From: Fidelibacterota bacterium
GTDB lineage: Bacteria; Fidelibacterota; Marinisomatia; Marinisomatales; UBA1611
Direction: 5' to 3'
DNA: 64,000 nucleotides
NCBI GenBank assembly: GCA_016784605.1
Contig: JADHUI010000001.1
Span: 27,543 to 91,542, forward strand
Below the pieces are notes generated by a model that ran no database searches, had not been told where the DNA came from, and worked only from the letters and a program-made list of their open reading frames with translations. This document shows, in pieces, positions 1 to 64,000 of the stretch. A program made the position numbers and the translations under genes. Numbering within the stretch: the stretch's first letter is position 1; the number at the start of each line of letters is the position of its first letter.

Positions 1-1009
1 AGCTAAGTTCTTTTTTTAAAAAGGTGTCCGACTTGTTTAAGACAATAACGCGCTTAACATCAGTAGTATCAACAGGATACGACAAACTATCTATTACGCG
101 CAAAACCAAGTCAGCGGTTTCAATTTCCTCAACAGATCGATTAACGCCGTCCGACTCAATGACGTTTTCTGTGTTTCGAATTCCAGCAGTGTCAACATAG
201 CAAACAGGTATTCCACCTACAACAGTATTTACCTCAATTGTGTCTCTTGTGGTGCCGGGGATATCACTTGTTATTGCTCTGTTTTTTCCAAGCAACACAT
301 TTAACAGTGTTGATTTTCCAACATTCGGAACGCCTGAAATAACAACTCGAGCGCCCGACGATAAAATCCTCCCATCGTGGTAGGTTTTTAACAAACCATT
401 AAAAGCGTCTAATACTGACGCCAGTAAAGAATAGGCTTTTTCGAGTCTGTCTTTGTCAGCCTCATCTTCAGACACGTCCAGCTCAAACTCCACTAAAGAT
501 AAAGCTTCTACCAAGTCTTTGCGAAGGTCTGTGAGCTTATTGGATAAAGCACCCCGCACCAACCGCACGTTTAATTTAGCCGCATCAAGCGACCTTGAGT
601 GAATTAGCGATGCGACGGACTCCGCCTGAATTAAATCAAGTTTTCCGTTTAAAAAAGCACGACGAGTAAATTCGCCCGGGTCCGCAAGCCGACACCCAAA
701 ATCAACACAAAAAGAAACAAGAGAAGAAACAATAGCCGGGCTTCCATGACAGGATATTTCAATAATATTCTCTCCCGTATAGGAGTTTGGCGCACAAAAA
801 AGCGTTACAACAACATCGTCAAAAGGGTCGCCGTCAGGCGCTACGATTAATAATGTTGTGGCAACGCGATCAACAAGAGGGTTTGTTTTTATTCTCGGAA
901 TAAGCTTTTCAGCGACAGGTATTACACCATCACCGCTCATTCGCACAACCGCTAAACCTCCAAAGCCAAAAGGCGTTGATGGCGCAACAATCGTATCTGT
1001 TGGGAACAT
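1..1009 (-). CDS. mnmE: tRNA modification GTPase MnmE (TrmE), N-terminal ~336 codons; the 3' end lies beyond the window edge
   Basis: Absent from the ORF track because it runs off position 1. My minus-strand translation from ATG (1009-1007) reads MFPTDTIVAPSTPFGFGGLAVVRMSGDGVIPVAEKL. G1 motif VVISGVPNVGKSTLLN is at about 296-343 and G3 motif VDTAGIRNT at about 172-198. The start overlaps the yidC stop by 1 nt (TAATG). The yidC-mnmE synteny is typical. Confidence 0.9.
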   Translation of the reverse strand, partial: MFPTDTIVAPSTPFGFGGLAVVRMSGDGVIPVAEKLIPRIKTNPLVDRVATTLLIVAPDGDPFDDVVVTLFCAPNSYTGENIIEISCHGSPAIVSSLVSFCVDFGCRLADPGEFTRRAFLNGKLDLIQAESVASLIHSRSLDAAKLNVRLVRGALSNKLTDLRKDLVEALSLVEFELDVSEDEADKDRLEKAYSLLASVLDAFNGLLKTYHDGRILSSGARVVISGVPNVGKSTLLNVLLGKNRAITSDIPGTTRDTIEVNTVVGGIPVCYVDTAGIRNTENVIESDGVNRSVEEIETADLVLRVIDSLSYPVDTTDVKRVIVLNKSDTFLKKELS

Positions 1010-2661
1010 TATTTTGCGGGTTTACCCGCAGCGGGGACAAACTTTTGTTGAGCGATTGTTAATACATTAAATAACGTATAATATAAATTTAATCCAGATG
1101 GAAAATTGTTAAACATCAAAAAGAAAAAGCCAGACATAAAATAAGACATCATTTTTTGTTGTGCCTGCTGCCCTGCTCCGCCCATCATGCGTTGCTGTAT
1201 AAACATAGACACGACCATTAACATAGGCAGTACGCTTACTTGATCACCATAAATAGGAACAGTAAAAGGTAGGTGGAAGATGGTGTCTGGGGCCGATAAA
1301 TCTGTTATCCATAACCCAAACGGTTTACCGCGAAGCTCGATGGTTGTTCGAAACACCGTAAAAAGACCAAAAAGAAGGGGCATTTGAATTAACATTGGAA
1401 TACAGCCGCCAAGCGGGTTTACGCCCTTCTCTTTATAAAGCTGCATGGTTGCTTGGTTTAGCTTGTTTGGGTTGCTCTTATATTTTTCTTTCAATGCGTT
1501 TATTTCGGGCTGAACCGCCTGCATTGCCTGGGTAGATTGGTAGCTTTTTTTTGTAAGAGGAAAAACAACAATTTTCACAAGGAAAGAAAAAATAATCAAT
1601 ACGAAACCGTAGTTTGGAATCCAGGTATACATTTTTTTAAGTAACCATAAAATCCCTTTAGAGATCGGCTTTATAAAGCCCCACCCAAAGTTCATAATGC
1701 GTTCTAGTTCAACGCCCAAGTCGCGCACACGATTAAACTCTAATGGCCCCAAATATAACTTAGTTGTCGTTGGGGCAGAGCCAACCATCATAAGAGACGC
1801 GCTATATGTTTCTTTTTCTTTATATTCGCCGTAAACACCAGCGCCCAATGTTAATTCGGGGCGTTCTGGGATAAGGGCTGTTACAAAATATTTAGATCGA
1901 ATAGCAACCCAGTCGGTTTTCCCGGGAAGATCATCTTTTTGCGACTCATCTTTTTTAACTTTTAAATCGTGTAATTCGCCCCCCTGAAAGGCATAACTGT
2001 AAAAATATGTCTGGTCATCTTTGATGTTTGGTTCAGTCGAAGTGAGCCCGCCGTTCCAAGAAAGAATAATATTCCCATTTAATAGATCGGCTTTTGCGCC
2101 AGAGAAATCAACGGTAATATCAATCGAATAATTATCAGGATAAAACACGAGTGTTTTTTCAACCGGAAGATTATTATTTGGACCAATATAAGTTAAAAAA
2201 GAGACCTTAGATGGTTTTTTGCTTCCATAGCTTATGGATTCATAAGACAGCTCCCACGGCTCAGAAAGTTCAACAATTTCTCCATCTTCAGATAAATAGG
2301 ACAAAAGTAAGTTTTGGTTATTTACCCCATTAATAAGCTCAACAAAAGAGCTGTCTTTTTGTTTATAATCTTTTAAGGAGAAAGCTTTAAGAGAACCACC
2401 ATTAATAGATGACAAAGTAGCACGATAAAGATTTGTTTCTATTTTTACAACCCTTTCTTCAGCGCCAGGTTTTCGGGATGCTTTAATTTGCGGGATGTTG
2501 GCAATCGATTTTTTAATGACAGGCGCAGGCGCCTGTGCAATTAAAGAGTCAATATGTGTTTTTTGAGCAATCGGTTGCTGTTCTTGCGGCGGTATATAAT
2601 AAGGAGTAAATATCATTATAAGCGCAATTAAGAAAAAAGCGACAAGCGTATTTCTATCCAT
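1009..2661 (-). CDS. yidC: Membrane protein insertase YidC (550 aa)
   Basis: N-terminal TM helix, large periplasmic domain, and a conserved C-terminal 60 kDa insertase core (KSYQSTQAMQAVQPEINALKEKYK, GVNPLGGCIPMLIQMPLLFGLF). Sits between rpmH and mnmE. Confidence 0.95.
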   Translation of the reverse strand: MDRNTLVAFFLIALIMIFTPYYIPPQEQQPIAQKTHIDSLIAQAPAPVIKKSIANIPQIKASRKPGAEERVVKIETNLYRATLSSINGGSLKAFSLKDYKQKDSSFVELINGVNNQNLLLSYLSEDGEIVELSEPWELSYESISYGSKKPSKVSFLTYIGPNNNLPVEKTLVFYPDNYSIDITVDFSGAKADLLNGNIILSWNGGLTSTEPNIKDDQTYFYSYAFQGGELHDLKVKKDESQKDDLPGKTDWVAIRSKYFVTALIPERPELTLGAGVYGEYKEKETYSASLMMVGSAPTTTKLYLGPLEFNRVRDLGVELERIMNFGWGFIKPISKGILWLLKKMYTWIPNYGFVLIIFSFLVKIVVFPLTKKSYQSTQAMQAVQPEINALKEKYKSNPNKLNQATMQLYKEKGVNPLGGCIPMLIQMPLLFGLFTVFRTTIELRGKPFGLWITDLSAPDTIFHLPFTVPIYGDQVSVLPMLMVVSMFIQQRMMGGAGQQAQQKMMSYFMSGFFFLMFNNFPSGLNLYYTLFNVLTIAQQKFVPAAGKPAK

Positions 2662-2742
2662 GATGACTGTATTGGTTAATTATGTGTGTAAGGATTGTAA
2701 AAAGAAAACAATGTGGCCCAGAGGGCTTAAAAAGCATAATGA

Positions 2743-2877
2743 CTAGGCGGTAAGCTGTTTGCGCCCTTTTTTGCGGCGGCTCTTAATAACATTGCGCCCG
2801 CCCACAGTTTCCATGCGGGATCGAAAGCCATGCTTGTTTTTTCGTTTTCTATTACTCGGTTGATATGTTCGTTTCAT
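2743..2877 (-). CDS. rpmH: 50S ribosomal protein L34 (44 aa)
   Basis: [44 protein letters not shown] is a canonical L34 sequence. The track ORF (to 2934) is an upstream extension; the true start is the internal ATG at 2877. Confidence 0.95.
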
Positions 2878-3016
2878 TTCGGCTCCAAAATAGCCCGCGA
2901 ATATATAAAAGAGAAATGAGTGTCCAAAACACATTTTTTCATAAAATTAATTTATTTTTGAAAAATCCAGTAGAACCATATAGGAAAATTCTCATAATTT
3001 ATTACTTAACAATACC

Positions 3017-3036
3017 TGTGGATAACTTGGGGATAA
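3017..3036. promoter_or_regulatory. Two adjacent DnaA boxes in the rpmH-dnaA spacer (dnaA autoregulation and/or part of oriC)
   Basis: tgtggataa at 3017-3025 is a perfect reverse complement of TTATCCACA. tggggataa at 3028-3036 has one mismatch. They lie 8-27 bp upstream of the dnaA ATG and follow an AT-rich stretch (2935-3010). Confidence 0.75.
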
Positions 3037-3043
3037 CCAATTA

Positions 3044-4381
3044 ATGACCAATATGACAGAATTGTGGGCGACAACAACAAAACAGTTGAAAATTTCGCTT
3101 CCACAACACGCTTATAACACGTGGCTTGAGCCTATTAAGCCCGAATCAATCAACGGGAATACGATTATACTAAATGTCCCAAATCAATTTTTTTATGAAT
3201 GGATCGAATCTCACTATGCGTCAACGATTAGGAGTACGGTAAAGTCAATTTCGGGCGATACGGATGTTAAGTTTGTGGTGACGAACGATGAAACGCCAGA
3301 AATCAAAGATGCACCGCAACAATATATAATAAAAAAGCCCACAACGGCCCCGAATCTCAACAGGCATTTTTCCTTTTCCGCATTCATTGAGGGCGAAAAT
3401 AATCAATTTGCAAAAGCGGCAGCGTCCGCAGTTTCTAAGTCCCCAGGAGAAAAATCGTTTAATCCTCTCATTATATATGGAGGCGTAGGCCTTGGAAAAA
3501 CACACCTTCTTCATTCAATTGGAAATTCCATATTAGAATTAAATCCAAACGCAGGCGTCGTAATCGCTTCAAGCGAAAAATTTACACAAGACTTTATTTC
3601 TAGTATCCAGCGCAACAAAACGGTCGCATTCGCAAAGCAATACAGAAGCGCCGATGTGCTTCTTATTGATGATGTTCAATTTTTTCAAGGAAAAGAACAA
3701 ACGCAGGAACAATTTTTTCACACATTTAATGAATTATACCAAAACGGAAAACAAATTGTATTAACCGCGGACCGATATCCAAGCGAAATGGTTGGACTTC
3801 AAGACCGCCTATTATCGAGGTTTCAATCGGGTCTTGCTGTAGATATTCAGCCGCCAAACTTTGAAATGCGCGTTGCCATTCTTTTAAATAAGGCAGAACA
3901 AAACGGATTAAACCTTCCGTATAATATGATAGAATTTCTAGCAACCCATATAAAGAATAATGTAAGAGACTTAGAAGGAACTATTATTCGTTTATTAGCC
4001 CACTCGTCATTAATGAACAGAGATATTGACTTTGACTTGGTTAAAAATGTGGTAAAGGAACGTGTAGGGAAAATACCAACATCAACTGTTTCGGTCGAAG
4101 ATGTGGTTCGCCGAGTATCCGACACGCTAGATATAAAGGAAAAAGATATAGTAGGAAAAAGCCGAAAACAGGAAATAGTAGAAGCAAGACAAATAGCCAT
4201 GTATTTATGTCGCCAAATAATCGGCTCTTCGTTTGCCAATATTGGCGTTTATTTTGGAGGGCGGGACCATACAACCGTTTTACATGCCGTAAAAACAATT
4301 GAAAGAAAACGAAATGCAGATATTAGGGTGGGAGATTTAGTAAAAGGATTAAAACAAGAATTTTTACTCCTACCCAATTAA
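3044..4381 (+). CDS. dnaA: Chromosomal replication initiator protein DnaA (445 aa)
   Basis: AAA+ Walker A GGVGLGKTHLLHSIG, Walker B LLIDDVQF, sensor and box VII regions, and the C-terminal DNA-binding domain (IAMYLCRQIIGSSFANIGVYFGGRDHTTVLHAVKTI). Confidence 0.97.
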   Translation: MTNMTELWATTTKQLKISLPQHAYNTWLEPIKPESINGNTIILNVPNQFFYEWIESHYASTIRSTVKSISGDTDVKFVVTNDETPEIKDAPQQYIIKKPTTAPNLNRHFSFSAFIEGENNQFAKAAASAVSKSPGEKSFNPLIIYGGVGLGKTHLLHSIGNSILELNPNAGVVIASSEKFTQDFISSIQRNKTVAFAKQYRSADVLLIDDVQFFQGKEQTQEQFFHTFNELYQNGKQIVLTADRYPSEMVGLQDRLLSRFQSGLAVDIQPPNFEMRVAILLNKAEQNGLNLPYNMIEFLATHIKNNVRDLEGTIIRLLAHSSLMNRDIDFDLVKNVVKERVGKIPTSTVSVEDVVRRVSDTLDIKEKDIVGKSRKQEIVEARQIAMYLCRQIIGSSFANIGVYFGGRDHTTVLHAVKTIERKRNADIRVGDLVKGLKQEFLLLPN

Positions 4382-4519
4382 ATACGGAGCAAGAAAGGCT
4401 TGCGTATGTAGAACCCCTTTTCTATATTTCTATTCGGCGTTACGCGGGGGATAAAGCACTACCCCCCCACAAACAAAACAAACTTGAAAAACAACAACAA
4501 CAACAAAAGGAGTCTTGTT

Positions 4520-7500
4520 ATGAGAAAAGCGATAGCTTTTTTAACGGTCTTTATGATGAGCATTACTTTGTTTGCACAAAGCAATGATTCAAAATATGGA
4601 CTTGGCAAAAGCGCACCTGAAATTCAGCTACCTTCTAGCTTGGATGATAATGCGCGAACGGAGGATTGGACATTATATATGGTTGATTCTTGGGGCGACG
4701 GCTGGGATGGCGCATATATGGACGTTTCAATTAACGGCACGTTAGTATATGACGACATAACAGTTGATGCGTCTGAAGCATTCTTTACATTATCTGTAAA
4801 CGATGGCGATGTTATTCAAACAGCCTACACACCAGGTAATTATGAAAGCGAACACGCTTACGGTATTTATGACCACAATGGTAACTTAGTTGCGAGTGAT
4901 GGCCCAAGCCCAAGCAGCGGTATAACAGTAACCGTTGTACTAAACCCTCCACCAGCCGTCTTCTTTTCTGAATATGCTGAAGGTTCAAGTAATAATAAAT
5001 ATTTAGAAGTATATAACGGCACAGATGCTGTTATCAATTTAGACGAATTTGTTATTCGTGGTAATTATAATGGTAACCCATGGAGCGAGGCGTTTACATT
5101 TGCTTCAGGAGCAACGCTTGCAAGTGGCGACGTTTACGTTATTGCAAATTCAAGCTCTACAGATGCCATACAAGCGCTTGCAGATGAATTATTAGCTTAC
5201 GGAGACCCGTGGTATACTGCGGCTTTTAATGGTGATGACGTACGAGCACTTTGTCATGTAAGTGGAACAGACACCACAATTCTTGATATAATTGGCACAC
5301 TTGATGGCGATGGCGATGGCGTATCAGGCGAAGGTTCTGAAGATGATCCCGGTAGTGGCTTTAACGTTGCTGGTACAGATAACGCAACAAAAGATTATAC
5401 CTTAGTACGAAAAGATGAAATAACAAGTGGAAACGGTGGCGACTGGGCTGCTTCTGCGGGCACAACAGCTGATGACTCTGAGTGGTTGGTTGGCGAACGC
5501 CCATCTGCAGATTATACACCTCCAACATTAGGTTGGCACATTAATGAGCCAACACCTCCTTGTGAATCAAACGATATTACATTTACCATGATTGATTCTT
5601 ATGGTGATGGTTGGAATGGTAGCACATATACATTCACAAATGATGCGGGTGAGGTTGTAGCTACAGGCGGACTCGAATCAGGAGAGTTTCAAGAAGATGC
5701 TCTATGTCTTGCTGATGGTATTTATAATTTAGTTGTGGGCGGTGGATCCTATATGGGTGAAGTGAGTTGGACAATTTATGATAATACCAACGACGTTGCA
5801 GTTGCAGAGGGCGGTGCGCCGTTTGATGCAGATGTTGCGATTAATGTAGCAACAGTACCTGGCTGTACAGACCCAGGCGCTATTAACTACAACGCCGATG
5901 CAAATCTAAATGATGGTTCTTGTTATTATGAAGGCGATTCTTGTTCGGTTGCTATTCCCGCCAACGCTGGCGAAGAAGGAAACGGCGCAACGGGCGCAGA
6001 ACAATGGTTTTCTTATACAGCGACAATGGATGGGTTTATAACAGCAACAACATGTTATGAGGGTCAAACAGAAGACACAGATGTAGATGTCTTTGACGCA
6101 TGTGACGGAAACCTTGTTGCAACAAACGATGATGCTGGTTGCGGTGACGTAACAGGCGGAAACAATTATGCATCACATGTAGAATTTCCAATCACAGCAG
6201 GAGAAACGTATTATTTCTTCTGGGATGATACTTGGAGCCCAGATGCTTTTACTTGGTATCTATACGAAACACCTCCTCCTGCAGGTCCTGAAGACCTTGT
6301 AGCTGTCGGCGGTGTAGAAGTTGTTGATTTAGCTTGGACACCTTTAGCGCCAGCAGGTGATGACGGACGCTCTAATCAGCCGAGTATTTCTTATGAAAAC
6401 CATATGGGTAATCCAAACGGTTTAACAATTGATGAATATTTATCTGAACTTGAACTTAAAAAAGAAGAACAAGCACAGATTCCATCAAATACAAGAGCCG
6501 AACTAATAGAACGTTATGCATCTCAAGCGAATAGTCGCGATTTAGATGTTTATGTAACGCTTTATGATTCTTATGGCGACGGTTACGACGGAAATGGATA
6601 TTTAGACACAGAAGATGGAACTAATATTGCAACATTCCCGGGCGGTGCTTGGGGAAGCGAAGCTGCATACGGACCTTTTACTTTAGTAGATGGTGTTTAT
6701 GTTGTTCATTTCGATGATGCAAGTTGGGCATCTGAAACAACATGGCAAGCAACAGATGTTGATGGCAATATTCTAGCTGAAGGCGGAGTATCAACTCCAG
6801 TATATTTTGCTGTGGGTGATGGCCCCGTTCCGCAAGCCGACATTTCTATCACAAGCATGTGGTATGATGGTTATGAAGATGCTTTAATGATTGAAATTGC
6901 AAATACAGGCGATGCAGATGCGGGTCAGTTTTATGTGACTTACTATCTTCAAAATCCGACAGACGGTACTTGCTTAAACGAAACATATGAAGCGTGGGGC
7001 TCTATTGATGGTCTCGCAGCGGGCGCAACAACAGTCACTGGCGTTGCGGGCGTACAACCTTATATGGGTTGGGGTTCGTTTGAAATGGGCGCTTTTGCTG
7101 ATTGGTATTGCAGTGTTGAAGAAAGCAATGAGGATAATAACACAATCACAAGTACAATTGATGTTGTAAACCCACTTGACGGCGTACAATGGAATGTATA
7201 TCGCAGTGATGCGGGCGCTGACTTTGCTTTAGTTGCTACACCTGAAACAGATCCAATGTTTAGCGACGAAACAGTCGTAGGCGATGTAGAATATTGTTAC
7301 TATGTAACACAAATTCTAGAAGATGCGCCTGAATCAACATCGTCTAACACAGCATGCGCAACACCTGTTCCAGCTGTTAATTTGCCGGCACCAACAGACT
7401 TGGTTGGCGAATATGCAAACTGGGAAGTTATGTTAAGTTGGACAGCTCCAGACTTAGATGGTTTGGGTCGTTCTAATAGCGCATTTGATATGGAAGAAAA

Positions 7501-9703
7501 AATCGACGATCCTATGGATTATCCGATTTATAATAAATCTGACTATCCAGATAGAAGTCGTCAGGGTGGCGATACGGTTGATGATGCTACTGTGATTGAA
7601 TCACTTCCATATTCTAACTCCGGAACAACGGAAGGTTATACACACGATTATGATGAAGTGTGTCCTTACGATGGCAGTGAATCTCCGGATGTTGTATATA
7701 GCTATACAGCAACAGAAGATGGTGTTATGGATGTTAGTCTCTGCGGTGAAGGCACAAACTACGATACAAAAGTATATGTATATGAGAATGCCGCAGGAAC
7801 ACTTGCCCAAACAGTAGACGGTTTTGATGCGTGTAACGATGATGAGTGCGCAAACTCAACCACCAACTGGTTAAGTTTCATACCGGGCGTTTCTTTGACG
7901 GCCGGTAATACCTACTACATTGTTGTAGATGGGTATGGAAGTGACGCGGGCAATTATGAGTTAAACATAACAGTTCCAAGTCCGCTCATCGGATATAATG
8001 TTTACAGAGACGGTGAAGTCGTCGGACAAGCTCCTGGTGATGCACTTGGTTTCTCTGAATTCGTGTATGATCTTGGTACATATAGTTACAACGTAACAGC
8101 AATCTATGCTGTATATGGCGAATCTGAACCAAGTAATACGGTTGATGTAGAAGTTGTGGAACCACCACTTGTACTTCATCCTCCAATGAACCTTTTTGCA
8201 GAAGCAATGGGGAACGATGTGTATCTGAATTGGGATCCACCTCAAGGAACCGCTGCATGGTTACATTATGATGATGGCATTAATGCAACAGGTATTGGTG
8301 TGAACGGTCCAGCAGATTTTGATGTATCTGCACGATTTACCCAAGCCGAGTTAATGGACTTCAATGGCGCTGTTCTTGAAAAAGTTAGATTCTTCCCATT
8401 AGTGGAAAACAGTGAATATTCTGTCCGTGTTTATACAGGCGATGGACAAACAATGGTTGTTGATCAACTTGTTACGTCCCCCGTTATTGGCGACTGGAAC
8501 GAAATTGTTTTAGACGATCCCGTTTCGATTGATATGACTGTTGACCTTTGGGTTGGATACCGCGTAAATACACAAGAAGGTTATCCTGCAGGTTGCGATG
8601 CCGGTCCCGCTGTTCCTTTCCAAGGCGACCTAATTGGTTGGCCAAACGATGAAGGTGGCATGGATTGGGTTTCAATGGCGACAGATTATGGTTTAGACTA
8701 TAATTGGAATATTCAGGGTTTTGTTGCTCAGGCAGGAGGTCGCACAGACATTCTTGAACCTGTAGCGCTAAGCCAAGGAAATCGCCAATTATCATCGAAT
8801 CTTAATGTAGTTCATGGTGAAATAAACCAAGAAGCGTCTCCATCTATTAACAGTGTAAGTCGTTCACTGCAAAGTTATACTGTTTACAGAGATGGTGAAT
8901 CAGTCGCATCTGTTCCAGCAGATATGTTGAACTTTGAAGATGCTGATATGGATTATGATGTTACATATTCTTATTATGTTACAGCTGTATATGATGAAGG
9001 CGAATCAGAGCCATCAAACACAGCAGATGCTACACCGCATAATAATGCACCATCCGCATTTAACCTTATTTCTCCAGTAGACAATACAGTGATTACAATC
9101 ACTCCAGATAATGTGGCTACAGGCGAAGCAATGTTTATGTGGACACCATCCGCAGATGCCGATGGCGACGTTGTTGAATACACCTTTGGGTGGGTACAGC
9201 CAGGCGCATGGTATGGTGACGATTCTGTTACAACAGCTAACTCTATTGTGATTCCTTATTCATATGCATATGAGCAAATTACAACACACGGCGATTCAGC
9301 TGGCGGTTGGTGGTGGCTTGTTGAAGCATCTGACGGTGTGGATACCACAAGCTCAACTCCGCAGTATATGACTGTCGTTTGGGATATTAGCGCAATGCTT
9401 TCCATTGACGAGTTTGGACTTCCGGATGAATTTGCATTACATCAAAATTATCCAAACCCATTTAACCCAGTTACAACAATTGCATTTGATGTTCCAGAAC
9501 AATCAGATGTATTGGTTGAAATCTATAGCGTAACAGGTCAACGTGTTAAAACGCTCGTTAACCAAAATGTAGATGCTGGTTTCCATAAAATAATGTGGAA
9601 TGGAACAAACGATGCTGGTGTTGGATTAGCTTCGGGTATGTATATTTATAGAATTTCAGCCAACAACTTCACAAATGTGAAGAAGCTGATTTTTATGAAA
9701 TAA
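4520..9703 (+). CDS. Giant secreted multidomain T9SS cargo protein (1727 aa from ATG 4520). Domains: three copies of a DSYGDGW-type module, a lamin-tail-like (LTD) domain, two PPC-like (pre-peptidase C-terminal) domains, FN3/Ig-like repeats, and a T9SS C-terminal sorting domain
   Basis: AAAGGAG RBS precedes ATG 4520 (the track start 4484 is an upstream extension). Signal peptide MRKAIAFLTVFMMSITLFAQS. LTD-like segment FFSEYAEGSSNNKYLEVYNGTDAVINLDEF. C-terminus FALHQNYPNPFNPVTTIAFDV...GMYIYRISANNFTNVKKLIFMK is a T9SS type-A CTD. Confidence 0.85.
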   Translation: MRKAIAFLTVFMMSITLFAQSNDSKYGLGKSAPEIQLPSSLDDNARTEDWTLYMVDSWGDGWDGAYMDVSINGTLVYDDITVDASEAFFTLSVNDGDVIQTAYTPGNYESEHAYGIYDHNGNLVASDGPSPSSGITVTVVLNPPPAVFFSEYAEGSSNNKYLEVYNGTDAVINLDEFVIRGNYNGNPWSEAFTFASGATLASGDVYVIANSSSTDAIQALADELLAYGDPWYTAAFNGDDVRALCHVSGTDTTILDIIGTLDGDGDGVSGEGSEDDPGSGFNVAGTDNATKDYTLVRKDEITSGNGGDWAASAGTTADDSEWLVGERPSADYTPPTLGWHINEPTPPCESNDITFTMIDSYGDGWNGSTYTFTNDAGEVVATGGLESGEFQEDALCLADGIYNLVVGGGSYMGEVSWTIYDNTNDVAVAEGGAPFDADVAINVATVPGCTDPGAINYNADANLNDGSCYYEGDSCSVAIPANAGEEGNGATGAEQWFSYTATMDGFITATTCYEGQTEDTDVDVFDACDGNLVATNDDAGCGDVTGGNNYASHVEFPITAGETYYFFWDDTWSPDAFTWYLYETPPPAGPEDLVAVGGVEVVDLAWTPLAPAGDDGRSNQPSISYENHMGNPNGLTIDEYLSELELKKEEQAQIPSNTRAELIERYASQANSRDLDVYVTLYDSYGDGYDGNGYLDTEDGTNIATFPGGAWGSEAAYGPFTLVDGVYVVHFDDASWASETTWQATDVDGNILAEGGVSTPVYFAVGDGPVPQADISITSMWYDGYEDALMIEIANTGDADAGQFYVTYYLQNPTDGTCLNETYEAWGSIDGLAAGATTVTGVAGVQPYMGWGSFEMGAFADWYCSVEESNEDNNTITSTIDVVNPLDGVQWNVYRSDAGADFALVATPETDPMFSDETVVGDVEYCYYVTQILEDAPESTSSNTACATPVPAVNLPAPTDLVGEYANWEVMLSWTAPDLDGLGRSNSAFDMEEKIDDPMDYPIYNKSDYPDRSRQGGDTVDDATVIESLPYSNSGTTEGYTHDYDEVCPYDGSESPDVVYSYTATEDGVMDVSLCGEGTNYDTKVYVYENAAGTLAQTVDGFDACNDDECANSTTNWLSFIPGVSLTAGNTYYIVVDGYGSDAGNYELNITVPSPLIGYNVYRDGEVVGQAPGDALGFSEFVYDLGTYSYNVTAIYAVYGESEPSNTVDVEVVEPPLVLHPPMNLFAEAMGNDVYLNWDPPQGTAAWLHYDDGINATGIGVNGPADFDVSARFTQAELMDFNGAVLEKVRFFPLVENSEYSVRVYTGDGQTMVVDQLVTSPVIGDWNEIVLDDPVSIDMTVDLWVGYRVNTQEGYPAGCDAGPAVPFQGDLIGWPNDEGGMDWVSMATDYGLDYNWNIQGFVAQAGGRTDILEPVALSQGNRQLSSNLNVVHGEINQEASPSINSVSRSLQSYTVYRDGESVASVPADMLNFEDADMDYDVTYSYYVTAVYDEGESEPSNTADATPHNNAPSAFNLISPVDNTVITITPDNVATGEAMFMWTPSADADGDVVEYTFGWVQPGAWYGDDSVTTANSIVIPYSYAYEQITTHGDSAGGWWWLVEASDGVDTTSSTPQYMTVVWDISAMLSIDEFGLPDEFALHQNYPNPFNPVTTIAFDVPEQSDVLVEIYSVTGQRVKTLVNQNVDAGFHKIMWNGTNDAGVGLASGMYIYRISANNFTNVKKLIFMK

Positions 9704-9733
9704 ACCTGAATCAAACATAAAATACAAAAAAAG

Positions 9734-9761
9734 CAGGGGCTCTATGAGCCCCTGTTTTGTT
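9734..9761 (+). terminator. Rho-independent terminator of the giant gene
   Basis: Perfect 9-bp GC-rich stem caggggctc / gagcccctg with a 3-nt loop (tat), followed by TTTTGTT, 31 bp after the stop codon. Confidence 0.85.
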
Positions 9762-9872
9762 ATACGAAAAAAAAGACTTGCGTCGTTTTGATTTTTATGT
9801 GTAAATAATAATGCGCATGTAAAAAACATGGCGCTTAATGAAATGTAATCAAAGTAAATAAGGAGTTGAACT

Positions 9873-10280
9873 ATGCAAAAAAGCAGTGTCAATAAAGCAA
9901 TCATCGTTGGTCGATTAGGACAAGATCCAGACGGACGATTCACCCCACAAGGAACAGCTGTTTCCAATTTAAGTATCGCTACAAGCGAATCTTGGAGAGG
10001 AAAAGATGGCGAAATCCAAGAAAAAACAGAATGGCATCGCGCTGTTATGTTTGGAAAAATGGCTGAAACAGCAAACGAGTATATGAAAAAAGGTAGCCTC
10101 GTTTATGTAGAAGGACGTTTGCAAACACGTTCATGGGAAGACAATAATGGTGTTAAAAAATATTCGACAGAAATTCTGGTAGATAATTTCACCATGCTAG
10201 GAAAAAAAGGAGATTCAGGAGGAACATCTCAAAGTGCACCTAAATCAGATGCGCCCACAGACGACGATCTCCCCTTTTAA
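9873..10280 (+). CDS. ssb: Single-stranded DNA-binding protein (135 aa)
   Basis: OB-fold N-terminus ([47 protein letters not shown]), Gly/Ser-rich linker, and acidic tail DDDLPF. AAGGAG RBS upstream. Confidence 0.95.
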
Positions 10281-10292
10281 ATCATCTTAAAA

Positions 10293-10318
10293 ATGGAGGG
10301 CGGTTCTCCGCCCTCCAT
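10293..10318 (+). other. Strong GC-rich hairpin between ssb and the acyltransferase gene (no U-tract)
   Basis: 11-bp perfect stem atggagggcgg / ccgccctccat with loop ttct. It starts 13 bp after the ssb stop and ends 7 bp before the next ATG. The missing T-run argues against a canonical intrinsic terminator; it may act as a partial terminator or mRNA stabiliser. Confidence 0.5.
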
Positions 10319-10324
10319 CAACCA

Positions 10325-11050
10325 ATGGCAGACTTAAAAAAGCTAAATAAATTCTCACCCCAACATCATAACGTAAGATATTTATCTGGTTTTTTAGGAC
10401 TATTCTTAGGGGCTGTTGCAGCAAAAGTCACCGTAAAAGGAAGACACAATCTTCCAAAAAACGGACCTTTTATTATCGCATCAAACCATTTTAGTTATAT
10501 AGACCCACCAATGATTGTATATGCCATTCGTCGCGCAATCAATTTTATTGGCGCAAGCGATCAAATAATTAAATGGTATTATATGTGGGTGCCTATTTTG
10601 TATGGCTTTATTCCTGTAAATAGAAAAAGCGTTGCACCATCCACCATTAAAATGGCATCAAAGGCTCTAAAAAACGGAGAAATATTATGTATTTATCCAG
10701 AAGGGTATTTAGGTAATCCCGTATTAAGGCCCGCAAGAAATGGTGTGGTGTTTTTATCTACTTTAACGAATGCGCCTATTATACCCGTATCAATTTGGGG
10801 CGGAGAAACAGCATTGCCCGGCTTCGGGAAAGGATTGCGCCCGGATATCGAAATTAGAATTGGTAAACCATTCGGTCCATTTGAGCTCCCGAAAGAAAAA
10901 GAAAAAAAGAAACGAAAAATTGAAAGGGTGGGAAAAGAAATTATGCATCAGATAGCCGCACTATTACCCGACGATAGACATGGCGTTTTTTCCGGCGATA
11001 AACGCATTTCTGATATTAGGAAGAAATACGACTTACCTGTTCCCGAATAA
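10325..11050 (+). CDS. 1-acyl-sn-glycerol-3-phosphate acyltransferase family protein (241 aa)
   Basis: Acyltransferase HX4D motif (ASNHFSYIDPP) and the YPEG block (ILCIYPEGY), characteristic of the PlsC/LPLAT family. Confidence 0.85.
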   Translation: MADLKKLNKFSPQHHNVRYLSGFLGLFLGAVAAKVTVKGRHNLPKNGPFIIASNHFSYIDPPMIVYAIRRAINFIGASDQIIKWYYMWVPILYGFIPVNRKSVAPSTIKMASKALKNGEILCIYPEGYLGNPVLRPARNGVVFLSTLTNAPIIPVSIWGGETALPGFGKGLRPDIEIRIGKPFGPFELPKEKEKKKRKIERVGKEIMHQIAALLPDDRHGVFSGDKRISDIRKKYDLPVPE

Positions 11051-11882
11051 TAAAATATAAACCAACAAGTGTTAATGCTCCACCGCTCAACGTAGCGATT
11101 GAAAAAGACTCATTAAACAAAATGAGAGCCAACCCAGAGGCAACAATAGGTTCGCCCAGTGGAATAGAAGCCACCATCGTTGGCGAAACAAATTTCAGAA
11201 TAAAACTTAACACAACATGACCAAAAATAGTTGGAACTAACCCTAAAAAAACAAACCAACTAAGGTGCTGAAGGTTAATGTTTAAAACAGCTTCATTCCG
11301 AAAAGTTGAAATTAAAAATAATACAACCGCAGCCACAAAAAAGACACTCCTGCTATAAGTAATTGCGCTGGAACCCTCCCTTACTTTTTCTGCGATCATC
11401 CAAGAAAGAGCAATACATAAGGAGCCTAAAATAGCCATAAGGTTTCCAACAAATGGTTCATTATTAAAAGAAAATTGATTTCCGTTTATAACGAACGCCC
11501 CAACAAGACTTATAACTAAACCAAGAATAAGAACTTTATTGAAAGATCGGCGGTAAATAAACTTTTCTACAAATAAGGTGAAAATAGGAGCCAAAGTTCC
11601 CAACACAGTTGCGTTGGCTATGGATGTTAATTTGACTGCCCCAAAAAATAAAGCAAAATGAAACCCCAATAATACGCCAGAATAAAAAACCCGTTTTCGG
11701 TTTAGCGATGAAAGAGTATTCTTGTGGTAAAAACTATATATCCACAAAAACCCAGAAGCAATGGCCATTCTCCAAAAAGCAATAACAACCGCAGGGACAT
11801 CCGCCAAATGGCGAACAACAAGGGACGATGTGCTTACAGAAAAAAGCGCAACACCCATTAAAAAAACAATTCTAAACGACAC
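11016..11882 (-). CDS. EamA/DMT-family transporter (288 aa)
   Basis: About ten predicted TM helices in two similar halves, typical of EamA-domain permeases. GTG start 3 bp after the stop of the upstream M20 gene (operon). The 3' end overlaps the convergent acyltransferase gene by 35 bp. Confidence 0.8.
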   Translation of the reverse strand: MSFRIVFLMGVALFSVSTSSLVVRHLADVPAVVIAFWRMAIASGFLWIYSFYHKNTLSSLNRKRVFYSGVLLGFHFALFFGAVKLTSIANATVLGTLAPIFTLFVEKFIYRRSFNKVLILGLVISLVGAFVINGNQFSFNNEPFVGNLMAILGSLCIALSWMIAEKVREGSSAITYSRSVFFVAAVVLFLISTFRNEAVLNINLQHLSWFVFLGLVPTIFGHVVLSFILKFVSPTMVASIPLGEPIVASGLALILFNESFSIATLSGGALTLVGLYFIIREQVSRISS

Positions 11883-11885
11883 GCA

Positions 11886-13286
11886 TTAAGGGTGTTCTGC
11901 TAATATGGATGCTACACAACAAGATAGTTTTTTTGCATAAGGAATATGTAAAAATTCATTCGGACCGTGCGCGTTTGAAGCGGGACCCAAAACGCCCGTT
12001 ATGATAAATTGCGCCTCTGGAAATTTTTCTCCTAACATGGCCATAAATGGAATAGTTCCGCCCTCACCTAATGCGCTGGCGCTATGACCATAAAAGTCAG
12101 TAGACGCTTTTTCGATGGCCGAATCTAACCACGGTTCTGTTTTTGGGGCATTCCACCCAAAAGCCGCTTCTTCTGTTTCTACTGCAACTTTTGCATCGTA
12201 GGGAGGATTATCAGTAAGAACTTTTACCAAAGCGTCTTGAGCTTTTGGCGCATCCACCATTGGAGGAATTCGCATAGATAATTTTAATGATGTATATGGG
12301 CGAAGAACATTACCCGCTTTTTCTCCTTCCGGCAATCCATCTGCCCCCACAACCGAAAGAGCCGGCCGCCACGTTCTTCGGAGCACTGCTTCTACCAAAT
12401 CTTCTGTAGATGGTTTCATGTTTTCCACAAAAGGGAATTCTTCTACAACACCACTTCCTAAAATAGAAACCATTTTTTCAACTTCTTTAATGCGATGCTC
12501 AGGAATGTCTGTATGGAGAGAATCCACGAGAACGGTTCCTGTTTTTAGATCTTCAACTTTAGATAACAACTCTCTTGCCACGCGAAACGATGATGGCACC
12601 AAACCGCTTGCACTTCCAGAATGCACCCCCTCGCTTAATACATCAACTCGCATAGAACACCCAACCAACCCTCGTAAAGAAGTGGTGGTCCAAAAACGTT
12701 CATAATCACCGGCCCCAGAATCTAAACAAACAACCAAATTGGGCGAACCGATTGTTTCAGAACATAAATCAATATAATGGGGCAAATCAGGCGAACCGCT
12801 TTCTTCGCAGAATTCAACTAAAATTAAAATTCTTGGTAAAGCAATATTCTGCTCCTGAAGCGCATTAACCAACCCAATAGACGCAAAAAGCGCATATCCA
12901 TCATCTGCTCCACCTCGGCCATATAATTTTCCATCTTTTAATACAGGCTTCCACGGTCCAAGGCCCTCGTCCCAACCTTCCATTTCCGGTTGTTTATCTA
13001 GGTGACCATACATAAGAACATTTCCATCTTTTTCGCCAGGAATATCCACAAGAATAAGTGGCGTCCGACCCACAGTATGTTTTATAGTTAATTGTCCACC
13101 TTTTGGCATATGATTTTTTGTCCAATCAACAGCCATATCTAATACACGATCCATATGTCCGTTGGCCTCCCAATTCGCATCAAAGGCGGGCGACTTATTA
13201 GGAATTTTAATATAATCAATAAGTGCGGGAGTAATTTCATTGTCCCAAAAGGCGTTTAAGTAATTTTGTAATGCTTCATTATTCAT
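11886..13286 (-). CDS. M20-family metallopeptidase/dipeptidase (466 aa from ATG 13286)
   Basis: M20 motifs MYGHLDKQP, GRGGADDGYALF and VEFCEESGSPDL, with a dimerisation-domain insert. The track start (13298, TTG) is 4 codons upstream of the first ATG. Confidence 0.85.
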   Translation of the reverse strand: MNNEALQNYLNAFWDNEITPALIDYIKIPNKSPAFDANWEANGHMDRVLDMAVDWTKNHMPKGGQLTIKHTVGRTPLILVDIPGEKDGNVLMYGHLDKQPEMEGWDEGLGPWKPVLKDGKLYGRGGADDGYALFASIGLVNALQEQNIALPRILILVEFCEESGSPDLPHYIDLCSETIGSPNLVVCLDSGAGDYERFWTTTSLRGLVGCSMRVDVLSEGVHSGSASGLVPSSFRVARELLSKVEDLKTGTVLVDSLHTDIPEHRIKEVEKMVSILGSGVVEEFPFVENMKPSTEDLVEAVLRRTWRPALSVVGADGLPEGEKAGNVLRPYTSLKLSMRIPPMVDAPKAQDALVKVLTDNPPYDAKVAVETEEAAFGWNAPKTEPWLDSAIEKASTDFYGHSASALGEGGTIPFMAMLGEKFPEAQFIITGVLGPASNAHGPNEFLHIPYAKKLSCCVASILAEHP

Positions 13287-13525
13287 GTGTTTTCTCAATG
13301 TATAAAAGGTGAGTAGAGTACAATTGTTTCATGGAAAATTTACGCATGATCCTTTTTATATTTTACTCGTTTAACGCAGTAAGTGTTGTCATTCCGGAAT
13401 TTTAAAAAATATCCGGAATCTATCTATTGAGAAGCCATAGTTTTTTCCCAGAAAGAATTATTTTATAGATGACTATATTTTTTATGAAAGACGGTTTTAT
13501 CTAAAAAGTCTAATGGATGATACCG

Positions 13526-14332
13526 TTATTTTTTTTTAGATAGAGCAGCGCTTAAATAAACGAGAGACCCATCTTGAAATGAATCATATACTTTACTTCC
13601 TTCTACACCCGCATAAGACTCAAACACGTTTTGGATAAAACGAGGAACAGTTTCTCGTATAGCTTTTTTTCTACTTTCCGTCATTTGACTAAGGGCCGAT
13701 AATATGTTTGAAGTAATATCGCACTTTTGAAGAAGACTAAAACCTGCTTTTTCAAATTGATTAAACACATCATCTTGACCATCAGAAGGGCGCAAATCAC
13801 ACCAAAGAAAATGCCCCCCTGGTTTTAATACGCGATTTACTTCCGATAAAAATTGATCTACATTTCCATAACAATGAGATGATTCTACATTTAAAACCAC
13901 ATCAAAAGAATGATCGTCAAAAGGTATATTTTCAGAATCACCCACAGAAAAGGAAAGAGTGTCAACGCTATGAATTGATTGACATAATTCTACTGCAGAT
14001 TCCGAGATGTCCATCCCCACAACTGAAGAGGGTTTAAGATAGCGCGACACATAGGATGCGCCCCCACCACGACCCGACCCAATTTCTAATATCGTTTTTC
14101 CCGTTACATTTATTTGGGAGACTACATGATGGTATAAATGAATAGGGTATCGCTCAAGCTCATCTTCGGTGTGTAGTTCTGGAAAAAACCCATCTTCACT
14201 AAACCCATAATTCATAAACTTAAAATCAGGGTTTTGTGCTCTATTTGCAAAAACAGTATACCACTTTTTCCAGAACCATCGTTTTGTGGAAGGGGAGAAT
14301 TGGATAAACCAAACAATTATTTTTTGTAACAT
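13526..14332 (-). CDS. Class I SAM-dependent methyltransferase (268 aa)
   Basis: Motif I ILEIGSGRGGGASYV, plus the acidic motif-II residue and post-I blocks (VVGMDIS, FDVVLNVESSHCY, LKPGGHF). Confidence 0.85.
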   Translation of the reverse strand: MLQKIIVWFIQFSPSTKRWFWKKWYTVFANRAQNPDFKFMNYGFSEDGFFPELHTEDELERYPIHLYHHVVSQINVTGKTILEIGSGRGGGASYVSRYLKPSSVVGMDISESAVELCQSIHSVDTLSFSVGDSENIPFDDHSFDVVLNVESSHCYGNVDQFLSEVNRVLKPGGHFLWCDLRPSDGQDDVFNQFEKAGFSLLQKCDITSNILSALSQMTESRKKAIRETVPRFIQNVFESYAGVEGSKVYDSFQDGSLVYLSAALSKKK

Positions 14333-14370
14333 GACCTAACTTAAACCAGTTTAGATCTTTTTAGTACGAA

Positions 14371-15585
14371 TTAAATTTTCCAGTAAAACGATATAAAAGG
14401 CCTCTGGAAATGGTATCCTATCCATAAATTATCTGATTGACCTAAAATCCATAATAATGGAATTTTATTCGTCATAAAACCCACATCAAAATGAAGAGCA
14501 TTGTTATTTTTATTGCCCTCCATTAAATCAATAAATTCTGGATGATATGCGTCATAAAAAACTTCTGACATAACTTTTACATTCGGCGTTACATCAATAT
14601 CAACTGCGCCATAAAATCGCGGAGCCACATCTTCTCCAGGATAAAGAACAGCACTGGCCCCTACAGTTGTATTAATACGGCCATTTCCTCCAGCGCGTAA
14701 TTTTGAAACAGTGTAGGCACTAAAAAGCTCAAACCACATTTTTTCTCCATCGCTTGGACTGTTTCTATACTGTTCCCAGTCGTCTCCGTCATCACTTTTT
14801 TCAGCGCCCAGCCTGATGTAGCCACCCTCTGTTGTATAATAGTTTTCCCCAGTTTCATTGTCCCAATGCCAATCCCGATTAGCATCTTCTACCCACTTAT
14901 ATTTCCCGGGTAATCCGCGCGTATGAAGATGCGCCCCGACAGCAAACGAAGATTGTGATTCAACATTCCCACTTTGAAATAGGGTCACCTTTGGGCGTAA
15001 ATTAAAATCTTGGTAGAAATAATTTGACCATTTTGATGTTATTTGAATTTTATCTGTTATACCAAAACCCCAAGAAAGACCGCTTAGATATAAAGTGTTT
15101 TTTTCAATAATAAATCCCGTTGGATCAAACCACACATCCATGAGACGCTCTTTACTAAAAAACCATTCTTCCTCTTTTGGCGTAGGCACAGATGTAACCT
15201 GAACGCCGTATGGCGTATGTTGGATTACGGGGGAAGGCGAATTTTCAGAATCTATTTTTTCTATTTGATCGGAAGGAATTGAAACAGATCCAAATCTTGT
15301 TTGAATAACAAAAATATCATTATCCTGACTTAGCAATTCACCTCGAACAACATCGCCAGACTTTAAAGAAACAATAACGACTTTTTGTTTTAGATCAGAT
15401 TTATTAAGCACAACTTCGCCCATAAGCGGGTTAATAATTGTAATTGTATCATCCGTTTCAGACATAACCTGGCCTGTTATTTTATCTCCTGATTTTAGTC
15501 GAAACGTTTTTTGATCTTGAGAAAAAACAACCCCAACAATAGCGAATACTATAAAAATTTTTAATATATTTTTTCCACCCAACAC
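14371..15585 (-). CDS. Predicted outer-membrane beta-barrel protein with two N-terminal LKSGD repeats (404 aa), DUF481-like
   Basis: Signal peptide. Tandem ~40-aa repeats (FRLKSGDKITGQVMSETDDTITIINPLMGEVVLNKSDL / VSLKSGDVVRGELLSQDNDIFVIQTRFGSVSIPSDQI). The C-terminal half has alternating-hydrophobic strands and ends in aromatic residues (FISFYWKI). GTG start. Family assignment is from memory only. Confidence 0.55.
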   Translation of the reverse strand: MLGGKNILKIFIVFAIVGVVFSQDQKTFRLKSGDKITGQVMSETDDTITIINPLMGEVVLNKSDLKQKVVIVSLKSGDVVRGELLSQDNDIFVIQTRFGSVSIPSDQIEKIDSENSPSPVIQHTPYGVQVTSVPTPKEEEWFFSKERLMDVWFDPTGFIIEKNTLYLSGLSWGFGITDKIQITSKWSNYFYQDFNLRPKVTLFQSGNVESQSSFAVGAHLHTRGLPGKYKWVEDANRDWHWDNETGENYYTTEGGYIRLGAEKSDDGDDWEQYRNSPSDGEKMWFELFSAYTVSKLRAGGNGRINTTVGASAVLYPGEDVAPRFYGAVDIDVTPNVKVMSEVFYDAYHPEFIDLMEGNKNNNALHFDVGFMTNKIPLLWILGQSDNLWIGYHFQRPFISFYWKI

Positions 15586-15688
15586 AATAATCTCCCAATC
15601 TTTTTGTTTGCGAATAACTTAAGTTAATGTTAATTTATTTTAAGAAATACTTAAATAACAAGAAAATAATAAAAATAAATTAAAGAAT

Positions 15689-16387
15689 ATGACAAAAGCT
15701 TTAGAAATAATTAATTCTATTATGGACACAAAAGGATTTCGTCGGAAAAGAGATGTGGCGGAATATTTTGGCGTTTCCCCGCAAGCCTTAAGTATTTGGA
15801 TCTCTAAAGATGATATTCCGGCCAAACATATATTAAAGTTTACAAGAGAAGAAAACCAATATCACGCAAGTCAAGCCGCAAAGGAACAAACGCAAGATGA
15901 AACGCAGGCAGTTATTAATTATCTCATGCGAGAAAATGTAGCCTTAAAAAAAGAATTGGAATCGCTTAAATCGACTAAAACGCAACATCAAAAAAATTCA
16001 AAAAAAGGACATTTAATTGATAAAATTGTATCGGAATCTTTATTGATTTCCGGAAGAGCCTCCGATGGCATGATAACAAGTATTGACGGTAAATGGTTTG
16101 AGTTGATGGGATACAATAAAGACCAGCTGCTTGGCCATCGATACGATCGGGAAGATTTGATTCATCCGGAAGAATTTGAAAAAACAAAAAAACACCAAGA
16201 AACCATTCGACAATCGGAAGGAATTCGTGAAACAAAATTCAGCACCATTCAGCGCTGGAAACACGGCATTACAGGAAAATATGTCTTATTAAGTATGGTC
16301 TGGTATGTGGATGTTGAAAAGGACCTGGTAGATGTAGTCTGTAAACCGATTGATACATTTTTAGGCCAAGAAAATATAATAAACTAA
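15689..16387 (+). CDS. Putative transcriptional regulator: N-terminal Cro/YdaS-like HTH, coiled coil, C-terminal PAS-like sensor (232 aa)
   Basis: HTH segment RRKRDVAEYFGVSPQALSIWISKDDIP, a heptad-like segment NYLMRENVALKKELESLK, and a PAS-like C-terminus (GMITSIDGKWFELMGYNKDQLLGHRYDREDLIHPEE). Confidence 0.6.
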   Translation: MTKALEIINSIMDTKGFRRKRDVAEYFGVSPQALSIWISKDDIPAKHILKFTREENQYHASQAAKEQTQDETQAVINYLMRENVALKKELESLKSTKTQHQKNSKKGHLIDKIVSESLLISGRASDGMITSIDGKWFELMGYNKDQLLGHRYDREDLIHPEEFEKTKKHQETIRQSEGIRETKFSTIQRWKHGITGKYVLLSMVWYVDVEKDLVDVVCKPIDTFLGQENIIN

Positions 16388-16467
16388 TAAAAGCTACACA
16401 CGGCAGTGTGACAATAACGCGGAAAGGGATTCCCGCGTTAACAAACAAAGAAAAGAGAGGAACAACG

Positions 16468-18540
16468 ATGAGAAAATTAAAAAGGTTAAGTCTAGTAATT
16501 ATTATAATGTTTAGCACATTATTTGCTGGAAATATAAAATTAACACCACGCTTAAAACAGATAGCTAAAGCGATTGAAGCACAATACCCAAACATGACCC
16601 GCGGTGAAGATCGAACGCCCACCCACCAAATCAGAAATAATACGAATCGAGATATGAGTGATATTGTTGGTGAATGGCATATAGACGAACAGTCAGCTGA
16701 TATGTACATTACAGTGGGAGAAGACCAGTCTCATCCAAACGTATCTCAAATGATGGCTCTTGAAGAAGGGGAAGGAAATATTCATGTTTCCACAGAATCT
16801 TTTGAAACAGATTTAACATACTTTTTAGATGCATCCATATTTGGAGAAGGAGCTAGAAATTCCAGAAACGCGGAGGCTTTAGATTTTGCCCAAACATATG
16901 TTAACGATAACGCGGAAGACCACGGCCAAAGTATTTTTGATTTAGTTTCAGAATTTAACTTAACAATAGATGGCGAAGAAGTGTCTGGCGGTTTGGGCGG
17001 AAATAATCCGGATAATTGCGAAATAAATTGGCCAACCGATCCCTATAAAGCAGCCGTTTATTCTTTTGTGTCTGAATATGTTCTTTATGAAGGCGGAAGT
17101 GTTGGGTGTTATTTTGATTATTATTCTGACCAATCCTATGGATATGTAGCTGAAGAACTAGAAGGCGAATGGACTGGCGGTGGAGGCGATGGAGAAATCT
17201 GTCTCTATCTTGAAATGTTTGATTCAGAATGCAACGGCTGGGGTGATGCCTATTGGGTTATCACAAATGATATGGGCGAGTCGGTAGACGAAGGGTCTCT
17301 TTCGGATAATGGGTGTTATGGCGATGTCGATATTTGTTTAGAGCCGGGATATTATACTTTTACGTGCGTTGGAACTGGAACAGATGAAGATGATGAAATT
17401 TCTTGGACTCTATATGATGATTATGATTTATTGGCAGAAGGAGGCGCCAACGAAGGAACATCATTTGAATTAGAAGATGGTGGCGGCGAAGAAGGAGAAC
17501 CTTACGCCTATATTATGAATATGGATTTTATGGAATTTTTTATGTTCCTGTTTGGAGAAGAACCTATGGTTGAAAACCCAACAATTGTTTTGTTTGGGTC
17601 TTCTGCTTACGATGAAAATATTGACATGGTTGGATGTATTACACTTATTGACAATGAAATAATTGAATTAATGGCAGATATGGACGAGGCTTTATCGCTC
17701 ACATCTATCGACACAGCCAATTACACGATTACTTTTTCAGATTTAGAATTAATGGATGAATCTGGAGAATTATCTGTATCATTATCAGGCACTTTCGGCC
17801 CGGAAATGGTGGATTATTTAGCGGGCGTAGAAACATTAGTTCCTTTCCCAGATGAACTTTTTAACGAAGGGCCTGGGGACGAAAACAGTGATTTGTATTT
17901 ATCTTTTTATAGTGACTCTACGGGTATGGAGCGCTTTGTAGAATTTGATGAAGAATCACATGAAACGTGGGTTGATACAAATTCTTTTGAATGGTGGGCC
18001 ACAGCGGACTCTCTTTATTTAATATATGAAGATGATGAAGGTTACGAAGAATGGGTTGAATTAGATTATATGATCGATGGCGATACGCTATATGCTGGTG
18101 CAGATTATTATCCCTGCGATGAAGAGTATGATTCTTATGAAGAGTGTTTTGTAGATGGAGATTTATTCTTTTTTACTGAATTTACAGACGTAGAAGAATT
18201 TCGAATTTATTCGCAAAGTTCTGCAAGCTGGGTAGGAACTGTTTCCACAGATAATGAAAAAGCGATAGTTTCAGAATCATTTGCTCTATATCAAAATTTC
18301 CCAAATCCGTTTAACCCAACAACAACCATCTGGTTTAATGTGGGTGAGGCACAACATACAACATCTTTACAAATATATGATATATCTGGACGATTGGTTG
18401 AATCGCTGGTAAATAAAAAGTTGCAACCAGGGCCCCATGAAATTCAGTGGAGTGGCGAAAATCGACCTAGTGGTGTATATATATTGCGTGCCGAAAATGG
18501 CCCTATTTCTCAAACTCAAAAAATGGTTTTAATGAAATAA
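16468..18540 (+). CDS. Highly acidic secreted T9SS cargo protein (690 aa from ATG 16468) containing one DSxxxGWGD-type module
   Basis: RBS AGAGAGG precedes ATG 16468 (the track start 16408 is an extension). Signal peptide MRKLKRLSLVIIIMFSTLFAG. D/E-rich body. CTD FALYQNFPNPFNPTTTIWFNV...GVYILRAENGPISQTQKMVLMK. Confidence 0.8.
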   Translation: MRKLKRLSLVIIIMFSTLFAGNIKLTPRLKQIAKAIEAQYPNMTRGEDRTPTHQIRNNTNRDMSDIVGEWHIDEQSADMYITVGEDQSHPNVSQMMALEEGEGNIHVSTESFETDLTYFLDASIFGEGARNSRNAEALDFAQTYVNDNAEDHGQSIFDLVSEFNLTIDGEEVSGGLGGNNPDNCEINWPTDPYKAAVYSFVSEYVLYEGGSVGCYFDYYSDQSYGYVAEELEGEWTGGGGDGEICLYLEMFDSECNGWGDAYWVITNDMGESVDEGSLSDNGCYGDVDICLEPGYYTFTCVGTGTDEDDEISWTLYDDYDLLAEGGANEGTSFELEDGGGEEGEPYAYIMNMDFMEFFMFLFGEEPMVENPTIVLFGSSAYDENIDMVGCITLIDNEIIELMADMDEALSLTSIDTANYTITFSDLELMDESGELSVSLSGTFGPEMVDYLAGVETLVPFPDELFNEGPGDENSDLYLSFYSDSTGMERFVEFDEESHETWVDTNSFEWWATADSLYLIYEDDEGYEEWVELDYMIDGDTLYAGADYYPCDEEYDSYEECFVDGDLFFFTEFTDVEEFRIYSQSSASWVGTVSTDNEKAIVSESFALYQNFPNPFNPTTTIWFNVGEAQHTTSLQIYDISGRLVESLVNKKLQPGPHEIQWSGENRPSGVYILRAENGPISQTQKMVLMK
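18291..18540 (+). repeat. CTD-encoding repeat, copy 1 (partner at 19350-19601)
   Basis: A 36-bp block (tttcccaaatccgtttaacccaacaacaaccatc region) is identical, and the final ~105 bp differ at only 3 positions by my alignment. The central ~100 bp is diverged. Confidence 0.85.
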
Positions 18541-18584
18541 AATAAGCAGCAACTTTTAATAAGGTTCGGAAAGAGAGAAACAAA

Positions 18585-19601
18585 ATGAATAAAAGGGCAG
18601 TGTTTTTATTTACCATTTTTACAACCATAATATCAGCTCAAGAGTTTCAAGAATGGTCTGGAAATATAATTCAGCTGGATAATAATACGGCTTTTTTAAG
18701 AACATGTCCCGATTTAGTTGATTCTTGTATTTATGTTTGCAGTGAAGATGATGACAATCCATGCCACCCCGAAGAAATATATTCAATTGTGGTGGATTCT
18801 AGTATAGGCGATACAAATACAGCCGGATCACGATTTCGGTTTTATTTTCCGTGGGAATATTCTGGGCTAACAGCAAATAAGTTTGTCATAAGGGCGTCTT
18901 GGCCGTGCTTAAGTCCTACAGCTGTTTATGCATCTGGCAATTATGCATATTTTGATATTATTGGTCACGAAGCATGTCCGGGAACCGTTCAGGCGTCTAT
19001 ATGGTATGGCGAAGATTGTGAGGACGATGATGGTAATATTGGTAGCCACCAATGCTTAGAGCGCGTAGGTCGTTTTTGTTTAGCGCCCGGAGACACATTA
19101 GATTGGCCCGAAGAATCAGACCAAAACATTAGTGGGGATATATGTAATTCGTGCTGGATGTCATCTGCGGCCTGGGACAATTATGCTGATGGTTTATATT
19201 CCGATGACTTTTATGCGCCCGGATATTGCGAATCATTTGATCATTGTCATCACGAAACACCAGACAGTGTTTCGTGCGGCGTTGGTTACTTAGACGGAGA
19301 AACAGTATCCATTATCCGAGACGCTATTCCAACAATGTTTGAATTGAAACCAAATTTCCCAAATCCGTTTAACCCAACAACAACCATCCGGTTTAATATT
19401 CCGGTAGAGACGCAGCATGCTACGTCTCTACATATATTTGATATAACCGGTAGCGTTGTGGATGTTTTGGTGAATGAAAAACTACAACCCGGACTCCATG
19501 AAATTCAGTGGAGTGGCGAAAATCGATCTAGTGGTGTATATATATTGCGCGCTGAAAATGGCCCTATTTCTCAAACTCAAAAAATGGTTTTAATGAAATA
19601 A
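18585..19601 (+). CDS. Cysteine-rich secreted T9SS cargo protein (338 aa)
   Basis: Signal peptide, many Cys residues, and CTD FELKPNFPNPFNPTTTIRFNI...GVYILRAENGPISQTQKMVLMK. The last ~35 residues are nearly identical to those of the preceding gene. Confidence 0.8.
   Translation: MNKRAVFLFTIFTTIISAQEFQEWSGNIIQLDNNTAFLRTCPDLVDSCIYVCSEDDDNPCHPEEIYSIVVDSSIGDTNTAGSRFRFYFPWEYSGLTANKFVIRASWPCLSPTAVYASGNYAYFDIIGHEACPGTVQASIWYGEDCEDDDGNIGSHQCLERVGRFCLAPGDTLDWPEESDQNISGDICNSCWMSSAAWDNYADGLYSDDFYAPGYCESFDHCHHETPDSVSCGVGYLDGETVSIIRDAIPTMFELKPNFPNPFNPTTTIRFNIPVETQHATSLHIFDITGSVVDVLVNEKLQPGLHEIQWSGENRSSGVYILRAENGPISQTQKMVLMK
19350..19601 (+). repeat. CTD-encoding repeat, copy 2 (partner at 18291-18540)
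   Basis: See copy 1. Confidence 0.85.
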
Positions 19602-19615
19602 AAAGATAATCTATT

Positions 19616-20068
19616 ATGAAAATAATTAAACAAATTATTTTAATCTGTTTGTTATTAGGGCTTTTATTTGGCCAAGGCTCAACACGAACAAAAGGCTATT
19701 TAGCGGTTGGGTTTCTAGACCATAAAACGGGCACAAGTTTGGTTGGGCTTGCAAAAACGTTATGGCAAAAAGATCATCATGAAATATTTATCGGTGGCGG
19801 AACATTAATTGCCGCATTTACCGCATCACTCGGTTGGAAGTATTATTTTAGCAATACACCCGTTCGACCTTATGTTGTTTTGGCGATTCATGGTATTTCA
19901 GGTATGGGAGGTAGTTTTAAGGCGCCTTTTATTTCAGTCGGGTTAGAGAAAAATATATGGAAAAAACTATATATCAATGGAGGGTTCAATTCAACCATAC
20001 GGCCTCATTCTGAAGCGGGGTTGGATTTTGTCAACCTACCAACAATTAACCTTAATTATCGATATTAA
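19616..20068 (+). CDS. Small hypothetical exported protein, possible small beta-barrel OMP (150 aa)
   Basis: Signal peptide MKIIKQIILICLLLGLLFGQG, Gly-rich amphipathic strands, and a C-terminal aromatic signature (NLNYRY). No recognisable family. Confidence 0.5.
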   Translation: MKIIKQIILICLLLGLLFGQGSTRTKGYLAVGFLDHKTGTSLVGLAKTLWQKDHHEIFIGGGTLIAAFTASLGWKYYFSNTPVRPYVVLAIHGISGMGGSFKAPFISVGLEKNIWKKLYINGGFNSTIRPHSEAGLDFVNLPTINLNYRY

Positions 20069-20082
20069 AAATATCAAAATAA

Positions 20083-21264
20083 ATGCGGGAAACGAGATAT
20101 AATTATTTAATAGGCGTATTGTATTTTTGTTTAGTTTCAGCTCAACCTTCCGAAACAAACACCCAAACCGGTCACCCCAACGAAATAACCTTAGATGGGC
20201 AATCTTTTCCCGGTCGTGTTCACCCGTCAGGTATTTTAAAATTTTTTCAAGGGCAATCGACGCTCATTTTTAAAGATGGAATGTTTATCCCGTTTGGAGC
20301 AGAACCTATTGATACCTTTTTCTATAAAATGGCGATAGAAAATGAACAACTCTATTTTTTTGCGCACGGGGATGTAAAATATGATGGCGGATATATGGAA
20401 TGGGAAGGGTTATATGACGGCGTGAATATAAAAGACGTTAAAGGGTATTGGCATCGCGGAAAAGATGGAACTATCTTTCACGATATATTATTACCCGATA
20501 TTGTTACATGGACTTTTGTACCTGAATTAAACTATTCAATGGTGTTGATTCCTGGCGGATCCTTTGAAGTGGGTCGATCTGACGGAAAACCCGAATATGA
20601 CAATACGCCAATCCACGCGGTAAAAATTGATTCATTTTATATGGATAAATATGAAGTAACAGTAGGCCAGTTTAATAAATTTATCCAAGAAACGGGGTAT
20701 AAGTATGATTGGGGATGGTGGGAAAAACATTTTGTGTCGCCGTCCGATAATCATCCCATGGCGCACGTGAATTGGAATGATGCAACCGCTTATGCAAAAT
20801 GGGCGGGAAAACGCCTTCCCACAGAAGCAGAATGGGAATATGCCGCTCGAGGCGGATTAGAAGGAAAACGATATCCTTGGGGGAATTTCATTACAAAAGA
20901 TGATGCGAATTTTCATAAATACTGGAAAAAGGATGAAGAATACGTTCAACAGTCCATAAACAGAAAAGACGTATGGAGATATACGTCTCCTGTCGGCAGC
21001 TTTCGTCCAAATGAATATGGATTATTCGATATGGTTGGAAATGTTTCTGAATGGTGTCAAGATTGGTATCAAGATGATTATTATAAAGTATCAGATATAG
21101 AAAATCCTAAGGGGCCAAAAACTGGAACAACAAAAGTAACCCGCGGAGGCAATTGGTATAGTTGGCATAAAGGATTACGCGTATATAATCGAGGAAATAA
21201 TCCGCCAGATATAGAACGGTGGCAAGACGTTCAAGGATTTCGATGTGTAAAAAATATACAATAA
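20083..21264 (+). CDS. Exported protein with a C-terminal formylglycine-generating-enzyme (SUMF1/FGE-sulfatase) domain (393 aa)
   Basis: FGE-domain blocks HPMAHVNWNDATAYAKWAGKRLPTEAEWEYAARGG, RYPWGN, GLFDMVGNVSEWCQDWY, RGGNW and GFRCV. The N-terminal ~150 aa are unrecognised. Signal peptide present. Confidence 0.85.
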   Translation: MRETRYNYLIGVLYFCLVSAQPSETNTQTGHPNEITLDGQSFPGRVHPSGILKFFQGQSTLIFKDGMFIPFGAEPIDTFFYKMAIENEQLYFFAHGDVKYDGGYMEWEGLYDGVNIKDVKGYWHRGKDGTIFHDILLPDIVTWTFVPELNYSMVLIPGGSFEVGRSDGKPEYDNTPIHAVKIDSFYMDKYEVTVGQFNKFIQETGYKYDWGWWEKHFVSPSDNHPMAHVNWNDATAYAKWAGKRLPTEAEWEYAARGGLEGKRYPWGNFITKDDANFHKYWKKDEEYVQQSINRKDVWRYTSPVGSFRPNEYGLFDMVGNVSEWCQDWYQDDYYKVSDIENPKGPKTGTTKVTRGGNWYSWHKGLRVYNRGNNPPDIERWQDVQGFRCVKNIQ

Positions 21265-21279
21265 AAAGGTAAAGGTCTC

Positions 21280-21762
21280 ATGAAGGGTTTTATATTAAGT
21301 TTTACTTTGATGGGCGCCTTAATGGCTACACGCCCCACATTTATCAATATACAAACAACAGAGGGAACGATTCATTATCCCACCATTATTTCAGCGTCTG
21401 ATACAGATGTAATAATGGCAGGTGGAAATTCTATATCACTAATGAGTATCAACCGTGTTTTGGCTTATGGAGCATCAAAGCCTTTATTGCCAATCCTTAG
21501 TGCCGTTGGGTGTGGGTATCTTGGCTATTTTCCTGGATGCCTATTGGGGATCATTGTTTTTCCAGAAGTTATGTCTGGAGATTCTGGCCAGTCTGTGGGG
21601 TTTGCCTTTATGGCCTTATCGAGCGCAATATTATCTGGACGGTATGCCTATTTAAAAACAAAACATAAAATCACAGAAAAAAACAAAACCACGGTCTTTA
21701 TGGGTGGTTGGAGTTTGGAGCAAAAAAGAGACTTTTTTAAGAGTGTTCTTACACCAATATAA
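21280..21762 (+). CDS. Hypothetical membrane protein (160 aa)
   Basis: Signal/TM segment plus two central hydrophobic helices. No recognisable motif. Tight spacing within the same-strand gene run supports coding. Confidence 0.45.
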   Translation: MKGFILSFTLMGALMATRPTFINIQTTEGTIHYPTIISASDTDVIMAGGNSISLMSINRVLAYGASKPLLPILSAVGCGYLGYFPGCLLGIIVFPEVMSGDSGQSVGFAFMALSSAILSGRYAYLKTKHKITEKNKTTVFMGGWSLEQKRDFFKSVLTPI

Positions 21763-21766
21763 AACA

Positions 21767-22246
21767 ATGTTTAAAAAAACGCTCTTTCTCCTATTTACGC
21801 TTAACCTTTATTATGCGGCTGATATCAACCTTCCAGATAATTTCCCGGGCGGATATATAGGACTAAGCGCACAATTTGGAACAGATCTTACTGTTGGAGT
21901 TCAAGGAAGTTTTGGCGTAGCCGTTCCGGGTTTGGGAGAACCGTCCACGGGGGATTATTTATTTCCAGGTTTTGCTATTGGAAAAAGATATTCATTCAAA
22001 ACAAAAAAGCCCCATACTTATATTGATGGCCAAATAACATATTTGGGATATGCAGGTGTTTGGGTAGGGGTTGGCGCTGGATTAGTTTTTATGGATGGGG
22101 AACAATATAAAAAGTATAAGTATTATGGAGGTTGGTTAGTTGGTGGCGGCGTAAGCGAATCATTGATTGGTGAGAAAAAGCCCTTCTTTAGAGCGTTACA
22201 TGCCGGCATTGCGATTCCTATTATAGGCACAATGTTCTACCCTTAA
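21767..22246 (+). CDS. Small hypothetical exported Gly-rich protein, possible small OMP (159 aa from ATG 21767)
   Basis: Signal peptide MFKKTLFLLFTLNLYYA at the internal ATG (the track start 21704 overlaps the previous gene). Gly/aromatic-rich strands. Confidence 0.5.
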   Translation: MFKKTLFLLFTLNLYYAADINLPDNFPGGYIGLSAQFGTDLTVGVQGSFGVAVPGLGEPSTGDYLFPGFAIGKRYSFKTKKPHTYIDGQITYLGYAGVWVGVGAGLVFMDGEQYKKYKYYGGWLVGGGVSESLIGEKKPFFRALHAGIAIPIIGTMFYP

Positions 22247-22321
22247 AGAATCAAACAAACAAAACAGCACTTCTAATCCGCAAACTGTTATAATAAATTC
22301 CCCGACACTATTTAGGGAATC

Positions 22322-23140
22322 ATGAAAAAATCACTCATTATATTATTCAGTATCGCGACCGGCTTATTGGCTGTTGATGATATACAAGGCGACCTTGCTT
22401 TTCGTATGGTTAAAGATCGTTTAGAAGGCAAAAATGTACCATTAGACTTTATTGAAAAAGCTTTTTCTAATAGTCTTATAACAACACATCAAGAAATTCC
22501 AGATCGTTTTGCTCGTCCATGGGAAAAGAAAACCTGGGAGCAATATCGAAAATTATTCGTAAAAGAATCTCGCATTGTTGCCGGCGCCAAATTCTATAAT
22601 GAAAATAAAGCATTATTCGACCGCGTAATAGAACGCTTTAATGTTGATCCATTTATTGTGTGTAGCATAGCAGGAATAGAAAGTAATTATGGAACACACC
22701 ATAAGGGATTTACCGTTTTTAATTCTCTCTATACCCAAATCCACACCATGCCCAAACGAGCCAAGTGGGCATCAAAAGAATTAGCCTCTTATATTGATTA
22801 TTGCTACAAAGATCATGTAGACCCTCATTCAATTGAAGGTTCTTATGCGGGTGCTTTTGGTTTTGGTCAATTTATTCCATCAAGTTTTGTGGCTTATTCC
22901 GTTGACTTTGATGAAGATGGTGTACGTCGACCCTATGATTGGCCCGATGTGTTAGGGAGCATTGCAAATTATTTAGTTCGCCATGGATATAAAAAAAATA
23001 GTAATGATTATTCCAAAACAGGAAGTATATATAAATCTATTCGAGCATATAATCATTCAGATAATTATGTCATGGCTGTAATAGAACTTGCTGAGAAAAT
23101 ACAAAAGCGCGCCCAAGAGCCAAAAGGCGCCACAGATTGA
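22322..23140 (+). CDS. Lytic murein transglycosylase (MltB/SLT_2-like, 272 aa)
   Basis: Motifs IAGIESNYG (catalytic Glu), YAGAFGFGQFIPSSF and YNHSDNYV, typical of the MltB-type lytic transglycosylase family. Signal peptide present. Confidence 0.85.
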   Translation: MKKSLIILFSIATGLLAVDDIQGDLAFRMVKDRLEGKNVPLDFIEKAFSNSLITTHQEIPDRFARPWEKKTWEQYRKLFVKESRIVAGAKFYNENKALFDRVIERFNVDPFIVCSIAGIESNYGTHHKGFTVFNSLYTQIHTMPKRAKWASKELASYIDYCYKDHVDPHSIEGSYAGAFGFGQFIPSSFVAYSVDFDEDGVRRPYDWPDVLGSIANYLVRHGYKKNSNDYSKTGSIYKSIRAYNHSDNYVMAVIELAEKIQKRAQEPKGATD

Positions 23141-25668
23141 ATCCACCAAAACGCGAACCGCCATCTGATTACCAAAAGGTAGTTGGCTTAAAATATCAAT
23201 TATATAATTCAATATTTCTGACGCTTCCTTTAGGAGGCATCAAAGATATTGGTGTTCTTATTCCAATATTAACGGATGTTTGTCGAAATAAATTATCCAA
23301 AGGCGAATCCCCAAAACAGATAATAGACACTTTTTTAAAAGAACAATTCAAAAATAAGAACGAATCAGATTCGTTTGATTTTTTATTTCGTGTTATTCAA
23401 TTCATAGAGCGACAAGTTGTTCTTATTGATGCTTTAGAAGATGCAACTTTTGAAACATTAAACAATCTTGATGGCGATGGGTCTGTTACAGATTTATTAT
23501 CCAGAACAAGCAGGGAAAATAAAAAGAATAAACTTGAAAACAGTTTAAGCCAATTTTCCATCCGCCCCGTTTTAACCGCCCATCCAACACAATTTTATCC
23601 GGGTCGCGTATTAGCCATTATTACAGATTTAACCGATGCAATTGCTAAAAATGATATTGATTTAATTCACACCTATTTAATGCAATTAGGTATGACGCCA
23701 TTTTTTAAAAAGAACAAACCATCGCCCTACGATGAAGCGGTAAACCTAACGTGGTATTTACAAAATATTTTTTATAGTTCTGCCGGGAATATTGCCACTT
23801 CTCTCAGAAAACATTTATCCAAAAAACCGGGTTACATTCAATCAATCCAACTTGGGTTTTGGCCTGGCGGGGATCGAGACGGCAACCCTTATGTGAATAC
23901 AACAATTACATTAAATGTGGCTCGCCGATTAAAAGAAACGATTCTAAAATGTTATTATACCGATATTCGGAAAATTCGTCGACGCATTTCCTTTTCTGGG
24001 GTGTATGACAATTTGCTCAAGATTGAACAAAAAATCTTAAAATGCATTCGGGGTCATGATTTATGGTCTGCGCAAGAATTATTGGATGAATTGCATATTA
24101 TTTTAAATGACATTAATACTCACCATAATGGCGTCTTTAAAGATTTAATGGAAGATTATATTGATCGAATCTCCATGTTTGGGTTTTATTTCGCAACACT
24201 CGATTTTAGGCAAGACAGTAGCATCATTAAAGAAACAATAAATCAACTATTGCCGAAAAAAGATGGGAAAACCATTACCGCTGAAACACTTTTTTCACAT
24301 GAATTGATAAACGATTTATCTCAATCCACAAACGACCGAATTGAGGATACGCTTCAATCGTTTCAAACCATGAAGCAGATTCAAGAATCAAACGGCGAAA
24401 AAGGAAGTCATCGATACATTATTTCAAATTGCCAAAGCGACAAAGATGTAGCAAGCGTATTCTTTATCGCAAAACAAACCGCATTTCAAAATGGACCAAT
24501 GCCCGTTGATTTTATTCCATTATTTGAAACAATTAACGATTTAAATAATGCAGAACAAATCATGACAGCTCTTTTGAACAATAAAGATTACTTAAACCAT
24601 TTATCAGAACGGGGAAATAAGCAAATTGTTATGCTGGGGTTTTCTGATGGCACAAAAGATGGTGGTTATTTAAGCGCCAATTGGAACATGTATAAAGTAA
24701 GAAAACAATTATCTAACCTTTCCGAGCGACTAGGAATACACATTGTTTTCTTTGATGGTCGCGGCGGCCCGCCCGCCCGCGGTGGTGGAAATACCCACAA
24801 TTATTACGCATCTTTGGGACCCAAAATTGCTTCGACCGAAATTCAACTTACGGTTCAAGGGCAAACGATTTCGAGCAAATTTGGAACCAAAGAATCTGCT
24901 CGTCTAAACTTAGAACAACTATTAACCGCAGGTCTAGATAATTTACTTTTTGACGATCAACACAAAAAACTTTCAGAAGAGAATTATACCCTTTTAGAGC
25001 ACATGAGTTCAACAGCTTTAAAGACATATACAGAATTAAAAAACCACCCACTCTTTACATCTTTCCTTGTTGATATGTCTCCATTAAAATATTACAGCAG
25101 AACCAACATTGGGTCTCGCCCAGACAAAAGAAATGAATCTAACGAAGTAGAATTTCAACAATTAAGAGCCATCCCATTTGTGGGCGCATGGTCCCAAATA
25201 AAACAAAATATCCCGGGGTTTTATGGTTTAGGAACGGCACTTAGAGAGATGGAAGAAAACGGAAAACTAAACGAAATAATACAACTTTATTCAGAATCTC
25301 GGTTTTTTCGAGCTCTAATTGGAAATTCAATGCAAAGTATGTGTAAAACATATTTTCCTTTAACCGACTACATGAAACACGACCCTACTTACGGCGAATT
25401 TTGGGTAATTCTAAAAGAAGAATATGATTTAACTGAACGATTAATTTTAAAAGTTTCAGGTCAAAAAGAATTACTGGAAAACAATCAAAATATTAAAGAA
25501 TCAATTGCATTAAGAGAAGAAACGGTACTTCCTTTGTTGGTTATTCAACAATATGCCCTTATGAGATTAAGAGAAAACGACCTATCGAAAGATCAAATAA
25601 ACATACTGGAAAAAATGATTGTACGCTCCCTATTTGGGAATATTAATGCATCTAGAAATTCGGCTTAG
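23137..25668 (+). CDS. ppc: Phosphoenolpyruvate carboxylase (843 aa, short FCB-type)
   Basis: Conserved PEPC blocks VLTAHPTQ, GFSDGTKDGG, FDGRGGPPARGGG and LRAIPFVGAWSQ. The TTG start overlaps the mltB-like stop (ATTGA), so the exact start is uncertain. Confidence 0.93.
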   Translation: MNPPKREPPSDYQKVVGLKYQLYNSIFLTLPLGGIKDIGVLIPILTDVCRNKLSKGESPKQIIDTFLKEQFKNKNESDSFDFLFRVIQFIERQVVLIDALEDATFETLNNLDGDGSVTDLLSRTSRENKKNKLENSLSQFSIRPVLTAHPTQFYPGRVLAIITDLTDAIAKNDIDLIHTYLMQLGMTPFFKKNKPSPYDEAVNLTWYLQNIFYSSAGNIATSLRKHLSKKPGYIQSIQLGFWPGGDRDGNPYVNTTITLNVARRLKETILKCYYTDIRKIRRRISFSGVYDNLLKIEQKILKCIRGHDLWSAQELLDELHIILNDINTHHNGVFKDLMEDYIDRISMFGFYFATLDFRQDSSIIKETINQLLPKKDGKTITAETLFSHELINDLSQSTNDRIEDTLQSFQTMKQIQESNGEKGSHRYIISNCQSDKDVASVFFIAKQTAFQNGPMPVDFIPLFETINDLNNAEQIMTALLNNKDYLNHLSERGNKQIVMLGFSDGTKDGGYLSANWNMYKVRKQLSNLSERLGIHIVFFDGRGGPPARGGGNTHNYYASLGPKIASTEIQLTVQGQTISSKFGTKESARLNLEQLLTAGLDNLLFDDQHKKLSEENYTLLEHMSSTALKTYTELKNHPLFTSFLVDMSPLKYYSRTNIGSRPDKRNESNEVEFQQLRAIPFVGAWSQIKQNIPGFYGLGTALREMEENGKLNEIIQLYSESRFFRALIGNSMQSMCKTYFPLTDYMKHDPTYGEFWVILKEEYDLTERLILKVSGQKELLENNQNIKESIALREETVLPLLVIQQYALMRLRENDLSKDQINILEKMIVRSLFGNINASRNSA
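25624..25668 (+). repeat. ppc 3'-end repeat, copy A (the functional last 14 codons plus stop of ppc)
   Basis: cgctccctatttgggaatattaatgcatctagaaattcggcttag encodes RSLFGNINASRNSA*. It shares the 29-bp core tttgggaatattaatgcatctagaaattc with copies B and C. Confidence 0.95.
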
Positions 25669-25925
25669 GAGCTAATTTTCTTATTTATTCTTAATGAGTA
25701 GCGGACCCTATAGGCTGAACAGATTTTTAGAATTTAAGATATATAATTCTGCGAGATTTTTCATTAAGCCTCCAACGCTTTTCTTTTGTTGGGTTACTTT
25801 TTATATATACTTGCCTTATCGTATTTCCTTCTAAGGTTGACATATAACTTTTATTATGAAATAGAAGTTATATTTTATATTTTTCCCGCTAATTTTTTAC
25901 TAAAACAAATACGGATAATACATTA

Positions 25926-28900
25926 ATGAAACAATTATTTCGCCCATCAATCATTTTTTTAATTTTAACCACATTAACCCAGTTAGCTGCGCAAGTAGTT
26001 TATCCTGGCGAAGTGGATATAACGGGCACAGAGGAAGTTGTTTTTGATTATACAACAGACGCATGCTCTGAAGATGATATCCCTGATACGCCCGCACGAT
26101 TTTTTAGAGATGCAAATGGACAAATTCAAATGCTTGCGGTACATTATGTTAATTACAGATCGATCGGGTCAGACTTTGATAATTTAACACGAGACTGCAG
26201 TGCGCCAGTATTTGACTCAGACCATAACAGCAACCCAAGCACTTTTAATAACAACGAATGGTTGTCTAATTCATATACCCTTGACGGAAATACTATTTAT
26301 TCAATTGTTCATAATGAATACACACCAGACACCGGAAATGATTATTGGTATAATACTTTAACGTTTGCTACATCTACAGATGCGGGACAATCTTACACTC
26401 AAGCCGCATCACCCGACCATTATTTGGCGGGAACTCCTTACGAACTAGATACAAGCAATATACTCGGTATTTTTGGGGGAAGCTCACCGGTGTATAATGC
26501 GAATGATGGCTATTATTACGCGATGGTTCATTTGGAAGCCTATGGGTTACAAGATTGGGGAGCGGGCTTAATTCGTACTCAAGACTTAAGCAACCCAGAT
26601 AATTGGCGCGGGTGGGACGGTGAAGGTTTTAATGTAGAGTTTAAAAATCCCTATCATGATGTTATTTCGGATCCAGCAGATCATATTCTTGCGCCAGTTT
26701 CAAAAAATAAAATCGCAAAAATGTGCGGCAGCTTAACGTATAATACTTATTTTGAAAAATATATGGTAGTGGAATATGGCGAGTTTTTTGATCCACCATC
26801 TGGGCAAGCAAAATATGGATTCTTTTATTCGTTATCCGAAGATTTGATTAACTGGAGTCACCCAGTAATGATGTATGAAAGTCCGATTCAAACTTGGTGG
26901 GACGTAGGCGGTGTATTTTATCCAAATATTGTTGATCATACAGATACTACGCGAAATTTTGAACGTCCCGGAAGAGAGTGTTATCTCTATTTTACGAAAT
27001 GGAATTCCGGAACATATGACAGGGATTTGGTTCGAGTTCCAATTCGATTTAATAAAAAAGATATTTCAACAATTACAGTAAATAGCGTAGGAGATGATGG
27101 CGCAAACCATGCTTATATCGGAGATGCATCCACTGGAACTACAATTGCAAACGGCGAAGATGAAATCACCTTAAGGTCCGCCATTGAAACAATTAAAGCC
27201 TCTCCAGATACAGGCGCTACATTTACAATTAATTTTAATCTTCCCGGCGATGGCCCACACACCATTTCTCCGGGCTCCAGTTACCCAACATTAACAGGTT
27301 CAATGATTATTGATGGATTCTCTCAAGCCGGAGCCGTTGCAAATGCTAACAGTCTTGCTAACGGAAATAATGCGACGGTGCAAATTGAGATAGACGGAAG
27401 TAGCGCTGGGACTGACGTAAATGCGTTTGTGCTTGATGGAGCATCTTTTGCCATTAAAGGATTATCTATATATGGGTTTGATGCTGGGATTTTTATTGAG
27501 AATGGAAGTTCATCCAGCATTGAAGGTTGTTTTTTAGGATTTAATGCTCTCGGAAATCGTATTGCTGATGAGATGGGTGTAACAATTTTTAATACAGACA
27601 GTATAACAATTGGTGGAACGTCCGCTGCATCCCAAAATGTAATATCGGGTAATGTTATAATAACAGAAACGGGAGCAGAGAACAATGTAGTTTCTGGTAA
27701 TTATATTGGCGCATCGCCAGATGGAGCCACATCAATTAGTAGCGGGATGGTTATTGTTGATAATGGAGCATCGTTTAATACAATAAATTCAAATTTGATT
27801 TCCGGGTCTAGCTATAGTATTCACATTATTAATAGTAGCCTAAACACAATTCAGCAAAATATCACCGGAACAAACTCTACAGGTTTAACGGCCATTGCAC
27901 AAGGGACCATTGTTTTAACTGATAATGCAAGTCTAAACACAATTGATGATAATTTAATATCAGGGACAGGGAATGGTATTGAAATAAATCAAGACTCATA
28001 TCAAAACACAATTACTAACAATTTGATTGGCACAGATGCTAGTGGCACATCAGGCTTAAATGCAGGTTTATACGGAATTTTAGTTCAAACAGGGGCCCAC
28101 GACAATCAGATTGGAACGGTTAATAATGGAAATATAATTGGAGGGCTCACCGAGGTTGGGATTGGCTTAAATGGGGTAGATAATAATGTACTACAAGCGA
28201 ATTATGTCGGGACGAATCCTACTGGTGATAATATTTCAATTGCCACAGAAGGCATTTGGGTTGGCGGTGACTCTGAAGGGAATGTTATCGGCGGAACTTC
28301 TGCTGGAGAAGGAAATATTATAACCAATAATGGCGGTTCTGGGATAAGCCTATCTGGATTAACCGGACAAGGGAACGCTTTTCTTGGTAATGCAATTTAT
28401 AATAACGGACTTTCAGGTATTGGAGATATGACAGAAATTGATGTCCCCAGACCCGATATTGTAATAGCAATGAGTCAGAATACTACGCTTGATATTATTG
28501 GAAATATATCTGGCGAATCGAACTCAACGTATCGAATAGAGCTATTTAATAATTCAGAATGTGACGCATCGGGATCTGGTGAAGGAGAAACTTTTCTTGG
28601 GTTTATCGATGTGACCACAGATGCAAGCGGCATTGGCTCTATCAACGAAACGATTAATGCGAGCGTTGTGTCTGGTGATATTGTTACCGCAACGGCGACA
28701 GGAGAAAATAACAGTACATCTGCCTTCTCAGACTGTGTTGATGTTTTTAATAATGTTGATGCTCCCACAATGACTTTATCTGGGTCAACTTTTTCATTTG
28801 ATTTTCCATCATTTATTCAACCCATAGCTTCTGCAGATATAGTTGTAACAAATTCGGGCGCTTATGAGTTAGAATGGGAAGGAAGTTCAAACGCAGATTG

Positions 28901-31900
28901 GCTGACATTGAGCCCAAACATGGGAACAACATCAGCGGGCGCTGAATCAGAAATAGGATTAAATGTTGACTTATCGGATTCTTCCGTTGGTACGTATTCA
29001 GCTTTAATTACACTTAATTCTAATGACTATCTATTACCATCACAATCAATCTCTATGACTATTCATTATGGTACGGGCGGCCCGACAAACATTTCACATT
29101 CACCAGATACCGTTTTTGTAGATGTTTCTGAAGGTCCAGATACACCCGCGTCATTTTTTATGCTCAACATTGGGAATGAAGCTGTTGATTGGACCGCAGG
29201 GTTTACTGGTATTAATTGGGTTAATAGCGTAACACCTAATAGCGGCTCCACATCTCCTGGAGATTCCGTCGAAATATTTTTTAATGTTCGCCCCGCTAAT
29301 TTGCAACCCGGTGAAAATTCTGGTCTTGTCTGGGTAAGTTTAAACCCCGAATTAACGCAAGTCATGGAAGTACCAGTCATGGCAACATTACTCGTACCTT
29401 CAATATCTGTCTATCCAGAATCAATTGAAGAAGACTTTGAGCCAGTAGCGTCAGACCCAACGCTTTCTTTTCAAATAATGAATACAGGTGACGCAAATTT
29501 AATATGGACAGTTGATGATTTTATTGGGAACAATTGGACGTACTCTTTCAACCCATCTTCAGGCGCAACGCCCCCAGGAGACTCTACAACGATTTCATTT
29601 AACGTGAGAATTAACAGTCTTGATGAAGGGTTAAATACGGGCATTATTCCTATTTCATCAAACGACCAAAGCGCATCAACTCTTCAAATCCCTGTTACTA
29701 TAAATTATACATCTAACTCAGCTCCAAACCCAGAGCTAACGATTGATTCACCTTTAAATAATGCTACTTTTTTCTCATCAGATGTGAATATACATTTTTC
29801 TGCACAAAACTTTAATATTGGCGCAGAATCTGACTCAACAGATGGGCACCTTCATTACCAGTTAAATAACAATGATCCTGAAATGCATTATAGTGAAAAC
29901 GCGGTTCAATTATCTGGGCTTTCGCTTGGTGAACAAACAGTCATTTTATGGTTGGTAGATCATAACCATAATTCATTAGAGCCTCATGTAGCAGACACTG
30001 TTTTATTTACAATTGAAGAAGCGGACGAACTTTATAATCCTTATGATGACGTATCTTATGATTTAATATTATTGGAGTCAATTTCTGGAGACAATATTAA
30101 TGGTTCAAATAATTTCTTAAATAGAATGCCTGAAGATGCTATTATGGTTTACGAGACGAATGAGGGTAGGTTTGGGAAATTACAAATTGGTCATTATGGA
30201 GAAACGTTAACATTGGCTTGGAGCACATACGATGATTCTGGTCAAATCTATTCATCGGGAGAATCTCTCGTTGTGAGTGATGGGGTAGCTGTCGATTTAG
30301 ATGAAGGAGGCATAACAACAGACGAAAGCGCACAAGATTTCTCATGGGATGTAGTTAATGCAATTGATCGGTGGTTCAATGTTGAAAATTCAGCGCAATT
30401 TGGGTTATATGGGTATTGGGGTATTACTCGACAAATGGTGCAAAACCAATCTGGAAATTTATCAAATGCTAATATAGCCGCTGTAGATGAAGGTGAAAAT
30501 AATTTAGAAGATGGTCAGGTTTTGCTTTATCGAACAAATCAAAACAGGTACGGAAAACTTCAGGTTGAAGAATATGGACCCGCATTGCGGATTCGGTGGT
30601 GGACATATAACAATCAAGGCAATATACACTCTATGGGAGACAGTCTTGTTATTGCAAGTAATGCATCTTGCGATTTAGAGATGGGACAACAAACCCCAAA
30701 CAACTCCCCTCATCGTGATTTTTACTGGGAGCAAGTATCCCCAGGTGAAATGTATTTAGTGCCTCGTAATGCGTCGCAATTTGGCGTTTATTCACCAAAT
30801 CATGCTCCAACAGCAAACGATCAGTATTTTGAAACCAATGAGGGAACTTCTGTAGAAATTGTTTTGAATGCAGTCGATGTAGATGGGGATGATTTAATGT
30901 ATGATATTAACGAATGGCCACAGTACGGCTCCCTGTCAGGCACACCTCCTTCTTTTGTGTATGCCCCCAACCCAGAATTCATCGGTGGAGACCAGTTTGT
31001 TTATACAGTTACAGATGGAGAGCTATCTAGTTCGGCAACGGTTTATATTTCAGTTATAGATGGCGGTGGTAATAATAGCGCTCCAGAATTCAATAATTTT
31101 TCGGATTTAGATATTGTTGAAGATTCAGAAGAAAACAGTGTTTATGAAATTTCTGCTAACGATCTTGATGGCGATATGTTAACATTTTCATTGAGCTCTA
31201 ACAACGAATCTGTTTCGTGGGCTGATGAAGGGCAAACAAATACATCTCAGCTTTTTAGATTAGTCGTTTCACCTAATTGGTATGGTAGCGCTGTTTTTAC
31301 GGCCATTGTTTCTGATGGGGAATTAAATGATACATTAAATTTTAATGTAAACGTAACCCCTGTAAACGATTCGCCTACGGCCTCTGATTTAACAATTGAA
31401 ACACAGGAAGATATACCTGTCGCATTTGATTTTATTGGAAACGACATTGATGGTGATGAACTAACATTCATCATTGTCAGCAACCCACAGCATGGCACAC
31501 TTAATGATGGTGTTTATTCGCCCGCAGAAAATTATTTTGGAGAAGACACTTTTCAATATGCTTCACATGATGGAACCGCCAACTCTGAACCGGCAACTGT
31601 GATAATTACTGTCACCCCAATAAATGATTCACCAATAGTTAATGATTTAGAAATTACTTGTTTAGAAGATAATTCTGTTGAAATCAGCTTAGATGGAACC
31701 GATGTTGATGGAGACGATTTAACTTTTAGTGTTTTAACGCCACCAGGACATGGCACATTTAATAATGGTGTTTATTCGCCCGCAGAAAATTATTTTGGAG
31801 AAGATACTTTTACATTTACAGCTTCCGATGGAATTGAACTTTCCAATGAAGGTGTTGTGACAATTGAGGTTGAATCAATCAATGATGCGCCAGAGCCATT

Positions 31901-32537
31901 TGAGTTGCTGTCTCCCGTAAACACTCATACTATCTCAATTTCCAACGCCACCTTTAATGATACTCTTCGATTTAAATGGACAACATCTCACGATATTGAT
32001 AATGATGAAATAACATATGATTTTGTCGGTGAAGGTTCATTGGCGTTATTAGAAAACAGTCTCATAGCAGATAGCGATACAAGTGTGTGGATTTTATATT
32101 CAACGCTTGCCAATTATGTTGATTCATTGAGTGTTATTCAAGGCGATTGGTCTGCCATAGCGATAGATTTACAAGATTCAACCTTAGCTACGAATGGTCC
32201 TTTTTCTTTAACAATTGATTTAAATGAACTTTCTATTGATGATATAAATGAAATTCCGAGTTTATTTGCATTACACCAAAATTATCCAAACCCATTTAAC
32301 CCAACGACAACGCTTCGATATGATTTACCAGAAGACACCCATGTTCAAATTGTTATTTACGATATTATGGGGCAACAAGTTAAAACGCTGATCAATGAAG
32401 AGCAAAATGCTGGCTTTAAAGCAGTTGTTTGGGATGCGACAAATCATATTGGGCAGCCAGCGAGTGCGGGGATGTACCTATATCATATAAGTGCGGGAGG
32501 ATTCAACAAAACGATAAAAATGGTTTTATTGAAATAG
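25926..32537 (+). CDS. Giant secreted T9SS cargo protein (2203 aa). Domains: N-terminal Asp-box-containing domain, right-handed parallel beta-helix (PbH1) repeats, Ig-like domains, two copies of an unknown ~100-aa domain, cadherin-like/VCBS-type repeats, and a T9SS CTD
   Basis: Signal peptide MKQLFRPSIIFLILTTLTQLAAQ. One Asp-box (STDAGQSY). NxIxGNxI-type beta-helix repeats at about 27500-28400. Repeats of INDSP...DVDGDDLTF...HGT...GVYSPAENYFGEDTF (258-bp period around 31350-31870). CTD FALHQNYPNPFNPTTTLRYDL...GMYLYHISAGGFNKTIKMVLLK. Confidence 0.85.
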   Translation: MKQLFRPSIIFLILTTLTQLAAQVVYPGEVDITGTEEVVFDYTTDACSEDDIPDTPARFFRDANGQIQMLAVHYVNYRSIGSDFDNLTRDCSAPVFDSDHNSNPSTFNNNEWLSNSYTLDGNTIYSIVHNEYTPDTGNDYWYNTLTFATSTDAGQSYTQAASPDHYLAGTPYELDTSNILGIFGGSSPVYNANDGYYYAMVHLEAYGLQDWGAGLIRTQDLSNPDNWRGWDGEGFNVEFKNPYHDVISDPADHILAPVSKNKIAKMCGSLTYNTYFEKYMVVEYGEFFDPPSGQAKYGFFYSLSEDLINWSHPVMMYESPIQTWWDVGGVFYPNIVDHTDTTRNFERPGRECYLYFTKWNSGTYDRDLVRVPIRFNKKDISTITVNSVGDDGANHAYIGDASTGTTIANGEDEITLRSAIETIKASPDTGATFTINFNLPGDGPHTISPGSSYPTLTGSMIIDGFSQAGAVANANSLANGNNATVQIEIDGSSAGTDVNAFVLDGASFAIKGLSIYGFDAGIFIENGSSSSIEGCFLGFNALGNRIADEMGVTIFNTDSITIGGTSAASQNVISGNVIITETGAENNVVSGNYIGASPDGATSISSGMVIVDNGASFNTINSNLISGSSYSIHIINSSLNTIQQNITGTNSTGLTAIAQGTIVLTDNASLNTIDDNLISGTGNGIEINQDSYQNTITNNLIGTDASGTSGLNAGLYGILVQTGAHDNQIGTVNNGNIIGGLTEVGIGLNGVDNNVLQANYVGTNPTGDNISIATEGIWVGGDSEGNVIGGTSAGEGNIITNNGGSGISLSGLTGQGNAFLGNAIYNNGLSGIGDMTEIDVPRPDIVIAMSQNTTLDIIGNISGESNSTYRIELFNNSECDASGSGEGETFLGFIDVTTDASGIGSINETINASVVSGDIVTATATGENNSTSAFSDCVDVFNNVDAPTMTLSGSTFSFDFPSFIQPIASADIVVTNSGAYELEWEGSSNADWLTLSPNMGTTSAGAESEIGLNVDLSDSSVGTYSALITLNSNDYLLPSQSISMTIHYGTGGPTNISHSPDTVFVDVSEGPDTPASFFMLNIGNEAVDWTAGFTGINWVNSVTPNSGSTSPGDSVEIFFNVRPANLQPGENSGLVWVSLNPELTQVMEVPVMATLLVPSISVYPESIEEDFEPVASDPTLSFQIMNTGDANLIWTVDDFIGNNWTYSFNPSSGATPPGDSTTISFNVRINSLDEGLNTGIIPISSNDQSASTLQIPVTINYTSNSAPNPELTIDSPLNNATFFSSDVNIHFSAQNFNIGAESDSTDGHLHYQLNNNDPEMHYSENAVQLSGLSLGEQTVILWLVDHNHNSLEPHVADTVLFTIEEADELYNPYDDVSYDLILLESISGDNINGSNNFLNRMPEDAIMVYETNEGRFGKLQIGHYGETLTLAWSTYDDSGQIYSSGESLVVSDGVAVDLDEGGITTDESAQDFSWDVVNAIDRWFNVENSAQFGLYGYWGITRQMVQNQSGNLSNANIAAVDEGENNLEDGQVLLYRTNQNRYGKLQVEEYGPALRIRWWTYNNQGNIHSMGDSLVIASNASCDLEMGQQTPNNSPHRDFYWEQVSPGEMYLVPRNASQFGVYSPNHAPTANDQYFETNEGTSVEIVLNAVDVDGDDLMYDINEWPQYGSLSGTPPSFVYAPNPEFIGGDQFVYTVTDGELSSSATVYISVIDGGGNNSAPEFNNFSDLDIVEDSEENSVYEISANDLDGDMLTFSLSSNNESVSWADEGQTNTSQLFRLVVSPNWYGSAVFTAIVSDGELNDTLNFNVNVTPVNDSPTASDLTIETQEDIPVAFDFIGNDIDGDELTFIIVSNPQHGTLNDGVYSPAENYFGEDTFQYASHDGTANSEPATVIITVTPINDSPIVNDLEITCLEDNSVEISLDGTDVDGDDLTFSVLTPPGHGTFNNGVYSPAENYFGEDTFTFTASDGIELSNEGVVTIEVESINDAPEPFELLSPVNTHTISISNATFNDTLRFKWTTSHDIDNDEITYDFVGEGSLALLENSLIADSDTSVWILYSTLANYVDSLSVIQGDWSAIAIDLQDSTLATNGPFSLTIDLNELSIDDINEIPSLFALHQNYPNPFNPTTTLRYDLPEDTHVQIVIYDIMGQQVKTLINEEQNAGFKAVVWDATNHIGQPASAGMYLYHISAGGFNKTIKMVLLK

Positions 32538-32614
32538 ACTATTTAATACATTATTAATAGAGAAAAGGCATTCTTGACGTTTGCCTTTTCTCTAAATGAA
32601 AGCGCTATAAAAAG
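32271..32614 (+). repeat. 345-bp direct repeat, copy 1: CTD-coding 3' end of giant gene 1 plus downstream hairpin (partner at 39588-39932)
   Basis: Manual alignment to 39588-39932 gives 8 substitutions and one 1-nt indel over ~345 bp (about 97-98% identity). The two copies are offset by 7317 bp. Confidence 0.95.
32559..32593 (+). terminator. Conserved hairpin downstream of giant gene 1 (putative terminator)
   Basis: Perfect 12-bp stem agagaaaaggca / tgccttttctct with an 11-nt loop, 22 bp after the stop. An identical copy lies at 39876-39910. There is no clean trailing U-run (the T-rich tract is inside the 3' arm). Confidence 0.55.
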
Positions 32615-32622
32615 CCACTACT

Positions 32623-32667
32623 CAGCCCTTCTTTGGGAATATTAATGCATCTAGAAATTCGGCATAG
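32623..32667 (+). repeat. ppc 3'-end repeat, copy B (orphan fragment between the two giant genes)
   Basis: cagcccttctttgggaatattaatgcatctagaaattcggcatag would read QPFFGNINASRNSA* in frame. From ttt (32632) onward, the 36 bp match ppc with a single substitution (gct to gca) and keep a TAG stop. No ORF leads into it. Confidence 0.9.
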
Positions 32668-32755
32668 AGTCTAATTTCGATTTATCTTTAATAAGATATG
32701 ATAGGCTGTAGCACTGTCCAAAATAAATTAGATTTTTCATATTTTAGATAAATCC

Positions 32756-32800
32756 ACCTGACCGCCCTGGCGATAACCTGTGCTGTTAGTCAGGTTTTTT
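32756..32800 (+). terminator. Orphan intrinsic-terminator-like hairpin inside the ORF-free spacer
   Basis: acctgac ... gtcaggt outer stem enclosing a small cgc/gcg inner stem, followed directly by TTTTTT (32795-32800). It lies ~90 bp after ppc remnant B, and no annotated gene ends here. Confidence 0.45.
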
Positions 32801-33166
32801 ATCATATTTCAAAAACAAACCCCCAATGAGCGCGATAGAGGCTCTATAAGTGGAAGTTTGAGTCAATATTACCAAGAGATGATTTTATGGACCCACCCCT
32901 AAACAAACTCGGGATTTACATTTCGCCCAAACTTTGATTTCCCCCTTTTCTTTAAACCCCAACTACACCTTCCCCGCAACGAGGAAGACTTTAATGTAAT
33001 AGGAAGAAAACAGCCAAAAACATCCGAATATTTTCCCCTGTAATAGGGGAAATACAAAGGGGTCATTATAATATTTATTACACTTTTACAAAACGTTTTG
33101 GACAGACGTGAACAGGTCCATTAAAACTTTTATAGAATTTGTGTTTTTATTATTAATTAAGTAAAA

Positions 33167-33206
33167 TAGACAGTTAGACAGTTAGACAGTTAGACAGTTA
33201 GACAGT
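33167..33206 (+). repeat. Perfect tandem repeat (TAGACAGT)x5 upstream of giant gene 2
   Basis: Five uninterrupted 8-bp units at 33167-33206, followed by TTTTTT. The repeat ends 64 bp before ATG 33270. Confidence 0.95.
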
Positions 33207-33269
33207 TTTTTACTTGTTAGGGCGAGGAAAAACTGCTCAATTTACAAACAAACGAGAAGAGAGAATCCC

Positions 33270-36200
33270 ATGAAATACGTACAGTATTGTCTTATATCCA
33301 TATTTTTTATCCAAGTTGCTTTTTCAGCAAGTGTTAAAGATAACCCCAGAAAAAAACAACAGAGCAGAAAAACCGAAATTCCTGTAGAAAGGGTAAGAAA
33401 AAATCACTCTGAGGATATAGATGCGCCAAAAGTTAAACCTACCCGAGAAGATGATCGTGTATCAAAAGTACAACAAATTAAAGATGGCGTTATTTCGATC
33501 CAGGATGTATTTACAATAGAGACGCCCCAGACGCGTTCTGTAACAAACTTTACCGAATATACTGTTTGCTCTGTTGGGTGCGACTATGATGATGTTATGA
33601 CCGCAATTAATAGTGTTCCAAGTTTCTCCACCATTTTCATTTCTGAGCCGGGCACATATTATGTGTCTGATATACAATTAGAAGAAAAATCTATTTGGAT
33701 TCGCGGATTAAGCCCAGAAGAAACAATTTTAACAGGAGAAAACCCAGACGGACTAGACTCGAATCTTGTTTATTTTGAAAAATTAGATTATGCTGATTGG
33801 ACTCTTGAAGAAAACCAAGACAGAATTGCAGACAGTGTTTGGATTACCCGCGGCGACAATCAACCCATCTTTAATGCTGCTGTGGAAGCGTATAATGATA
33901 CAGACACCGATCTTACGCCTACAAATACATTATGGGCGCAGGGCAGGACGGCGGATGTGGACTCATCTGATTATGAAACTTTCGCACCCATGACAGGCTG
34001 GTGCCCGCCGTGTATTTTAGGCCAAACATTATCTCTAAAGCTCCCCGGTGCGGGTGAAGATAGTTCGGATGTTTTTTATGACCTGGTTATTACACAATGG
34101 ACACAAAATGGTGCAGGCGGAGGATTCGCTTATTATAGAGGAGAGCCAGGAGTATCTCTACCACTCTCTGCTACAATGATTTCCCTTTCCGATTCGAGTG
34201 AAAATGATACAATTTCATATTTACAACTTTCAGATTTATCTATTGTTGATGGGTCGGGTTCGAATGGAAGCCCGGGTGGTATTTTAATTGATGAAAATAC
34301 GTATGATTCAACCACGGTTGTATTTGAAAATGTACACGGCACAAATCATAGCGGCGGGTTTTTAAGATCTTATTCTAACAACACTGCCATTTATATTAAT
34401 AATTCCGAATTTTTTAATAATAACTCATCTAATGATGGGGGTGTTATTTATTTAGATTTTGGAGATTTAAATATTAATAATTCCGAATTTTTTAATAATA
34501 ACTCATCTAATGATGGGGGTGTTAGTTATTTAGATTTTGGAGATTTAAATATTAATAATTCCGAATTTTCCAATAACACAACTAATGGCGATGGAGGTGT
34601 GTTTTACATAGATGATGGAAATTATAATATTAATAATTCCGAATTTTCCAACAATTCATCTAATGATGATGGAGGTGTTATATATCATTATGACGCCGAA
34701 GGCATGATTCTGAATAGTGCTTTTACACACAACTCATCGGGAGATGACGGGGGTGTTATAAATAATGAGAGTGGTGACTTATACATCGGGAACTCTCATT
34801 TCTCTGAAAATGAAAGTTCATATGGGGGTGCTATATATATGGATTACGGCGACGATTTTGTCACTTTTAACACTTCATTTGAAAATAATATCGCAACATC
34901 GTCTGGAGGCGCCATTTACATTGAAGAAAGCGCAGATGGGTACTTTTATCAAACACATTTTCACGAAAATATGTCGGGAAATGAAGGTGGCGCTTTTTAT
35001 ATTGAAAATTATGAAGATGATTTTGATATTTCGGTAGAATTTCATTCTTCATCTTTTGTAGAAAACATAGCCGAAGGAGACGGTGGTGCCATTTTTTCTT
35101 ATGATGATTATGATGGGCGTATTAAAATTTATTCATCTGTGTTTGATGGCAATTCATCGGAAAGCGATGGAGGCGCAATCTATATTGACGATGATGGCGA
35201 ACTTTGGATAGAAAATTCTTCATTTGTTAGGAATTCAGCCGGGGATGATGGTGGCGCTATTTATAATGATGATGCAGATTCTCCTGGCGTTATAATGATT
35301 AACACAACAATCGCTAATAATAGCGCATCAGACGAAGGTGGTGCCATTATAAATGATGATTATTTGTTTTTATATAACTGTACAGTAGCATTTAATGATG
35401 CAGGATATGATTATGGAGGTATTGACGATGTAGACGATATGAGTTCCACAGTTATTGCTCAAAACACTGTTACGGGAGACGATTATTCCTATCCGGATGT
35501 AGACTATGCTTACATTAGCGAACGCAATATTATTGGAAATATTGGAGAAGGGTCAATTTATATATACAATGATGTGTATGGCGACTCCTGGATTGGAAAC
35601 CCCGATTCGTTGGGGACTATCGATTCAGTTGCAATAGCGCACGGCGTGGTTGTTTATGATACACCAATTAATGCTCAACTTGCGTTTGTTAATGATGAAC
35701 CATTACCCTACATGATTCCTTATCCCGGTAGCTTAGCCATTGATAATGGAATAGACTGGTATAATTGGGATGATGAATATGTAACGGTTAATTATGATAT
35801 GCTAGGAAGACCGCGAAGCTGGCCTTATAATTCAGATATTGGAGCAATTGAACGCACCCCAGGAGATCCCCACGAAGACCAAATCGCACCTGGAACAATT
35901 GATGATTTAGCAGGGGCGCCATCTATTGAAGGTGGTATCCAACTATCATGGACTGCTGTTGGTTCTGATGGAAATATAGGAACAGTGGCGGAATATATGG
36001 TTTATTACAGTGCGAATACATTTGAAGATCCTAGCGAATCTACTGTAATGGGAATCAACCCCGGAATCAACCCAAGTCAGTCAGGCACAAATGAATCTTT
36101 TCTACTAGGTGGGCTTGATTATGGATCGGCTTATTACATCCGCATCATTACATTTGATGAAATTGGTCAACCTTCGGACTTGTCCAATGAAATTGCTGTT

Positions 36201-39200
36201 GAAACATTAAACGCGCCGAGCGTGGCTGTTTCTACAACAAGTGCATCGATTACTCTTCCTGCAGAATCAGAAGGTACGCGTCAATTAACCCTAGGGAACG
36301 ACGGTCAAAGTCTTTTAGAGTGGAGCGCCACAATTCTTACGGAAGATACTTCATCTGTAAGAAGCTCAAGCCCCGTATTTGGCACGGGAACGCTTAGTGA
36401 CCTTGAAAAAAGCGCATCAGATTATGTGAACCACCCTAGGCCTGAAAACTTATTTTCAGATGAGTCTTTTCCTCTCGACCCACACATGCAAAGTGTGTTA
36501 TCTAGTCGAATAAATGCCAACCCTTTAGAAAACATTCTTTCAATGTTTGAAGAAAAACATCAAACCATTATTGATCTAGTGCCAAATCCGTGGGTTATTG
36601 AAGATGGCGTAACCGGAGATAATATTAACGACGGTGGGGACGATATGTACGATGGGGGAAATTATTTAAGTACAGATAACGAACAAAATCCACTTGCATA
36701 TTCAGATAGTGTTATTATTGCCAGTAGTCATTTAGGAGAAACAGGTCAGTATTTTACACGAAAATATGATGAATTGTTTGTTTTCGCTGCCGATCTAGAT
36801 TCTGTAAGCGATTTTTATATTACGGGGAATCTCGGCGCAGATGGAAGTGGAAGTGTTGACGGTATTATTGTTGAAGAGAGCGGGTATACCGGGTTTGTTA
36901 AGCGTGTATATAATGCTGGCGATCCTTCTATTAATCATATGGTCATTATTCAAAATACAGAAGGAGCCAGTCATGATTTTTCTACAGATACAAATAATGA
37001 CTATCACCATATTGGCGGTTTAATCAATGTTACACAACTATATTATATATTGTATGCCAGTAGCGGCGGGGCGCTGGTTGACGATGAAACAACATTAAGT
37101 ATTATGAGCGCTATGCTTGATATAATTGACCCAACATGGTTGCATGTTTCAGAAAATCAAGGCGAAATCCTTCCCGGCGAAACACAATTAATCGAGATAT
37201 TGTTTAATACAACAGAGTTAGCGGATACAAGCTTAGCAGGATTAATTACCCTAACGACTAATGACCCCAATGTAGCAGAAATACCTATCGATGTAAGTAT
37301 GGTTGTTTCTAGTGAAAACCTATCTCCGGTATTGCATACAGCTCAATTATCAGACGCGATAGAAGATGAACCTTATTTATTCCAGCTTGTAGGGGAAGAC
37401 CCTAATGGTGACACTATTCACTATACATTGGTTGATGGACCCAGCTGGATGTCAATATCAGAAAGTGGCGAAGTTACAGGTATGCCGACAAATGAAAACG
37501 TGAGTGATTCGGACACACTTTCAGTTAATTTAAACGACGGAACAGTGGATATATCTTTTGGTATGACCGTGACTGTGATTAATAGCAATGATAGTCCTTT
37601 TGTTCTAAATGGGTTTGAACCCGTTGTTGTTAATGAAGATTCAGAGCCAATAACGATTGATCTTTCTCAAATATTTAGTGATGATGATATGAATATTGAG
37701 TTAGACTCGTTAATCTACCTAGCGGAAGGTTTTATGACTTTTCGAAAGGAAAATAACGCAGATTGGACCCTTGAAGAAAACCAGGATCGCGTAAATGATG
37801 CAGTGTGGATAACAAGAAAAAACAATCAATCTATATTCAATATTATGCGAGAAGATGGTTATTCTCAAGCAGATGGTAGCCCTCAAGGCACGGAATGGTC
37901 CCTTGGTTATGCGAGTCAATCAAACGAACTTATGTTTGAGCCATTTATATCGGCAGTAAGTAATTCTCCGCAAAGCTCAATCGGAAAACCGCTAGTCATG
38001 CATACTGTGGATGATAACCATTATTATAATATGATGATTCATCAATGGACGGGCGGAAATAATGGCGGAGGACTTGCTTGGACGCGCTCTAGTGTAGAAA
38101 ATAATGATACGCCTATTGCAACTCCTGAAATAAATGGATCAAACCTAACCATTTATTTCCATCCAAACGCTTTCGGAGAAACTGAATTGGTTATTCTTGC
38201 CATAGATGAATCGGGAGAAACTGTTGCTGATTCTTTAAGCATAATGATAAACCCAGTAAACGATTTACCTGGAGATGTGGCATTGCTACACCCAGCGGAT
38301 AATTCCACCATTTCGATTCTTAACCCAACATTATCTTGGGAAGAACCAATCGATTTCGAAAATGGCGAAACATCTGGAAGTAGCAATGATCATTTGGTTA
38401 AAAATACTCAAACTCAATCTAATTCACGTTCCATTGCAAGTTATAATGTGTATGTAGGTACTGACACTGCATTAACTGCAGAAGATTTTTTAGAGAATGT
38501 GGCAATAAATTCATATACCATCTCCAGCGATTTGGTAGATGATGCTACATATTTTTGGATGGTAGAAGCGGTGGATGATGATGGGGGTATTTCAACTTCA
38601 GACACATGGTCGTTTACAATAAACACAGGGAACAATCCACCATCATCTTTTGAGCTTGTTTCACCTTCTCCAGAATTAGTTTTGTATTCAACGGATGTCA
38701 CTTTTGAATGGATGCCGAGTTATGATCCAGACCCAAATGACAATGTTCATTTTGCGCTTAACGTGAATTCTGATACGTTACACCTTCATTATGAAACAGA
38801 TTCAATATCGTACTTAGCGTCTCAATTCCAGGATAATAAAGTATATCATTGGTCTGTAGATGCTTATGATAATTATGGCGCGATGGTACAAAATATCGGC
38901 GGACCACGTATGTTTGTGGTAAATACCGCAAACGATAATCCATCATCCCCAGAATTAGTTGCTCCTTTAAGCGGAAGTATACAGACAAACCTTATGCCAA
39001 GCTTTTTCTGGACTCGATCACACGATATTGATCCTATGGATCATGTATCATACGAGTTAAGTTGGCAACAAATTGGAGACGCGTTAAATCCGCATATTAT
39101 AAATACGGATAGTAACGGAGTTTCCCTCGAAGAAAACCTTGAAGATAATTCATCTTTTATTTGGTCAGTAAGAGCAATGGATTTGAATAACGGCGAATCA

Positions 39201-39854
39201 TTAACGGATACGATGCATTTTTATACAGACGCATTTCCAGAACCCCCACTTGCCTTTGTGACACTTTCACCGGAGAATGAAGCAACTGGCTTAGGAACGG
39301 AAGTTGAATTTGTTTGGGCCGAATCAATTGACCCAGACCCAATTGATGACATTCATTATCAGCTTGTTTATGCTACAGATTGGCAAGATAGCAGTACATA
39401 CGTTTTCAGCGAAAACGTTCAAGATACATCCTTAATAATTTCAATGGAAAATAATACATTATATTATTGGGGAGTAATTGCTCGGGACAATGATGGGTTT
39501 ATGGTTGGAAGTAACGATAATACCCCAAACACAATGGTGATTGGTACGCTGGGGATTGATGACCAAGCGATACCAGATGCTTTTGCCTTACACCAAAATT
39601 ATCCAAACCCATTTAACCCAACGACAACGCTTCGATATGATTTACCAGAAGACACCCATGTTCAAATTGTTATTTACGATATTATGGGGCAACAGGTTAA
39701 AACACTGATCAATGAAGAGCAAAATGCTGGCTTTAAAGCAGTTGTTTGGGATGCTACAAATCATATTGGGCAGCCAGTGAGTGCAGGAATGTACTTATAT
39801 CAGATAAGTGCGGGAGGATTCAACAAAACGATAAAAATGGTTTTATTGAAATAG
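33270..39854 (+). CDS. Giant secreted T9SS cargo protein (2194 aa). Domains: Pmp-type (GGA[IV] / FxxN) beta-helix repeats, a duplicated unknown DWTLEENQDR domain, FN3/Ig-like and cadherin-like domains, and a T9SS CTD
   Basis: Signal peptide MKYVQYCLISIFFIQVAFSAS. More than 12 repeats of the form F.(E/N)N.(A/S)...(D/E)GGAIY (e.g. FENNIATSSGGAIYIEE, FVENIAEGDGGAIFSYD, FDGNSSESDGGAIYIDD), the hallmark of polymorphic-membrane-protein repeats. CTD FALHQNYPNPFNPTTTLRYDL...GMYLYQISAGGFNKTIKMVLLK. Confidence 0.85.
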   Translation: MKYVQYCLISIFFIQVAFSASVKDNPRKKQQSRKTEIPVERVRKNHSEDIDAPKVKPTREDDRVSKVQQIKDGVISIQDVFTIETPQTRSVTNFTEYTVCSVGCDYDDVMTAINSVPSFSTIFISEPGTYYVSDIQLEEKSIWIRGLSPEETILTGENPDGLDSNLVYFEKLDYADWTLEENQDRIADSVWITRGDNQPIFNAAVEAYNDTDTDLTPTNTLWAQGRTADVDSSDYETFAPMTGWCPPCILGQTLSLKLPGAGEDSSDVFYDLVITQWTQNGAGGGFAYYRGEPGVSLPLSATMISLSDSSENDTISYLQLSDLSIVDGSGSNGSPGGILIDENTYDSTTVVFENVHGTNHSGGFLRSYSNNTAIYINNSEFFNNNSSNDGGVIYLDFGDLNINNSEFFNNNSSNDGGVSYLDFGDLNINNSEFSNNTTNGDGGVFYIDDGNYNINNSEFSNNSSNDDGGVIYHYDAEGMILNSAFTHNSSGDDGGVINNESGDLYIGNSHFSENESSYGGAIYMDYGDDFVTFNTSFENNIATSSGGAIYIEESADGYFYQTHFHENMSGNEGGAFYIENYEDDFDISVEFHSSSFVENIAEGDGGAIFSYDDYDGRIKIYSSVFDGNSSESDGGAIYIDDDGELWIENSSFVRNSAGDDGGAIYNDDADSPGVIMINTTIANNSASDEGGAIINDDYLFLYNCTVAFNDAGYDYGGIDDVDDMSSTVIAQNTVTGDDYSYPDVDYAYISERNIIGNIGEGSIYIYNDVYGDSWIGNPDSLGTIDSVAIAHGVVVYDTPINAQLAFVNDEPLPYMIPYPGSLAIDNGIDWYNWDDEYVTVNYDMLGRPRSWPYNSDIGAIERTPGDPHEDQIAPGTIDDLAGAPSIEGGIQLSWTAVGSDGNIGTVAEYMVYYSANTFEDPSESTVMGINPGINPSQSGTNESFLLGGLDYGSAYYIRIITFDEIGQPSDLSNEIAVETLNAPSVAVSTTSASITLPAESEGTRQLTLGNDGQSLLEWSATILTEDTSSVRSSSPVFGTGTLSDLEKSASDYVNHPRPENLFSDESFPLDPHMQSVLSSRINANPLENILSMFEEKHQTIIDLVPNPWVIEDGVTGDNINDGGDDMYDGGNYLSTDNEQNPLAYSDSVIIASSHLGETGQYFTRKYDELFVFAADLDSVSDFYITGNLGADGSGSVDGIIVEESGYTGFVKRVYNAGDPSINHMVIIQNTEGASHDFSTDTNNDYHHIGGLINVTQLYYILYASSGGALVDDETTLSIMSAMLDIIDPTWLHVSENQGEILPGETQLIEILFNTTELADTSLAGLITLTTNDPNVAEIPIDVSMVVSSENLSPVLHTAQLSDAIEDEPYLFQLVGEDPNGDTIHYTLVDGPSWMSISESGEVTGMPTNENVSDSDTLSVNLNDGTVDISFGMTVTVINSNDSPFVLNGFEPVVVNEDSEPITIDLSQIFSDDDMNIELDSLIYLAEGFMTFRKENNADWTLEENQDRVNDAVWITRKNNQSIFNIMREDGYSQADGSPQGTEWSLGYASQSNELMFEPFISAVSNSPQSSIGKPLVMHTVDDNHYYNMMIHQWTGGNNGGGLAWTRSSVENNDTPIATPEINGSNLTIYFHPNAFGETELVILAIDESGETVADSLSIMINPVNDLPGDVALLHPADNSTISILNPTLSWEEPIDFENGETSGSSNDHLVKNTQTQSNSRSIASYNVYVGTDTALTAEDFLENVAINSYTISSDLVDDATYFWMVEAVDDDGGISTSDTWSFTINTGNNPPSSFELVSPSPELVLYSTDVTFEWMPSYDPDPNDNVHFALNVNSDTLHLHYETDSISYLASQFQDNKVYHWSVDAYDNYGAMVQNIGGPRMFVVNTANDNPSSPELVAPLSGSIQTNLMPSFFWTRSHDIDPMDHVSYELSWQQIGDALNPHIINTDSNGVSLEENLEDNSSFIWSVRAMDLNNGESLTDTMHFYTDAFPEPPLAFVTLSPENEATGLGTEVEFVWAESIDPDPIDDIHYQLVYATDWQDSSTYVFSENVQDTSLIISMENNTLYYWGVIARDNDGFMVGSNDNTPNTMVIGTLGIDDQAIPDAFALHQNYPNPFNPTTTLRYDLPEDTHVQIVIYDIMGQQVKTLINEEQNAGFKAVVWDATNHIGQPVSAGMYLYQISAGGFNKTIKMVLLK
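34395..34706 (+). repeat. Four in-frame 78-bp tandem repeats (26-aa Pmp-type units) inside giant gene 2
   Basis: Units at 34395, 34473, 34551 and 34629. Units 1 and 2 differ at one nucleotide (INNSEFFNNNSSNDGGVIYLDFGDLN versus ...GGVSYLDFGDLN). Units 3 and 4 are more diverged. Confidence 0.9.
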
Positions 39855-39932
39855 ACTATTTAATACATTATTAATAGAGAAAAGGCATTCTTGACGTTTG
39901 CCTTTTCTCTAAATGAAAGCGCTATAAAAAAG
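39588..39932 (+). repeat. 345-bp direct repeat, copy 2: CTD-coding 3' end of giant gene 2 plus downstream hairpin (partner at 32271-32614)
   Basis: See copy 1. Includes the identical hairpin at 39876-39910. Confidence 0.95.
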
Positions 39933-39940
39933 ATGTTTTT

Positions 39941-39985
39941 CGCTCCCTATTTGGGAATATTAATGCATCTAGAAATTCTGCATAA
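39941..39985 (+). repeat. ppc 3'-end repeat, copy C (orphan fragment before the dioxygenase-like gene)
   Basis: cgctccctatttgggaatattaatgcatctagaaattctgcataa encodes exactly RSLFGNINASRNSA*, like ppc. The only differences are tcg to tct, gct to gca (both synonymous) and TAG to TAA. No ORF leads into it. Confidence 0.95.
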
Positions 39986-40004
39986 AAGCACCTAGCTTTT
40001 CCAT

Positions 40005-40916
40005 ATGAAACGAAGAGACTTTATTAAAACAGGGATTGTAGGCACAGCGGCACTCGGTTTTACCCCAACAGCACTATTAAAAAGTCAAGACTGTCCCCTA
40101 ACTCAAAATGATATATTGGGACCCTATTGGACAGAGAACCACCCAAACAGAACTCTTTTGGCAAATGCAGATGAACCGGGAACGCGTATTTTTATTTCAG
40201 GAACAGTAAAAGCTAACGACTGTGAGACGCCCATTGAAAATGCAATTGTTGATGTATGGCATGCAAACGATAATGGCTGTTATACGATATTTATGGAATG
40301 CGATTCAGGAAACTCAGATGATGATCCTTATAATTTACGCGGTCAAATGATAACGAATGAAAATGGAGAATATGCCTTTGAAACTATTTGGCCTGGATAT
40401 TATGCCGGTCGCCCAAAACATTTTCATTATAAAATTACAACACCCAACGGCCTTGAACTTGTAACGCAATGTTATTTTGAAGGAGACGCTCAAATTGATT
40501 CACAATGGGAAGAAGACCATCAGGGGCTCATTATTCCACTAGATGAAAGCGGAAGTAACCTTTATGGTGTTTTTGATATTGTGATGGATGAGGAATTAAT
40601 CCAAGTTGGAACCCAAAACGAAAAAGCCCATCTTCTAGAAAAACCAATTTTATATCCCGCATATCCCAATCCTTTTAATAGCTCAACTCAAATAAAGTTT
40701 AATGTATCAAGGCAAGGACACATGAGTATTGGTGTCTATGATATTTCAGGGAAATGGATAACCAGTCTCATGGAAAAGCATATATCACCCGGGGCTCACA
40801 AGCTAAATTGGAACGGGAATGATATGTTAGGAAAACCTGTTTCAGCCGGGCTTTATTTAGTCATATTGAAATTTGGTGCACACACAATTTCGAAAAAAAT
40901 ATCTCTTTTGAAATAA
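40005..40916 (+). CDS. Intradiol ring-cleavage dioxygenase-like protein with a twin-arginine signal and a T9SS CTD (303 aa)
   Basis: Tat motif MKRRDFIKTGIVGTAALGF. Dioxygenase_C-like core (ISGTVKANDCETPIENAIVDVWHANDNGCY, NENGEYAFETIWPGYYAGRPKHFHYKI). C-terminal YPAYPNPFNSSTQIKFNV...GLYLVILKFGAHTISKKISLLK. Confidence 0.8.
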   Translation: MKRRDFIKTGIVGTAALGFTPTALLKSQDCPLTQNDILGPYWTENHPNRTLLANADEPGTRIFISGTVKANDCETPIENAIVDVWHANDNGCYTIFMECDSGNSDDDPYNLRGQMITNENGEYAFETIWPGYYAGRPKHFHYKITTPNGLELVTQCYFEGDAQIDSQWEEDHQGLIIPLDESGSNLYGVFDIVMDEELIQVGTQNEKAHLLEKPILYPAYPNPFNSSTQIKFNVSRQGHMSIGVYDISGKWITSLMEKHISPGAHKLNWNGNDMLGKPVSAGLYLVILKFGAHTISKKISLLK

Positions 40917-40923
40917 AGGAATA

Positions 40924-42138
40924 ATGAAACGAAGGGATTTTATACGTACCAGCCTTTTGGCCACCGCTGGGTTAACGCTTATTTCATGCGAAGATCAAGA
41001 AATTGTTATTGACGACACGCCGGGACGACTGACAAAAACGAACAATCCAAAAGATATTATTATTATTGGAGCAGGAATTTCAGGACTCGTGGCTGGGTTT
41101 GAATTAAAGCGTGCCGGACACAACGTAACTATTCTAGAAGCTCGAGATAGAATTGGGGGGCGAATTTTTACAGTAAGAGAACCCTTTAGCAACGGGATTT
41201 TTGCGGAGGCGGGCGCAGCACGAATACCAGACAATCACGATATTACTCTTGGATATATTGATTATTTCAATCTTTCACTAAACCCTTTTTATCCAGATGG
41301 TGGCAACTATACCCAATTATTAGATGGTGAAAAATCCTACATAGAACCGGATGTATTTTTAGAAGACAGGCCCTGGCCCACATCCGTTACACATAAAGAA
41401 TATTCAAAAATCGAATCCGGAAATGATCAACTCCCAGAAGCGCTATATGAAACATTAATGGATAATGTCCATTTATCAGAGCCAGCTATATCAATCGAAC
41501 AAATGAACGATGGCGTTCGCGTGGAGACAGATAATGGAGCAACCTATCTAGGTGATAAAATTATATGTACCCTTCCATTACCCGTATTAAATAAAGTGTC
41601 TTTTTCTCCGTCGCTATCAACCCAAAAACAAGAAGCCATAAACGGAGGTTATACATATAATACAGCTACACGCGTCATGTTTACATCTCCAACCAGATTT
41701 TGGGAAAATGAAGGTCAAAACGGGTTTGGAAAAACAGATTGGCCAGAAGAAATATGGCATCCAAGCTGGGATCAAGACAGCACAGCTGGACTATTGTTAA
41801 CGTATCTTCGAAGAGATAAAGCGATTGAGGCAGACGCTCTTAATGATGCGGTCCGGAATATTCAAATATTAAATCGATGGGAAAATGTTTTCCCTGGAGT
41901 ACAAAATAATATAACTCATGCCTATACACATTCTTGGGCAAAAGAAGAATGGTCTGGAGCCGGCTGGCCTGCACCCACAGAAGAAGAGGAAGAAGCTTAC
42001 GGTTCGTCCTTAGGTTTAGTAGAAGGGCATATACATTTTGCGGGCGAACACACCACAGAATACCATGGCTGGATGCAAGGAGCGCTTTTATCGGGTATTC
42101 GAGCCGCCAATGAAATCAATGACGGCGCAATGACGTAA
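40924..42138 (+). CDS. Flavin-containing amine oxidase (MAO/LAAO family) with a Tat signal and lipobox (404 aa)
   Basis: MKRRDFIRTSLLATAGLTLISC (RR motif plus LISC lipobox). FAD dinucleotide fold IIIIGAGISGLVAGFELKRAGHNVTILEARDRIGGR. C-terminal FAGEHT motif. Confidence 0.85.
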   Translation: MKRRDFIRTSLLATAGLTLISCEDQEIVIDDTPGRLTKTNNPKDIIIIGAGISGLVAGFELKRAGHNVTILEARDRIGGRIFTVREPFSNGIFAEAGAARIPDNHDITLGYIDYFNLSLNPFYPDGGNYTQLLDGEKSYIEPDVFLEDRPWPTSVTHKEYSKIESGNDQLPEALYETLMDNVHLSEPAISIEQMNDGVRVETDNGATYLGDKIICTLPLPVLNKVSFSPSLSTQKQEAINGGYTYNTATRVMFTSPTRFWENEGQNGFGKTDWPEEIWHPSWDQDSTAGLLLTYLRRDKAIEADALNDAVRNIQILNRWENVFPGVQNNITHAYTHSWAKEEWSGAGWPAPTEEEEEAYGSSLGLVEGHIHFAGEHTTEYHGWMQGALLSGIRAANEINDGAMT

Positions 42139-42160
42139 CGAGATTAAGTATTATTTATAT

Positions 42161-43972
42161 TTAAAGTTGAACGTCTAAGGTTAGTGGTTTTCCACCACGA
42201 AGAACTTTAACTGTAATTTTTTGCCCCTTTTTCAATTCACCCATTCTTCCCATATACTCTTGGATGTTTAAAAGTTTTTTCCCATTAATTTCAATTAACA
42301 CATCCCCTTTTTTCATGCCCGCTTTACCTGCGGGGCCATCTTTCGTGCTAACGCCTTCGATAGCCATTCCTTCTTCTGAGCCACCTCCGCCATAGGCAGG
42401 TATAATTCCAAGCGTAACTCCGTCGGATCGCCTTCTTTTTGGCGCTTCTTTTGGACCCGCTTCAGTAAATAACGGTCGTTCATCCATTCGATTTAAGGTT
42501 AACGTAATATCATAAACAAAATTCAAAATTTCTTTTTCACCCTTTGCATTAATTAAATCCCAATCATCTTCAGGTAAATGGTATTGGTGGTGAAATCCGG
42601 AAAAGAAAAAGAGAACAGGAATATCGTTCACATAAAAACTCGCATGATCGCTGGGGCCATATCCAGAATAGGATTTCCCAATAGACATTTCAATATCTTT
42701 AGCTAAACTGTCGATAAGGGGTTCAAAAAATGGAGACGTTCCTATTGCGCCAACATTTAAAGTGGAATCATCTAAACGCCCAACCATATCTAAATTAAGC
42801 ATTGCAACAATATTTTCTTTTGGAACGGTTGGGTTTTCAATAAAATACTTAGACCCAAGTAAACCTTTTTCTTCCGCATCAAACGCAATAAAAATAACAC
42901 TTCGTTTTAACTTATTTCGATTGGCAAATAATTTTTGACTTATTTCTAATATACCCGCAGTTCCAGATGCATTATCATCCGCACCATTATGGACGGCGGT
43001 TGTGTCTTTATTCCGAGATCCCGTATGGTGTCCACCCATACCTAAATGATCAAAATGAGCGCCAAGCACAATATACTCATCTCTTAATTCTCTATCTCGC
43101 CCACGAATCATTCCTACAACATTTCCCCCGCGAAGGGTTTTCTCTTTTAAATCAATATGGGCTGTTAATTCTATATTGTTTATTTCAAATTGGACCGATT
43201 TTAAGGATGAATCCATTTTCTTTTGTATAGATGAAATAGACTGGTTGTGTGGCCGAAAAATTTGATTCGCCATTTCGCTCGAAAGATGAATTGCGGGTAT
43301 ATTACCTTTTGATTGATGAGTAGAATGTCCAAAAGCCACTAATTCGGAATCGCTTTCTTGAGATACAAAAATGATACCACTGGCCCCAAAATCTCTCGCA
43401 ACCATCATTTTTTTGTTTAAAGATGCATGTCCGGAATAAATAGAATGGGGATGAATTTGTTCGGGACCGCCGCGCATCACAATCACCCACTTTCCATCTA
43501 CATTTAAGCCAGCATAATCATTCCATTTTTTATCTTCAACCATGTTAAATCCGTAACCGGCAAAAACAGCTTTAGATGAAAAATCACCATTTCCGGAAAA
43601 AGTTAAAGGGGTGAAATCGACACCAACAATCAACTCGGCGCCATCAATAGAAAAAGATGTTTTTTCTCCAATTTCAACACCGTCGGCAATATCAAACGGC
43701 TGAACATAAGAATCATTTGTTCCAGCAGGTTTTACGCCGGCTGAACGCCATTCATTGGCAATATAAGAAATAACGTCTTTAGATTCTCTTGTCCCTGGGT
43801 AACGCCCCTTCATATTATCTTCAGATAAGAAAATAATATGATCTAATATTTCTTCTTCAGTGATTTCGGAACTATTACCCGCAGAAATGCCAGCACTATT
43901 TTGTAAAAATAAACCGCATCCCAAGACGACCAAAACGGCCATGGCGATTAATGTTTTTTTCTTTTCATTCAT
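42161..43972 (-). CDS. M28-family aminopeptidase with PA domain and C-terminal PDZ domain (603 aa from ATG 43972)
   Basis: M28 zinc-ligand blocks LGAHFDHLG, GADDNASGTAGILE, FDAEEKGLLGS and NLDMVG. PDZ-like tail GMKKGDVLIEINGKKLLNIQEY. The track start 43984 is a TTG 4 codons upstream. Confidence 0.85.
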   Translation of the reverse strand: MNEKKKTLIAMAVLVVLGCGLFLQNSAGISAGNSSEITEEEILDHIIFLSEDNMKGRYPGTRESKDVISYIANEWRSAGVKPAGTNDSYVQPFDIADGVEIGEKTSFSIDGAELIVGVDFTPLTFSGNGDFSSKAVFAGYGFNMVEDKKWNDYAGLNVDGKWVIVMRGGPEQIHPHSIYSGHASLNKKMMVARDFGASGIIFVSQESDSELVAFGHSTHQSKGNIPAIHLSSEMANQIFRPHNQSISSIQKKMDSSLKSVQFEINNIELTAHIDLKEKTLRGGNVVGMIRGRDRELRDEYIVLGAHFDHLGMGGHHTGSRNKDTTAVHNGADDNASGTAGILEISQKLFANRNKLKRSVIFIAFDAEEKGLLGSKYFIENPTVPKENIVAMLNLDMVGRLDDSTLNVGAIGTSPFFEPLIDSLAKDIEMSIGKSYSGYGPSDHASFYVNDIPVLFFFSGFHHQYHLPEDDWDLINAKGEKEILNFVYDITLTLNRMDERPLFTEAGPKEAPKRRRSDGVTLGIIPAYGGGGSEEGMAIEGVSTKDGPAGKAGMKKGDVLIEINGKKLLNIQEYMGRMGELKKGQKITVKVLRGGKPLTLDVQL

Positions 43973-44042
43973 AAGATGTTCCAAATGTTAATAATGTAAT
44001 AGATTCAATGTATTAAGAGATAGACAATCTACAAAGAATCAT

Positions 44043-44420
44043 ATGGAAAAAGAAAAAAACATCAAAATCAACGTAAAGTCTAAGTACCACCCGGAAAGAT
44101 CAAACCCACACAGAAATGAGTATTTCTTTTCATACCACATTACAATAATAAATATAGGCGAAAAAACAACGCAACTAATAAGTCGATATTGGCATATAAC
44201 TGACGGCAAAGGAAGAATCGAAGAAGTGCGCGGTCCTGGCGTTGTGGGGGAACAACCCCGATTAAAAAAAGGAGAGCAATTTGGCTATACCAGTTTTTGC
44301 CCACTACCAACACCCTTTGGTGTTATGAAGGGCGCATTTACAATGGTGGACGATAAGGGCAGCTCTTTTGATGTTCCTATTTCACCTTTCCAATTAGCCA
44401 CGCCAGAAATATTAAATTAA
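44043..44420 (+). CDS. apaG: ApaG (DUF525) protein (125 aa)
   Basis: Characteristic ApaG sequence: YFFSYHITIINIGEKTTQLISRYWHITDGKGRIEEVRGPGVVGEQPRLKKGEQFGYTS. Confidence 0.9.
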   Translation: MEKEKNIKINVKSKYHPERSNPHRNEYFFSYHITIINIGEKTTQLISRYWHITDGKGRIEEVRGPGVVGEQPRLKKGEQFGYTSFCPLPTPFGVMKGAFTMVDDKGSSFDVPISPFQLATPEILN

Positions 44421-44567
44421 GAAAGATTGAATAATATATTTTTTGCCGATTAAAACAGAGACTTTAGTCACTATAAATAAGATGTAAGTAAAAAACACAA
44501 AGGAAGCGTTTTAATAGAGATTTAGCAACAAAATGTCTGCTGATTAATTTTTCTGAGGAGGAAAACC

Positions 44568-45824
44568 ATGAAACAATTTTATCAATATATAGGTGCGTTT
44601 ATTATAATAACGCAAATAACATTTGCTCAAGAAGCATACATGCATCTTGCCCATTCGGGCATAACGCCATCATCAACCATGACTGTTGAGCCCGGGCAAG
44701 AAATTACATTTGAATATGGTGGCGGTGGCCCCCACCCAATGACATCAGGGCAAGGAAGCACAACATCTCCCGTGCACTTTCCTACTGTTACTGTTAATTC
44801 AAGCAATCCGATTGCAACATTTTCTCTAGAAGAAGAAGGAACATATATTTTTCATTGTGGCACCAACCCAGGAAATACCAGTTTATGGGGAACCATTATT
44901 GTGGAGCCAGCTCCTATAGAAGGACCCATGGGCGACGTAGATTTAAACGGAATGTTAAACTTTACAGATATTACTTATATGATGTTTTATTTCTATGGAA
45001 TGCAGGAATTTTCGGATGAACAAATGTATGAGGCCGATGTAAGTCAAGACAGCACAGTTTCACCTTTAGATTTGTCATTATTAAAAATGGCCATCAATAC
45101 CACCATTGAACTTCCATACCCAAACATAGATGGCGTTTTAGACGGAAGCGCCACCTACGCATTAGATGTACCCACTTACTCTGATGGTGAAATTACCGTC
45201 CCTGTTTCTGTCAGCGCTTTATCAAATGTTATTTCTATTGACTTAAGCGTTGTTTTTGATAATACATCCCTAACGCTTGATCGCGTTGATTTTGAAGAAT
45301 CTTGGGATGGAGCAACCACGATAAATGTAGAAAATAATGGAAATTTAAGATTAATTGTAGCGAGCCCAGCAATTAATGAAAGCGATAATCTAATCGCAAA
45401 TTTGGTATTTACCGTAAACGAAACATCTGAAAACAACACATCGGTGACGCTCGTTTCATCACAAACAAATGAAAGTGGACTTATTGCTGAAGAATCCACA
45501 GTTGATGTGCAATTACTTGGTGTGGATAATATAATGAATATACCAACGCAATTAAACATATCAGGCGCTTTCCCGAACCCGTTTAACCCAGCAATTACAC
45601 TGCTAGTTGCTATAGCTGATGTTCGTGATATTCATTTAGAAATATTCAACACGAAAGGACAAGCAGTTAAAACATTCTCAAGTGAGAATTTTGTCAGGGG
45701 AACGAATTCTATTACATGGAACGGATTGAACAATCAAGGGCAGCAAGTTCCATCAGGTATTTATATAGTTAAAGCTTCATCAAGTCAGAACACAACAACC
45801 AAAACAATTACACTACTAAAATAA
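44568..45824 (+). CDS. Secreted T9SS cargo protein: cupredoxin-like N-domain, dockerin-like repeat pair, cohesin-like domain, CTD (418 aa)
   Basis: GAGGAGG RBS. Cupredoxin-like GTYIFHCGTNPGNTSLWGTIIVE. Dockerin-like GDVDLNGMLNFTDITYMM ... ADVSQDSTVSPLDLSLLKMAI. Cohesin-like GEITVPVSVSALSNVISIDLSVVFDNTSLTLDRVDF...LIANLVFTV. CTD SGAFPNPFNPAITLLV...GIYIVKASS..TKTITLLK. Domain calls are from motif recognition only. Confidence 0.7.
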   Translation: MKQFYQYIGAFIIITQITFAQEAYMHLAHSGITPSSTMTVEPGQEITFEYGGGGPHPMTSGQGSTTSPVHFPTVTVNSSNPIATFSLEEEGTYIFHCGTNPGNTSLWGTIIVEPAPIEGPMGDVDLNGMLNFTDITYMMFYFYGMQEFSDEQMYEADVSQDSTVSPLDLSLLKMAINTTIELPYPNIDGVLDGSATYALDVPTYSDGEITVPVSVSALSNVISIDLSVVFDNTSLTLDRVDFEESWDGATTINVENNGNLRLIVASPAINESDNLIANLVFTVNETSENNTSVTLVSSQTNESGLIAEESTVDVQLLGVDNIMNIPTQLNISGAFPNPFNPAITLLVAIADVRDIHLEIFNTKGQAVKTFSSENFVRGTNSITWNGLNNQGQQVPSGIYIVKASSSQNTTTKTITLLK

Positions 45825-45835
45825 AAGGAATCACC

Positions 45836-46972
45836 ATGAAACGTATTTTAATATTTATTCTACCGCTACTCTTTATAAGTTGTGAAAATAATAACGATGA
45901 TCAAATTTCTGATTTACAAAAACAGTTAGATGATTTAAATAGTATAATTCAAGAGTTGGAAGACAATCAAGATGCTATATTAGACGGTTATATATCTACC
46001 CCCGCAACGCTGGATATTCCAACATGGGTCACAGATTATTTAGGCGACATGCCTATTCCTGAAGATAACCCAATGACGGTTGAAGGTGTTTATTTGGGAC
46101 GAAAACTTTTTTATGATACACGCCTTTCAGATGATAGTACAAAATCATGCGCCAGCTGTCATTTACAATCTGCCGGCTTTACAGATCCAGAACAATTCAG
46201 TGAAGGTATTACCGGAGAAAGAGGCACACGAAACGCGATGCAAGTTATAAACGCCGGTTGGTTTACATCTTTTTTCTGGGATGGACGAGCCGCAACATTA
46301 GAAGACCAAGCATTGGGGCCTGTTGTAAATCCTGTTGAGTTAAATACCACTTGGCCAAAAGTTGAAGAAAAAATATCAAACGATCGCCTATATCCCGCTC
46401 TATTTAAAATGGCATTTGGGTCATACGAAATTGATTCAATGCAAATTGTAAAAGCGATTTCCCAATTTGAACGTACCTTATTATCGTTCAATTCAAGATA
46501 TGATAATTATTTTTATGGAGATTTCACAGGATTTACAGAATCAGAAACAAATGGTTTTGATATTTATTTTTCTGAAAAAGGCGACTGCATTCATTGTCAC
46601 GCCGGTCCTATTTTAACCGATAATGAATTTAGGAATAATGGCCTAGACTCAGAATTGACAGATCTTGGGCTCGCCGACGTAACAGGACTATCAACCGATG
46701 AAGGCAAATTTAAAGTACCCACTTTAAGAAATATTGAATACACCGGACCCTATATGCATGACGGTCGATTCGAAACACTCGAAGAAGTGGTTGAGCACTA
46801 TAATAGTGGCGTTCATGCTGATTCACCCAACCTTGACGATGAAATGCACAATGCTTCTGAAGGTTTAAATTTAACCAATGAAGAAAAAACAGATTTAATT
46901 AATTTCTTAAAAACGTTTTCTGAGCCAGACTTTTTAACGAATACACATTTTTCTGATCCGTTTATAGATTAA
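45836..46972 (+). CDS. Di-haem cytochrome c peroxidase (CCP/MauG family) lipoprotein (378 aa)
   Basis: Two CxxCH haem sites (CASCH, CIHCH), the conserved KVPTLRNIEYTGPYMHDGRFETLEEVVEHY block, and lipobox LLFISC. Confidence 0.9.
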   Translation: MKRILIFILPLLFISCENNNDDQISDLQKQLDDLNSIIQELEDNQDAILDGYISTPATLDIPTWVTDYLGDMPIPEDNPMTVEGVYLGRKLFYDTRLSDDSTKSCASCHLQSAGFTDPEQFSEGITGERGTRNAMQVINAGWFTSFFWDGRAATLEDQALGPVVNPVELNTTWPKVEEKISNDRLYPALFKMAFGSYEIDSMQIVKAISQFERTLLSFNSRYDNYFYGDFTGFTESETNGFDIYFSEKGDCIHCHAGPILTDNEFRNNGLDSELTDLGLADVTGLSTDEGKFKVPTLRNIEYTGPYMHDGRFETLEEVVEHYNSGVHADSPNLDDEMHNASEGLNLTNEEKTDLINFLKTFSEPDFLTNTHFSDPFID

Positions 46973-47016
46973 AAAAGTTCTTTTAGCGTATAGGGCATCT
47001 TTGGTATGTTTGTACC

Positions 47017-47427
47017 ATGAGGGTTCTTTACGTCGCGTTAATCATTATTGTTGGATTATCGATTTATTCTTGTGACGATAGTCGGTATTTGGTTGGTTCA
47101 AATAATGTAATTGAACTTGAAAATGTCATTTTTACAATTACGGAATATAGCGTTGAAGATTCCACGCGCCTGAATGCAAAAGGTACAGCAAAAAACACCG
47201 GTCCAAATACCATTTATCCAACTTGGTATATTGAGGGACATTTTTATACAGATTCAACGCTTGCATTTAAACTCGGCGGCGACAGACAACAAAAATCAAT
47301 ATCATTAGAGCCGGGAGCATCTTTGTCGTGGTCGTTAGAGTATAAATCTTATGAAGAAGGTTTAAGCCAATATCCCAAATTTAGAGTCTCCCAATTACGC
47401 GCCTACCAAGAACATCAAGACGATTGA
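47017..47427 (+). CDS. Hypothetical lipoprotein (136 aa)
   Basis: Signal plus lipobox (VGLSIYSC). No recognisable family. Confidence 0.5.
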   Translation: MRVLYVALIIIVGLSIYSCDDSRYLVGSNNVIELENVIFTITEYSVEDSTRLNAKGTAKNTGPNTIYPTWYIEGHFYTDSTLAFKLGGDRQQKSISLEPGASLSWSLEYKSYEEGLSQYPKFRVSQLRAYQEHQDD

Positions 47428-47630
47428 TTTAATAATGTAAAAGTAGCAAAGCTACCAATAGAATATTTTAGAAATGTTTTAGTGAATGTTATATGTTCCC
47501 GTTCATCTAGACTTGAAGCGGGATCTGTATAGGCAGTATCAGACGTGAAAGTTGTTTGCCCAAACAAATATGAGAGCACAAATACAATCAGCCACAAAAA
47601 CTTTTGGTTATTCTTCTCCAATATCTTCAT
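47415..47630 (-). CDS. Possible small exported protein (71 aa from ATG 47630)
   Basis: Internal start MKILEKNNQKFLWLIVFVLSYLFGQ resembles a signal peptide. It overlaps the 3' end of the deaminase gene by ~23 bp. No homology recognised; it may be spurious. Confidence 0.25.
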   Translation of the reverse strand: MKILEKNNQKFLWLIVFVLSYLFGQTTFTSDTAYTDPASSLDEREHITFTKTFLKYSIGSFATFTLLNQSS

Positions 47631-48060
47631 TCCAAACTTCGGGATTCTCTCGAATATACTGACCCAACATTGAAATACACACATCAGAATGAAGGTCTAT
47701 AATTGTAACACCATTTTCTTTTAACCATTCGATACCGCCTGAAAAATTAACGGATTCACCTACAAGGACTGTTTTTATATTAAACTGTCGGATAAGACCA
47801 CTACAATACCAGCATGGCGCTAACGTTGTAGCCATAATAATGTTTTTATAAGATGTCTGTCTTCCCGCATTTCTAAAGGCATCCGTTTCTCCGTGCACCG
47901 ATGGGTCGTTATCTTGTATTCGCCGATTTCGTCCTTTTCCTAATAAGGCTCCATCTGCATTAAAAACGGCAGCCCCAATTGGAATGCCTCCCTCATGCAA
48001 CCCTTTTTGAGCCTCTTGGATAGCGACATTCAACATAGATAAATAATCATTATTGTTCAT
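47608..48060 (-). CDS. Cytosine deaminase, FCY1 (CMP/dCMP-deaminase fold) type (150 aa)
   Basis: Zinc motifs HGE (VHGETDAF) and PCxxC (APCWYCSG). Recalled from memory, yeast Fcy1 aligns over the whole length: EGGIPIG, TTLAPC, LVGESVNFSGG, and the diagnostic C-terminal tail NPEVWNEDIGEE (Fcy1: RPQDWFEDIGE). Confidence 0.85.
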   Translation of the reverse strand: MNNNDYLSMLNVAIQEAQKGLHEGGIPIGAAVFNADGALLGKGRNRRIQDNDPSVHGETDAFRNAGRQTSYKNIIMATTLAPCWYCSGLIRQFNIKTVLVGESVNFSGGIEWLKENGVTIIDLHSDVCISMLGQYIRENPEVWNEDIGEE

Positions 48061-48208
48061 TTTATTTCCAATATTATTTTGTTTTAAAATATCTTAATAT
48101 CCGAATATATTCAGGGTTCGTAGAAGGTCAAAGCGATCATTTTTTGATGCCCGAGCATTAAAAAATGGTATTTACAAAACAGATATTTAGAAAAAGGATA
48201 CCCATGCA

Positions 48209-49603
48209 ATGCGGAAAACTTCATTATTATATAGCATAGACGACACCCCGCCAATATCTGAAACAATTATACTAGGCTTTCAACATTATTTAACCATGTT
48301 TGGTTCGACAGTAGCGATTCCTCTTTTATTAGCCCCAGCGTTTGGCATAACAGATCCAGTACAAAAAGGTTGGCTAATAGCAACCATGTTTTTTGTTAGC
48401 GGAATAACGACACTCCTTCAATCTACTTTTGGCAACAGATTGCCAATTGTTCAAGGCGGTACCTTTTCTTTTTTAGCGCCCACATTTGCCATTTGCGGTA
48501 TGGCAACATTAGCAAATGCCGGCTGGGAAGTGCGCATGCAGCACGTGCAAGGCGCAATTATTGCAGGATCAATTGTTGAAATATTCGTAGGCGCAAGCGG
48601 AATGGTTGGTCGAATGTTAAAATATATTGGCCCCATAACTATTGCACCCACTATTGCATTAATTGGTTTATCATTATTCAAATTTGGAGCACCGGAAGCA
48701 GGTCGCCACTGGCCGATTGGTGGCTTAACAATATTCCTCATCATTTTATTTAGCCAATATTTACGCACAAAACATAGAACATTTGAATTGTACCCTATCT
48801 TGTTGGCCATAGTAGCTGCATGGGGCGTGTCTGCGCTATTTACCATGTTGGGTGTTTTCCCAGAAGGGCACCCTTCTCACACAAGTTTAGCCAATTTAAA
48901 AAACGCATCATGGTTTAGAGTACCATATCCATTCCAGTGGGGATTCCCACAGTTTGGGGCTGCTGCGATTGTGGGAATGTTGGCAGGTTATATCGCATCC
49001 ATGGTAGAATCTATTGGAGACTATTATGCCTGCGCTCGACTTTCGGGCGCACCCGTTCCAGATAAAAAAACAATCAACCGAGGTATAACATTTGAAGGGA
49101 TTGGATGTTTTATCGCTGGAATCTTCGGAACAGGAAATGGAACAACATCTTATAGTGAAAACATTGGCGCAATTGGACTTACTCGCGTTGGGTCTCGACG
49201 CGTTGTACAAGCTGGCGCTGTCATAATGATTCTTTTAGGAACTGTGTCAAAATTTGGCGCCTTATTTACCACAATCCCACAACCCATTGTTGGTGGTATG
49301 TATTGCGCTATGTTTGGTATGATAGCGGCGGTAGGATTATCCAACCTTCAATTTGTGGATTTAAATTCAGCAAGAAATTTATTCATTTTAGGATTTTCCT
49401 TTTTTATGGGACTCTCCTTGCCTGAATATTTTATCCAAAAGCCCATTATTTTTGAACCGGCTTGGCTTGCAAGTATCATAAATACACTTGGTAGCACAGG
49501 AATGGCTGTAGGCGCTTTTACAGCTCTTATATTAGACAATACTATTGCGGGAAGCGATGAAGAGAGAGGGTTAAAAGCTTGGGGAAACACAAAAACTAAT
49601 TAA
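48209..49603 (+). CDS. Nucleobase:cation symporter-2 (NCS2/NAT, SLC23-like) permease, probable uracil/xanthine transporter (464 aa)
   Basis: NAT-family signature regions GFQHYLTMFGSTVAIPLLLA, ESIGDYYACARLSGAP and NRGITFEGIG, with about 12-14 TM helices. Confidence 0.88.
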   Translation: MRKTSLLYSIDDTPPISETIILGFQHYLTMFGSTVAIPLLLAPAFGITDPVQKGWLIATMFFVSGITTLLQSTFGNRLPIVQGGTFSFLAPTFAICGMATLANAGWEVRMQHVQGAIIAGSIVEIFVGASGMVGRMLKYIGPITIAPTIALIGLSLFKFGAPEAGRHWPIGGLTIFLIILFSQYLRTKHRTFELYPILLAIVAAWGVSALFTMLGVFPEGHPSHTSLANLKNASWFRVPYPFQWGFPQFGAAAIVGMLAGYIASMVESIGDYYACARLSGAPVPDKKTINRGITFEGIGCFIAGIFGTGNGTTSYSENIGAIGLTRVGSRRVVQAGAVIMILLGTVSKFGALFTTIPQPIVGGMYCAMFGMIAAVGLSNLQFVDLNSARNLFILGFSFFMGLSLPEYFIQKPIIFEPAWLASIINTLGSTGMAVGAFTALILDNTIAGSDEERGLKAWGNTKTN

Positions 49604-49635
49604 TTATTTTCAGAGAATACCTAAGGAATAAAACC

Positions 49636-51030
49636 ATGTCTATATTAATAAAAAATGGCCGAGTTATCACAGCGGTTGATGACTATATGGCTGATGTTTT
49701 TATCGAAAACGAAACAGTAACGCTTATAGGAAAAAAACTTGAAATGGAAGCGGATGAAATTATTGATGCTTCTGGAAAATATCTTTTTCCTGGCGGGTTA
49801 GATCCGCACACCCATTTGGATATGCCTTTTGGGGGCACCACATCTGCAGATGATTTTGAAACAGGCACTCGCGCTGCCGCTCACGGCGGGACAACCACAT
49901 TGATTGATTTTGCGATACAATCCAAGGGCCATTCAACCTTAGAAGCGCTGGATACATGGCACGCGAAAGCTGATGGAAAAACAGCTATTGATTATGGATT
50001 TCATATGATTGTAACCGACCTAGAAGATAATAGAGTTCATGAAATGAAATTGTTAGTAGACGCTGGAGTAACTTCATATAAATTATTTATGGCTTACCCG
50101 GGTGTGCTCTATGTTGATGATGGAACTATTTATCGCGCAATGAAGAAAGCAGGCGAAGACGGTACGGTCGTTTGCATGCATGCTGAAAACGGTATTGTGA
50201 TTGATGAAATTGTAAAACAAGCAGTCGCCGATGGAAAAACAGCTCCTAAATATCATGCTATTACGCGACCGACTCGCATGGAGGCAGAAGGAGTTCATCG
50301 CGCAATCTCAATTGCAGAAGTTGCACAAGTTCCGATTTATATTGTTCATTTATCGTCATCAGATGCATTAGAACAAGTTATGTTAGCTCGTAATCGCGGT
50401 GTTCACGCCTTTGCTGAAACGTGTCCGCAATATTTATTTTTAGATGATTCCTATTATGATCAAGAAGGATTTGAGGGCGCTAAATATGTCATGACGCCTG
50501 CATTAAGAGAAAAGTGGAATCAAGAAGAATTATGGAAAGGTTTAAAGTTTGGAGACCTTCAGTCCATCGCCACAGATCATTGTCCCTTTTGTTTTAAGGA
50601 TCAAAAAATATTAGGAATGGATGATTTTTCAAAAATTCCAAATGGAGCTCCTGGTGTGGAAAATCGCATGAGCCTTGTTTATAATGGCGGTGTACATGCG
50701 GGACGAATTTCATTAAATAAGTTTGTTGAATTAACATCAACCGCCGCCGCAAAAACATTTGGACTTTTTCCAAAGAAAGGAACAATTGCGGTTGGAAGCG
50801 ATGCGGACATTGTTGTATTTGATCCAAACAGAAAAGAAACTATCAGTGTTAATAATACGTGTACTCACCATATGAATGTGGATTATAATTCGTATGAGGG
50901 GTTTGAAGTAACCGGGTTCACTGAAACCGTACTTTCTCGCGGAAAAATCATTATTGATAAATGCGAATATGTTGGAAAAAAGGGCGATGGGCGCTTTTTA
51001 AAACGCGGTCTATATGGCGGTATGAAATAA
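49636..51030 (+). CDS. Dihydropyrimidinase / D-hydantoinase (464 aa)
   Basis: Cyclic amidohydrolase motifs GGLDPHTHLDMPFGGT, SYKLFMAY (carbamylated Lys region), VCMHAENG and ATDHCPF. Confidence 0.92.
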   Translation: MSILIKNGRVITAVDDYMADVFIENETVTLIGKKLEMEADEIIDASGKYLFPGGLDPHTHLDMPFGGTTSADDFETGTRAAAHGGTTTLIDFAIQSKGHSTLEALDTWHAKADGKTAIDYGFHMIVTDLEDNRVHEMKLLVDAGVTSYKLFMAYPGVLYVDDGTIYRAMKKAGEDGTVVCMHAENGIVIDEIVKQAVADGKTAPKYHAITRPTRMEAEGVHRAISIAEVAQVPIYIVHLSSSDALEQVMLARNRGVHAFAETCPQYLFLDDSYYDQEGFEGAKYVMTPALREKWNQEELWKGLKFGDLQSIATDHCPFCFKDQKILGMDDFSKIPNGAPGVENRMSLVYNGGVHAGRISLNKFVELTSTAAAKTFGLFPKKGTIAVGSDADIVVFDPNRKETISVNNTCTHHMNVDYNSYEGFEVTGFTETVLSRGKIIIDKCEYVGKKGDGRFLKRGLYGGMK

Positions 51031-51051
51031 AAAAATTCAAGGAGATTAAAC

Positions 51052-51918
51052 ATGGCTAGAAATATAAAATCTGGGCTCATTCAGATGAGCCTTCCTATGA
51101 CAGAGGGAGAAGGAACCATTGCGGAAATAATGGATGCAATGGTTCAAAAACATATTCCATACATTGAAGATGCAGGCAAACAAGGCGTGCAAATTTTATG
51201 CTTACAAGAAATATTCAATACACCGTATTTTTGTCCAGGACAAGATAATGCGTGGTATGCATCTGCTGAATCCGTTCCGGGACCCACCACAGAGTTGATG
51301 CAGGAATATGCCAAAAAATACAATATGGTTATTATTGTGCCTATTTATGAGAAAGAGCAGGCAGGTGTGTTTTATAATACAGCGGCGGTCATTGATGCAG
51401 ATGGCGAATATTTAGGCAAATACAGAAAAAATCACATTCCTCACACATCAGGGTTTTGGGAAAAGTACTTTTTTAAACCAGGAAACCTTGGTTACCCCGT
51501 TTTTCAAACAAAATATGCTAAAGTGGGTGTTTACATTTGTTACGATCGTCATTTTCCGGATGGAGCAAGATGTCTTGGTTTAAATGGGGCAGAAATTGTA
51601 TACAATCCATCTGCAACGGTGGCTGGGTTGAGTGAGTATTTATGGAAATTAGAACAACCGGCTCACGCAGCGGCTAATGGCTATTTTATGGGTTGCATCA
51701 ATCGAGTTGGAACGGAAAAACCGTGGAACTTAGGCGAGTTTTATGGTACATCTTATTTTGTAAATCCACGCGGACAGATTATTGCGGAAGGATCGAGAGA
51801 TCAAGACGAATTAATCGTTTCTGAATTTGATTTAGATATGATTGATGAAGTACGTTCAACGTGGCAATTTTTTCGTGATCGACGTCCGGAAACCTATGAC
51901 AAGTTAGTTGAACTCTAA
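51052..51918 (+). CDS. Beta-ureidopropionase (N-carbamoyl-beta-alanine amidohydrolase), nitrilase-superfamily type (288 aa)
   Basis: CN-hydrolase catalytic blocks ILCLQEIFNTPYFC (Glu), YRKNHIP (Lys) and VGVYICYDRHFP (Cys), followed by GAEIVYNPSAT, as in animal and plant beta-alanine synthases. Located between the dihydropyrimidinase and DPD-like genes. Confidence 0.88.
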   Translation: MARNIKSGLIQMSLPMTEGEGTIAEIMDAMVQKHIPYIEDAGKQGVQILCLQEIFNTPYFCPGQDNAWYASAESVPGPTTELMQEYAKKYNMVIIVPIYEKEQAGVFYNTAAVIDADGEYLGKYRKNHIPHTSGFWEKYFFKPGNLGYPVFQTKYAKVGVYICYDRHFPDGARCLGLNGAEIVYNPSATVAGLSEYLWKLEQPAHAAANGYFMGCINRVGTEKPWNLGEFYGTSYFVNPRGQIIAEGSRDQDELIVSEFDLDMIDEVRSTWQFFRDRRPETYDKLVEL

Positions 51919-51942
51919 AACAAACAAATAAAAGAGACTATT

Positions 51943-53034
51943 ATGGCAGACATAAGTATAGAAGTAAATGGTATTAAATTTCCAAACCCATTTGTAATTG
52001 GGTCAGGACCGCCGAGCACGAATTCAAAAACAATCATAAAAGCGTTTGATAGCGGGTGGGGTGGCGTGTCCGCAAAAACCGTAAGCCTAACAGAAACACC
52101 TGTTATTAATGTTGCGCCAAGATATGGAAAATTAAAAACCCCAAAGGGCGAAATTATTGGATTTGAAAATATTGAATTAATATCCGACAGGACGCTTGAA
52201 GTATGGCTAGATGAATTTAAAACAATAAAAGACGCTCACCCGGACAAAGTGTTAATATCATCCATAATGGAGAAATACAATAAAGATTCATGGCAGGAAT
52301 TAGTCGGACGAATAGAAGAAACAGGCGTAGATATGTTTGAGCTGAATTTTTCTTGTCCTCACGGTCATCCAGAAGAAGGTATGGGGGCAGCCATGGGACA
52401 GAATCCAGATATGGCTAAAGAAGTAACAGGTTGGGTTGCAGAAGTAACAGACTTGCCAATATGGGCTAAAATGACTCCAGACATACAAGACATTACCGTA
52501 CCGGCAAAAGCATCAATGGAAGGTGGCGCCACCGGCATATCTGCGATCAATACAATTCCATCTATTTTAAGTATCGACCTTGATACATTGGCCCCAACAC
52601 CCTCCGTAGAAGGACATTCAACGCCCGGCGGATATTCCTATTATGCTGTAAAACCCATTGCGCTACGAATGGTTTCGGAGATTGGCAGAGGCATTCCTGG
52701 CGTAGAAATATCAGGTATTGGCGGTGTCATCAGTAGCCAAGAGGCGATAGAGTTTATTCTTATGGGAAGTTCTACGGTTCAAGTCTGTACGGGCGTTATG
52801 TTGCAGGGATATGAAATGGTTGATGAAATGTGTGAAGGCTTATCAAACTTCATGGATAAACACGGTTTCAAAACAGTGCGAGAGTTTGTTGGGCATTCGT
52901 TACAATATCTTACCACACATCACGATTTGGCGGAAAAACGACTTGCCAAAAAAGCAGGAGCGCTTAGCGCGAATCGAGACAATAATTGGACAGGTGATAT
53001 TAAAAAGGAAACAGACGAATTAGTCAGTAAATAA
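51943..53034 (+). CDS. Dihydropyrimidine dehydrogenase catalytic (PreA / DHODH-like FMN) subunit, lacking a C-terminal ferredoxin domain (363 aa)
   Basis: FPNPFVIGSGPPS, the active-site loop ELNFSCPHGHPEEGMGAAMGQNP (DPD SCPHG Cys) and GIGGV. The C-terminus has no Cys clusters. Confidence 0.85.
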   Translation: MADISIEVNGIKFPNPFVIGSGPPSTNSKTIIKAFDSGWGGVSAKTVSLTETPVINVAPRYGKLKTPKGEIIGFENIELISDRTLEVWLDEFKTIKDAHPDKVLISSIMEKYNKDSWQELVGRIEETGVDMFELNFSCPHGHPEEGMGAAMGQNPDMAKEVTGWVAEVTDLPIWAKMTPDIQDITVPAKASMEGGATGISAINTIPSILSIDLDTLAPTPSVEGHSTPGGYSYYAVKPIALRMVSEIGRGIPGVEISGIGGVISSQEAIEFILMGSSTVQVCTGVMLQGYEMVDEMCEGLSNFMDKHGFKTVREFVGHSLQYLTTHHDLAEKRLAKKAGALSANRDNNWTGDIKKETDELVSK

Positions 53035-53165
53035 GTTTCTTGTTTTTAAAATATCTCGTTCTGAAATAAGGCAGTCAATGCGCGGTCGAGCGCAATGGGC
53101 ATGAATATATTTTAAGAATAAAACATCAAATAAAAAGTATTAATAATTGAAAAAAAGGAAAATAA

Positions 53166-54461
53166 ATGAGCCATAGTCAAAATATACGCGAAAAACACAA
53201 TGAATATCTTTTTGCGGCAGTAAAGAATTTTTATAAAGAACCCATTGTTGTCGAATCGGGAAAAATGTTTCGCGTGAAAGATTTAGACGGAAAATCATAT
53301 CTTGATTTTTTTGGTGGCATACTTACCGTATCTGTTGGGCATGCAAACGAAGAAGTAAATACTGCTGTAATAGCCCAGGTTGAAAAGTTAACCCATATTT
53401 CATCTTTGTATCAAAGTGTCCCAGTTGTAGAGTTTGCAGAGGTTATGGCAAAACTCGCGCCCAACAACTTAGAAAAAGTATTTTTTACTGCATCCGGAAC
53501 AGAAGCAGATGAAACAGCTGTAATGATGGCACAAGTTTTTACAGGAAATTCAGAACTAATTGCGCTTCGCCATGGATATTCTGGCCGATCATTACTGGCC
53601 CAATCTTTAACGGCTCATTCATCATACAGAGCCTTGCCCACTCAAGTTAGCGCAATAAAACATGCCCTATCGCCTTATTGCTATAGATGTCCCTTTAAAC
53701 AAAAGCCAGATACGTGTGGAATGGAGTGCGCTAAAGATGTGGATGAATTAATTAAAACAACCACAACTGGAAAAATCGCAGGCATGCTAGTTGAACCTAT
53801 TCAAGGAGTGGGAGGATTTATTACACCGCCAGATGAATATTTTCAAATTGTGGCTGAAATCGTACGTAAATACGAAGGTATCTTTATTTCTGATGAAGTT
53901 CAAACAGGATTTGGAAGAACCGGAAAAACATGGGGTATTGATCATTCGGGCGTTGAACCAGATATGATTACCACAGCAAAGGGAATTGCAAACGGCCTGC
54001 CGCTTGCAGCCGTTGTTACAACAGATAAAATTGCATCATCATTAGATAAAAACACCATTTCAACTTTTGGCGGAAATCCTGTGAGTTGTGCGGCTGCAAA
54101 CGCTACAGTAAACATTATTGAGAGAGACGACCTTACTTCAAATTCAGAAGAAATGGGCAACCATTTATTTGACGGTTTAAGGAAAATTCAAGGTAACCAT
54201 AAAGAAATAATGGGCGACATAAGAGGAAAAGGACTTATGGTGGGTGTTGAATTAGTTGTGAATGAAACCACAAATGACCGCACGCCAAATACAAAAGTGG
54301 TTGATCAGCTATTAGAAGAAACAAAGAGTCGCGGACTTTTGATTGGTCGTGGCGGGTTATATGGAAACTGTGTAAGAATTACCCCCGCATTGAATATCAC
54401 GAAAGATGAAGTTGATGAAGCAATTGAAATTTTAACAGAATCTTTTAATGCCGTCGATTAA
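53166..54461 (+). CDS. Class-III (omega) aminotransferase, probable beta-alanine:pyruvate/2-oxoglutarate transaminase (431 aa)
   Basis: PLP-fold blocks FTASGTEADETAV, SDEVQTGFGRTG and PDMITTAKGIANGLP (Schiff-base Lys). Sits in the pyrimidine catabolic cluster. Confidence 0.85.
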   Translation: MSHSQNIREKHNEYLFAAVKNFYKEPIVVESGKMFRVKDLDGKSYLDFFGGILTVSVGHANEEVNTAVIAQVEKLTHISSLYQSVPVVEFAEVMAKLAPNNLEKVFFTASGTEADETAVMMAQVFTGNSELIALRHGYSGRSLLAQSLTAHSSYRALPTQVSAIKHALSPYCYRCPFKQKPDTCGMECAKDVDELIKTTTTGKIAGMLVEPIQGVGGFITPPDEYFQIVAEIVRKYEGIFISDEVQTGFGRTGKTWGIDHSGVEPDMITTAKGIANGLPLAAVVTTDKIASSLDKNTISTFGGNPVSCAAANATVNIIERDDLTSNSEEMGNHLFDGLRKIQGNHKEIMGDIRGKGLMVGVELVVNETTNDRTPNTKVVDQLLEETKSRGLLIGRGGLYGNCVRITPALNITKDEVDEAIEILTESFNAVD

Positions 54462-54511
54462 GACAAACGAATAAAAATATAGAAATAACAAATAAAACAG
54501 AGACAACAATT

Positions 54512-55996
54512 ATGAGCAATAAAATACAGTTTAAAAATTATGGACCCCAAAAAAATTGGATTGATGGAAAATACCAACCGTCAAAATCAGAAAAAACAAT
54601 TTCAGTTATATCGCCTTATTTTGATAAAGAAATTGCTACAATTCCAGAGTCTAATTATTCTGATTTAGATGATGCTGTTCAAAAGGCAGAAGCGGCATTT
54701 CCTTCGTGGTCCAACCTCAATATCCGAGACAGAGCTGAAGTCATGTTTAATCTAAAATCTATTATGGAAAAAAATGTAGATGAATTAGCAGAACTCATTT
54801 CTCTTGATAATGGTAAAACAGTTCCAGACGCAAGAGGGAGTATTTTGCGCGGAAAAGAAGTGGTGGAATTTGCTACATCATTGCCAACACTACTGCAAGG
54901 CGATTCTGCTCCAGTTGGTGCCGGGATAAACTGTACAATGACTCAAGAACCACTCGGTGTAGTTGCGGGAATAACCCCTTTTAATTTCCCAGCCATGGTT
55001 CCTTTATGGATGATTCCTTTGGCTGTTACAACAGGGAATTGTTTTATACTAAAGCCATCCGAACAAACACCGCTCTCTACCTTTAAATTAGCTGAATATT
55101 TAAAAGAAGCAGGTCTTCCAGACGGCGTGTTTAATATTGTAAATGGTGCTAGAGAAATTGTGGAAGGTATTTGCGATCATCCGGGAATTAAGGCGGTTGC
55201 TTTTGTAGGATCATCGACTGTAGCTAAAATTGTTTATTCTCGGGCCGCTTCAAACGGGAAGCGAGCTTTATGCTTAGGTGGAGCAAAAAATCACATGATT
55301 GTCGTTCCAGATGCAGATCAAGATTCTACCGCAAAAGGGTTATTAGCAAGTTCAATGGGTAGCGCAGGACAACGCTGCATGGCCGCGAGTGTGGCCGTGG
55401 GTGTTGCTGATGTTGATCCTATAATCGACCAACTTGTAGATGAAGCCAAAAATTTTAAATTGGGAATAGACATGGGTACGATTGTAAGCAAACCTGCTTT
55501 TGATCGTATTACCAATTATATAGACGAAGCTGAAAAGATGGGAGCAAAAGTTCTTATTGATGGAAGGAAAGCAACACCGCCAGAAGGGTACGAGAACGGT
55601 TATTGGATTGGAGCTACTATATTAGATAATGTCGATCCAGACTGGCCTAGCGCTACTGATGAAATATTTGGCCCAGTCCTTTCAATTATTCGAACCGACA
55701 CTTTAGAGAATGCAATGAAAATTGAAAATGGGAATCAATATGGGAATGCTGCAGCTGTGTTTACCACATCTGGGCAAGTGGCAAAAACTATTTCTGAATC
55801 TGCATCGGCAGGTATGATAGGAATCAATATTGGTGTACCCGTTCCTAGGGAACCGTACAGTTTCGGCGGTTGGAATGAATCTAAATATGGACACGGTGAT
55901 ATTACAGGAAGAAGCGGTGTTGACTTCTGGACAAACCTTAAAAAAGTAACATCACGTTGGCCAGAATCAGATGAAGCTTGGAAAAAATATTTTTAA
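54512..55996 (+). CDS. mmsA: CoA-acylating methylmalonate/malonate-semialdehyde dehydrogenase (494 aa)
   Basis: ALDH blocks FNFPAMVPLWMIPLAVTTGNCFILKPSE, catalytic-Cys block GSAGQRCMA (MMSDH-type), and ITPFNFP / EIFGPV. Confidence 0.9.
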   Translation: MSNKIQFKNYGPQKNWIDGKYQPSKSEKTISVISPYFDKEIATIPESNYSDLDDAVQKAEAAFPSWSNLNIRDRAEVMFNLKSIMEKNVDELAELISLDNGKTVPDARGSILRGKEVVEFATSLPTLLQGDSAPVGAGINCTMTQEPLGVVAGITPFNFPAMVPLWMIPLAVTTGNCFILKPSEQTPLSTFKLAEYLKEAGLPDGVFNIVNGAREIVEGICDHPGIKAVAFVGSSTVAKIVYSRAASNGKRALCLGGAKNHMIVVPDADQDSTAKGLLASSMGSAGQRCMAASVAVGVADVDPIIDQLVDEAKNFKLGIDMGTIVSKPAFDRITNYIDEAEKMGAKVLIDGRKATPPEGYENGYWIGATILDNVDPDWPSATDEIFGPVLSIIRTDTLENAMKIENGNQYGNAAAVFTTSGQVAKTISESASAGMIGINIGVPVPREPYSFGGWNESKYGHGDITGRSGVDFWTNLKKVTSRWPESDEAWKKYF

Positions 55997-56013
55997 CCTG
56001 CGGTGAAAATAGT

Positions 56014-56367
56014 TTAATTAAGGCTAAACCCGGCGTTTAATAAAAACGCAACATCATCTTCGCTAACTGTGCAAAAATACCGTTCGCCTGTAGGGCAACT
56101 ACATGCAGCGCAAACAGCATCATATACCCACTCGGAATAGGCGTCATATATTTTAACACCTAACGCTTCATAGTAATCGGTAAATATTTTTAAACGACCA
56201 CTTTCCGTTGCTGGGTATTCATCATATTCATGCGTTTTTAACCAATCATTGTCCCATTCATTACTTAAACACTGAGTGGGATCGATAAAAACAGATTCTC
56301 TATCTTGGTTTTGATTGCAGGAAAAAAACAGAAAAACCGAGAAAAATATTAATAATAATTGTTTCAT
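56014..56367 (-). CDS. Hypothetical small lipoprotein (117 aa from ATG 56367)
   Basis: MKQLLLIFFSVFLFFSC lipobox at the internal ATG. The track start 56418 would overlap the upstream gene. Cys-rich C-terminus. Confidence 0.5.
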   Translation of the reverse strand: MKQLLLIFFSVFLFFSCNQNQDRESVFIDPTQCLSNEWDNDWLKTHEYDEYPATESGRLKIFTDYYEALGVKIYDAYSEWVYDAVCAACSCPTGERYFCTVSEDDVAFLLNAGFSLN

Positions 56368-56381
56368 CCTTTTATCCATTA

Positions 56382-57743
56382 TTATTTTAGAAAATCGCTT
56401 AATGATTTTGCGGTACAATTGATGTCTAATAATAATAAATCTGATACAAGTGGCGCAATTTGTACAGACTTCATTTGTCCAATATTACCATTTTTTGGAA
56501 CACCCCTACCCGCAGACATAAAGCCGGTAAAAAGAGTCGGCTCATCAGGGTTTCCGCCATGGTTTCCACCTCGAGATTTATAAATATATGGTTTTTTATT
56601 ATTTTTTATAAAGTTGAATTCGTCCTTAGCTAACAAAACAAAATCTTCTTTATTGCTTGAAGAAAGCGTACCTGTTAAATGTCTTTTTTCTAATAATTCA
56701 AATTCTGACTGTCGAGATAGAAGTAGCCGAACATCTTTTTTTAAAGTTTCATTTTTTGGATCTTTTAATCGAACAAATGCAGAACCGCCCGATGACAAGC
56801 ACACAACATCCCAATTTACAACTTGGCCCATATTGTTTATAGTTAACCACCCTTGATCTGCAAATAATCTATTAATATTTATCCCCATATTGTGGTCTTT
56901 AAACCCATGATCTCCTGTTACAATTAATGTGGTTGTATTCCACAAATCATTATTATCTATGAGCGTTAAAATATTCCCAATTAAAGAATCTGCGAACATA
57001 TAGGCTTTTTTAACCTCCGGTGATATTTTTCCAAAATCATGCTGCTCATAATCGGTTTGAATAATGTGATATAAACTTAAGTGAGGCCGATAACGTTCAA
57101 ACGAGTCTAGAAATAATTGATGTAATAATAAATCACGATCATAATCCGTTGGTGTTTTATCACCTTTAATAGCGCCGCGAATTTTTGCTTTTTCTAAAAA
57201 TAAATCAGGCACATCATATTTTCGAACTAAGTCCAGCGTAGACACAGAATCAGATGTTGATTGAATTTCTGCTAACATATATGTAGCAGGTGCCCCCACT
57301 GTTACCGGCCATGAAATGCTTAATGTAATGAGCTTTTTCTCGTATGCCTTATCGATTAAAGTGGGCACCTTAATGGAATCTGAAAACCAATACCATTCTG
57401 AAAAATTCGTTTCAGGAACAAAGGGACGATTATTAATTATGCCATGAACGGGAGGCGTTTCGCCGGTAATTATAGATGTATGAGCTGGATATGTTTGTGA
57501 TGGGAAAATGGTTTGTACCTGCCCGGAATAGGCCCCCATTTTCTTCAGGCGCGAAAAATGCGGTAGCTCATTATCTTTAAACCCAAACTTTTGCGGACGA
57601 AGAACGATATCGCCCCGAAGTCCATCAATTGAAACAAGGATGACGCGACGGTCATCCCAAGATCCTTTTTTTTCACATCCATGAAAAACCACCATAAATG
57701 AAAAAAAGATAAATAAAATGAAACGATGAATGTGATTTTGCAA
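56382..57743 (-). CDS. Alkaline-phosphatase-superfamily nucleotide pyrophosphatase/phosphodiesterase (ENPP-like) lipoprotein (453 aa)
   Basis: Motifs VILVSIDGLRGD, FPSQTYPAHTSIITG (nucleophile Thr) and LIVTGDHGF. Lipoprotein-like signal ...VVFHGC. TTG start only 21 bp from the divergent pyk ATG. Confidence 0.85.
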   Translation of the reverse strand: MQNHIHRFILFIFFSFMVVFHGCEKKGSWDDRRVILVSIDGLRGDIVLRPQKFGFKDNELPHFSRLKKMGAYSGQVQTIFPSQTYPAHTSIITGETPPVHGIINNRPFVPETNFSEWYWFSDSIKVPTLIDKAYEKKLITLSISWPVTVGAPATYMLAEIQSTSDSVSTLDLVRKYDVPDLFLEKAKIRGAIKGDKTPTDYDRDLLLHQLFLDSFERYRPHLSLYHIIQTDYEQHDFGKISPEVKKAYMFADSLIGNILTLIDNNDLWNTTTLIVTGDHGFKDHNMGININRLFADQGWLTINNMGQVVNWDVVCLSSGGSAFVRLKDPKNETLKKDVRLLLSRQSEFELLEKRHLTGTLSSSNKEDFVLLAKDEFNFIKNNKKPYIYKSRGGNHGGNPDEPTLFTGFMSAGRGVPKNGNIGQMKSVQIAPLVSDLLLLDINCTAKSLSDFLK

Positions 57744-57764
57744 AACTACACCTAAATTTATTCC

Positions 57765-59180
57765 ATGAATTTAAACAGAACTAAAATACTTGCAACAGTT
57801 GGACCTTCTTGCGATACAATTGAAAAACTTCAATCATTAAGCGACAAAGGCGTTAGCTGCTTTCGTATTAATATGTCCCACGGAACCCAAGAAAATAAAC
57901 GCGCATACATCCAAACACTTAAAAAAGTAAAAACAATTTCCGGAGATCGCCCAACACTGTTGGCTGATTTAGCTGGACCCAAGATCCGCGTCAATGCTAT
58001 TTCTGAAGACATTCACGTTGTTCGAGGTGAAAAAATTATTATTACGAATGAAGGTATAGAGCCACAAAAAAACATACCTATTTCCGGCGGTTTTCTGTTT
58101 GGAGATATTCATGATAAGGCAAAAGTATTAATTAATGACGGCCGAATTCAGTTAAATATAATTAATAAAATTTCAGAAGGAACTCTTGAGTGTGAAGTTA
58201 CCATTGGGGGAACAATCCAAAGTAGAAAAGGAGTGAACTTCCCCGGGATTGAGTTAGACATTCCTACTTTAACCGAACAAGATAAAAAAGATATTGATCT
58301 CGCTCTAGAAGAAGGGGTTGATTGGATTGCCTTATCCTTTGTTCGTTCTGCCATTGATGCGGATGTGATTAATAAGTATTTATCTGAAAAGAATTCACAT
58401 ATACCCATTATGGCAAAAATTGAAAAGTGGGAAGCGGTTAAAGATTTAACACATATTATTCGAAAATTTGATGCCGTCATGGTTGCTCGTGGCGATCTTG
58501 GCGTTGAAATTCCCTTAGAAAAAGTTCCAGCAATACAAAAAGATGTCATTCAAAAAGCAAAACATCAAGGAAAGCCCGTTATTATAGCAACACAAATTCT
58601 AGAATCTATGGTAAAAAGTCCCGTGCCAACGAGAGCTGAAGTTAGCGATATTGCAAATGCCATATTAGATGGCGCAGACGGACTTCTTGTTACAGGCGAA
58701 ACAGCTGCGGGAAATAATCCAGAAGCTGTGATTGATGTTTTAAAAACAGTGATTGAAGAAACAGAGAATACAATTTCTTTTGAAATTTATGATTATGAAC
58801 CGAGGCAAGAACGATTTTCGACTGCGCATGCTATTAGCCACGCTGCCTGTAAAGTTTCAAAAGAAATATCGGCGGACTGTCTTGTAACTATGACCCATAG
58901 CGGGAGTACAGCAAGAATGATTTCGCGATATAGACCAGAAGCTAAAATTATTGCATTAACGCCCAATAAAGAGTGTTATCGCCAGCTCAAGATTGTGTGG
59001 GGGGTAAAACCGGTGTTGATAGACCCGTATGATAATGCAGATCAAATCCAAGGTATTGCAACAAAAGTTTTATCTGATAAAGGGCTTATTGCGCCCAACG
59101 ATAGATTTGTTGTAACCGGAGGCGTCCCTGTAGGTGTTTCTGGTACAACTAACTATTTATCTGTTATCAAAAGTATTTAA
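57765..59180 (+). CDS. pyk: Pyruvate kinase (471 aa)
   Basis: RTKILATVGPS, FRINMSHG, LADLAGPKIR, MVARGDLGVEIP and ATQILESM are canonical PK motifs. Confidence 0.95.
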   Translation: MNLNRTKILATVGPSCDTIEKLQSLSDKGVSCFRINMSHGTQENKRAYIQTLKKVKTISGDRPTLLADLAGPKIRVNAISEDIHVVRGEKIIITNEGIEPQKNIPISGGFLFGDIHDKAKVLINDGRIQLNIINKISEGTLECEVTIGGTIQSRKGVNFPGIELDIPTLTEQDKKDIDLALEEGVDWIALSFVRSAIDADVINKYLSEKNSHIPIMAKIEKWEAVKDLTHIIRKFDAVMVARGDLGVEIPLEKVPAIQKDVIQKAKHQGKPVIIATQILESMVKSPVPTRAEVSDIANAILDGADGLLVTGETAAGNNPEAVIDVLKTVIEETENTISFEIYDYEPRQERFSTAHAISHAACKVSKEISADCLVTMTHSGSTARMISRYRPEAKIIALTPNKECYRQLKIVWGVKPVLIDPYDNADQIQGIATKVLSDKGLIAPNDRFVVTGGVPVGVSGTTNYLSVIKSI

Positions 59181-59201
59181 CCACCTGCCGACCCAATTCC
59201 C

Positions 59202-61403
59202 ATGAAACAATTATATAAAATATTATTTTTTATTTCGTTCATTTTAGCCCAAGCCCCAACAGGGTATTATGACACCGCCGAAGGATTAAGCGGAGAAGAT
59301 TTACGATTGGCGCTTCATTTAATAATAGACAATCATTCCAGCCAATCTTACTCATCTTTATGGACTCATTTTCAATCCACAGATAAAAAACCGAATAATA
59401 AAGTATGGGATATGTATTCAGACGTACCCGGCGGAACACCACCTTACGAATATACGTTTGGGTCAGATCAATGTGGTAATTATGGCGGAGAGGGTGATTG
59501 TTATAACAGGGAACATTCCTGGCCAAAAAGCTGGTTTAATAACGGCTCGCCCATGAATACAGATTTGTTTCACCTTTATCCCACGGACGGATACACAAAT
59601 GGGATGCGATCTAATTACCCTTTTGGTGAAGTTTCGAATGCAACTTGGACATCTCAAAATGGCAGTAAGCGCGGAACAATGGATGCCTATGGGTTTAGCG
59701 GAACCGTTTTTGAACCCATTGATACATATAAAGGAGATTTTGCGCGAACCTATTTTTATATGTCTACACGGTATTATACAGAAGATTCTGGGTGGGATAA
59801 TAATGATATGGTAAATGGTGCAGACTTAAAAGATTGGGCTGTAGATATGTTGCTTGCTTGGCACGAAGCTGATCCTGTAAGTGAAAAAGAAACAAATCGA
59901 AACAATGCAGTGTATGATATTCAAAATAACAGAAACCCTTTTATTGATCACCCCGAATGGGCAGAATGTATTTGGGGAGAGTGTGGAACCGGTACAGAAA
60001 ATACACCGCCGGTGGCTAATGCGGGCCCAGATCAAACGGTTTTAGTTGGAGGGACTGTTTTTCTAGACGGGTCTGGGAGTTATGATTCTGATGGATCCAT
60101 CGATTTGTATCAATGGGAGCAAGTCAGCGGAGAAAGTGTTACACTTTCTACATATAATGGAGAATTCTGTTCTTTTGAAACATCCGTAACGCCCGGAAGC
60201 TTTTCTTTTTCATTAACTGTGACGGATAATGAAGGAGCCATATCAAGTGATATTATTCATATTTATTCAGTTGAAACAATTGATGGCGATTTGTTTATTA
60301 GTGAATACGGCGAAGGGTCTGGCGTAAATCGATATTTAGAAATATTTAATCCAACGCCACAAACAATTGATTTGTCTGAGTATGGATTTCCAAGCGTTGG
60401 AAATACCCCAACAACACCTGGAGAATATGAATACTGGAACAGTTTTCCAAATAATGCAACCATTGCCCCACTTCAAGTATATATTATTGCTCATCCCGAA
60501 GCAAATTCAACCATATTATCTCAAGCTGATGTGACTCATCAATATTTGAGTAATGGGAACGATGGTTATGCGCTCGTGAAAGGAAATGAAACCAACTTTA
60601 CGATTGTAGATTGGCTAGGCGATTGGAATGGAAATCCTGGAGATGGCTGGAGTGTAGCAGGTGTAACCAACGGTACTTTAGACCATACTTTAGTGCGGAA
60701 ACCGTCCGTTATTTCAGGTAACACAAATTGGGAATCATCTGCCGGAACAAATACCGATAACTCAGAATGGATTGTGTATGAACAAGATATGTGGGACTAT
60801 TTAGGAGCACATGAATTTGATAGCGGAACTCAGAATACAGCGCCTATCGCCTATGCGGGTGAAGATCAAATTGTTATGGAAAATGAAACGGTTTATTTAG
60901 ATGGGTCGGGATCTTATGATGCAGAATCAAGTGAATTAATTTATCAATGGAGAGTCCCAAACGGGATTGAATTAGATGATAATACATCCCCAACCCCAAC
61001 CTTTATCGCCACAACGACAGGAGATACAATTGCCTATTTGTTTTCTCTTATCGTATCAGATGGTGAATTATCATCGGAACCGGATACTGTCATTATTGCC
61101 GTAAACCCACAATTGGATATTGAGCAACACAATTTTCCAAGAGACTTTGAACTATTAACCGTTTTTCCAAACCCATTTAATCCTACAACCACGATACAGT
61201 TTCATTTAGACAAAGCGAGCGAGGTATCCATAGATATTTTCAATATTAATGGAAAGTTGGTAGAAATATTATTTAGCGGATTTAAACATATCGGAAGCCA
61301 TAAAGCTCAATGGAATGCATCCAATCAACCGAGTGGTGTTTATTTTGTTAAAATACAATCGGGCTCAAAAAGTCAGTCGCAAAAAATAATTCTTCTTAAA
61401 TAA
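59202..61403 (+). CDS. Secreted endonuclease I (EndA/Vvn family) fused to PKD-like domains, a lamin-tail-like domain and a T9SS CTD (733 aa)
   Basis: Endonuclease-I blocks REHSWPKSW, DLFHLYPTDGYTNGMRSNYPFG and NRNPFIDHPEW. PKD-like ANAGPDQTV...LDGSGSYDSDGSI..YQW (twice). LTD-like LFISEYGEGSGVNRYLEIFNPTPQTIDL. CTD FELLTVFPNPFNPTTTIQFHL...GVYFVKIQSGSKSQSQKIILLK. Confidence 0.88.
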   Translation: MKQLYKILFFISFILAQAPTGYYDTAEGLSGEDLRLALHLIIDNHSSQSYSSLWTHFQSTDKKPNNKVWDMYSDVPGGTPPYEYTFGSDQCGNYGGEGDCYNREHSWPKSWFNNGSPMNTDLFHLYPTDGYTNGMRSNYPFGEVSNATWTSQNGSKRGTMDAYGFSGTVFEPIDTYKGDFARTYFYMSTRYYTEDSGWDNNDMVNGADLKDWAVDMLLAWHEADPVSEKETNRNNAVYDIQNNRNPFIDHPEWAECIWGECGTGTENTPPVANAGPDQTVLVGGTVFLDGSGSYDSDGSIDLYQWEQVSGESVTLSTYNGEFCSFETSVTPGSFSFSLTVTDNEGAISSDIIHIYSVETIDGDLFISEYGEGSGVNRYLEIFNPTPQTIDLSEYGFPSVGNTPTTPGEYEYWNSFPNNATIAPLQVYIIAHPEANSTILSQADVTHQYLSNGNDGYALVKGNETNFTIVDWLGDWNGNPGDGWSVAGVTNGTLDHTLVRKPSVISGNTNWESSAGTNTDNSEWIVYEQDMWDYLGAHEFDSGTQNTAPIAYAGEDQIVMENETVYLDGSGSYDAESSELIYQWRVPNGIELDDNTSPTPTFIATTTGDTIAYLFSLIVSDGELSSEPDTVIIAVNPQLDIEQHNFPRDFELLTVFPNPFNPTTTIQFHLDKASEVSIDIFNINGKLVEILFSGFKHIGSHKAQWNASNQPSGVYFVKIQSGSKSQSQKIILLK

Positions 61404-61544
61404 AGCATTATTTTGGCAACACGCAGATGTCTCTTTGGCAATTGATTATTGTAAAAAACATCTCTAAATCTTTATTATAATCCATATTGTTTTCCGATGA
61501 TGAAGAGTATAGATTTAAGTTAAAACGACCTATACTCATAAGCC

Positions 61545-63293
61545 ATGTTTAGTGATAAAAAATTAAAACAAACTTTATCAACCATTGATGGCAAAGGCTA
61601 TAAGGCGTATAAGCAGATTGGTGGTGAGTTTTGTTTTACAACCCACACATTATATATAGATCACGTTCAGGGCGATCCTTTTGCCCAGCCATCAAAAGTA
61701 AGGCTTCGTGTTCATGGAGAAAAATCTAAATTTCCGAAAAATATCTGGGAAAATTCTGTGCGAAAAATCGCATTAGAAGATTTTATTGCTCGCGCGATTC
61801 GAAATGTCATTCAGAATATTGTTGGCCCTCAAAAAGGGTCAGGAAAGAGCGGAATCATTTATATCGATGCTGGCAGGCAAGAAGTTTTAGATCGGACAGC
61901 TGTTGTTATTTCTGAAAACTGGATCGAAGCTCGAATACAAATAGGTCTTCCTGCTAATGGAAGGAGAATTTTAGGGAGACAAGCGATTGACATATTTTTC
62001 AATGAATTACCACACATTGTTGAAAATGCGCTGTATTGGGAAAATATAAATCAAGACATCTGCAGGTCATTTGTGAGTTGCGCGGAAAACCAAGAAGCCA
62101 TCCGCCAACAATTAGACAATTTAAATATAACCGCTTTTATTGCAAATGGTTCAATACTTCCGAGAAAATCTGGGGTGTGCGATTTGCCATTATCCGGAGA
62201 ATCGGTCGTGCCGTTTCAATCCCCACAATCACTGGAAGTCACCGTAGAAATCCCAAACCCTTTTTCAAATGGGAAAACTGAAATGAAAGGTATGGGAATT
62301 CCGAATGGAATTACACTCATTGTTGGGGGAGGATACCACGGGAAATCCACATTGTTAAAATCAATTGAGCGATGTGTTTATCCCCATATTCCCGGCGACG
62401 GAAGGGAATATGTTATTACAAGAATAGATGCAGTGAAAATTCGTTCTGAAGAAGGGCGACGCGTTGAAAAGGTAAACATTACGTCTTTCATTGATAATTT
62501 ACCTCAAAGAATCAGCACAGATTCGTTTTGCAGTGAAGACGCAAGCGGAAGCACGAGCCAAGCGGCCAATATTATCGAAGCGTTGGAAGTTGGGGCAAAC
62601 CTTCTCCTTTTAGATGAAGATACCTCGGCGGCGAATTTTATGGTCCGGGATGCTCGAATGCAAAAATTGGTCCACAAAGAGAATGAGCCTATTACGCCCT
62701 TTGTAGATCGGGTACGAGAAATATATGATGACTTTGGCGTTTCAACTATTTTGGTAATGGGAGGTTCTGGGGATTATTTTGAAGCAGCGGATACCATTAT
62801 AAAAATGCAGGATTATACACCAAATGATGTTGGGAATTCTGTGGTGGAAATTGTAAAAAAATTCCCAACCCAAAGAAAAGCAGAATCACCGAAAGCCTTT
62901 ACAAAACCCACAAATCGCTCCCCACAAAAGAAAAGTTTTGATGCATCTAGAGGCCGGAGACAGATTAAAATTGACATTAAATCTCGCGATCTTTTGATTT
63001 ATGGGAAAAACACAATCGATTTACGCTATAGTGATCAATTGGTGGACCCAAGCCAAACAGGCGCAATTGGCTACGCTATATTTTATGCAACCCAAAAACT
63101 AATGAACGACACTTTATCGATTAAGGATGTCGTTGAGGAAATAGAAAAGCTATTCAACGAAAATAGCTTAGATTTTTTGGATCCATATTATCAAAAAGAA
63201 AAGCATCCTGGCAATTTTTCAAGACCACGGAAATATGAAATAGCCGCCGCTATAAATCGACTTCGCACTACACGGTTTATCCAAAAGATATAA
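61545..63293 (+). CDS. ABC-class ATPase domain protein (PF09818-like predicted ATPase, 582 aa)
   Basis: Walker A GGGYHGKSTLLKSIERCVY and Walker B LLLLDEDTSAANFMVRD. The overall architecture matches my recollection of the stand-alone ABC_ATPase family. Confidence 0.7.
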   Translation: MFSDKKLKQTLSTIDGKGYKAYKQIGGEFCFTTHTLYIDHVQGDPFAQPSKVRLRVHGEKSKFPKNIWENSVRKIALEDFIARAIRNVIQNIVGPQKGSGKSGIIYIDAGRQEVLDRTAVVISENWIEARIQIGLPANGRRILGRQAIDIFFNELPHIVENALYWENINQDICRSFVSCAENQEAIRQQLDNLNITAFIANGSILPRKSGVCDLPLSGESVVPFQSPQSLEVTVEIPNPFSNGKTEMKGMGIPNGITLIVGGGYHGKSTLLKSIERCVYPHIPGDGREYVITRIDAVKIRSEEGRRVEKVNITSFIDNLPQRISTDSFCSEDASGSTSQAANIIEALEVGANLLLLDEDTSAANFMVRDARMQKLVHKENEPITPFVDRVREIYDDFGVSTILVMGGSGDYFEAADTIIKMQDYTPNDVGNSVVEIVKKFPTQRKAESPKAFTKPTNRSPQKKSFDASRGRRQIKIDIKSRDLLIYGKNTIDLRYSDQLVDPSQTGAIGYAIFYATQKLMNDTLSIKDVVEEIEKLFNENSLDFLDPYYQKEKHPGNFSRPRKYEIAAAINRLRTTRFIQKI

Positions 63294-63411
63294 CGACGGT
63301 TACAGGCATCCACTTTTTTTCAAGTATGTCTTGGCAGGTTTTTTACTATTATGTATTGCAAGGTACTAAACTATACATGTATATTAGTTAGGTCAAATAA
63401 TAAAATAATAA

Positions 63412-63741
63412 ATGAAACTTGAAAACACAAAAGCGCAAATGCGAAAAGGCGTATTGGAATATTGTATTCTTTCCATTTTAAAAAATGGTGAAGCATACCC
63501 TTCTGATATTTTGATAAAGTTAAAAAAATCAAATTTAATCGTTGTAGAAGGGACATTATATCCATTATTAACTCGCTTAAAAAATTCCGGACTTCTATCT
63601 TACCGTTGGGAAGAATCAAAATCGGGCCCACCGCGAAAATATTATTCTGCCACTTCAGAAGGGATTGTTTTTTTATCGGCACTGGATGATACATGGAAAG
63701 ATTTAGTTAAAGCAGTTCGGTTAACCACCAAAAAAAAATAA
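63412..63741 (+). CDS. PadR-family transcriptional regulator (109 aa)
   Basis: Winged-helix PadR signature: KGVLEYCILSIL..GEAYPSDI, EGTLYPLLTRLKNSGLLSYRWEES, GPPRKYYSATSEG. Confidence 0.9.
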   Translation: MKLENTKAQMRKGVLEYCILSILKNGEAYPSDILIKLKKSNLIVVEGTLYPLLTRLKNSGLLSYRWEESKSGPPRKYYSATSEGIVFLSALDDTWKDLVKAVRLTTKKK

Positions 63742-63745
63742 TCCA

Positions 63746-64000
63746 ATGAAAAAAACAAATACAATCAATTTGGGCGGAATCATATTTCACATAGATGAAG
63801 ATGCCTTTATTCAGTTACAGAATTATCTTAATACAATACGAGATCATTTTTCAATATCAGATGGTCAAAATGAAATTGTAAACGATATTGAATCCCGGAT
63901 CGCTGAAATTATGCAAGAAAAGAAGATTGGTATTATTACAAAGACCGAAGTGGACGATGTGATTGCAATCATGGGTAAACCGGAAGAATATGGTTTGGAT
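63746..64000 (+). CDS. PadR-associated protein, N-terminal 85 codons (PspC-domain-protein-like N-terminus); truncated by the window end
   Basis: My translation reads MKKTNTINLGGIIFHIDEDAFIQLQNYLNTIRDHF...DVIAIMGKPEEYGLD. It starts 5 bp after the padR stop. It resembles the N-terminal module of PspC-domain proteins that follow PadR genes in FCB genomes (from memory). Confidence 0.55.
   Translation, partial: MKKTNTINLGGIIFHIDEDAFIQLQNYLNTIRDHFSISDGQNEIVNDIESRIAEIMQEKKIGIITKTEVDDVIAIMGKPEEYGLD

What the first reader, a model, noticed from the sequence alone, without database searches (positions are those of the whole stretch)
25624..39985. Two ~7 kb single-gene mega-adhesin cassettes stacked behind ppc, each bounded by a copy of the ppc 3' end (att-like triplication, no recombinase in view)
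Seen directly: the last 45 bp of ppc (copy A, 25624-25668) recur twice as orphan fragments, once after each giant T9SS gene (B 32623-32667, C 39941-39985). All three share an identical 29-bp core, tttgggaatattaatgcatctagaaattc, and all keep the ppc reading frame and a stop codon (TAG, TAG, TAA). Copy C encodes exactly RSLFGNINASRNSA*, with only synonymous changes and a different stop codon. The flanks follow a specific pattern. Sequence to the right of A and of B is recognisably related for ~100 bp (ctaattt.., ttaata/ttaatgag, ataggctg, agattttt..). Sequence to the left of B and of C is ~98% identical over 345 bp (CTD-coding region plus a 12-bp-stem hairpin). The ~6 kb gene bodies between are unrelated (PbH1/cadherin-like versus Pmp-repeat protein). 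The sequence to the right of C is unique and runs straight into the next chromosomal gene. This is the topology expected when related integrative elements insert serially into the 3' end of a gene while carrying a replacement 3' end, as established for islands at tRNA/tmRNA and some protein-gene 3' ends. Each unit here carries one giant T9SS surface-protein gene. I see no integrase, transposase or excisionase anywhere in the 64 kb. The units would therefore be cargo-only cassettes mobilised in trans, or fossils. The core contains imperfect inverted arms GAATATT / GAAATTC around an ATGCAT palindrome, compatible with a recombinase core site (inference only).
Basis: partly seen in the sequence, partly recalled or inferred. 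Interest (0 to 1): 0.85.

Follow-up and report, generated by a model that had tools for sequence, protein, structure and literature searches.

The report
Adhesin genes stacked into ppc's tail
In an uncultured marine Marinimicrobia bacterium, two giant secreted surface-protein genes were inserted one after the other into the last 45 bases of the essential ppc gene, each leaving a displaced copy of the gene's tail, but nothing shows that they are self-contained mobile elements rather than products of ordinary recombination.

Summary
An identical 29-nt core occurs three times: at the end of ppc, and once after each giant type IX secretion system (T9SS) gene.

- About 25 related lineages have ppc followed directly by the dioxygenase gene (here called diox), with an 18-21 nt spacer in nearly all. 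This is the empty site.
- Copy C plus its spacer aligns with that junction.
- Two sister species carry only the Pmp-repeat gene. The ppc end and downstream sequence of the closer one is the orthologue of copy B and its flank.
- A strain about 98% identical carries only gene 1.
- States with 0, 1 and 2 genes therefore all exist, and the newest insert lies nearest ppc.

The "trans-mobilised cassette" reading has no positive support:
- No recombinase lies in the 64 kb.
- The core occurs nowhere except at ppc loci in three public collections.
- No other cargo was seen, and composition matches the host.
- The shared 350-bp right end is a recently homogenised secretion-signal (CTD) and hairpin segment.
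- The one-gene strain did not lose its cassette at the core.

All junctions fall on two islands of near-identity: the codons for the PEPC C-terminus and the T9SS CTD motif. My best reading is sequential displacement by homology-anchored recombination. A site-specific mechanism is not excluded.

The parts
23137..25668 (+). ppc (phosphoenolpyruvate carboxylase), intact, 843 aa
   Evidence: Pfam PEPcase E=2.9e-137. It is 100% identical to a protein annotated as Candidatus Marinimicrobia PEPC.
25624..25668 (+). Copy A: the functional ppc terminus. It comprises 9 nt, the 29-nt core (25633-25661) and the tail GGCTTAG.
   Evidence: The tail GGC(T/A)TA(G/A) is the cassette-side type. It is shared with copy B and with the ppc of the sister species L017.
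25669..25925 (+). Leader 1: 257-nt intergenic region upstream of gene 1. Its first 80-100 nt are a roughly 70% diverged homologue of the sequence right of copy B.
   Evidence: The anchored prefix alignment exceeds 200/200 shuffles. See also the alignment.
25926..32537 (+). Gene 1: a 2203-aa T9SS-secreted surface protein (BACON_2, Big_9, cadherin-like, C-terminal sorting domain). It is the younger insert.
   Evidence: Pfam. It is absent from the sister species, which run from ppc straight into the Pmp gene. The nearest homologues outside its own species are 38-40% identical over 58% of the protein.
32265..32613 (+). Right-end repeat, copy 1. It covers the CTD-coding part (32265-32537), the stop codon, the 11-13 bp stem hairpin (32560-32592) and about 20 nt beyond.
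   Evidence: 97.1% identical to 39582-39931. Fold z=-3.8. The hairpin stem is conserved in relatives, with one compensatory G-C to A-T change.
32614..32631 (+). xB: an 18-nt GC-rich patch, GCCACTACTCAGCCCTTC, unique to this strain. It matches the equivalent stretch left of copy C at 7 of 18 positions. Unexplained.
32623..32667 (+). Copy B: the displaced ppc terminus that served ppc before gene 1 arrived (core 32632-32660, tail GGCATAG).
   Evidence: With its right flank it is 93.5% identical over 77 nt to the live ppc end and downstream sequence of L017. nhmmer E=6e-10 against the empty-site profile.
32668..33269 (+). Leader 2: the upstream region of gene 2. It holds a 414-bp MITE-like insertion (32706-33119) and an 8-nt tandem repeat, TAGACAGT x5.1 (33167-33207).
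   Evidence: Collinear with L017 except for the 414 bp. Terminal inverted repeats CTGTCCAAAA/TTTTGGACAG. Tandem repeat.
33270..39854 (+). Gene 2: a 2194-aa T9SS-secreted Pmp-repeat protein. It is the older insert, inherited vertically.
   Evidence: Pfam. It is collinear at about 80% DNA identity with the single gene between ppc and diox in the species whose ppc proteins are 89% and 85% identical.
39582..39931 (+). Right-end repeat, copy 2 (CTD, stop, hairpin 39877-39909, about 20 nt).
   Evidence: Against L017, the stretch 39620-39979 is only 57-73% identical, while both flanks are 86-93% identical.
39941..39985 (+). Copy C: the oldest displaced ppc terminus (core 39950-39978, chromosome-side tail TGCATAA).
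   Evidence: It aligns with the intact ppc ends of empty-site genomes and continues into the same spacer and diox start (nhmmer E=5e-59).
39986..40916 (+). The ancestral 19-nt ppc-diox spacer and the dioxygenase gene (Tat-like RRDFIK start, T9SS CTD).

Best explanation
This is a strain-variable surface-protein locus. It was built by sequential displacement at the junction between ppc and the dioxygenase gene (diox).

**Steps shown.**
- Ancestrally, ppc ran almost directly into diox, with a spacer of about 19 nt.
- A Pmp-repeat T9SS gene was inserted in the ancestor of a small clade. The insertion gave ppc a replacement terminus and left the old 45-nt terminus (copy C) in front of diox.
- Later, in this species only, a second giant T9SS gene (gene 1) was inserted at the same terminal segment. 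That pushed the previous terminus (copy B) and the Pmp gene downstream.
- Some strains then lost the Pmp gene by a crossover inside the 350-bp CTD-hairpin repeat.

**Mechanism inferred.**
- The events after the first are recombination between diverged alleles or copies of this locus, probably following DNA uptake.
- Such crossovers can resolve only where diverged sequences still share a run of identity. There are two such runs here. One is the last codons of PEPC, conserved by protein function and AT-rich codon bias. The other is the NYPNPFNP motif at the start of the T9SS C-terminal domain.
- This makes the core look like an att site without a dedicated recombinase.
- The very first duplication of the ppc tail needs one illegitimate join, of the homology-facilitated illegitimate recombination type, or an unknown site-specific event.

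**Functional consequence (inferred).** Strains differ in which giant adhesin-like proteins they display. The repeats let the array expand, contract and exchange.
For: - **Empty site.** ppc followed directly by diox occurs in L025, L026, L029, L030 and about 22 metagenome loci.
- **Copy C.** C, its spacer and diox are collinear with those junctions.
- **Sister species.** One Pmp gene lies between ppc and diox in the species with 89% and 85% ppc identity. Copy B and its flank are orthologous to the live ppc end of the 89% species.
- **Gene 1 strain.** The gene-1-only strain is 98.3% identical. It carries C's left flank and a mostly B-type CTD, so the crossover lay inside the CTD-hairpin repeat.
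- **Sharp borders.** Protein identity between gene 1 and gene 2 starts exactly at the CTD motif. Against L017, a divergent tract (57-73%) runs from just after the CTD motif to the right edge of the core, between flanks of 86-93%.
- **Right end.** CTD1 and CTD2 are 96.7% identical to each other, but about 71% to L017 and 67-69% to L012. L017 and L012 are 73% identical to each other. The right end is therefore a recent import, copied behind both genes.
- **Copy C refreshed.** C's core carries three states of the current ppc where the sister species' orphan and the 85% species' ppc keep other bases. The copies have therefore exchanged sequence.
- **Another locus.** Elsewhere in the window, a 338-aa T9SS gene is present or absent between relatives, with breakpoints in CTD repeats.
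- **No element signature.** There is no recombinase domain in the window and composition is host-like. The core occurs nowhere but at ppc loci. No other cargo was seen.
- **Precedent.** Serial displacement with orphan remnants behind a conserved gene, attributed to homologous plus homology-facilitated illegitimate recombination, is described for T6SS effector-immunity arrays and Rhs loci (PMC5361080).
Against: - **Shared boundary.** The orphan remnants (C here, the orphan in L017, and probably B) begin at about the same position, roughly 9 nt before the core. All preserve the frame and the stop codon. That precision is what a site-specific system gives.
- **Short homology.** Homologous recombination across only 29-45 nt is inefficient. 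Before homogenisation the copies shared runs of only about 11 nt. The refreshing of copy C is therefore awkward for RecA-type recombination.
- **No donor tract.** No donor-derived tract is visible in the last 287 nt of ppc. Both junctions of the gene 1 insertion therefore lie within or next to the 32-nt block, as a circle integrating by one conservative crossover would give.
- **Unexplained details.** The origin of the first duplication and of the 18-nt patch xB is not explained. No donor of gene 1 was found.
- **Limited reach.** Only 64 kb of the genome was searched for recombinases.
Confidence: 0.55

Rival explanations
1. These are cassettes without an integrase, mobilised in trans by a site-specific recombinase encoded elsewhere. 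They would be analogous to cis-mobilisable elements that accrete at the att site of an integrative element in a gene's 3' end. The 29-nt core would be the crossover site, and each integration at the live ppc end would supply a replacement tail.
For: - The topology is that of attL, an internal att and attR, with the newest unit next to the gene and an intact ppc frame.
- Empty, single and double states exist.
- Both junctions of the gene 1 insertion lie inside or beside the 32-nt identity block, with no donor tract in ppc.
- The remnants share the same left boundary.
- The cassette-side tail GGC(T/A)TA(G/A) is distinct from the chromosome-side tail TGC(A/T/G)TAA across species. This is as expected if the element supplies the new stop codon.
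- The prophage e14, which integrates in icd, shows that a displaced 3' end of a housekeeping gene is a normal footprint of such systems (PMC6379469).
Against: - No recombinase lies in the 64 kb, and none lies next to ppc in about 35 related loci.
- The core is absent from every non-ppc context in the GTDB genomes, the JGI/ENA metagenome contigs and IMG/VR.
- Only two events occurred in the history of the clade. There is no third cargo, and composition is host-like.
- The only observed loss (L002, L003) is not a core-to-core excision.
- In L017 the two att-like copies differ at 3 of 29 core positions.
- The inverted arms in the core are weak (5 of 7) and were not tested further.
Confidence: 0.22
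2. These are fossils of one or two conventional genomic islands or prophages that carried their own integrase. They would have integrated into the ppc 3' end and then been reduced by deletion to the single cargo gene.
For: The displaced 3' end footprint is the same as for e14 in icd. Marinimicrobia loci here do show frequent deletions.
Against: - Each unit has only 150-600 nt of non-coding DNA besides the giant gene. No pseudogene fragments were detected by the ORF and Pfam scans.
- The same clean reduction would have had to happen twice.
- The Pmp unit is equally bare in all three species that carry it.
- GC does not differ from the host.
Confidence: 0.08
3. A single ancient tandem duplication of one unit (ppc tail, adhesin gene, terminator) occurred, followed by divergence of the gene bodies. 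The one-gene genomes would then be secondary losses.
For: - The two genes have nearly the same length (2203 and 2194 aa).
- Their leaders are weakly homologous and their right ends nearly identical.
- Losses by recombination between repeats do occur.
Against: - The gene bodies are unrelated in sequence and domain content.
- Gene 1 is absent from all sampled contigs of both sister species.
- Divergence is wildly uneven: right end 97%, leaders about 70%, bodies none.
- Copy C cannot come from this duplication, because it is contiguous with the ancestral spacer.
Confidence: 0.05

Closest known systems
Sequential displacement arrays: Rhs "C-terminal displacement" and Vibrio T6SS effector-immunity arrays (Kirchberger et al. 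2017, PMC5361080; Jackson et al. 2009, cited there)
   Same: - New DNA enters at the 3' part of a conserved gene and pushes older units downstream.
- Orphan remnants of the conserved 3' region mark each former junction.
- No integrase is involved.
- The mechanism proposed there is homologous recombination anchored in the conserved gene plus an illegitimate or short-homology join.
   Different: - Here the conserved gene is a metabolic housekeeping gene (ppc) that is not part of the cargo.
- The cargo is a complete, independently expressed T9SS surface-protein gene, not a toxin tip with an immunity gene.
- The downstream anchor is a second conserved motif, the T9SS C-terminal domain.
Integration of prophage e14 (and phage 21) into the 3' end of icd in E. 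coli
   Same: The insert supplies a replacement 3' end, so the housekeeping gene stays intact. The original 3' end (163 bp in icd) remains as an orphan pseudo-fragment at the far junction (PMC6379469).
   Different: e14 encodes its own integrase and excises precisely. Here no integrase is present, the units are single genes, and two are stacked.
Cis-mobilisable elements and tandem accretion at the att site of streptococcal integrative conjugative elements in the 3' end of fda
   Same: Units flanked by att repeats but lacking recombination genes sit in tandem in the 3' end of a housekeeping gene. In principle they can be moved by an integrase supplied in trans.
   Different: In that system the cognate integrase-bearing element is known and found at the same site. 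Here no such element was found at ppc in any related locus.
Integron cassette arrays, including arrays without an integron integrase
   Same: Single-gene units are stacked in one orientation, with the newest nearest the insertion point. A structured element lies at the 3' end of each unit.
   Different: - The repeat here is a copy of a host gene's terminus, not an attC site.
- The hairpin is a plain perfect stem directly after the stop codon.
- The units are about 7 kb with their own leaders.
- No intI is present.

Membership tests
Site-specific integrative element in a gene 3' end (e14/icd type, or a cis-mobilisable derivative) | Direct repeats (attL, attR) that contain the target gene's 3' end. 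The gene stays intact and the displaced original end lies at the far junction. | tested here: met
   Three copies of the core. Copy C is collinear with the empty-site junction. Copy B is orthologous to a live ppc end.
Site-specific integrative element in a gene 3' end (e14/icd type, or a cis-mobilisable derivative) | A cognate integrase or recombinase, either in the element or elsewhere in the genome for a cis-mobilisable derivative. | tested here: not met
   - No recombinase Pfam domain was found in my scans of 27 window ORFs of at least 120 aa, nor in the precomputed Pfam annotation of called genes in 13137-52909.
- None lies beside ppc in the related loci.
- The rest of the genome could not be searched, so supply in trans remains untestable here.
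Site-specific integrative element in a gene 3' end (e14/icd type, or a cis-mobilisable derivative) | Unoccupied target site in related genomes. | tested here: met
   About 25 loci have ppc followed directly by diox, with an 18-21 nt spacer in nearly all.
Site-specific integrative element in a gene 3' end (e14/icd type, or a cis-mobilisable derivative) | Evidence of mobility: the same unit in other genomes or loci, excised circles, or core-precise excision. | tested here: not met
   - The core occurs only at ppc loci and is absent from IMG/VR.
- Gene 1 is confined to one species.
- The exact gene 2 protein is seen only in the two-gene context.
- The loss in L002 has its crossover outside the core.
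- Read-level data were not available.
Sequential displacement array (Rhs / T6SS effector-immunity type) | A conserved upstream gene whose 3' part is reused as the entry point. Older units are shifted downstream, each preceded by a remnant of that 3' part. | tested here: met
   The order is ppc, A, gene 1, B, gene 2, C, diox, with nested ages: C oldest, then B, then A.
Sequential displacement array (Rhs / T6SS effector-immunity type) | The cargo is the variable C-terminal part of the conserved gene plus an immunity gene. | tested here: not met
   ppc is complete and separate. The cargo genes are whole T9SS surface-protein genes with their own starts and leaders.
Sequential displacement array (Rhs / T6SS effector-immunity type) | Breakpoints located in stretches of local sequence identity, as homologous recombination gives, rather than at one fixed site. 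| tested here: inconclusive
   Breakpoints fall at the CTD motif, inside the CTD-hairpin repeat and at the core. However, the ppc-side breakpoints all fall in the same 45 nt.
Integron cassette array | attC recombination sites at cassette ends, and an intI integrase with an attI site. | tested here: not met
   The repeated unit is a ppc fragment. The hairpin is a simple 11-13 bp stem. No integrase domain was found. No formal attC model was run.

The most novel reading that the evidence does not exclude
The 29-45 nt ppc terminus is a true attachment site for a recombinase encoded elsewhere in Marinimicrobia genomes. Single giant T9SS adhesin genes would then circulate as integrase-less cassettes that excise as circles and re-integrate at the live ppc end. 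In effect this would be an integron-like adhesin-shuffling system that uses a housekeeping gene's tail as its insertion site.
Probability: 0.2. Interest if true: 0.8.

Novelty: new variant of a known kind. Interest (0 to 1): 0.5.

Why it matters
Marinimicrobia (SAR406) are abundant and uncultured, and almost nothing is known about how they vary their cell surface.

This locus gives a dated, stepwise record of how giant T9SS surface-protein genes are gained, stacked and lost between strains that are about 98% identical. It runs from the empty site to one gene and then two, with one loss.

It also shows that two short conserved segments can act as de facto recombination sites: the PEPC C-terminal codons and the T9SS sorting-domain motif. 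If that holds generally, any T9SS cargo gene could be swapped using its sorting-domain motif as one homology arm. This would be a simple route to surface diversity across the Bacteroidota and their relatives.

If a trans-acting recombinase is involved instead, this would be a new class of single-gene mobile cassette.

Tried and rejected
- **Assembly artefact: rejected.** The two-gene arrangement recurs in several independent assemblies. Short Logan contigs start exactly at the core, as k-mer repeat breaks predict. They give no information on circular junctions.
- **Orphan longer than 45 nt: rejected.** nhmmer extended the hits 23-44 nt to the left of the core. The left flanks alone score nothing against a profile of ppc ends.
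- **A diox 5' remnant inside leader 1** (a local alignment hint): not supported by the profile search.
- **The same footprint behind other T9SS genes in the window:** none found.
- **Known RNA families** in the leaders, the hairpin region or the rest of the window: none.
- **A phage or plasmid vehicle.** The core is absent from IMG/VR. The hairpin pattern hit six viral contigs, which I judged to be chance stem-loops and did not follow.
- **A donor of gene 1.** No protein more than 40% identical exists outside the species.
- **A source locus for Pmp.** Pmp-like genes at other loci in other lineages carry no ppc fragments. A neighbouring 6.5-kb difference there is a plain deletion.
- **A donor tract in ppc.** Sliding identity to L017 shows nothing unusual at the 3' end.
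- **Extra cassettes in the 85% species.** The differences between L012, L013 and L014 are internal repeats and a scaffold gap.
- **Literature on ppc as an integration site:** nothing relevant.


Full report
**1. What is in the sequence**

The 29-nt string TTTGGGAATATTAATGCATCTAGAAATTC occurs three times on the + strand, at 25633, 32632 and 39950. None is expected by chance.

- The first copy is the end of ppc (23137..25668; PEPcase, E=3e-137).
- The other two lie after the stop codons of two giant genes.
- Gene 1 is 25926..32537 (2203 aa; BACON_2, Big_9, cadherin-like domains).
- Gene 2 is 33270..39854 (2194 aa; Chlam_PMP repeats).
- Both genes end in a type IX secretion system (T9SS) C-terminal sorting domain, the CTD.
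- The next gene (40005..40916) is a dioxygenase, here called diox, which also carries a T9SS CTD.

Copies A and C translate to RSLFGNINASRNSA*, and copy B to QPFFGNINASRNSA*. A and C share 38 identical nt. A and B share 32. The "core" is the overlap of those two tracts.

The two proteins are unrelated except for their last 92 residues. Identity begins abruptly at ALHQNYPNPFNP. At DNA level, 32265-32613 and 39582-39931 are 97.1% identical. Each repeat includes an 11-13 bp stem hairpin directly after the stop codon, and that hairpin occurs nowhere else in the window.

The right flanks of A and B are weakly homologous, about 70% over 80-100 nt. An alignment anchored at the stop codon beats 200/200 shuffles. 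An unanchored local alignment does not stand out.

No tRNA gene and no Rfam family is present. No recombinase domain was found either. This rests on Pfam scans of 27 ORFs of at least 120 aa and on the precomputed Pfam annotation of the called genes across 13137-52909. GC content of the cassettes equals that of the flanks. The window lies next to dnaA and yidC.

**2. Organism and relatives**

The ppc protein is 100% identical to one annotated as Candidatus Marinimicrobia. Look-ups of the exact proteins and of graded ppc homologues gave the same locus in a series of relatives.

| ppc protein identity | Arrangement between ppc and diox | Loci |
|---|---|---|
| about 70% (many lineages) | nothing; spacer 18-21 nt in the metagenome loci, 51 nt in L026 | L026, L029, about 21 metagenome loci |
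| 78% | nothing; 19-nt spacer | L025, L030, L054 |
| 85% | one Pmp gene; no recognisable orphan | L012-L016, L074 |
| 89% | one Pmp gene, then an orphan copy of the ppc end in front of diox | L017-L024, L032/L033 |
| same species, strains about 98.3% identical in DNA | gene 1 only, then orphan C | L002, L003 (=L045/L047) |
| window strain | gene 1, B, Pmp gene, C (several assemblies) | L001, L004, L011, L061 |

**3. What the three copies are**

Copy C, its 19-nt spacer and the diox start align base for base with the intact junction of ppc end, spacer and diox in the empty-site genomes. A profile of 18 such junctions hits 39928-40208 with E=5e-59. C is therefore the original ppc terminus, left behind when the first insert arrived.

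Copy B with its right flank is 93.5% identical over 77 nt to the live ppc end and downstream sequence of the 89% species. From there the two genomes are collinear into the Pmp gene, apart from a 414-bp insertion in the window. B is therefore the terminus that served ppc before gene 1 was inserted.

The tails after the core sort the same way:

- The cassette-side tail GGC(T/A)TA(G/A) is found in A, in B and in the 89% species' ppc.
- The chromosome-side tail TGC(A/T/G)TAA is found in C, in the 89% species' orphan and in the ppc of the 85% and 78% species.

The order of events is therefore: empty site, then insertion of Pmp, then insertion of gene 1 next to ppc. His refutation criterion of "no presence/absence polymorphism" is not met.

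**4. What argues against autonomous or trans-mobilised cassettes**

(a) No recombinase was found in the window, nor beside ppc in about 35 related loci. One distant lineage has an IS3-type ORF after ppc, but in a different gene context.

(b) A degenerate core pattern was scanned against three collections. In one genome per GTDB species and in the JGI/ENA metagenome contigs, it found only ppc ends and these orphans. In IMG/VR it found nothing. This includes a 541-kb contig of this species, which holds only copies A and C.

(c) There are only two insertion events and two cargo genes in the whole clade. Gene 1 has no relative above 40% identity outside its species. Pmp-like genes at other loci in other lineages carry no ppc fragments.

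(d) The "common right end" is not conserved between species. CTD1 and CTD2 are 96.7% identical to each other, but about 71% to the Pmp CTD of the 89% species and 67-69% to that of the 85% species. Those two species are 73% identical to each other. A sliding comparison with the 89% species shows three zones:

| Window positions | Identity to L017 |
|---|---|
| 39350-39619 | 87-93% |
| 39620-39979 (CTD after the motif, hairpin, left flank of C, core) | 57-73% |
| from 39980 onward | 86-92% |

The right end is thus a divergent segment imported into this lineage. It probably came with gene 1, and it now sits behind both genes. Its borders are at the CTD motif and at the right edge of the core.

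(e) The gene-1-only strain has C's own left flank (GATGTTTTTCGCTCCCTA) and a mostly B-type CTD. Since Pmp is vertically inherited and gene 1 is shared by both strains, that strain most simply lost Pmp by a crossover inside the 350-bp repeat. It was not a core-to-core excision.

(f) In the 89% species the orphan core differs from the ppc core at 3 of 29 positions.

(g) Elsewhere in the window, a 338-aa T9SS gene is present or absent between relatives, with breakpoints in CTD repeats. Recombination through the CTD is therefore a general route of cargo turnover here.

**5. What keeps a site-specific mechanism alive**

- The remnants (C here, the orphan in the 89% species, and probably B) start at about the same position, roughly 9 nt before the core. 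The sequence further to the left has no detectable ppc homology.
- Identity between the window's ppc and the 89% species' ppc is ordinary right up to the core (0.86 in the last 287 nt). Both junctions of the gene 1 insertion therefore lie in or beside the 32-nt block. A circle integrating by one conservative crossover would give this.
- C's core in the window carries three bases of the current ppc (GGG, AAT, GCA). The sister species' orphan and the 85% species' ppc have GGA, AAC, GCG, and the 9 nt to the left of C are also identical to the current ppc. The copies have therefore exchanged sequence. Before that exchange they shared runs of only about 11 nt, which is poor substrate for RecA-type recombination.
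- The 18-nt patch xB (32614-32631) is unique and unexplained.

**6. Best explanation**

I favour sequential displacement by recombination without a dedicated element (confidence 0.55).

Diverged alleles of this locus share long identity in only two places. One is the PEPC C-terminal codons, which are nearly invariant at nucleotide level across the clade. The other is the NYPNPFNP motif that opens the T9SS sorting domain, about 40 nt identical between species. Crossovers between diverged DNA can resolve only there. This accounts for:

- the sharp borders seen at the CTD motif and at the core;
- the duplication of the right end;
- the stacking, by an unequal exchange between an orphan of one allele and the live ppc end of another;
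- the later loss in some strains.

The first duplication of the ppc tail still needs one illegitimate or site-specific event. Homology-facilitated illegitimate recombination, anchored in ppc, would produce it. That mechanism has been proposed for the analogous orphan arrays behind T6SS and Rhs genes (PMC5361080).

The rival explanations are a trans-acting site-specific recombinase (0.22), decayed integrase-bearing islands (0.08) and one old tandem duplication (0.05).

**7. Comparison with known systems, and verdict**

The footprint of a replacement 3' end with the displaced original at the far junction is that of prophage e14 in icd (PMC6379469). The stacking without an integrase resembles Rhs and T6SS displacement arrays, and cis-mobilisable elements at ICE att sites.

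This locus does not qualify as a member of any of these families:

- No recombinase and no evidence of mobility was found, so it is not shown to be an integrative element.
- The cargo is not a toxin tip of the conserved gene, so it is not a polymorphic-toxin array.
- There is no attC or intI, so it is not an integron.

It is a new variant of a known kind. A housekeeping gene's tail and the T9SS sorting-domain motif serve as recombination anchors for whole adhesin genes in an uncultured marine phylum. Interest is moderate, at 0.5.

The decisive data are junction-spanning reads from the source metagenomes and a recombinase census of the complete genomes.

Noticed in passing
window 32706-33119: A 414-bp segment in the leader of gene 2 is absent from the sister species L017. 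It has terminal inverted repeats (CTGTCCAAAA ... TTTTGGACAG, extendable to about 24 nt with mismatches) and looks like a MITE. Only one copy occurs in all the sequence fetched.
   Followed up: partly
window 33167-33207: A perfect 8-nt tandem repeat, TAGACAGT x5.1, lies about 65-100 nt upstream of the gene 2 start. The sister species L017 has 3 copies. It is a candidate slipped-strand switch for adhesin expression.
   Followed up: partly
window 34393-34685; L017-L023: Gene 2 contains 78-nt tandem repeats. Its orthologue in the 89% species varies from 2187 to 2316 aa between samples, so repeat number differs within populations.
   Followed up: partly
window 38180-39349: The C-terminal third of gene 2 is only 51-67% identical to the L017 orthologue, while adjacent stretches are 87-93% identical. 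The gene body is itself a mosaic.
   Followed up: no
window 18543-19352 (gene 18585..19601): A 338-aa T9SS protein gene is missing in L017. The breakpoints lie in two 250-nt CTD repeats (18294-18542 and 19352-19603, about 85% identical). The gene is present in the 78% species, so L017 lost it.
   Followed up: partly
window 44432-46430: A cohesin/dockerin T9SS gene and the 5' part of a MauG-like peroxidase gene are deleted in the 98% strain (L002, L003). The junction shows a short microhomology (TTGAAT / ATTGATTCAAT).
   Followed up: partly
window 32614-32631: An 18-nt GC-rich patch, GCCACTACTCAGCCCTTC, lies between the 97%-identical repeat and the identical core of copy B. It replaces an equally long, unrelated stretch found at copy C. 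Its origin is unknown.
   Followed up: partly
window 1009-9703: The window starts next to yidC and dnaA, so it is probably near the replication origin. A 1739-aa T9SS protein gene (4484..9703) follows dnaA directly. The N-terminal 58% of gene 1 matches, at 38-40% identity, a family of Marinimicrobia T9SS proteins, several of which are also 1739 aa long. Whether 4484..9703 belongs to that family was not tested.
   Followed up: no
window 40924-43984 versus L025: The amine oxidase and M28 peptidase genes between diox and the DUF525 gene are absent in the 78% species, where diox is followed directly by DUF525. The neighbourhood downstream of diox is therefore also variable.
   Followed up: no
L027/L028 12714-13058: In a lineage with 69% ppc identity and a different gene context, an IS3-type transposase ORF (HTH_Tnp_1) lies 179 nt after the ppc stop codon.
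   Followed up: no

Follow-up and report, generated by a model that had tools for sequence, protein, structure and literature searches.

We propose that the 3′ modules of two tandem giant adhesin genes in an uncultured marine Marinimicrobia (SAR406) population have been homogenised by ordinary homologous recombination, in the form of gene conversion, and that the same repeats act as the crossover sites at which the second gene is removed. We put the probability of this reading at nearly four in five (about 0.78). It builds on what is seen directly: the anatomy of the locus, its alleles, the empty sites of its relatives and the pattern of divergence. The locus is a variable slot between the gene for PEP carboxylase (ppc) and a dioxygenase gene. 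It lies in a stretch of 64,000 nt, here called the window, whose positions are used throughout; related loci with which it was compared carry L numbers. The features of the locus are as follows.

23137–25668, + strand: ppc (PEP carboxylase, 843 aa; Pfam PEPcase, E = 3e-137), the conserved left border
25633–25668, + strand: core copy 0, the last 11 codons (FGNINASRNSA) and the stop codon of ppc; the functional original of the 36-nt repeat
25669–25925, + strand: intergenic region 1, from alignments; its first ~55 nt are a shared cassette leader
25926–32537, + strand: giant gene 1 (2203 aa; Pfam BACON_2, HYDIN-type Ig and Big_9/cadherin repeats), with a T9SS sorting domain
32265–32614, + strand: repeat block copy A, from alignment, repeat finder and position-by-position count
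Parts of copy A, + strand: sorting-domain coding sequence 32265–32534, stop codon 32535–32537, spacer 32538–32558, hairpin 32559–32593, tail 32594–32614
32615–32631, + strand: patch A (CCACTACTCAGCCCTTC), 17 nt that resemble neither patch B nor ppc
32632–32667, + strand: core copy A, where the ppc 3′ end recurs as non-coding sequence, identical to copy 0 at 35 of 36 positions
32668–33269, + strand: intergenic region 2, both ends of which are orthologous to the short spacer between ppc and gene 2 in L011
33270–39854, + strand: giant gene 2 (2194 aa; Pfam Chlam_PMP repeats and fn3), with a T9SS sorting domain
39582–39932, + strand: repeat block copy B, built as copy A, with its stop codon at 39852–39854 and hairpin at 39876–39910
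39933–39949, + strand: patch B (ATGTTTTTCGCTCCCTA), the ppc 3′ coding sequence continued in degenerate form
39950–39985, + strand: core copy B, the displaced original ppc 3′ end
40005–40916, + strand: dioxygenase (303 aa; Pfam Dioxygenase_C and Por_Secre_tail), the conserved right border

An initial annotation of the window had described near-identical repeats at 32271–32614 and 39588–39932 that differ by eight substitutions and one 1-nt indel, and alignment, a repeat finder and a per-position count all agree with this. The copies lie 7317 nt apart; the substitutions fall at 32378, 32387, 32438, 32461, 32468, 32471, 32478 and 32486, six of the eight being synonymous as read from the sequence, and the indel lies in an A-run at 32609. 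The matching sequence in fact begins 6 nt further upstream (32265/39582), with one more substitution at 32270, and the boundaries of identity, at 32265 and 32614, are sharp and set within otherwise unrelated sequence. Each copy consists of a T9SS type A sorting domain, a stop codon, a 21-nt spacer, a hairpin with a 12-bp stem and 21 further bases. With the stop codons at 32535–32537 and 39852–39854, 77 nt of the block are non-coding, as first described. Because the five other sorting-domain tails that were compared from the window are only 46–61% identical at the DNA level, chance similarity of the two copies is excluded. The proteins upstream of the block had been called unrelated; this holds at the nucleotide level, where no similarity is found, but the proteins do share a weak, domain-level similarity.

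The two bodies belong to different Pfam types, BACON/Big_9/cadherin for gene 1 and Chlam_PMP-repeat/fn3 for gene 2. By their C-terminal sorting domains both giant proteins are predicted T9SS type A cargo: TIGR04183 (cut-off 23) scores 45.4 bits on copy A and 46.8 bits on copy B; PF13860 exceeds its cut-off in both genes; and PF18962 (cut-off 27) gives 23 bits for gene 1, below the cut-off, and 27 bits for gene 2, at the cut-off. By eye, the N-termini of both proteins resemble signal peptides (MKQLFRPSIIFLILTTLTQLAAQ and MKYVQYCLISIFFIQVAFSA). The dioxygenase has its own T9SS sorting domain, unrelated to that of the repeat block, and no T9SS machinery genes occur within the window. The annotation had allowed that the block might be a tag homogenised across the genome. 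The divergent tails elsewhere in the window speak against this, as do the single occurrence of the hairpin in a 541-kb sister contig and an exhaustive HMMER search for proteins sharing the tag among 1.84 billion representative proteins, in which gene 2 alone carried the whole sorting domain at more than 75% identity. An earlier word-indexed search with the 94-aa sorting domain gave short fragments of at most 77% identity and missed even both parent proteins; it was replaced by HMMER.

Relatives of the window place the two genes in order. In distant lineages (L013, L014 and L043) the site is empty, with ppc followed by 19 nt and then the dioxygenase ATG. Orthologues of gene 2 lie between ppc and the dioxygenase gene in an 89% lineage (L011, L031–L037) and an 85% lineage (L026); lineages at 85–89% ppc identity hold gene 2 only, and the identity of gene 2 to these outgroup orthologues is similar to that of ppc, whose orthologues in Marinimicrobia span 70–100% identity. 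Gene 1 is limited to the species of the window, where it is found in the window strain and in L002/L003, and its nearest other proteins are 38–40% identical over 58% of its length. Gene 2 is thus the older resident of the locus.

The loss of gene 2 between the repeats had been predicted from the window, with the swapping of adhesin bodies onto a common tag as another possible outcome, and a deletion allele of the predicted kind exists. L002 (ENA, 617-kb contig) and L003 (JGI, 541-kb contig), from two independent metagenomes and with flanks 98.3–98.5% identical to the window, carry gene 1 without gene 2; their order is ppc, gene 1 body, one block, patch B, core B and dioxygenase, and the junction falls inside the repeat. 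Because the outgroups have gene 2 at this locus, its absence from L002/L003 is derived, and on parsimony the two-copy state would be ancestral to the gene-1-only allele. At the eight SNPs, with a and b denoting the states of copies A and B, L002 reads a a a b a a b a, which gives no single crossover point in the coding part. Compared by eye, its spacer matches the L011 gene 2 spacer at 16 of 22 positions versus 11 of 22 for the window spacer, so that the crossover in L002 is best placed near the stop codon. All states of the slot (empty, gene 2 only, gene 1 only and both) were recovered from public metagenomes.

A comparison between copies and between strains suggests how the copies came to be alike. 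Across the non-coding tail, a single difference in 78 positions separates copy A from copy B, versus 14 of 78 between copy A and its L002 orthologue (Fisher P = 0.0006). The eight SNPs are confined to 109 of 344 nt, with 113 and 122 identical nt on the two sides of this stretch (simulation P = 0.0014). Both observations are compatible with repeated gene conversion. In the coding part, copies A and B differ at 9 of 273 positions and copy A differs from the sister-strain orthologue at 6 of 273; because the coding copies are no closer to each other than orthologues are, recent conversion is demonstrated for the flanks and the non-coding tail only. The initial annotation had proposed either a recent common source or homogenisation by gene conversion, and the pattern of tail divergence and SNP clustering fits conversion, while the coding part withholds the same support. 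Some of the similarity may instead derive from an inherited cassette frame, since the hairpin is native to the gene 2 orthologues of lineages that have no gene 1.

The history of gene 2 also points to exchange at its 3′ end. Against the L011 orthologue, gene 2 is 90–97% identical in the 240 nt before the block and 55–75% identical inside it. Sorting-domain identities (window–L011 55/90, window–L026 60/90, L011–L026 66/90) are incongruent with the ppc tree. The sorting domain looks foreign to gene 2, whereas the hairpin is native to its orthologues, and sequence may have passed between the copies in either direction. A point against this reading is that gene 2 is mosaic elsewhere too, with stretches at 55–65% against L011.

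Beyond the block, a 17-nt unrelated patch is followed by a further 36 nt of identity (32632–32667 and 39950–39985), which the initial annotation had missed. This 36-nt repeat occurs in three copies (at 25633, 32632 and 39950), the first of which is the real 3′ end of ppc; a 29-nt core within it is present in three exact copies, one per junction, with 0 expected by chance. The ppc C-terminus, ..RSL[FY]GNINASRNSA, is common to all 120 homologues among those listed. Patch B and core B together read ..KKDVFRSLFGNINASRNSA*, and core B, the next 19 nt and the dioxygenase ATG are collinear with the empty site of L013/L014. We considered the core TGGGAATATTAATGCAT as a sigma-54 −24/−12 promoter (GG-N10-GC spacing) and rejected this as uninformative, since the invariant Gly and Ala codons at the ppc C-terminus dictate both GG and GC. 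Intergenic region 2 has a 414-nt lineage-specific insertion at 32706–33119 and an 8-nt tandem repeat at 33167–33207. The first ~55 nt of intergenic region 1 match both the beginning of intergenic region 2 and the intergenic region of L011 at ~75% identity.

These junctions invite a different explanation, which we consider unlikely: that integrase-less cassettes with a common frame were inserted serially, by site-specific recombination, where the 3′ end of ppc offers an att-like core, with the recombinase encoded elsewhere and the near-identity of the modules inherited from the cassette family instead of being made by conversion. The identical core at all three junctions is what such insertion would leave, as is the unrelated arm to the left of copy A, which resembles an att site; a diverged 5′ leader and the same hairpin are common to both cassettes; and the empty sites in relatives, together with at least two uses of the same site, fit as well. 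However, no integrase, transposase or other recombinase domain was detected in the scanned ORFs of the window, which include all ORFs in or next to the locus, or in the flanks of related loci. Core conservation in ppc is forced by the invariant protein C-terminus. In L011 the remnant core and the core of the resident ppc gene differ at 4 of 36 positions, so that identity is not preserved in every case, and the 85% lineage has gene 2 with no ppc remnant and hence no duplicated core. Neither the core nor patch A has a match in viral contigs. Homology-anchored illegitimate recombination or allelic unequal crossover can give such duplications without a dedicated enzyme. A stronger version, in which the ppc–dioxygenase slot is a dedicated capture site and a recombinase from elsewhere in the genome inserts, stacks, swaps and excises the adhesin cassettes, is very unlikely; if true, it would make the slot an integron-like system for T9SS surface proteins.

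Two of these observations also count against the homologous recombination that we favour. One is the absence of a duplicated core beside gene 2 in the 85% lineage, so that the insertions may have been more numerous than proposed here. The other is patch A, which fits no simple unequal-crossover model: a crossover between a gene-1-only and a gene-2-only allele was dropped because it predicts patch B at the middle junction, where patch A is seen instead.

The hairpin raises the question of selection at the nucleotide level. As first reported, a perfect 12-bp stem (AGAGAAAAGGCA-11 nt-TGCCTTTTCTCT) is present at 32559–32593 and 39876–39910, and these are two perfect matches in the window where 0 are expected. 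It folds strongly, and the surrounding 151-nt region folds far better than shuffled sequence (z = −3.8). The stem, of 12–13 pairs, is kept in four lineages, with two compensatory pairs, both in L026. We infer a role as a terminator from sequence; the hairpin was not reported by a consensus scan for intrinsic (Rho-independent) terminators, and its U-rich run lies within the 3′ arm and is followed by AAAUGAAAG, which departs from the pattern of a G+C-rich stem with a U-tract. Among JGI metagenomes the stem pattern was found at 10 loci, 9 of which are unrelated terminators sharing the stem by chance. The hairpin tail had no exact match in the GTDB species genomes, a set without a representative of this species.

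It is highly improbable, in our judgement, that the whole block is kept as a functional RNA or DNA, whether a terminator, a 3′-UTR element or a localisation signal for T9SS-cargo mRNA. The conserved stem, its compensatory pairs and the strong folding argue for such selection, but constraint on a hairpin cannot account for synonymous-site identity across 270 coding nt, and the 21-nt spacer varies freely between strains, so its identity between the copies stays unaccounted for. In addition, the coding part of the gene 2 tails of L011 and L026 is 67–71% identical to the window copies, and no Rfam family matched anywhere in the window. For the coding part and spacer, nucleotide-level selection is largely refuted.

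The phase of the eight SNPs differs among assemblies that are otherwise identical: (a,b) in the window, (a,a) in L001 and L004 and (b,b) in L041. The (a,a) and (b,b) contigs may reflect real conversion, but collapse of a de Bruijn bubble in short-read assembly gives the same picture and is the more cautious reading. We therefore do not count them as evidence of conversion in progress, and the conflicting phase among near-identical assemblies is possibly an assembly effect. The two-gene layout itself is no artefact, a concern that the initial annotation had raised, since L001, L004, L025, L041 and L042 read through the locus and hold both genes. That one tail was written twice, or that two strains’ alleles were stitched in tandem, is hardly credible: the inconsistent phase shows that assemblers struggle inside the block, and Logan contigs end exactly at the 36-nt core, but such breaks are expected from a true three-copy repeat in a k=31 graph, an identical ppc protein is found on eight contigs whose neighbouring genes are reported as mostly the same, the order ppc–gene 1–gene 2–dioxygenase recurs in contigs of three different samples, each copy has unique flanks that differ from those of the other, and the one-gene allele diverges by 1.5–1.7% across the whole 20 kb compared, as another strain would and a mis-join would not.

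Under homologous recombination between the 3′ modules, we propose the following order of events. The ancestral state would have been ppc directly before the dioxygenase gene. A PMP-type adhesin gene (gene 2) would then have entered, and the 89–100% clade would have kept the displaced last ~57 nt of ppc beside the dioxygenase gene. In the species of the window, the unrelated gene 1 would have entered between ppc and gene 2, bringing a 5′ leader and a 3′ hairpin of gene 2 type, with the last 36 nt of ppc copied again. Short-tract sequence exchange between the 3′ modules would have followed, and one sister lineage would have lost gene 2 through a crossover within the module. Recombination of the RecA type is the probable agent, and the sequence of these steps is likewise our reconstruction. 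On this reading the process is ordinary homologous recombination in a strain-variable adhesin locus; the case is a well-documented instance of bacterial genome plasticity and involves no new mechanism.

The locus offers a clean natural example of surface variation in uncultured marine bacteria, in which unrelated giant adhesin bodies share one export tag and a putative terminator. Through this common 3′ module, genes can become homogenised or be lost, and perhaps they can also be swapped. Sorting domains of neighbouring cargo genes are then non-independent data for phylogeny, and short-read assemblies may mis-phase such repeats.

Several known systems resemble this arrangement in part. Marine flexible genomic islands, of the replacement or additive kind, carry giant surface proteins in fixed slots between housekeeping genes. 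The ppc–dioxygenase slot is likewise fixed, is occupied by different large surface genes according to strain and is found in empty, single and double states; unlike those islands, its junctions carry the last 36–57 nt of the left gene, and its residents have a common, recombining 3′ module. Other genomic islands integrate into the 3′ ends of tRNA, tmRNA or protein-coding genes and are flanked by direct repeats of that end. Here too the target end is duplicated, the original is displaced to the distal junction, relatives have empty sites and occupancy can be tandem, but there is no integrase in or near the inserts, each insert is in essence a single 6.6-kb gene, and the duplications measure ~57 and 36 nt. 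Integron cassette arrays share the gene-sized units in series, each with a hairpin-forming end and then a short conserved core. They differ in that the locus has no IntI-type integrase and no attI, and its units are 7 kb with long upstream regions of their own. Whereas the integron attC is imperfect, with extrahelical bases, the hairpin here has a perfect 12-bp stem with compensatory changes and is terminator-like.

A parallel in kind of cargo is found in Porphyromonas gingivalis, where rgpA, kgp and hagA encode T9SS cargo with C-terminal modules common to different genes. Homologous recombination and allelic exchange reshuffle these modules, and the resulting mosaic among strains does not follow the genome phylogeny (PMC5266723). 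Both cases concern T9SS surface proteins with C-terminal modules common to different genes. In that cultured pathogen the modules are adhesin domains and the genes are unlinked, whereas in the Marinimicrobia locus the module is a sorting signal with a stop codon and a putative terminator hairpin, the genes are adjacent and have unrelated bodies, and a deletion allele accompanies the two-gene form.

Alignment of window positions 32171-32714 with 39488-40032, a repeat finder and a position-by-position comparison bear out, in every detail, the near-identical 3' repeats that the initial annotation described at the ends of two neighbouring giant T9SS adhesin genes. The features concerned are as follows.

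23137-25668, plus strand: ppc (PEP carboxylase; Pfam, E=3e-137), left border of the locus
25926-32537, plus strand: gene 1 ORF, 2203 aa
33270-39854, plus strand: gene 2 ORF, 2194 aa
32559-32593 and 39876-39910: hairpin with a perfect 12-bp stem and an 11-nt loop (pattern match and fold)
40005-40916, plus strand: dioxygenase gene, right end of the locus

The direct repeats are spaced 7317 nt apart. As originally delimited, they differ by eight substitutions (32378, 32387, 32438, 32461, 32468, 32471, 32478 and 32486) and a 1-nt indel in an A-run; the left edge of identity lies 6 nt earlier, at 32265/39582, which adds one substitution. Each block (copy A behind gene 1, copy B behind gene 2) holds the last 90 codons of its ORF, the stop codon, a 21-nt spacer, the hairpin and 21 more bases. 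Each tail scores 45-47 bits against TIGR04183, the curated model of the T9SS type A sorting domain, above its cut-off of 23. Outside the tail the two proteins align weakly, and Pfam assigns BACON_2, HYDIN-type Ig, Big_9 and cadherin domains to gene 1 and Chlam_PMP repeats and fn3 to gene 2.

The repeat continues beyond what the initial annotation saw. Past a 17-nt differing patch (patch A, 32615-32631; patch B, 39933-39949) lie 36 nt of renewed identity, and a third copy of this core, at 25633-25668, is the true 3' end of ppc. There it encodes FGNINASRNSA and a stop codon, the C-terminus common to 120/120 of the ppc homologues listed; core copies A and B are remnants that lie in non-coding DNA and can still be read in frame to a stop codon. 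The locus therefore reads ppc with its core, gene 1, block, core, gene 2, block, core and dioxygenase gene.

Related loci fall into five groups, and the source names of homologues place the host in Candidatus Marinimicrobia / Neomarinimicrobiota. Same-strain contigs (L001, L004, L025, L041 and L042; 99.9-100% identical) carry the same two-gene order, and an identical ppc protein occurs on eight contigs, with neighbouring genes reported as mostly the same. The sister-strain contigs L002 and L003, described below, form the second group. In the lineage with 89% ppc identity (L011, L031-L037) the order is ppc, a gene 2 orthologue and the dioxygenase gene; its short intergenic region matches both ends of window intergenic region 2, and it has its own sorting domain, a nearly identical hairpin and a ppc remnant before the dioxygenase gene. 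The 85% lineage (L026-L030, L012) likewise carries a gene 2 orthologue, which shows 55% identity across its last 900 aa, together with a related hairpin; it lacks the ppc remnant. This orthologue is split in L026 into two overlapping ORFs (12714-14918 and 14728-20739), by a frameshift or a sequencing error, and is unbroken in L027 from 12675 to the contig end. The 78%, 77% and 70% lineages (L043, L013, L014) go from ppc through 19 nt to the dioxygenase ATG. In the window, L002 and L011, the stretch that runs from the remnant through the following 19 nt to the start of the dioxygenase gene is collinear with this empty site (alignment A5), so core copy B is the displaced original ppc end. Outside these five groups, a 69%-identity ppc lineage (L044/L045, 11714-12058) shows a transposase helix-turn-helix fragment after ppc and altered synteny, so the DNA following ppc has undergone more than one kind of rearrangement within the phylum.

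Gene 2 sits in the ppc-dioxygenase slot of three successive lineages and has diverged to a degree comparable with ppc (80-85% vs 87% DNA identity, window vs L011). Outside the window species, no relative of gene 1 exceeds 40% identity. In the most parsimonious history, gene 2 is the old resident of the slot, gene 1 arrived between it and ppc in an ancestor that the window strain shares with L002 (ENA, 617-kb contig) and L003 (JGI, 541-kb contig), and the latter two later lost gene 2. Their flanks are 98.3-98.5% identical to the window, and they read ppc, gene 1 (2201 aa), one block, patch B, core and dioxygenase gene, without gene 2. This is the deletion allele that the initial annotation suggested looking for; because its junction falls inside the block, loss of gene 2 is the expected product of a block-block crossover. 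A second, unrelated deletion (window 44433-46429 vs L002/L003 14426-14432) removed a cohesin/dockerin T9SS gene (44568-45824) and the 5' half of a MauG-type peroxidase gene (45836-46972), leaving a truncated 177-aa ORF, which shows that this lineage lost DNA elsewhere too.

How the inserts arrived is a separate question. Each insertion duplicated the ppc end, with copies of about 57 nt (gene 2) and 36 nt (gene 1), which resembles islands integrated at gene 3' ends. However, neither the window ORFs scanned nor any related flank yielded a recombinase domain; in L011 the remnant core and the core of ppc itself differ at 4 positions; and the 85% lineage retains no remnant at all. For these reasons we prefer homology-anchored recombination of incoming DNA with unequal crossover between alleles, and infer that the mechanism is ordinary homologous recombination; site-specific capture has a low probability, and the slot is very unlikely to be a dedicated capture site. 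Patch A sits awkwardly with both models: it is unlike patch B at ~10/17 positions between identical neighbours on either side, encodes no ppc-like peptide, and has no other copy in the window, the fetched loci or the viral contigs searched.

Whether the blocks resemble each other by gene conversion, one of the two initial suggestions, receives a divided answer. In the 78-nt non-coding tail, copies A and B differ by the indel alone, whereas copy A and the orthologous L002 tail differ at 14 positions (P = 0.0006, A-B vs A-L002). The eight substitutions, six of them synonymous, are confined to 109/344 nt (P = 0.0014), which looks like an older, diverged centre between more recently homogenised arms. 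Identity between gene 2 and its L011 orthologue falls from 90-97% over the 240 nt preceding the block to 55-75% inside it, and identities among gene 2-locus sorting domains (window-L011 55/90, window-L026 60/90, L011-L026 66/90) conflict with the ppc tree. Together these sequence patterns point to probable exchange between block copies. The claim has two limits. Within the coding stretch, paralogues differ at 9/273 positions and orthologues at 6/273, so the paralogous pair is not the more similar one. The hairpin, kept with two compensatory pairs in gene 2 orthologues of lineages that lack gene 1, is clearly original to those orthologues; gene 1 must therefore have acquired its 3' untranslated tail, if not more, from a frame of the gene 2 type. 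Since the first ~55 nt past the ppc stop codon are also ~75% identical between the two cassettes, the resemblance is part common frame and part later conversion.

Contigs that otherwise match the window differ at the eight diagnostic sites alone, with the copy-A variant in both genes (L001, L004) or the copy-B variant in both (L041). These could reflect frequent two-way conversion within one clone, but short-read assemblers that collapse a bubble within a two-copy repeat would produce an indistinguishable pattern, and these contigs are not counted as evidence. An artefact is excluded for the repeat as such: the gene order recurs in independent assemblies, and Logan contigs break exactly at the core, as expected of a true repeat longer than k=31. 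The one-gene allele diverges by 1.5-1.7% along the whole 20 kb compared and so belongs to another strain.

Nor is the block a general tag. The five other sorting-domain tails compared from the window show 46-61% DNA identity to it, and the hairpin occurs only twice in the window and only once in the sister strain's 541-kb contig. When 1.84 billion representative proteins were searched exhaustively with HMMER, no protein but gene 2 itself matched the full 94-aa domain at more than 75% identity. With the deletion allele and the conversion-like differences, this supports the recombination interpretation first put forward. T9SS cargo genes are unusually dense in the window, with at least eight type A sorting-domain genes in 64 kb (4484, 16408, 18585, 25926, 33270, 40005, 44568, 59202). 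One adjacent pair (16408-18540 and 18585-19601) has tails 79% identical (18317-18542 vs 19378-19603) and last 270 nt 81% identical, far above unlinked tails; the pair is therefore either a duplication of greater age or a milder instance of such homogenisation.

Gene 2 and its surroundings vary in other ways. Upstream, a 414-nt insertion (32706-33119), absent from the orthologous L011 spacer and without a second copy in the window or any fetched locus, is bounded by a perfect 10-bp inverted repeat (32714-32723, CTGTCCAAAA; 33096-33105, TTTTGGACAG), which gives it the look of a small non-autonomous mobile element. About 65-100 nt before the gene 2 start, an 8-nt tandem repeat, TAGACAGT (33167-33207), has 5 copies in the window strain and 3 in all 89%-lineage contigs (L011 3804; L031-L040); judged from sequence, it is possibly a copy-number switch for gene 2 expression. 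Within gene 2 (34393-34704) lie four copies of a 78-nt (26-aa) PMP-type tandem repeat at 68-99% identity, and orthologues in one lineage (L031-L037) range from 2187 to 2316 aa, so the array length varies between strains. The window is probably next to the chromosomal replication origin, because it contains these two genes:

1009-2661, minus strand: yidC
3044-4381, plus strand: dnaA

The variable adhesin slot lies about 20-35 kb from dnaA.

Modular recombination is documented among the T9SS cargo genes rgpA, kgp and hagA of Porphyromonas gingivalis (PMC5266723), the nearest documented case to the block repeats described here. As a whole, the locus behaves like a flexible genomic island for surface proteins.

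Follow-up and report, generated by a model that had tools for sequence, protein, structure and literature searches.

The tuning of adhesin genes by tandem repeats is textbook knowledge for host-adapted pathogens with small genomes. In Moraxella catarrhalis, the copy number of an (AGAT)n repeat in the 5′ UTR of uspA2 reportedly sets the expression level of the gene, a result attributed to Attia and Hansen in 2006. The hmw1A and hmw2A genes of nontypeable strains of Haemophilus influenzae carry (ATCTTTC)n tracts of at least 11 units, which belong to the transcribed 5′ UTR and show an inverse relation to expression (PMC12721329). In H. influenzae biogroup aegyptius, the octanucleotide repeat (GCATCATC)12-15 is found in the putative promoter region of hmw1A/hmw2A (PMC3309571). 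The (TAAA)n repeat of Neisseria meningitidis nadA is a distal promoter tract, changes in the length of which modulate expression without abolishing it (PMC2791445), and the (GAA)n repeat of Mycoplasma gallisepticum vlhA, located ~40 nt upstream of surface lipoprotein promoters, controls which gene is expressed (PMC6258824). Repeats with units of 6-9 nt are rarely reported (PMC4692102).

The array studied here lies upstream of a giant gene of Marinimicrobia and appears to share the logic of the known adhesin repeats: a perfect repeat, a giant adhesin and a copy number that varies between strains. As in hmw, a unit of 7 or 8 bp is repeated immediately before the gene of a very large secreted adhesin, with strain-variable copy number (PMC12721329, PMC3309571), and, going by the best promoter candidates, the array would resemble hmw1A also in being part of the 5′ UTR. 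The two systems differ in the number of units (at least 11 in hmw versus 3-5), the sequence of the unit, the phylum and the route of export (two-partner versus type IX secretion). The hmw host is a human pathogen, whereas the array is found in an uncultured marine bacterium. The hmw repeats form, together with a G-rich region, a long hairpin which is cut by RNase III; no such hairpin is present here, as the array lacks a complementary arm and only a local hairpin of 38 nt uses its last unit. Also, the effect on expression is proven for hmw, whereas for the Marinimicrobia array it is a prediction. With nadA it has in common a repeat upstream of an adhesin gene with conserved regulatory elements on both sides; however, the nadA repeat is a tetranucleotide upstream of the -35 element, between NadR operators, and IHF is involved. 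The uspA2 repeat likewise belongs to the leader of a surface adhesin gene (a candidate leader in the case of the Marinimicrobia array), but it has a tetranucleotide unit in far higher copy number, and the gene product is a trimeric autotransporter. The vlhA repeat is a trinucleotide in a multigene family, with expression at one specific copy number, whereas the array has an 8-bp unit and occupies a single locus.

The octanucleotide array and the gene downstream

In the window, i.e. the whole 64-kb stretch of DNA that was analysed, (TAGACAGT)x5 is found at 33167-33206 on the plus strand as an uninterrupted, perfect octanucleotide repeat. Tandem Repeats Finder places it at 33167-33207 with a period of 8, 5.1 copies and 100% matches, and its score of 82 is the highest among the short-period arrays of the window. 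The context of the array is aaaa(TAGACAGT)5TTTTTACTTG, with AAGTAAAA before and TTTTTACTTG after it; the T6 run consists of the last T of unit 5 and five more T. Between the end of the array at 33206 and the ATG at 33270 there are 63 nt. A scan of the window for perfect repeats (unit of 4-12 bp, at least three different bases, at least three copies) returned only this array and GATGGCx3, which is located in coding sequence (5303-5320). The single octamer TAGACAGT occurs five times in 64 kb, always within the array, against 0.87 expected, and the two-unit 16-mer is matched four times against 0.02 expected. The perfect fivefold 8-bp array which the initial annotation had described before the giant gene is thus borne out, beyond chance expectation. 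Since stop codons are found in all six reading frames, the array cannot be coding.

Concerning the other giant genes, which were said to have nothing similar upstream, it holds that no 8-bp array precedes them, but one giant-gene leader contains a perfect (AAC)5.7 at 4490-4506 and a C7 run at 4462-4468. The gene in question is listed as 4484-9703; its real start is the ATG at 4520, with an AAGGAG ribosome-binding site and a signal peptide.

The gene downstream of the array (33270-39854, plus strand) encodes a protein of 2194 aa, which is identical to NCBI MBL7012814.1, named T9SS type A sorting domain-containing protein, Candidatus Marinimicrobia. The N-terminus is signal-peptide-like (MKYVQYCLISIFFIQVAFSAS), and profile matches were obtained to Chlam_PMP repeats (E 1.8e-21), fn3 and FlgD_ig/Por_Secre_tail, the last being the C-terminal sorting domain of type IX secretion. 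The domain search detected no autotransporter beta-barrel, and no homologue of solved structure was found by sequence. The name 'Pmp-like' therefore suits the repeats, whose GGA(I/L/V)/FxxN motifs are common to this protein and the chlamydial polymorphic membrane proteins, and does not suit the C-terminus: chlamydial Pmps are type V autotransporters, whereas the 2194-aa protein has the type IX sorting domain without the barrel. Such sorting domains are also present in many genes around the array locus, which adjoins the gene of another giant T9SS protein on its upstream side and a dioxygenase-like T9SS gene on its downstream side. Based on these domains, the product is a giant secreted or surface repeat protein, which is the class of product found under such repeats in the known systems (PMC12721329, PMC3309571, PMC2791445).

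Copy number and gene content in related genomes

Relatives of the locus were found in public assemblies by an octamer-repeat scan of a genome collection and by exact-protein look-ups. They belong to the species of the window (species A) and to a sister species (species B), which is 83-87% identical to species A in coding DNA and differs from it at ~30% of silent sites. The scan, for 2.5 units, gave 71 loci. Among these, L060 represents the orthologous site of species B, which has 3 units between the same flanks as in the window. In species A, the window has 5 units, as do three independent contigs (L001/L074, L073/L101 and L077), which are 99.93-99.95% identical to the window; no variation of array length was found within this species, all assemblies retrieved having 5 units. 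In species B, among the matches listed, 3 units are found in 10 contigs (L060, L083, L095, L097-L099 and L102-L105) and 4 units in 2 contigs (L096 and L100). The sequence of the unit is the same in every copy in both species. The count of units in related strains and MAGs, by which the initial annotation's idea could be checked, is thus positive, with 5 in species A and 3 or 4 in species B.

The closest pair of differing alleles is L095 with 3 units and L096 with 4 units, which encode the identical protein of 2316 aa (P0043) and have one mismatch in 9.7 kb of flanks. The unit number hence differs between near-identical genomes while the flanks stay constant, and the copy number of the array is variable in related genomes. 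In the alignment of the 11 species-B loci fetched by protein look-up, which are consensus contigs, 23 of the 9846 columns are SNPs; 13 of these form one cluster and 4 are private to L103. The two 4-unit contigs differ at columns 3009/3011 (A/A in L096, G/T in L100). The 4-unit allele therefore stands on two SNP backgrounds, which points to more than one change event, or to recombination, if haplotypes are read from metagenome consensus contigs that are possibly chimeric. This suggests a recurrent change of unit number in species B; on a rough estimate, the rate of change of the array would be about a thousand times the per-site substitution rate. Because tracts of 3-5 units are short compared with those of hmw, the mutation rate may nevertheless be far below that of classical contingency loci.

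Other repeats of the gene vary as well. In the window, Pmp-type units form an intragenic tandem repeat of 78 bp (26 aa) with 3.8 copies at 34393-34685 on the plus strand. The orthologous gene of the sister species contains 78-bp and 309-bp repeats whose copy number is variable between strains, and this intragenic variation results in species-B proteins of 2316, 2290, 2213 and 2187 aa. Since the 78- and 309-bp repeats vary too, the instability of repeats alone is no proof of selection for switching. The distant homologues P0005 (49% identity, ten contigs) and P0003 are located at other genomic positions and have no such repeat upstream. Two scans of JGI metagenomes, the first using the conserved flank downstream of the array and the second two units together with the flank upstream, gave no match; JGI contigs reached via protein look-up do carry the sequence, so the scanned JGI collection is incomplete for this lineage.

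There is also a difference in the gene content of the locus. The repeat promoter and the Pmp-like gene come immediately after the PEPC gene in species B. The window has a further giant gene (cadherin/Big_9-type, 25926-32537) between the PEPC gene and the repeat promoter, and strains 98.3% identical to the window have only the cadherin/Big_9-type giant gene, without the repeat promoter and the Pmp-like gene. The sorting domains and terminators at the ends of the two giant genes are near-identical, and the last ~34 nt of the PEPC gene are found at 25640, 32633 and 39947, with a copy after each giant gene. These parts make up a direct repeat of ~404 bp, present on the plus strand at 32265-32666 and 39582-39984, the first copy of which comprises the 3′ coding end of the sorting domain, a terminator hairpin (32558-32594) and the last ~34 nt of the PEPC gene. 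As the 98.3% strains lack everything between the two copies, the Pmp-like gene and the repeat promoter form a strain-variable cassette which has been lost or gained between the direct repeats. A segment of 414 bp that is specific to species A (32706-33119, plus strand) separates what remains of the 3′ flank of the PEPC gene from the conserved promoter block. At its termini there is an imperfect inverted repeat of ~19 bp; the identification of the segment as a miniature transposable element is unsupported, no second copy being found in any sequence examined.

The regulatory region around the array

The array is flanked by two blocks, on the plus strand, which are conserved between the species. 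The A/T-rich block upstream (33120-33166) has 2 substitutions in 47 nt and the block downstream (33207-33269) has 3 in 63 nt, so that without the array 105 of 110 nt are identical (95.5%), with no indel. By comparison, identity is 68-72% at the third codon positions in three flanking genes and 79% in the next intergenic spacer, which also has a 40-nt indel. The identity of the flanks is above both baselines, which argues that the array is embedded in a constrained regulatory block under purifying selection. The downstream block contains the promoter candidate P3, a CA-rich leader and a purine-rich ribosome-binding region, GAGAAGAGAGAA (33254-33265).

Promoters were inferred from hexamers, for which chance matches are readily found at a G+C content of about 35%. 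Other genes of the window have sigma-70-like pairs (TTGATA-19-TATAAT, TTGGCA-16-TATAAT and TTGACC-16-TATATT). Three candidates are found on the plus strand upstream of the giant gene. P1 is TGAACA-18-TAGAAT at 33109-33138 (-35 at 33109-33114, -10 at 33133-33138), with 9/12 matches; its -35 element is inside the segment absent from species B and is thus without conservation there. P2 is TTGTGT-17-TAAAAT at 33139-33167 (TTGTGT 33139-33144, TAAAAT 33162-33167), with 8/12 matches, and is identical in both species; the last base of its -10 element is the first of unit 1, so that transcription would start inside units 1-2. P3 is TTGTTA-17-TCAATT at 33214-33242 (TTGTTA 33214-33219, TCAATT 33237-33242), read directly from the sequence, with 7/12 matches; it is located downstream of the array and its -10 element lacks the near-invariant A at position 2. 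Since the best candidates, P1 and P2, are upstream of the array or abut it, the array is probably transcribed in the 5′ leader, and in our estimate this position is favoured roughly two to one over one upstream of the promoter. A change in the spacing of promoter elements, as initially proposed, may then be the wrong sub-mechanism, an effect of the 5′ leader being at least as likely.

Other elements were considered and set aside. A sigma-54 promoter and a Bacteroidetes-type promoter (TTTG/TAnnTTTG) were dropped by eye; the GC of the -12 element is absent in species A, and other genes of the window show sigma-70-like TTGnnn-16..19-TAnnnT elements. The TAGACA carried by each unit was rejected as a -35 element because no acceptable -10 element is found 16-19 nt downstream of any unit. 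Finally, TTTTTTACT is unconvincing as a leader motif common to the neighbouring giant gene (6 matches against 2.3 expected).

A regulatory role of the array is plausible. We give an even chance to the reading that it is a slippage-prone octanucleotide repeat in the conserved regulatory region of a type IX-exported giant adhesin-like gene, whose expression it tunes. Strand slippage at replication, which is inferred, would gain or lose whole 8-bp units, and the unit count (3, 4 and 5 being observed) would be a heritable and reversible length variable inside a constrained promoter or leader. The number of units would most likely tune the amount of the giant protein, as a dimmer rather than an on/off switch. 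The array would act within the transcribed 5′ leader, where a conserved hairpin is predicted to begin in the last unit, and the unit number n would shift both the length of the leader and the spacing of its 5′ part to the hairpin and the ribosome-binding site.

The predicted hairpin is an imperfect palindrome at 33201-33238 on the plus strand (-13.2 kcal/mol, z = -3.9; one of 200 shuffles folds as well). Its left arm consists of GACAG of the last unit, the T6 run and CTTGT, and its right arm of GCGAG and GAAAAACTG-C-TC. In the comparison of species A and B, which is one of two sequences, the sole substitution is at 33212, in a bulged base. No unusual structure was found for the whole putative leader (z = -0.54 against shuffles), and the cost of opening the ribosome-binding site hardly depends on n (1.4-2.3 kcal/mol for n = 0-8). 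The flat accessibility and the ordinary folding of the whole leader mean that no mechanism at the RNA level is evident in silico. Also, no Rfam family reaches the gathering threshold in the window, and at E<=1 the only match to an RNA family in 32500-33400 is a chance match to a terminator hairpin.

The independence of ribosome-site accessibility from n is what would be expected of a variable-number tandem repeat that is selectively neutral, lies in a tolerant stretch of the leader and has a copy number without effect on expression. A neutral repeat would agree with the existence of just three length states in short tracts, with the fixation of species A at 5 units in all assemblies retrieved and with the variation of the other tandem repeats of the gene. 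It would also agree with the distribution of TAGACAGT arrays in general. The other 70 loci are found in many phyla and include ~20 loci of a Pirellulaceae MAG, Prevotella and Bacteroidales MAGs, a conserved Pyrinomonadaceae site and others. All 71 loci are intergenic, in that no ORF of at least 120 aa spans any array, and the arrays elsewhere are often parts of long, degenerate satellites with an 8-bp unit, for example TTAGACAA/TTGGACAG. Of 10 loci sampled, 8 adjoin unrelated housekeeping genes (DnaE, PNPase, asparaginase, GH92 and others), and at the remaining 2 the neighbouring ORFs have no Pfam match. A common role for (TAGACAGT)n across phyla was rejected as functional evidence, the sampled neighbours being unrelated and the satellites degenerate. 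However, the array of the window is located amid the most conserved non-coding stretch of its locus (95.5% identity against baselines of 68-79%), all its units are identical in two species that differ at so many silent sites, and 24-40 bp inserted between conserved elements are unlikely to be without effect. We consider the neutral reading somewhat improbable.

Conservation on both sides of the array would also be expected if the array were upstream of the core promoter, as in nadA and vlhA, and formed a variable spacer between the distal block at 33120-33166 and the weak promoter P3. Each 8-bp step would then change the distance between the two and rotate the helical phase by about 274 degrees. 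The T6 run lies directly upstream of the -35-like CTTGTTA, genes of the window have CTTGCGT-type -35 elements with a spacer of 17-18 nt, a weak -10 element is expected of a promoter that depends on an activator or a distal element, and there is a precedent (PMC2791445). This arrangement is nonetheless unlikely: P3 has only 7 of 12 matches and the -10 defect described above, its leader would be only about 20 nt long, its 'spacer' (GGGCGAGGAAAAACTGC) is fully conserved, which a simple promoter spacer would not be expected to be, and better promoter matches are found upstream. At the array locus no operators or regulator as in nadA were identified, and the downstream candidate P3 is weak.

It is highly improbable that the units are iterated sites for a DNA-binding regulator or an RNA-binding protein, with the copy number as the number of operators, an alternative that the initial annotation had offered and which found no support. 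The perfect conservation of the unit in both species would fit such sites, as would the TAGACA in each unit, which is 5/6 of the -35 consensus TTGACA. However, the 64-kb window has no copy of the octamer outside the array, near matches elsewhere (at most 2 mismatches to a 12-mer) all fall within coding ORFs, and no regulator gene is present among the immediate neighbours of the locus. Also, an 8-bp period is off the helical phasing, so that one site and the next do not share a face of the helix, whereas known direct-repeat operators have periods of 10-11 or 21-22 bp.

Tandem repeats are open to mis-assembly, but an assembly or sequencing artefact is effectively refuted as the source of the array or of its copy-number differences, since arrays of 24-40 bp are far below the length of sequencing reads and each allele is present in assemblies that are independent of one another, being derived from different samples and projects, with flanks identical across all of them.

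Repeat variation in marine Marinimicrobia

A literature search for Marinimicrobia together with repeat-driven phase variation found no paper. Tentatively, and as a possibility to which we assign less than an even chance, free-living pelagic Marinimicrobia use contingency genetics of the kind known from pathogens on their giant type IX-secreted adhesins. This may take place in three layers: a leader octanucleotide that resets expression stochastically, changes of the intragenic repeats, and the gain or loss of genes between the 404-bp repeats.

The locus is a tractable natural case, with three length alleles, near-identical marine genomes and a strain-variable type IX cargo gene, and the question of its variability is approachable with existing series of ocean metagenomes and metatranscriptomes. 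If copy number has no effect on expression, the array is still useful as a strain marker. If the effect is real, it would mean a stochastic control of particle attachment in an abundant lineage of the ocean. Were the three-layer scheme true, populations would hedge their bets between attached and free-living states, and phase variation based on repeats would be a general ecological strategy beyond host-adapted bacteria.

Gene configurations at the locus

At their 3' ends, the two giant genes of this locus, the cadherin-type gene (25926-32537) and the Pmp-like gene (33270-39854), share almost the same sorting-domain codons, and their terminator hairpins are identical. These ends lie within a direct repeat of about 404 bp, the two copies of which (32265-32666 and 39582-39984) are 95-97% identical. 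Contigs L073 and L074 differ from the window by 8-9 mismatches, every one of which falls within this repeated region. In strains represented by two further contigs (L075, and L076 from JGI 3300009703), which are 98.3% identical to the window, the entire Pmp-like gene and its repeat promoter are missing between the two repeats, and in the sister species B the cadherin-type gene is the one missing; three gene configurations are therefore found at this locus.

The ~34 nt at the end of the PEPC gene (TTGGGAATATTAATGCATCTAGAAATTCGGC; 25640-25668) are found again behind both giant genes (32633-32666 and 39947-39986), and a copy is also present behind the Pmp-like gene of species B. The 3' end of the PEPC gene thus seems to have received giant-gene cassettes one after another and to have been duplicated with each insertion; no integrase was seen near the PEPC gene or the cassettes. 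Directly upstream of the conserved promoter block lies a segment of 414 bp (32706-33119), which is found only in the window's species and has imperfect inverted repeats at its ends (CTGTAGCACTGTCCAAAA and TTTTGGACAGACGTGAACAG). The -35-like TGAACA of the candidate promoter P1 comes from the right end of this segment, and no second copy of the segment is present in any sequence examined.

Repeats within and upstream of giant genes

Two tandem repeats lie within the Pmp-like gene of species B, at 3497-4058 and 4600-4775 of contig L083; their units measure 309 bp (103 aa) and 78 bp (26 aa, equal to a single Pmp unit). Among strains which are elsewhere 99.6-100% identical, the copy numbers of both repeats vary, resulting in protein lengths of 2316, 2290, 2213 and 2187 aa. 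The window's Pmp-like gene also carries an intragenic tandem repeat with the 78-bp unit (34393-34685).

Concerning other giant genes, the type IX secretion gene listed at 4484-9703 has its true start at ATG 4520, which comes with a signal peptide and an AAGGAG site. The leader of this gene contains a C7 run (4462-4468) and a perfect (AAC)5.7 (4490-4506), upstream of which is a promoter-like pair, TTGCGT-17-TATATT; judged from its sequence, the stretch 4462-4519 could be a second repeat-carrying leader of a giant surface-protein gene. A homopolymer length difference is found upstream of the gene for P0005, the more distant homologue, which is likewise a giant Pmp-like protein of type IX secretion: about 190-200 nt before the gene start, L090 has A6 vs A7 in the other seven contigs covering the site (GGTGTAAAAAAATTCGG; L084-L091).

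Distribution of the octamer across genomes

Exact 22- and 30-nt patterns of the locus had no match in the scan of the metagenome-contig collection; the same patterns are present in JGI contigs obtained by protein look-up (e.g. L095, 3300008625, and L099, 3300008952), so the collection evidently lacks these records. Intergenic arrays of the window's octamer, with 2.5 to about 15 units, are found in many unrelated genomes of the genome collection (L002-L072; e.g. L017, L031, L057, L063 and L050). About 20 loci are found in one Pirellulaceae MAG (CALKCC01), and several each in Prevotella sp. RUI566 and Bacteroidales Md513_bin82; these counts come from a scan for this octamer alone and are no measure of enrichment. 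Most arrays are embedded in long degenerate 8-bp satellites (TTAGACAA, TTGGACAG and TTAGCCAT), and several terminate at contig ends.

Six genomes of Pyrinomonadaceae/Pyrinomonadales (L016, L036, L042, L046, L061 and L070) have in common one conserved site, AACGCTATTTCCTATACCTATTATATTTTT-(TAGACAGT)3-5-CGATT, with 3.0 to 5.1 units depending on the species. This site is a second locus of the same octamer with variable copy number and conserved flanks, in a phylum other than that of the window.
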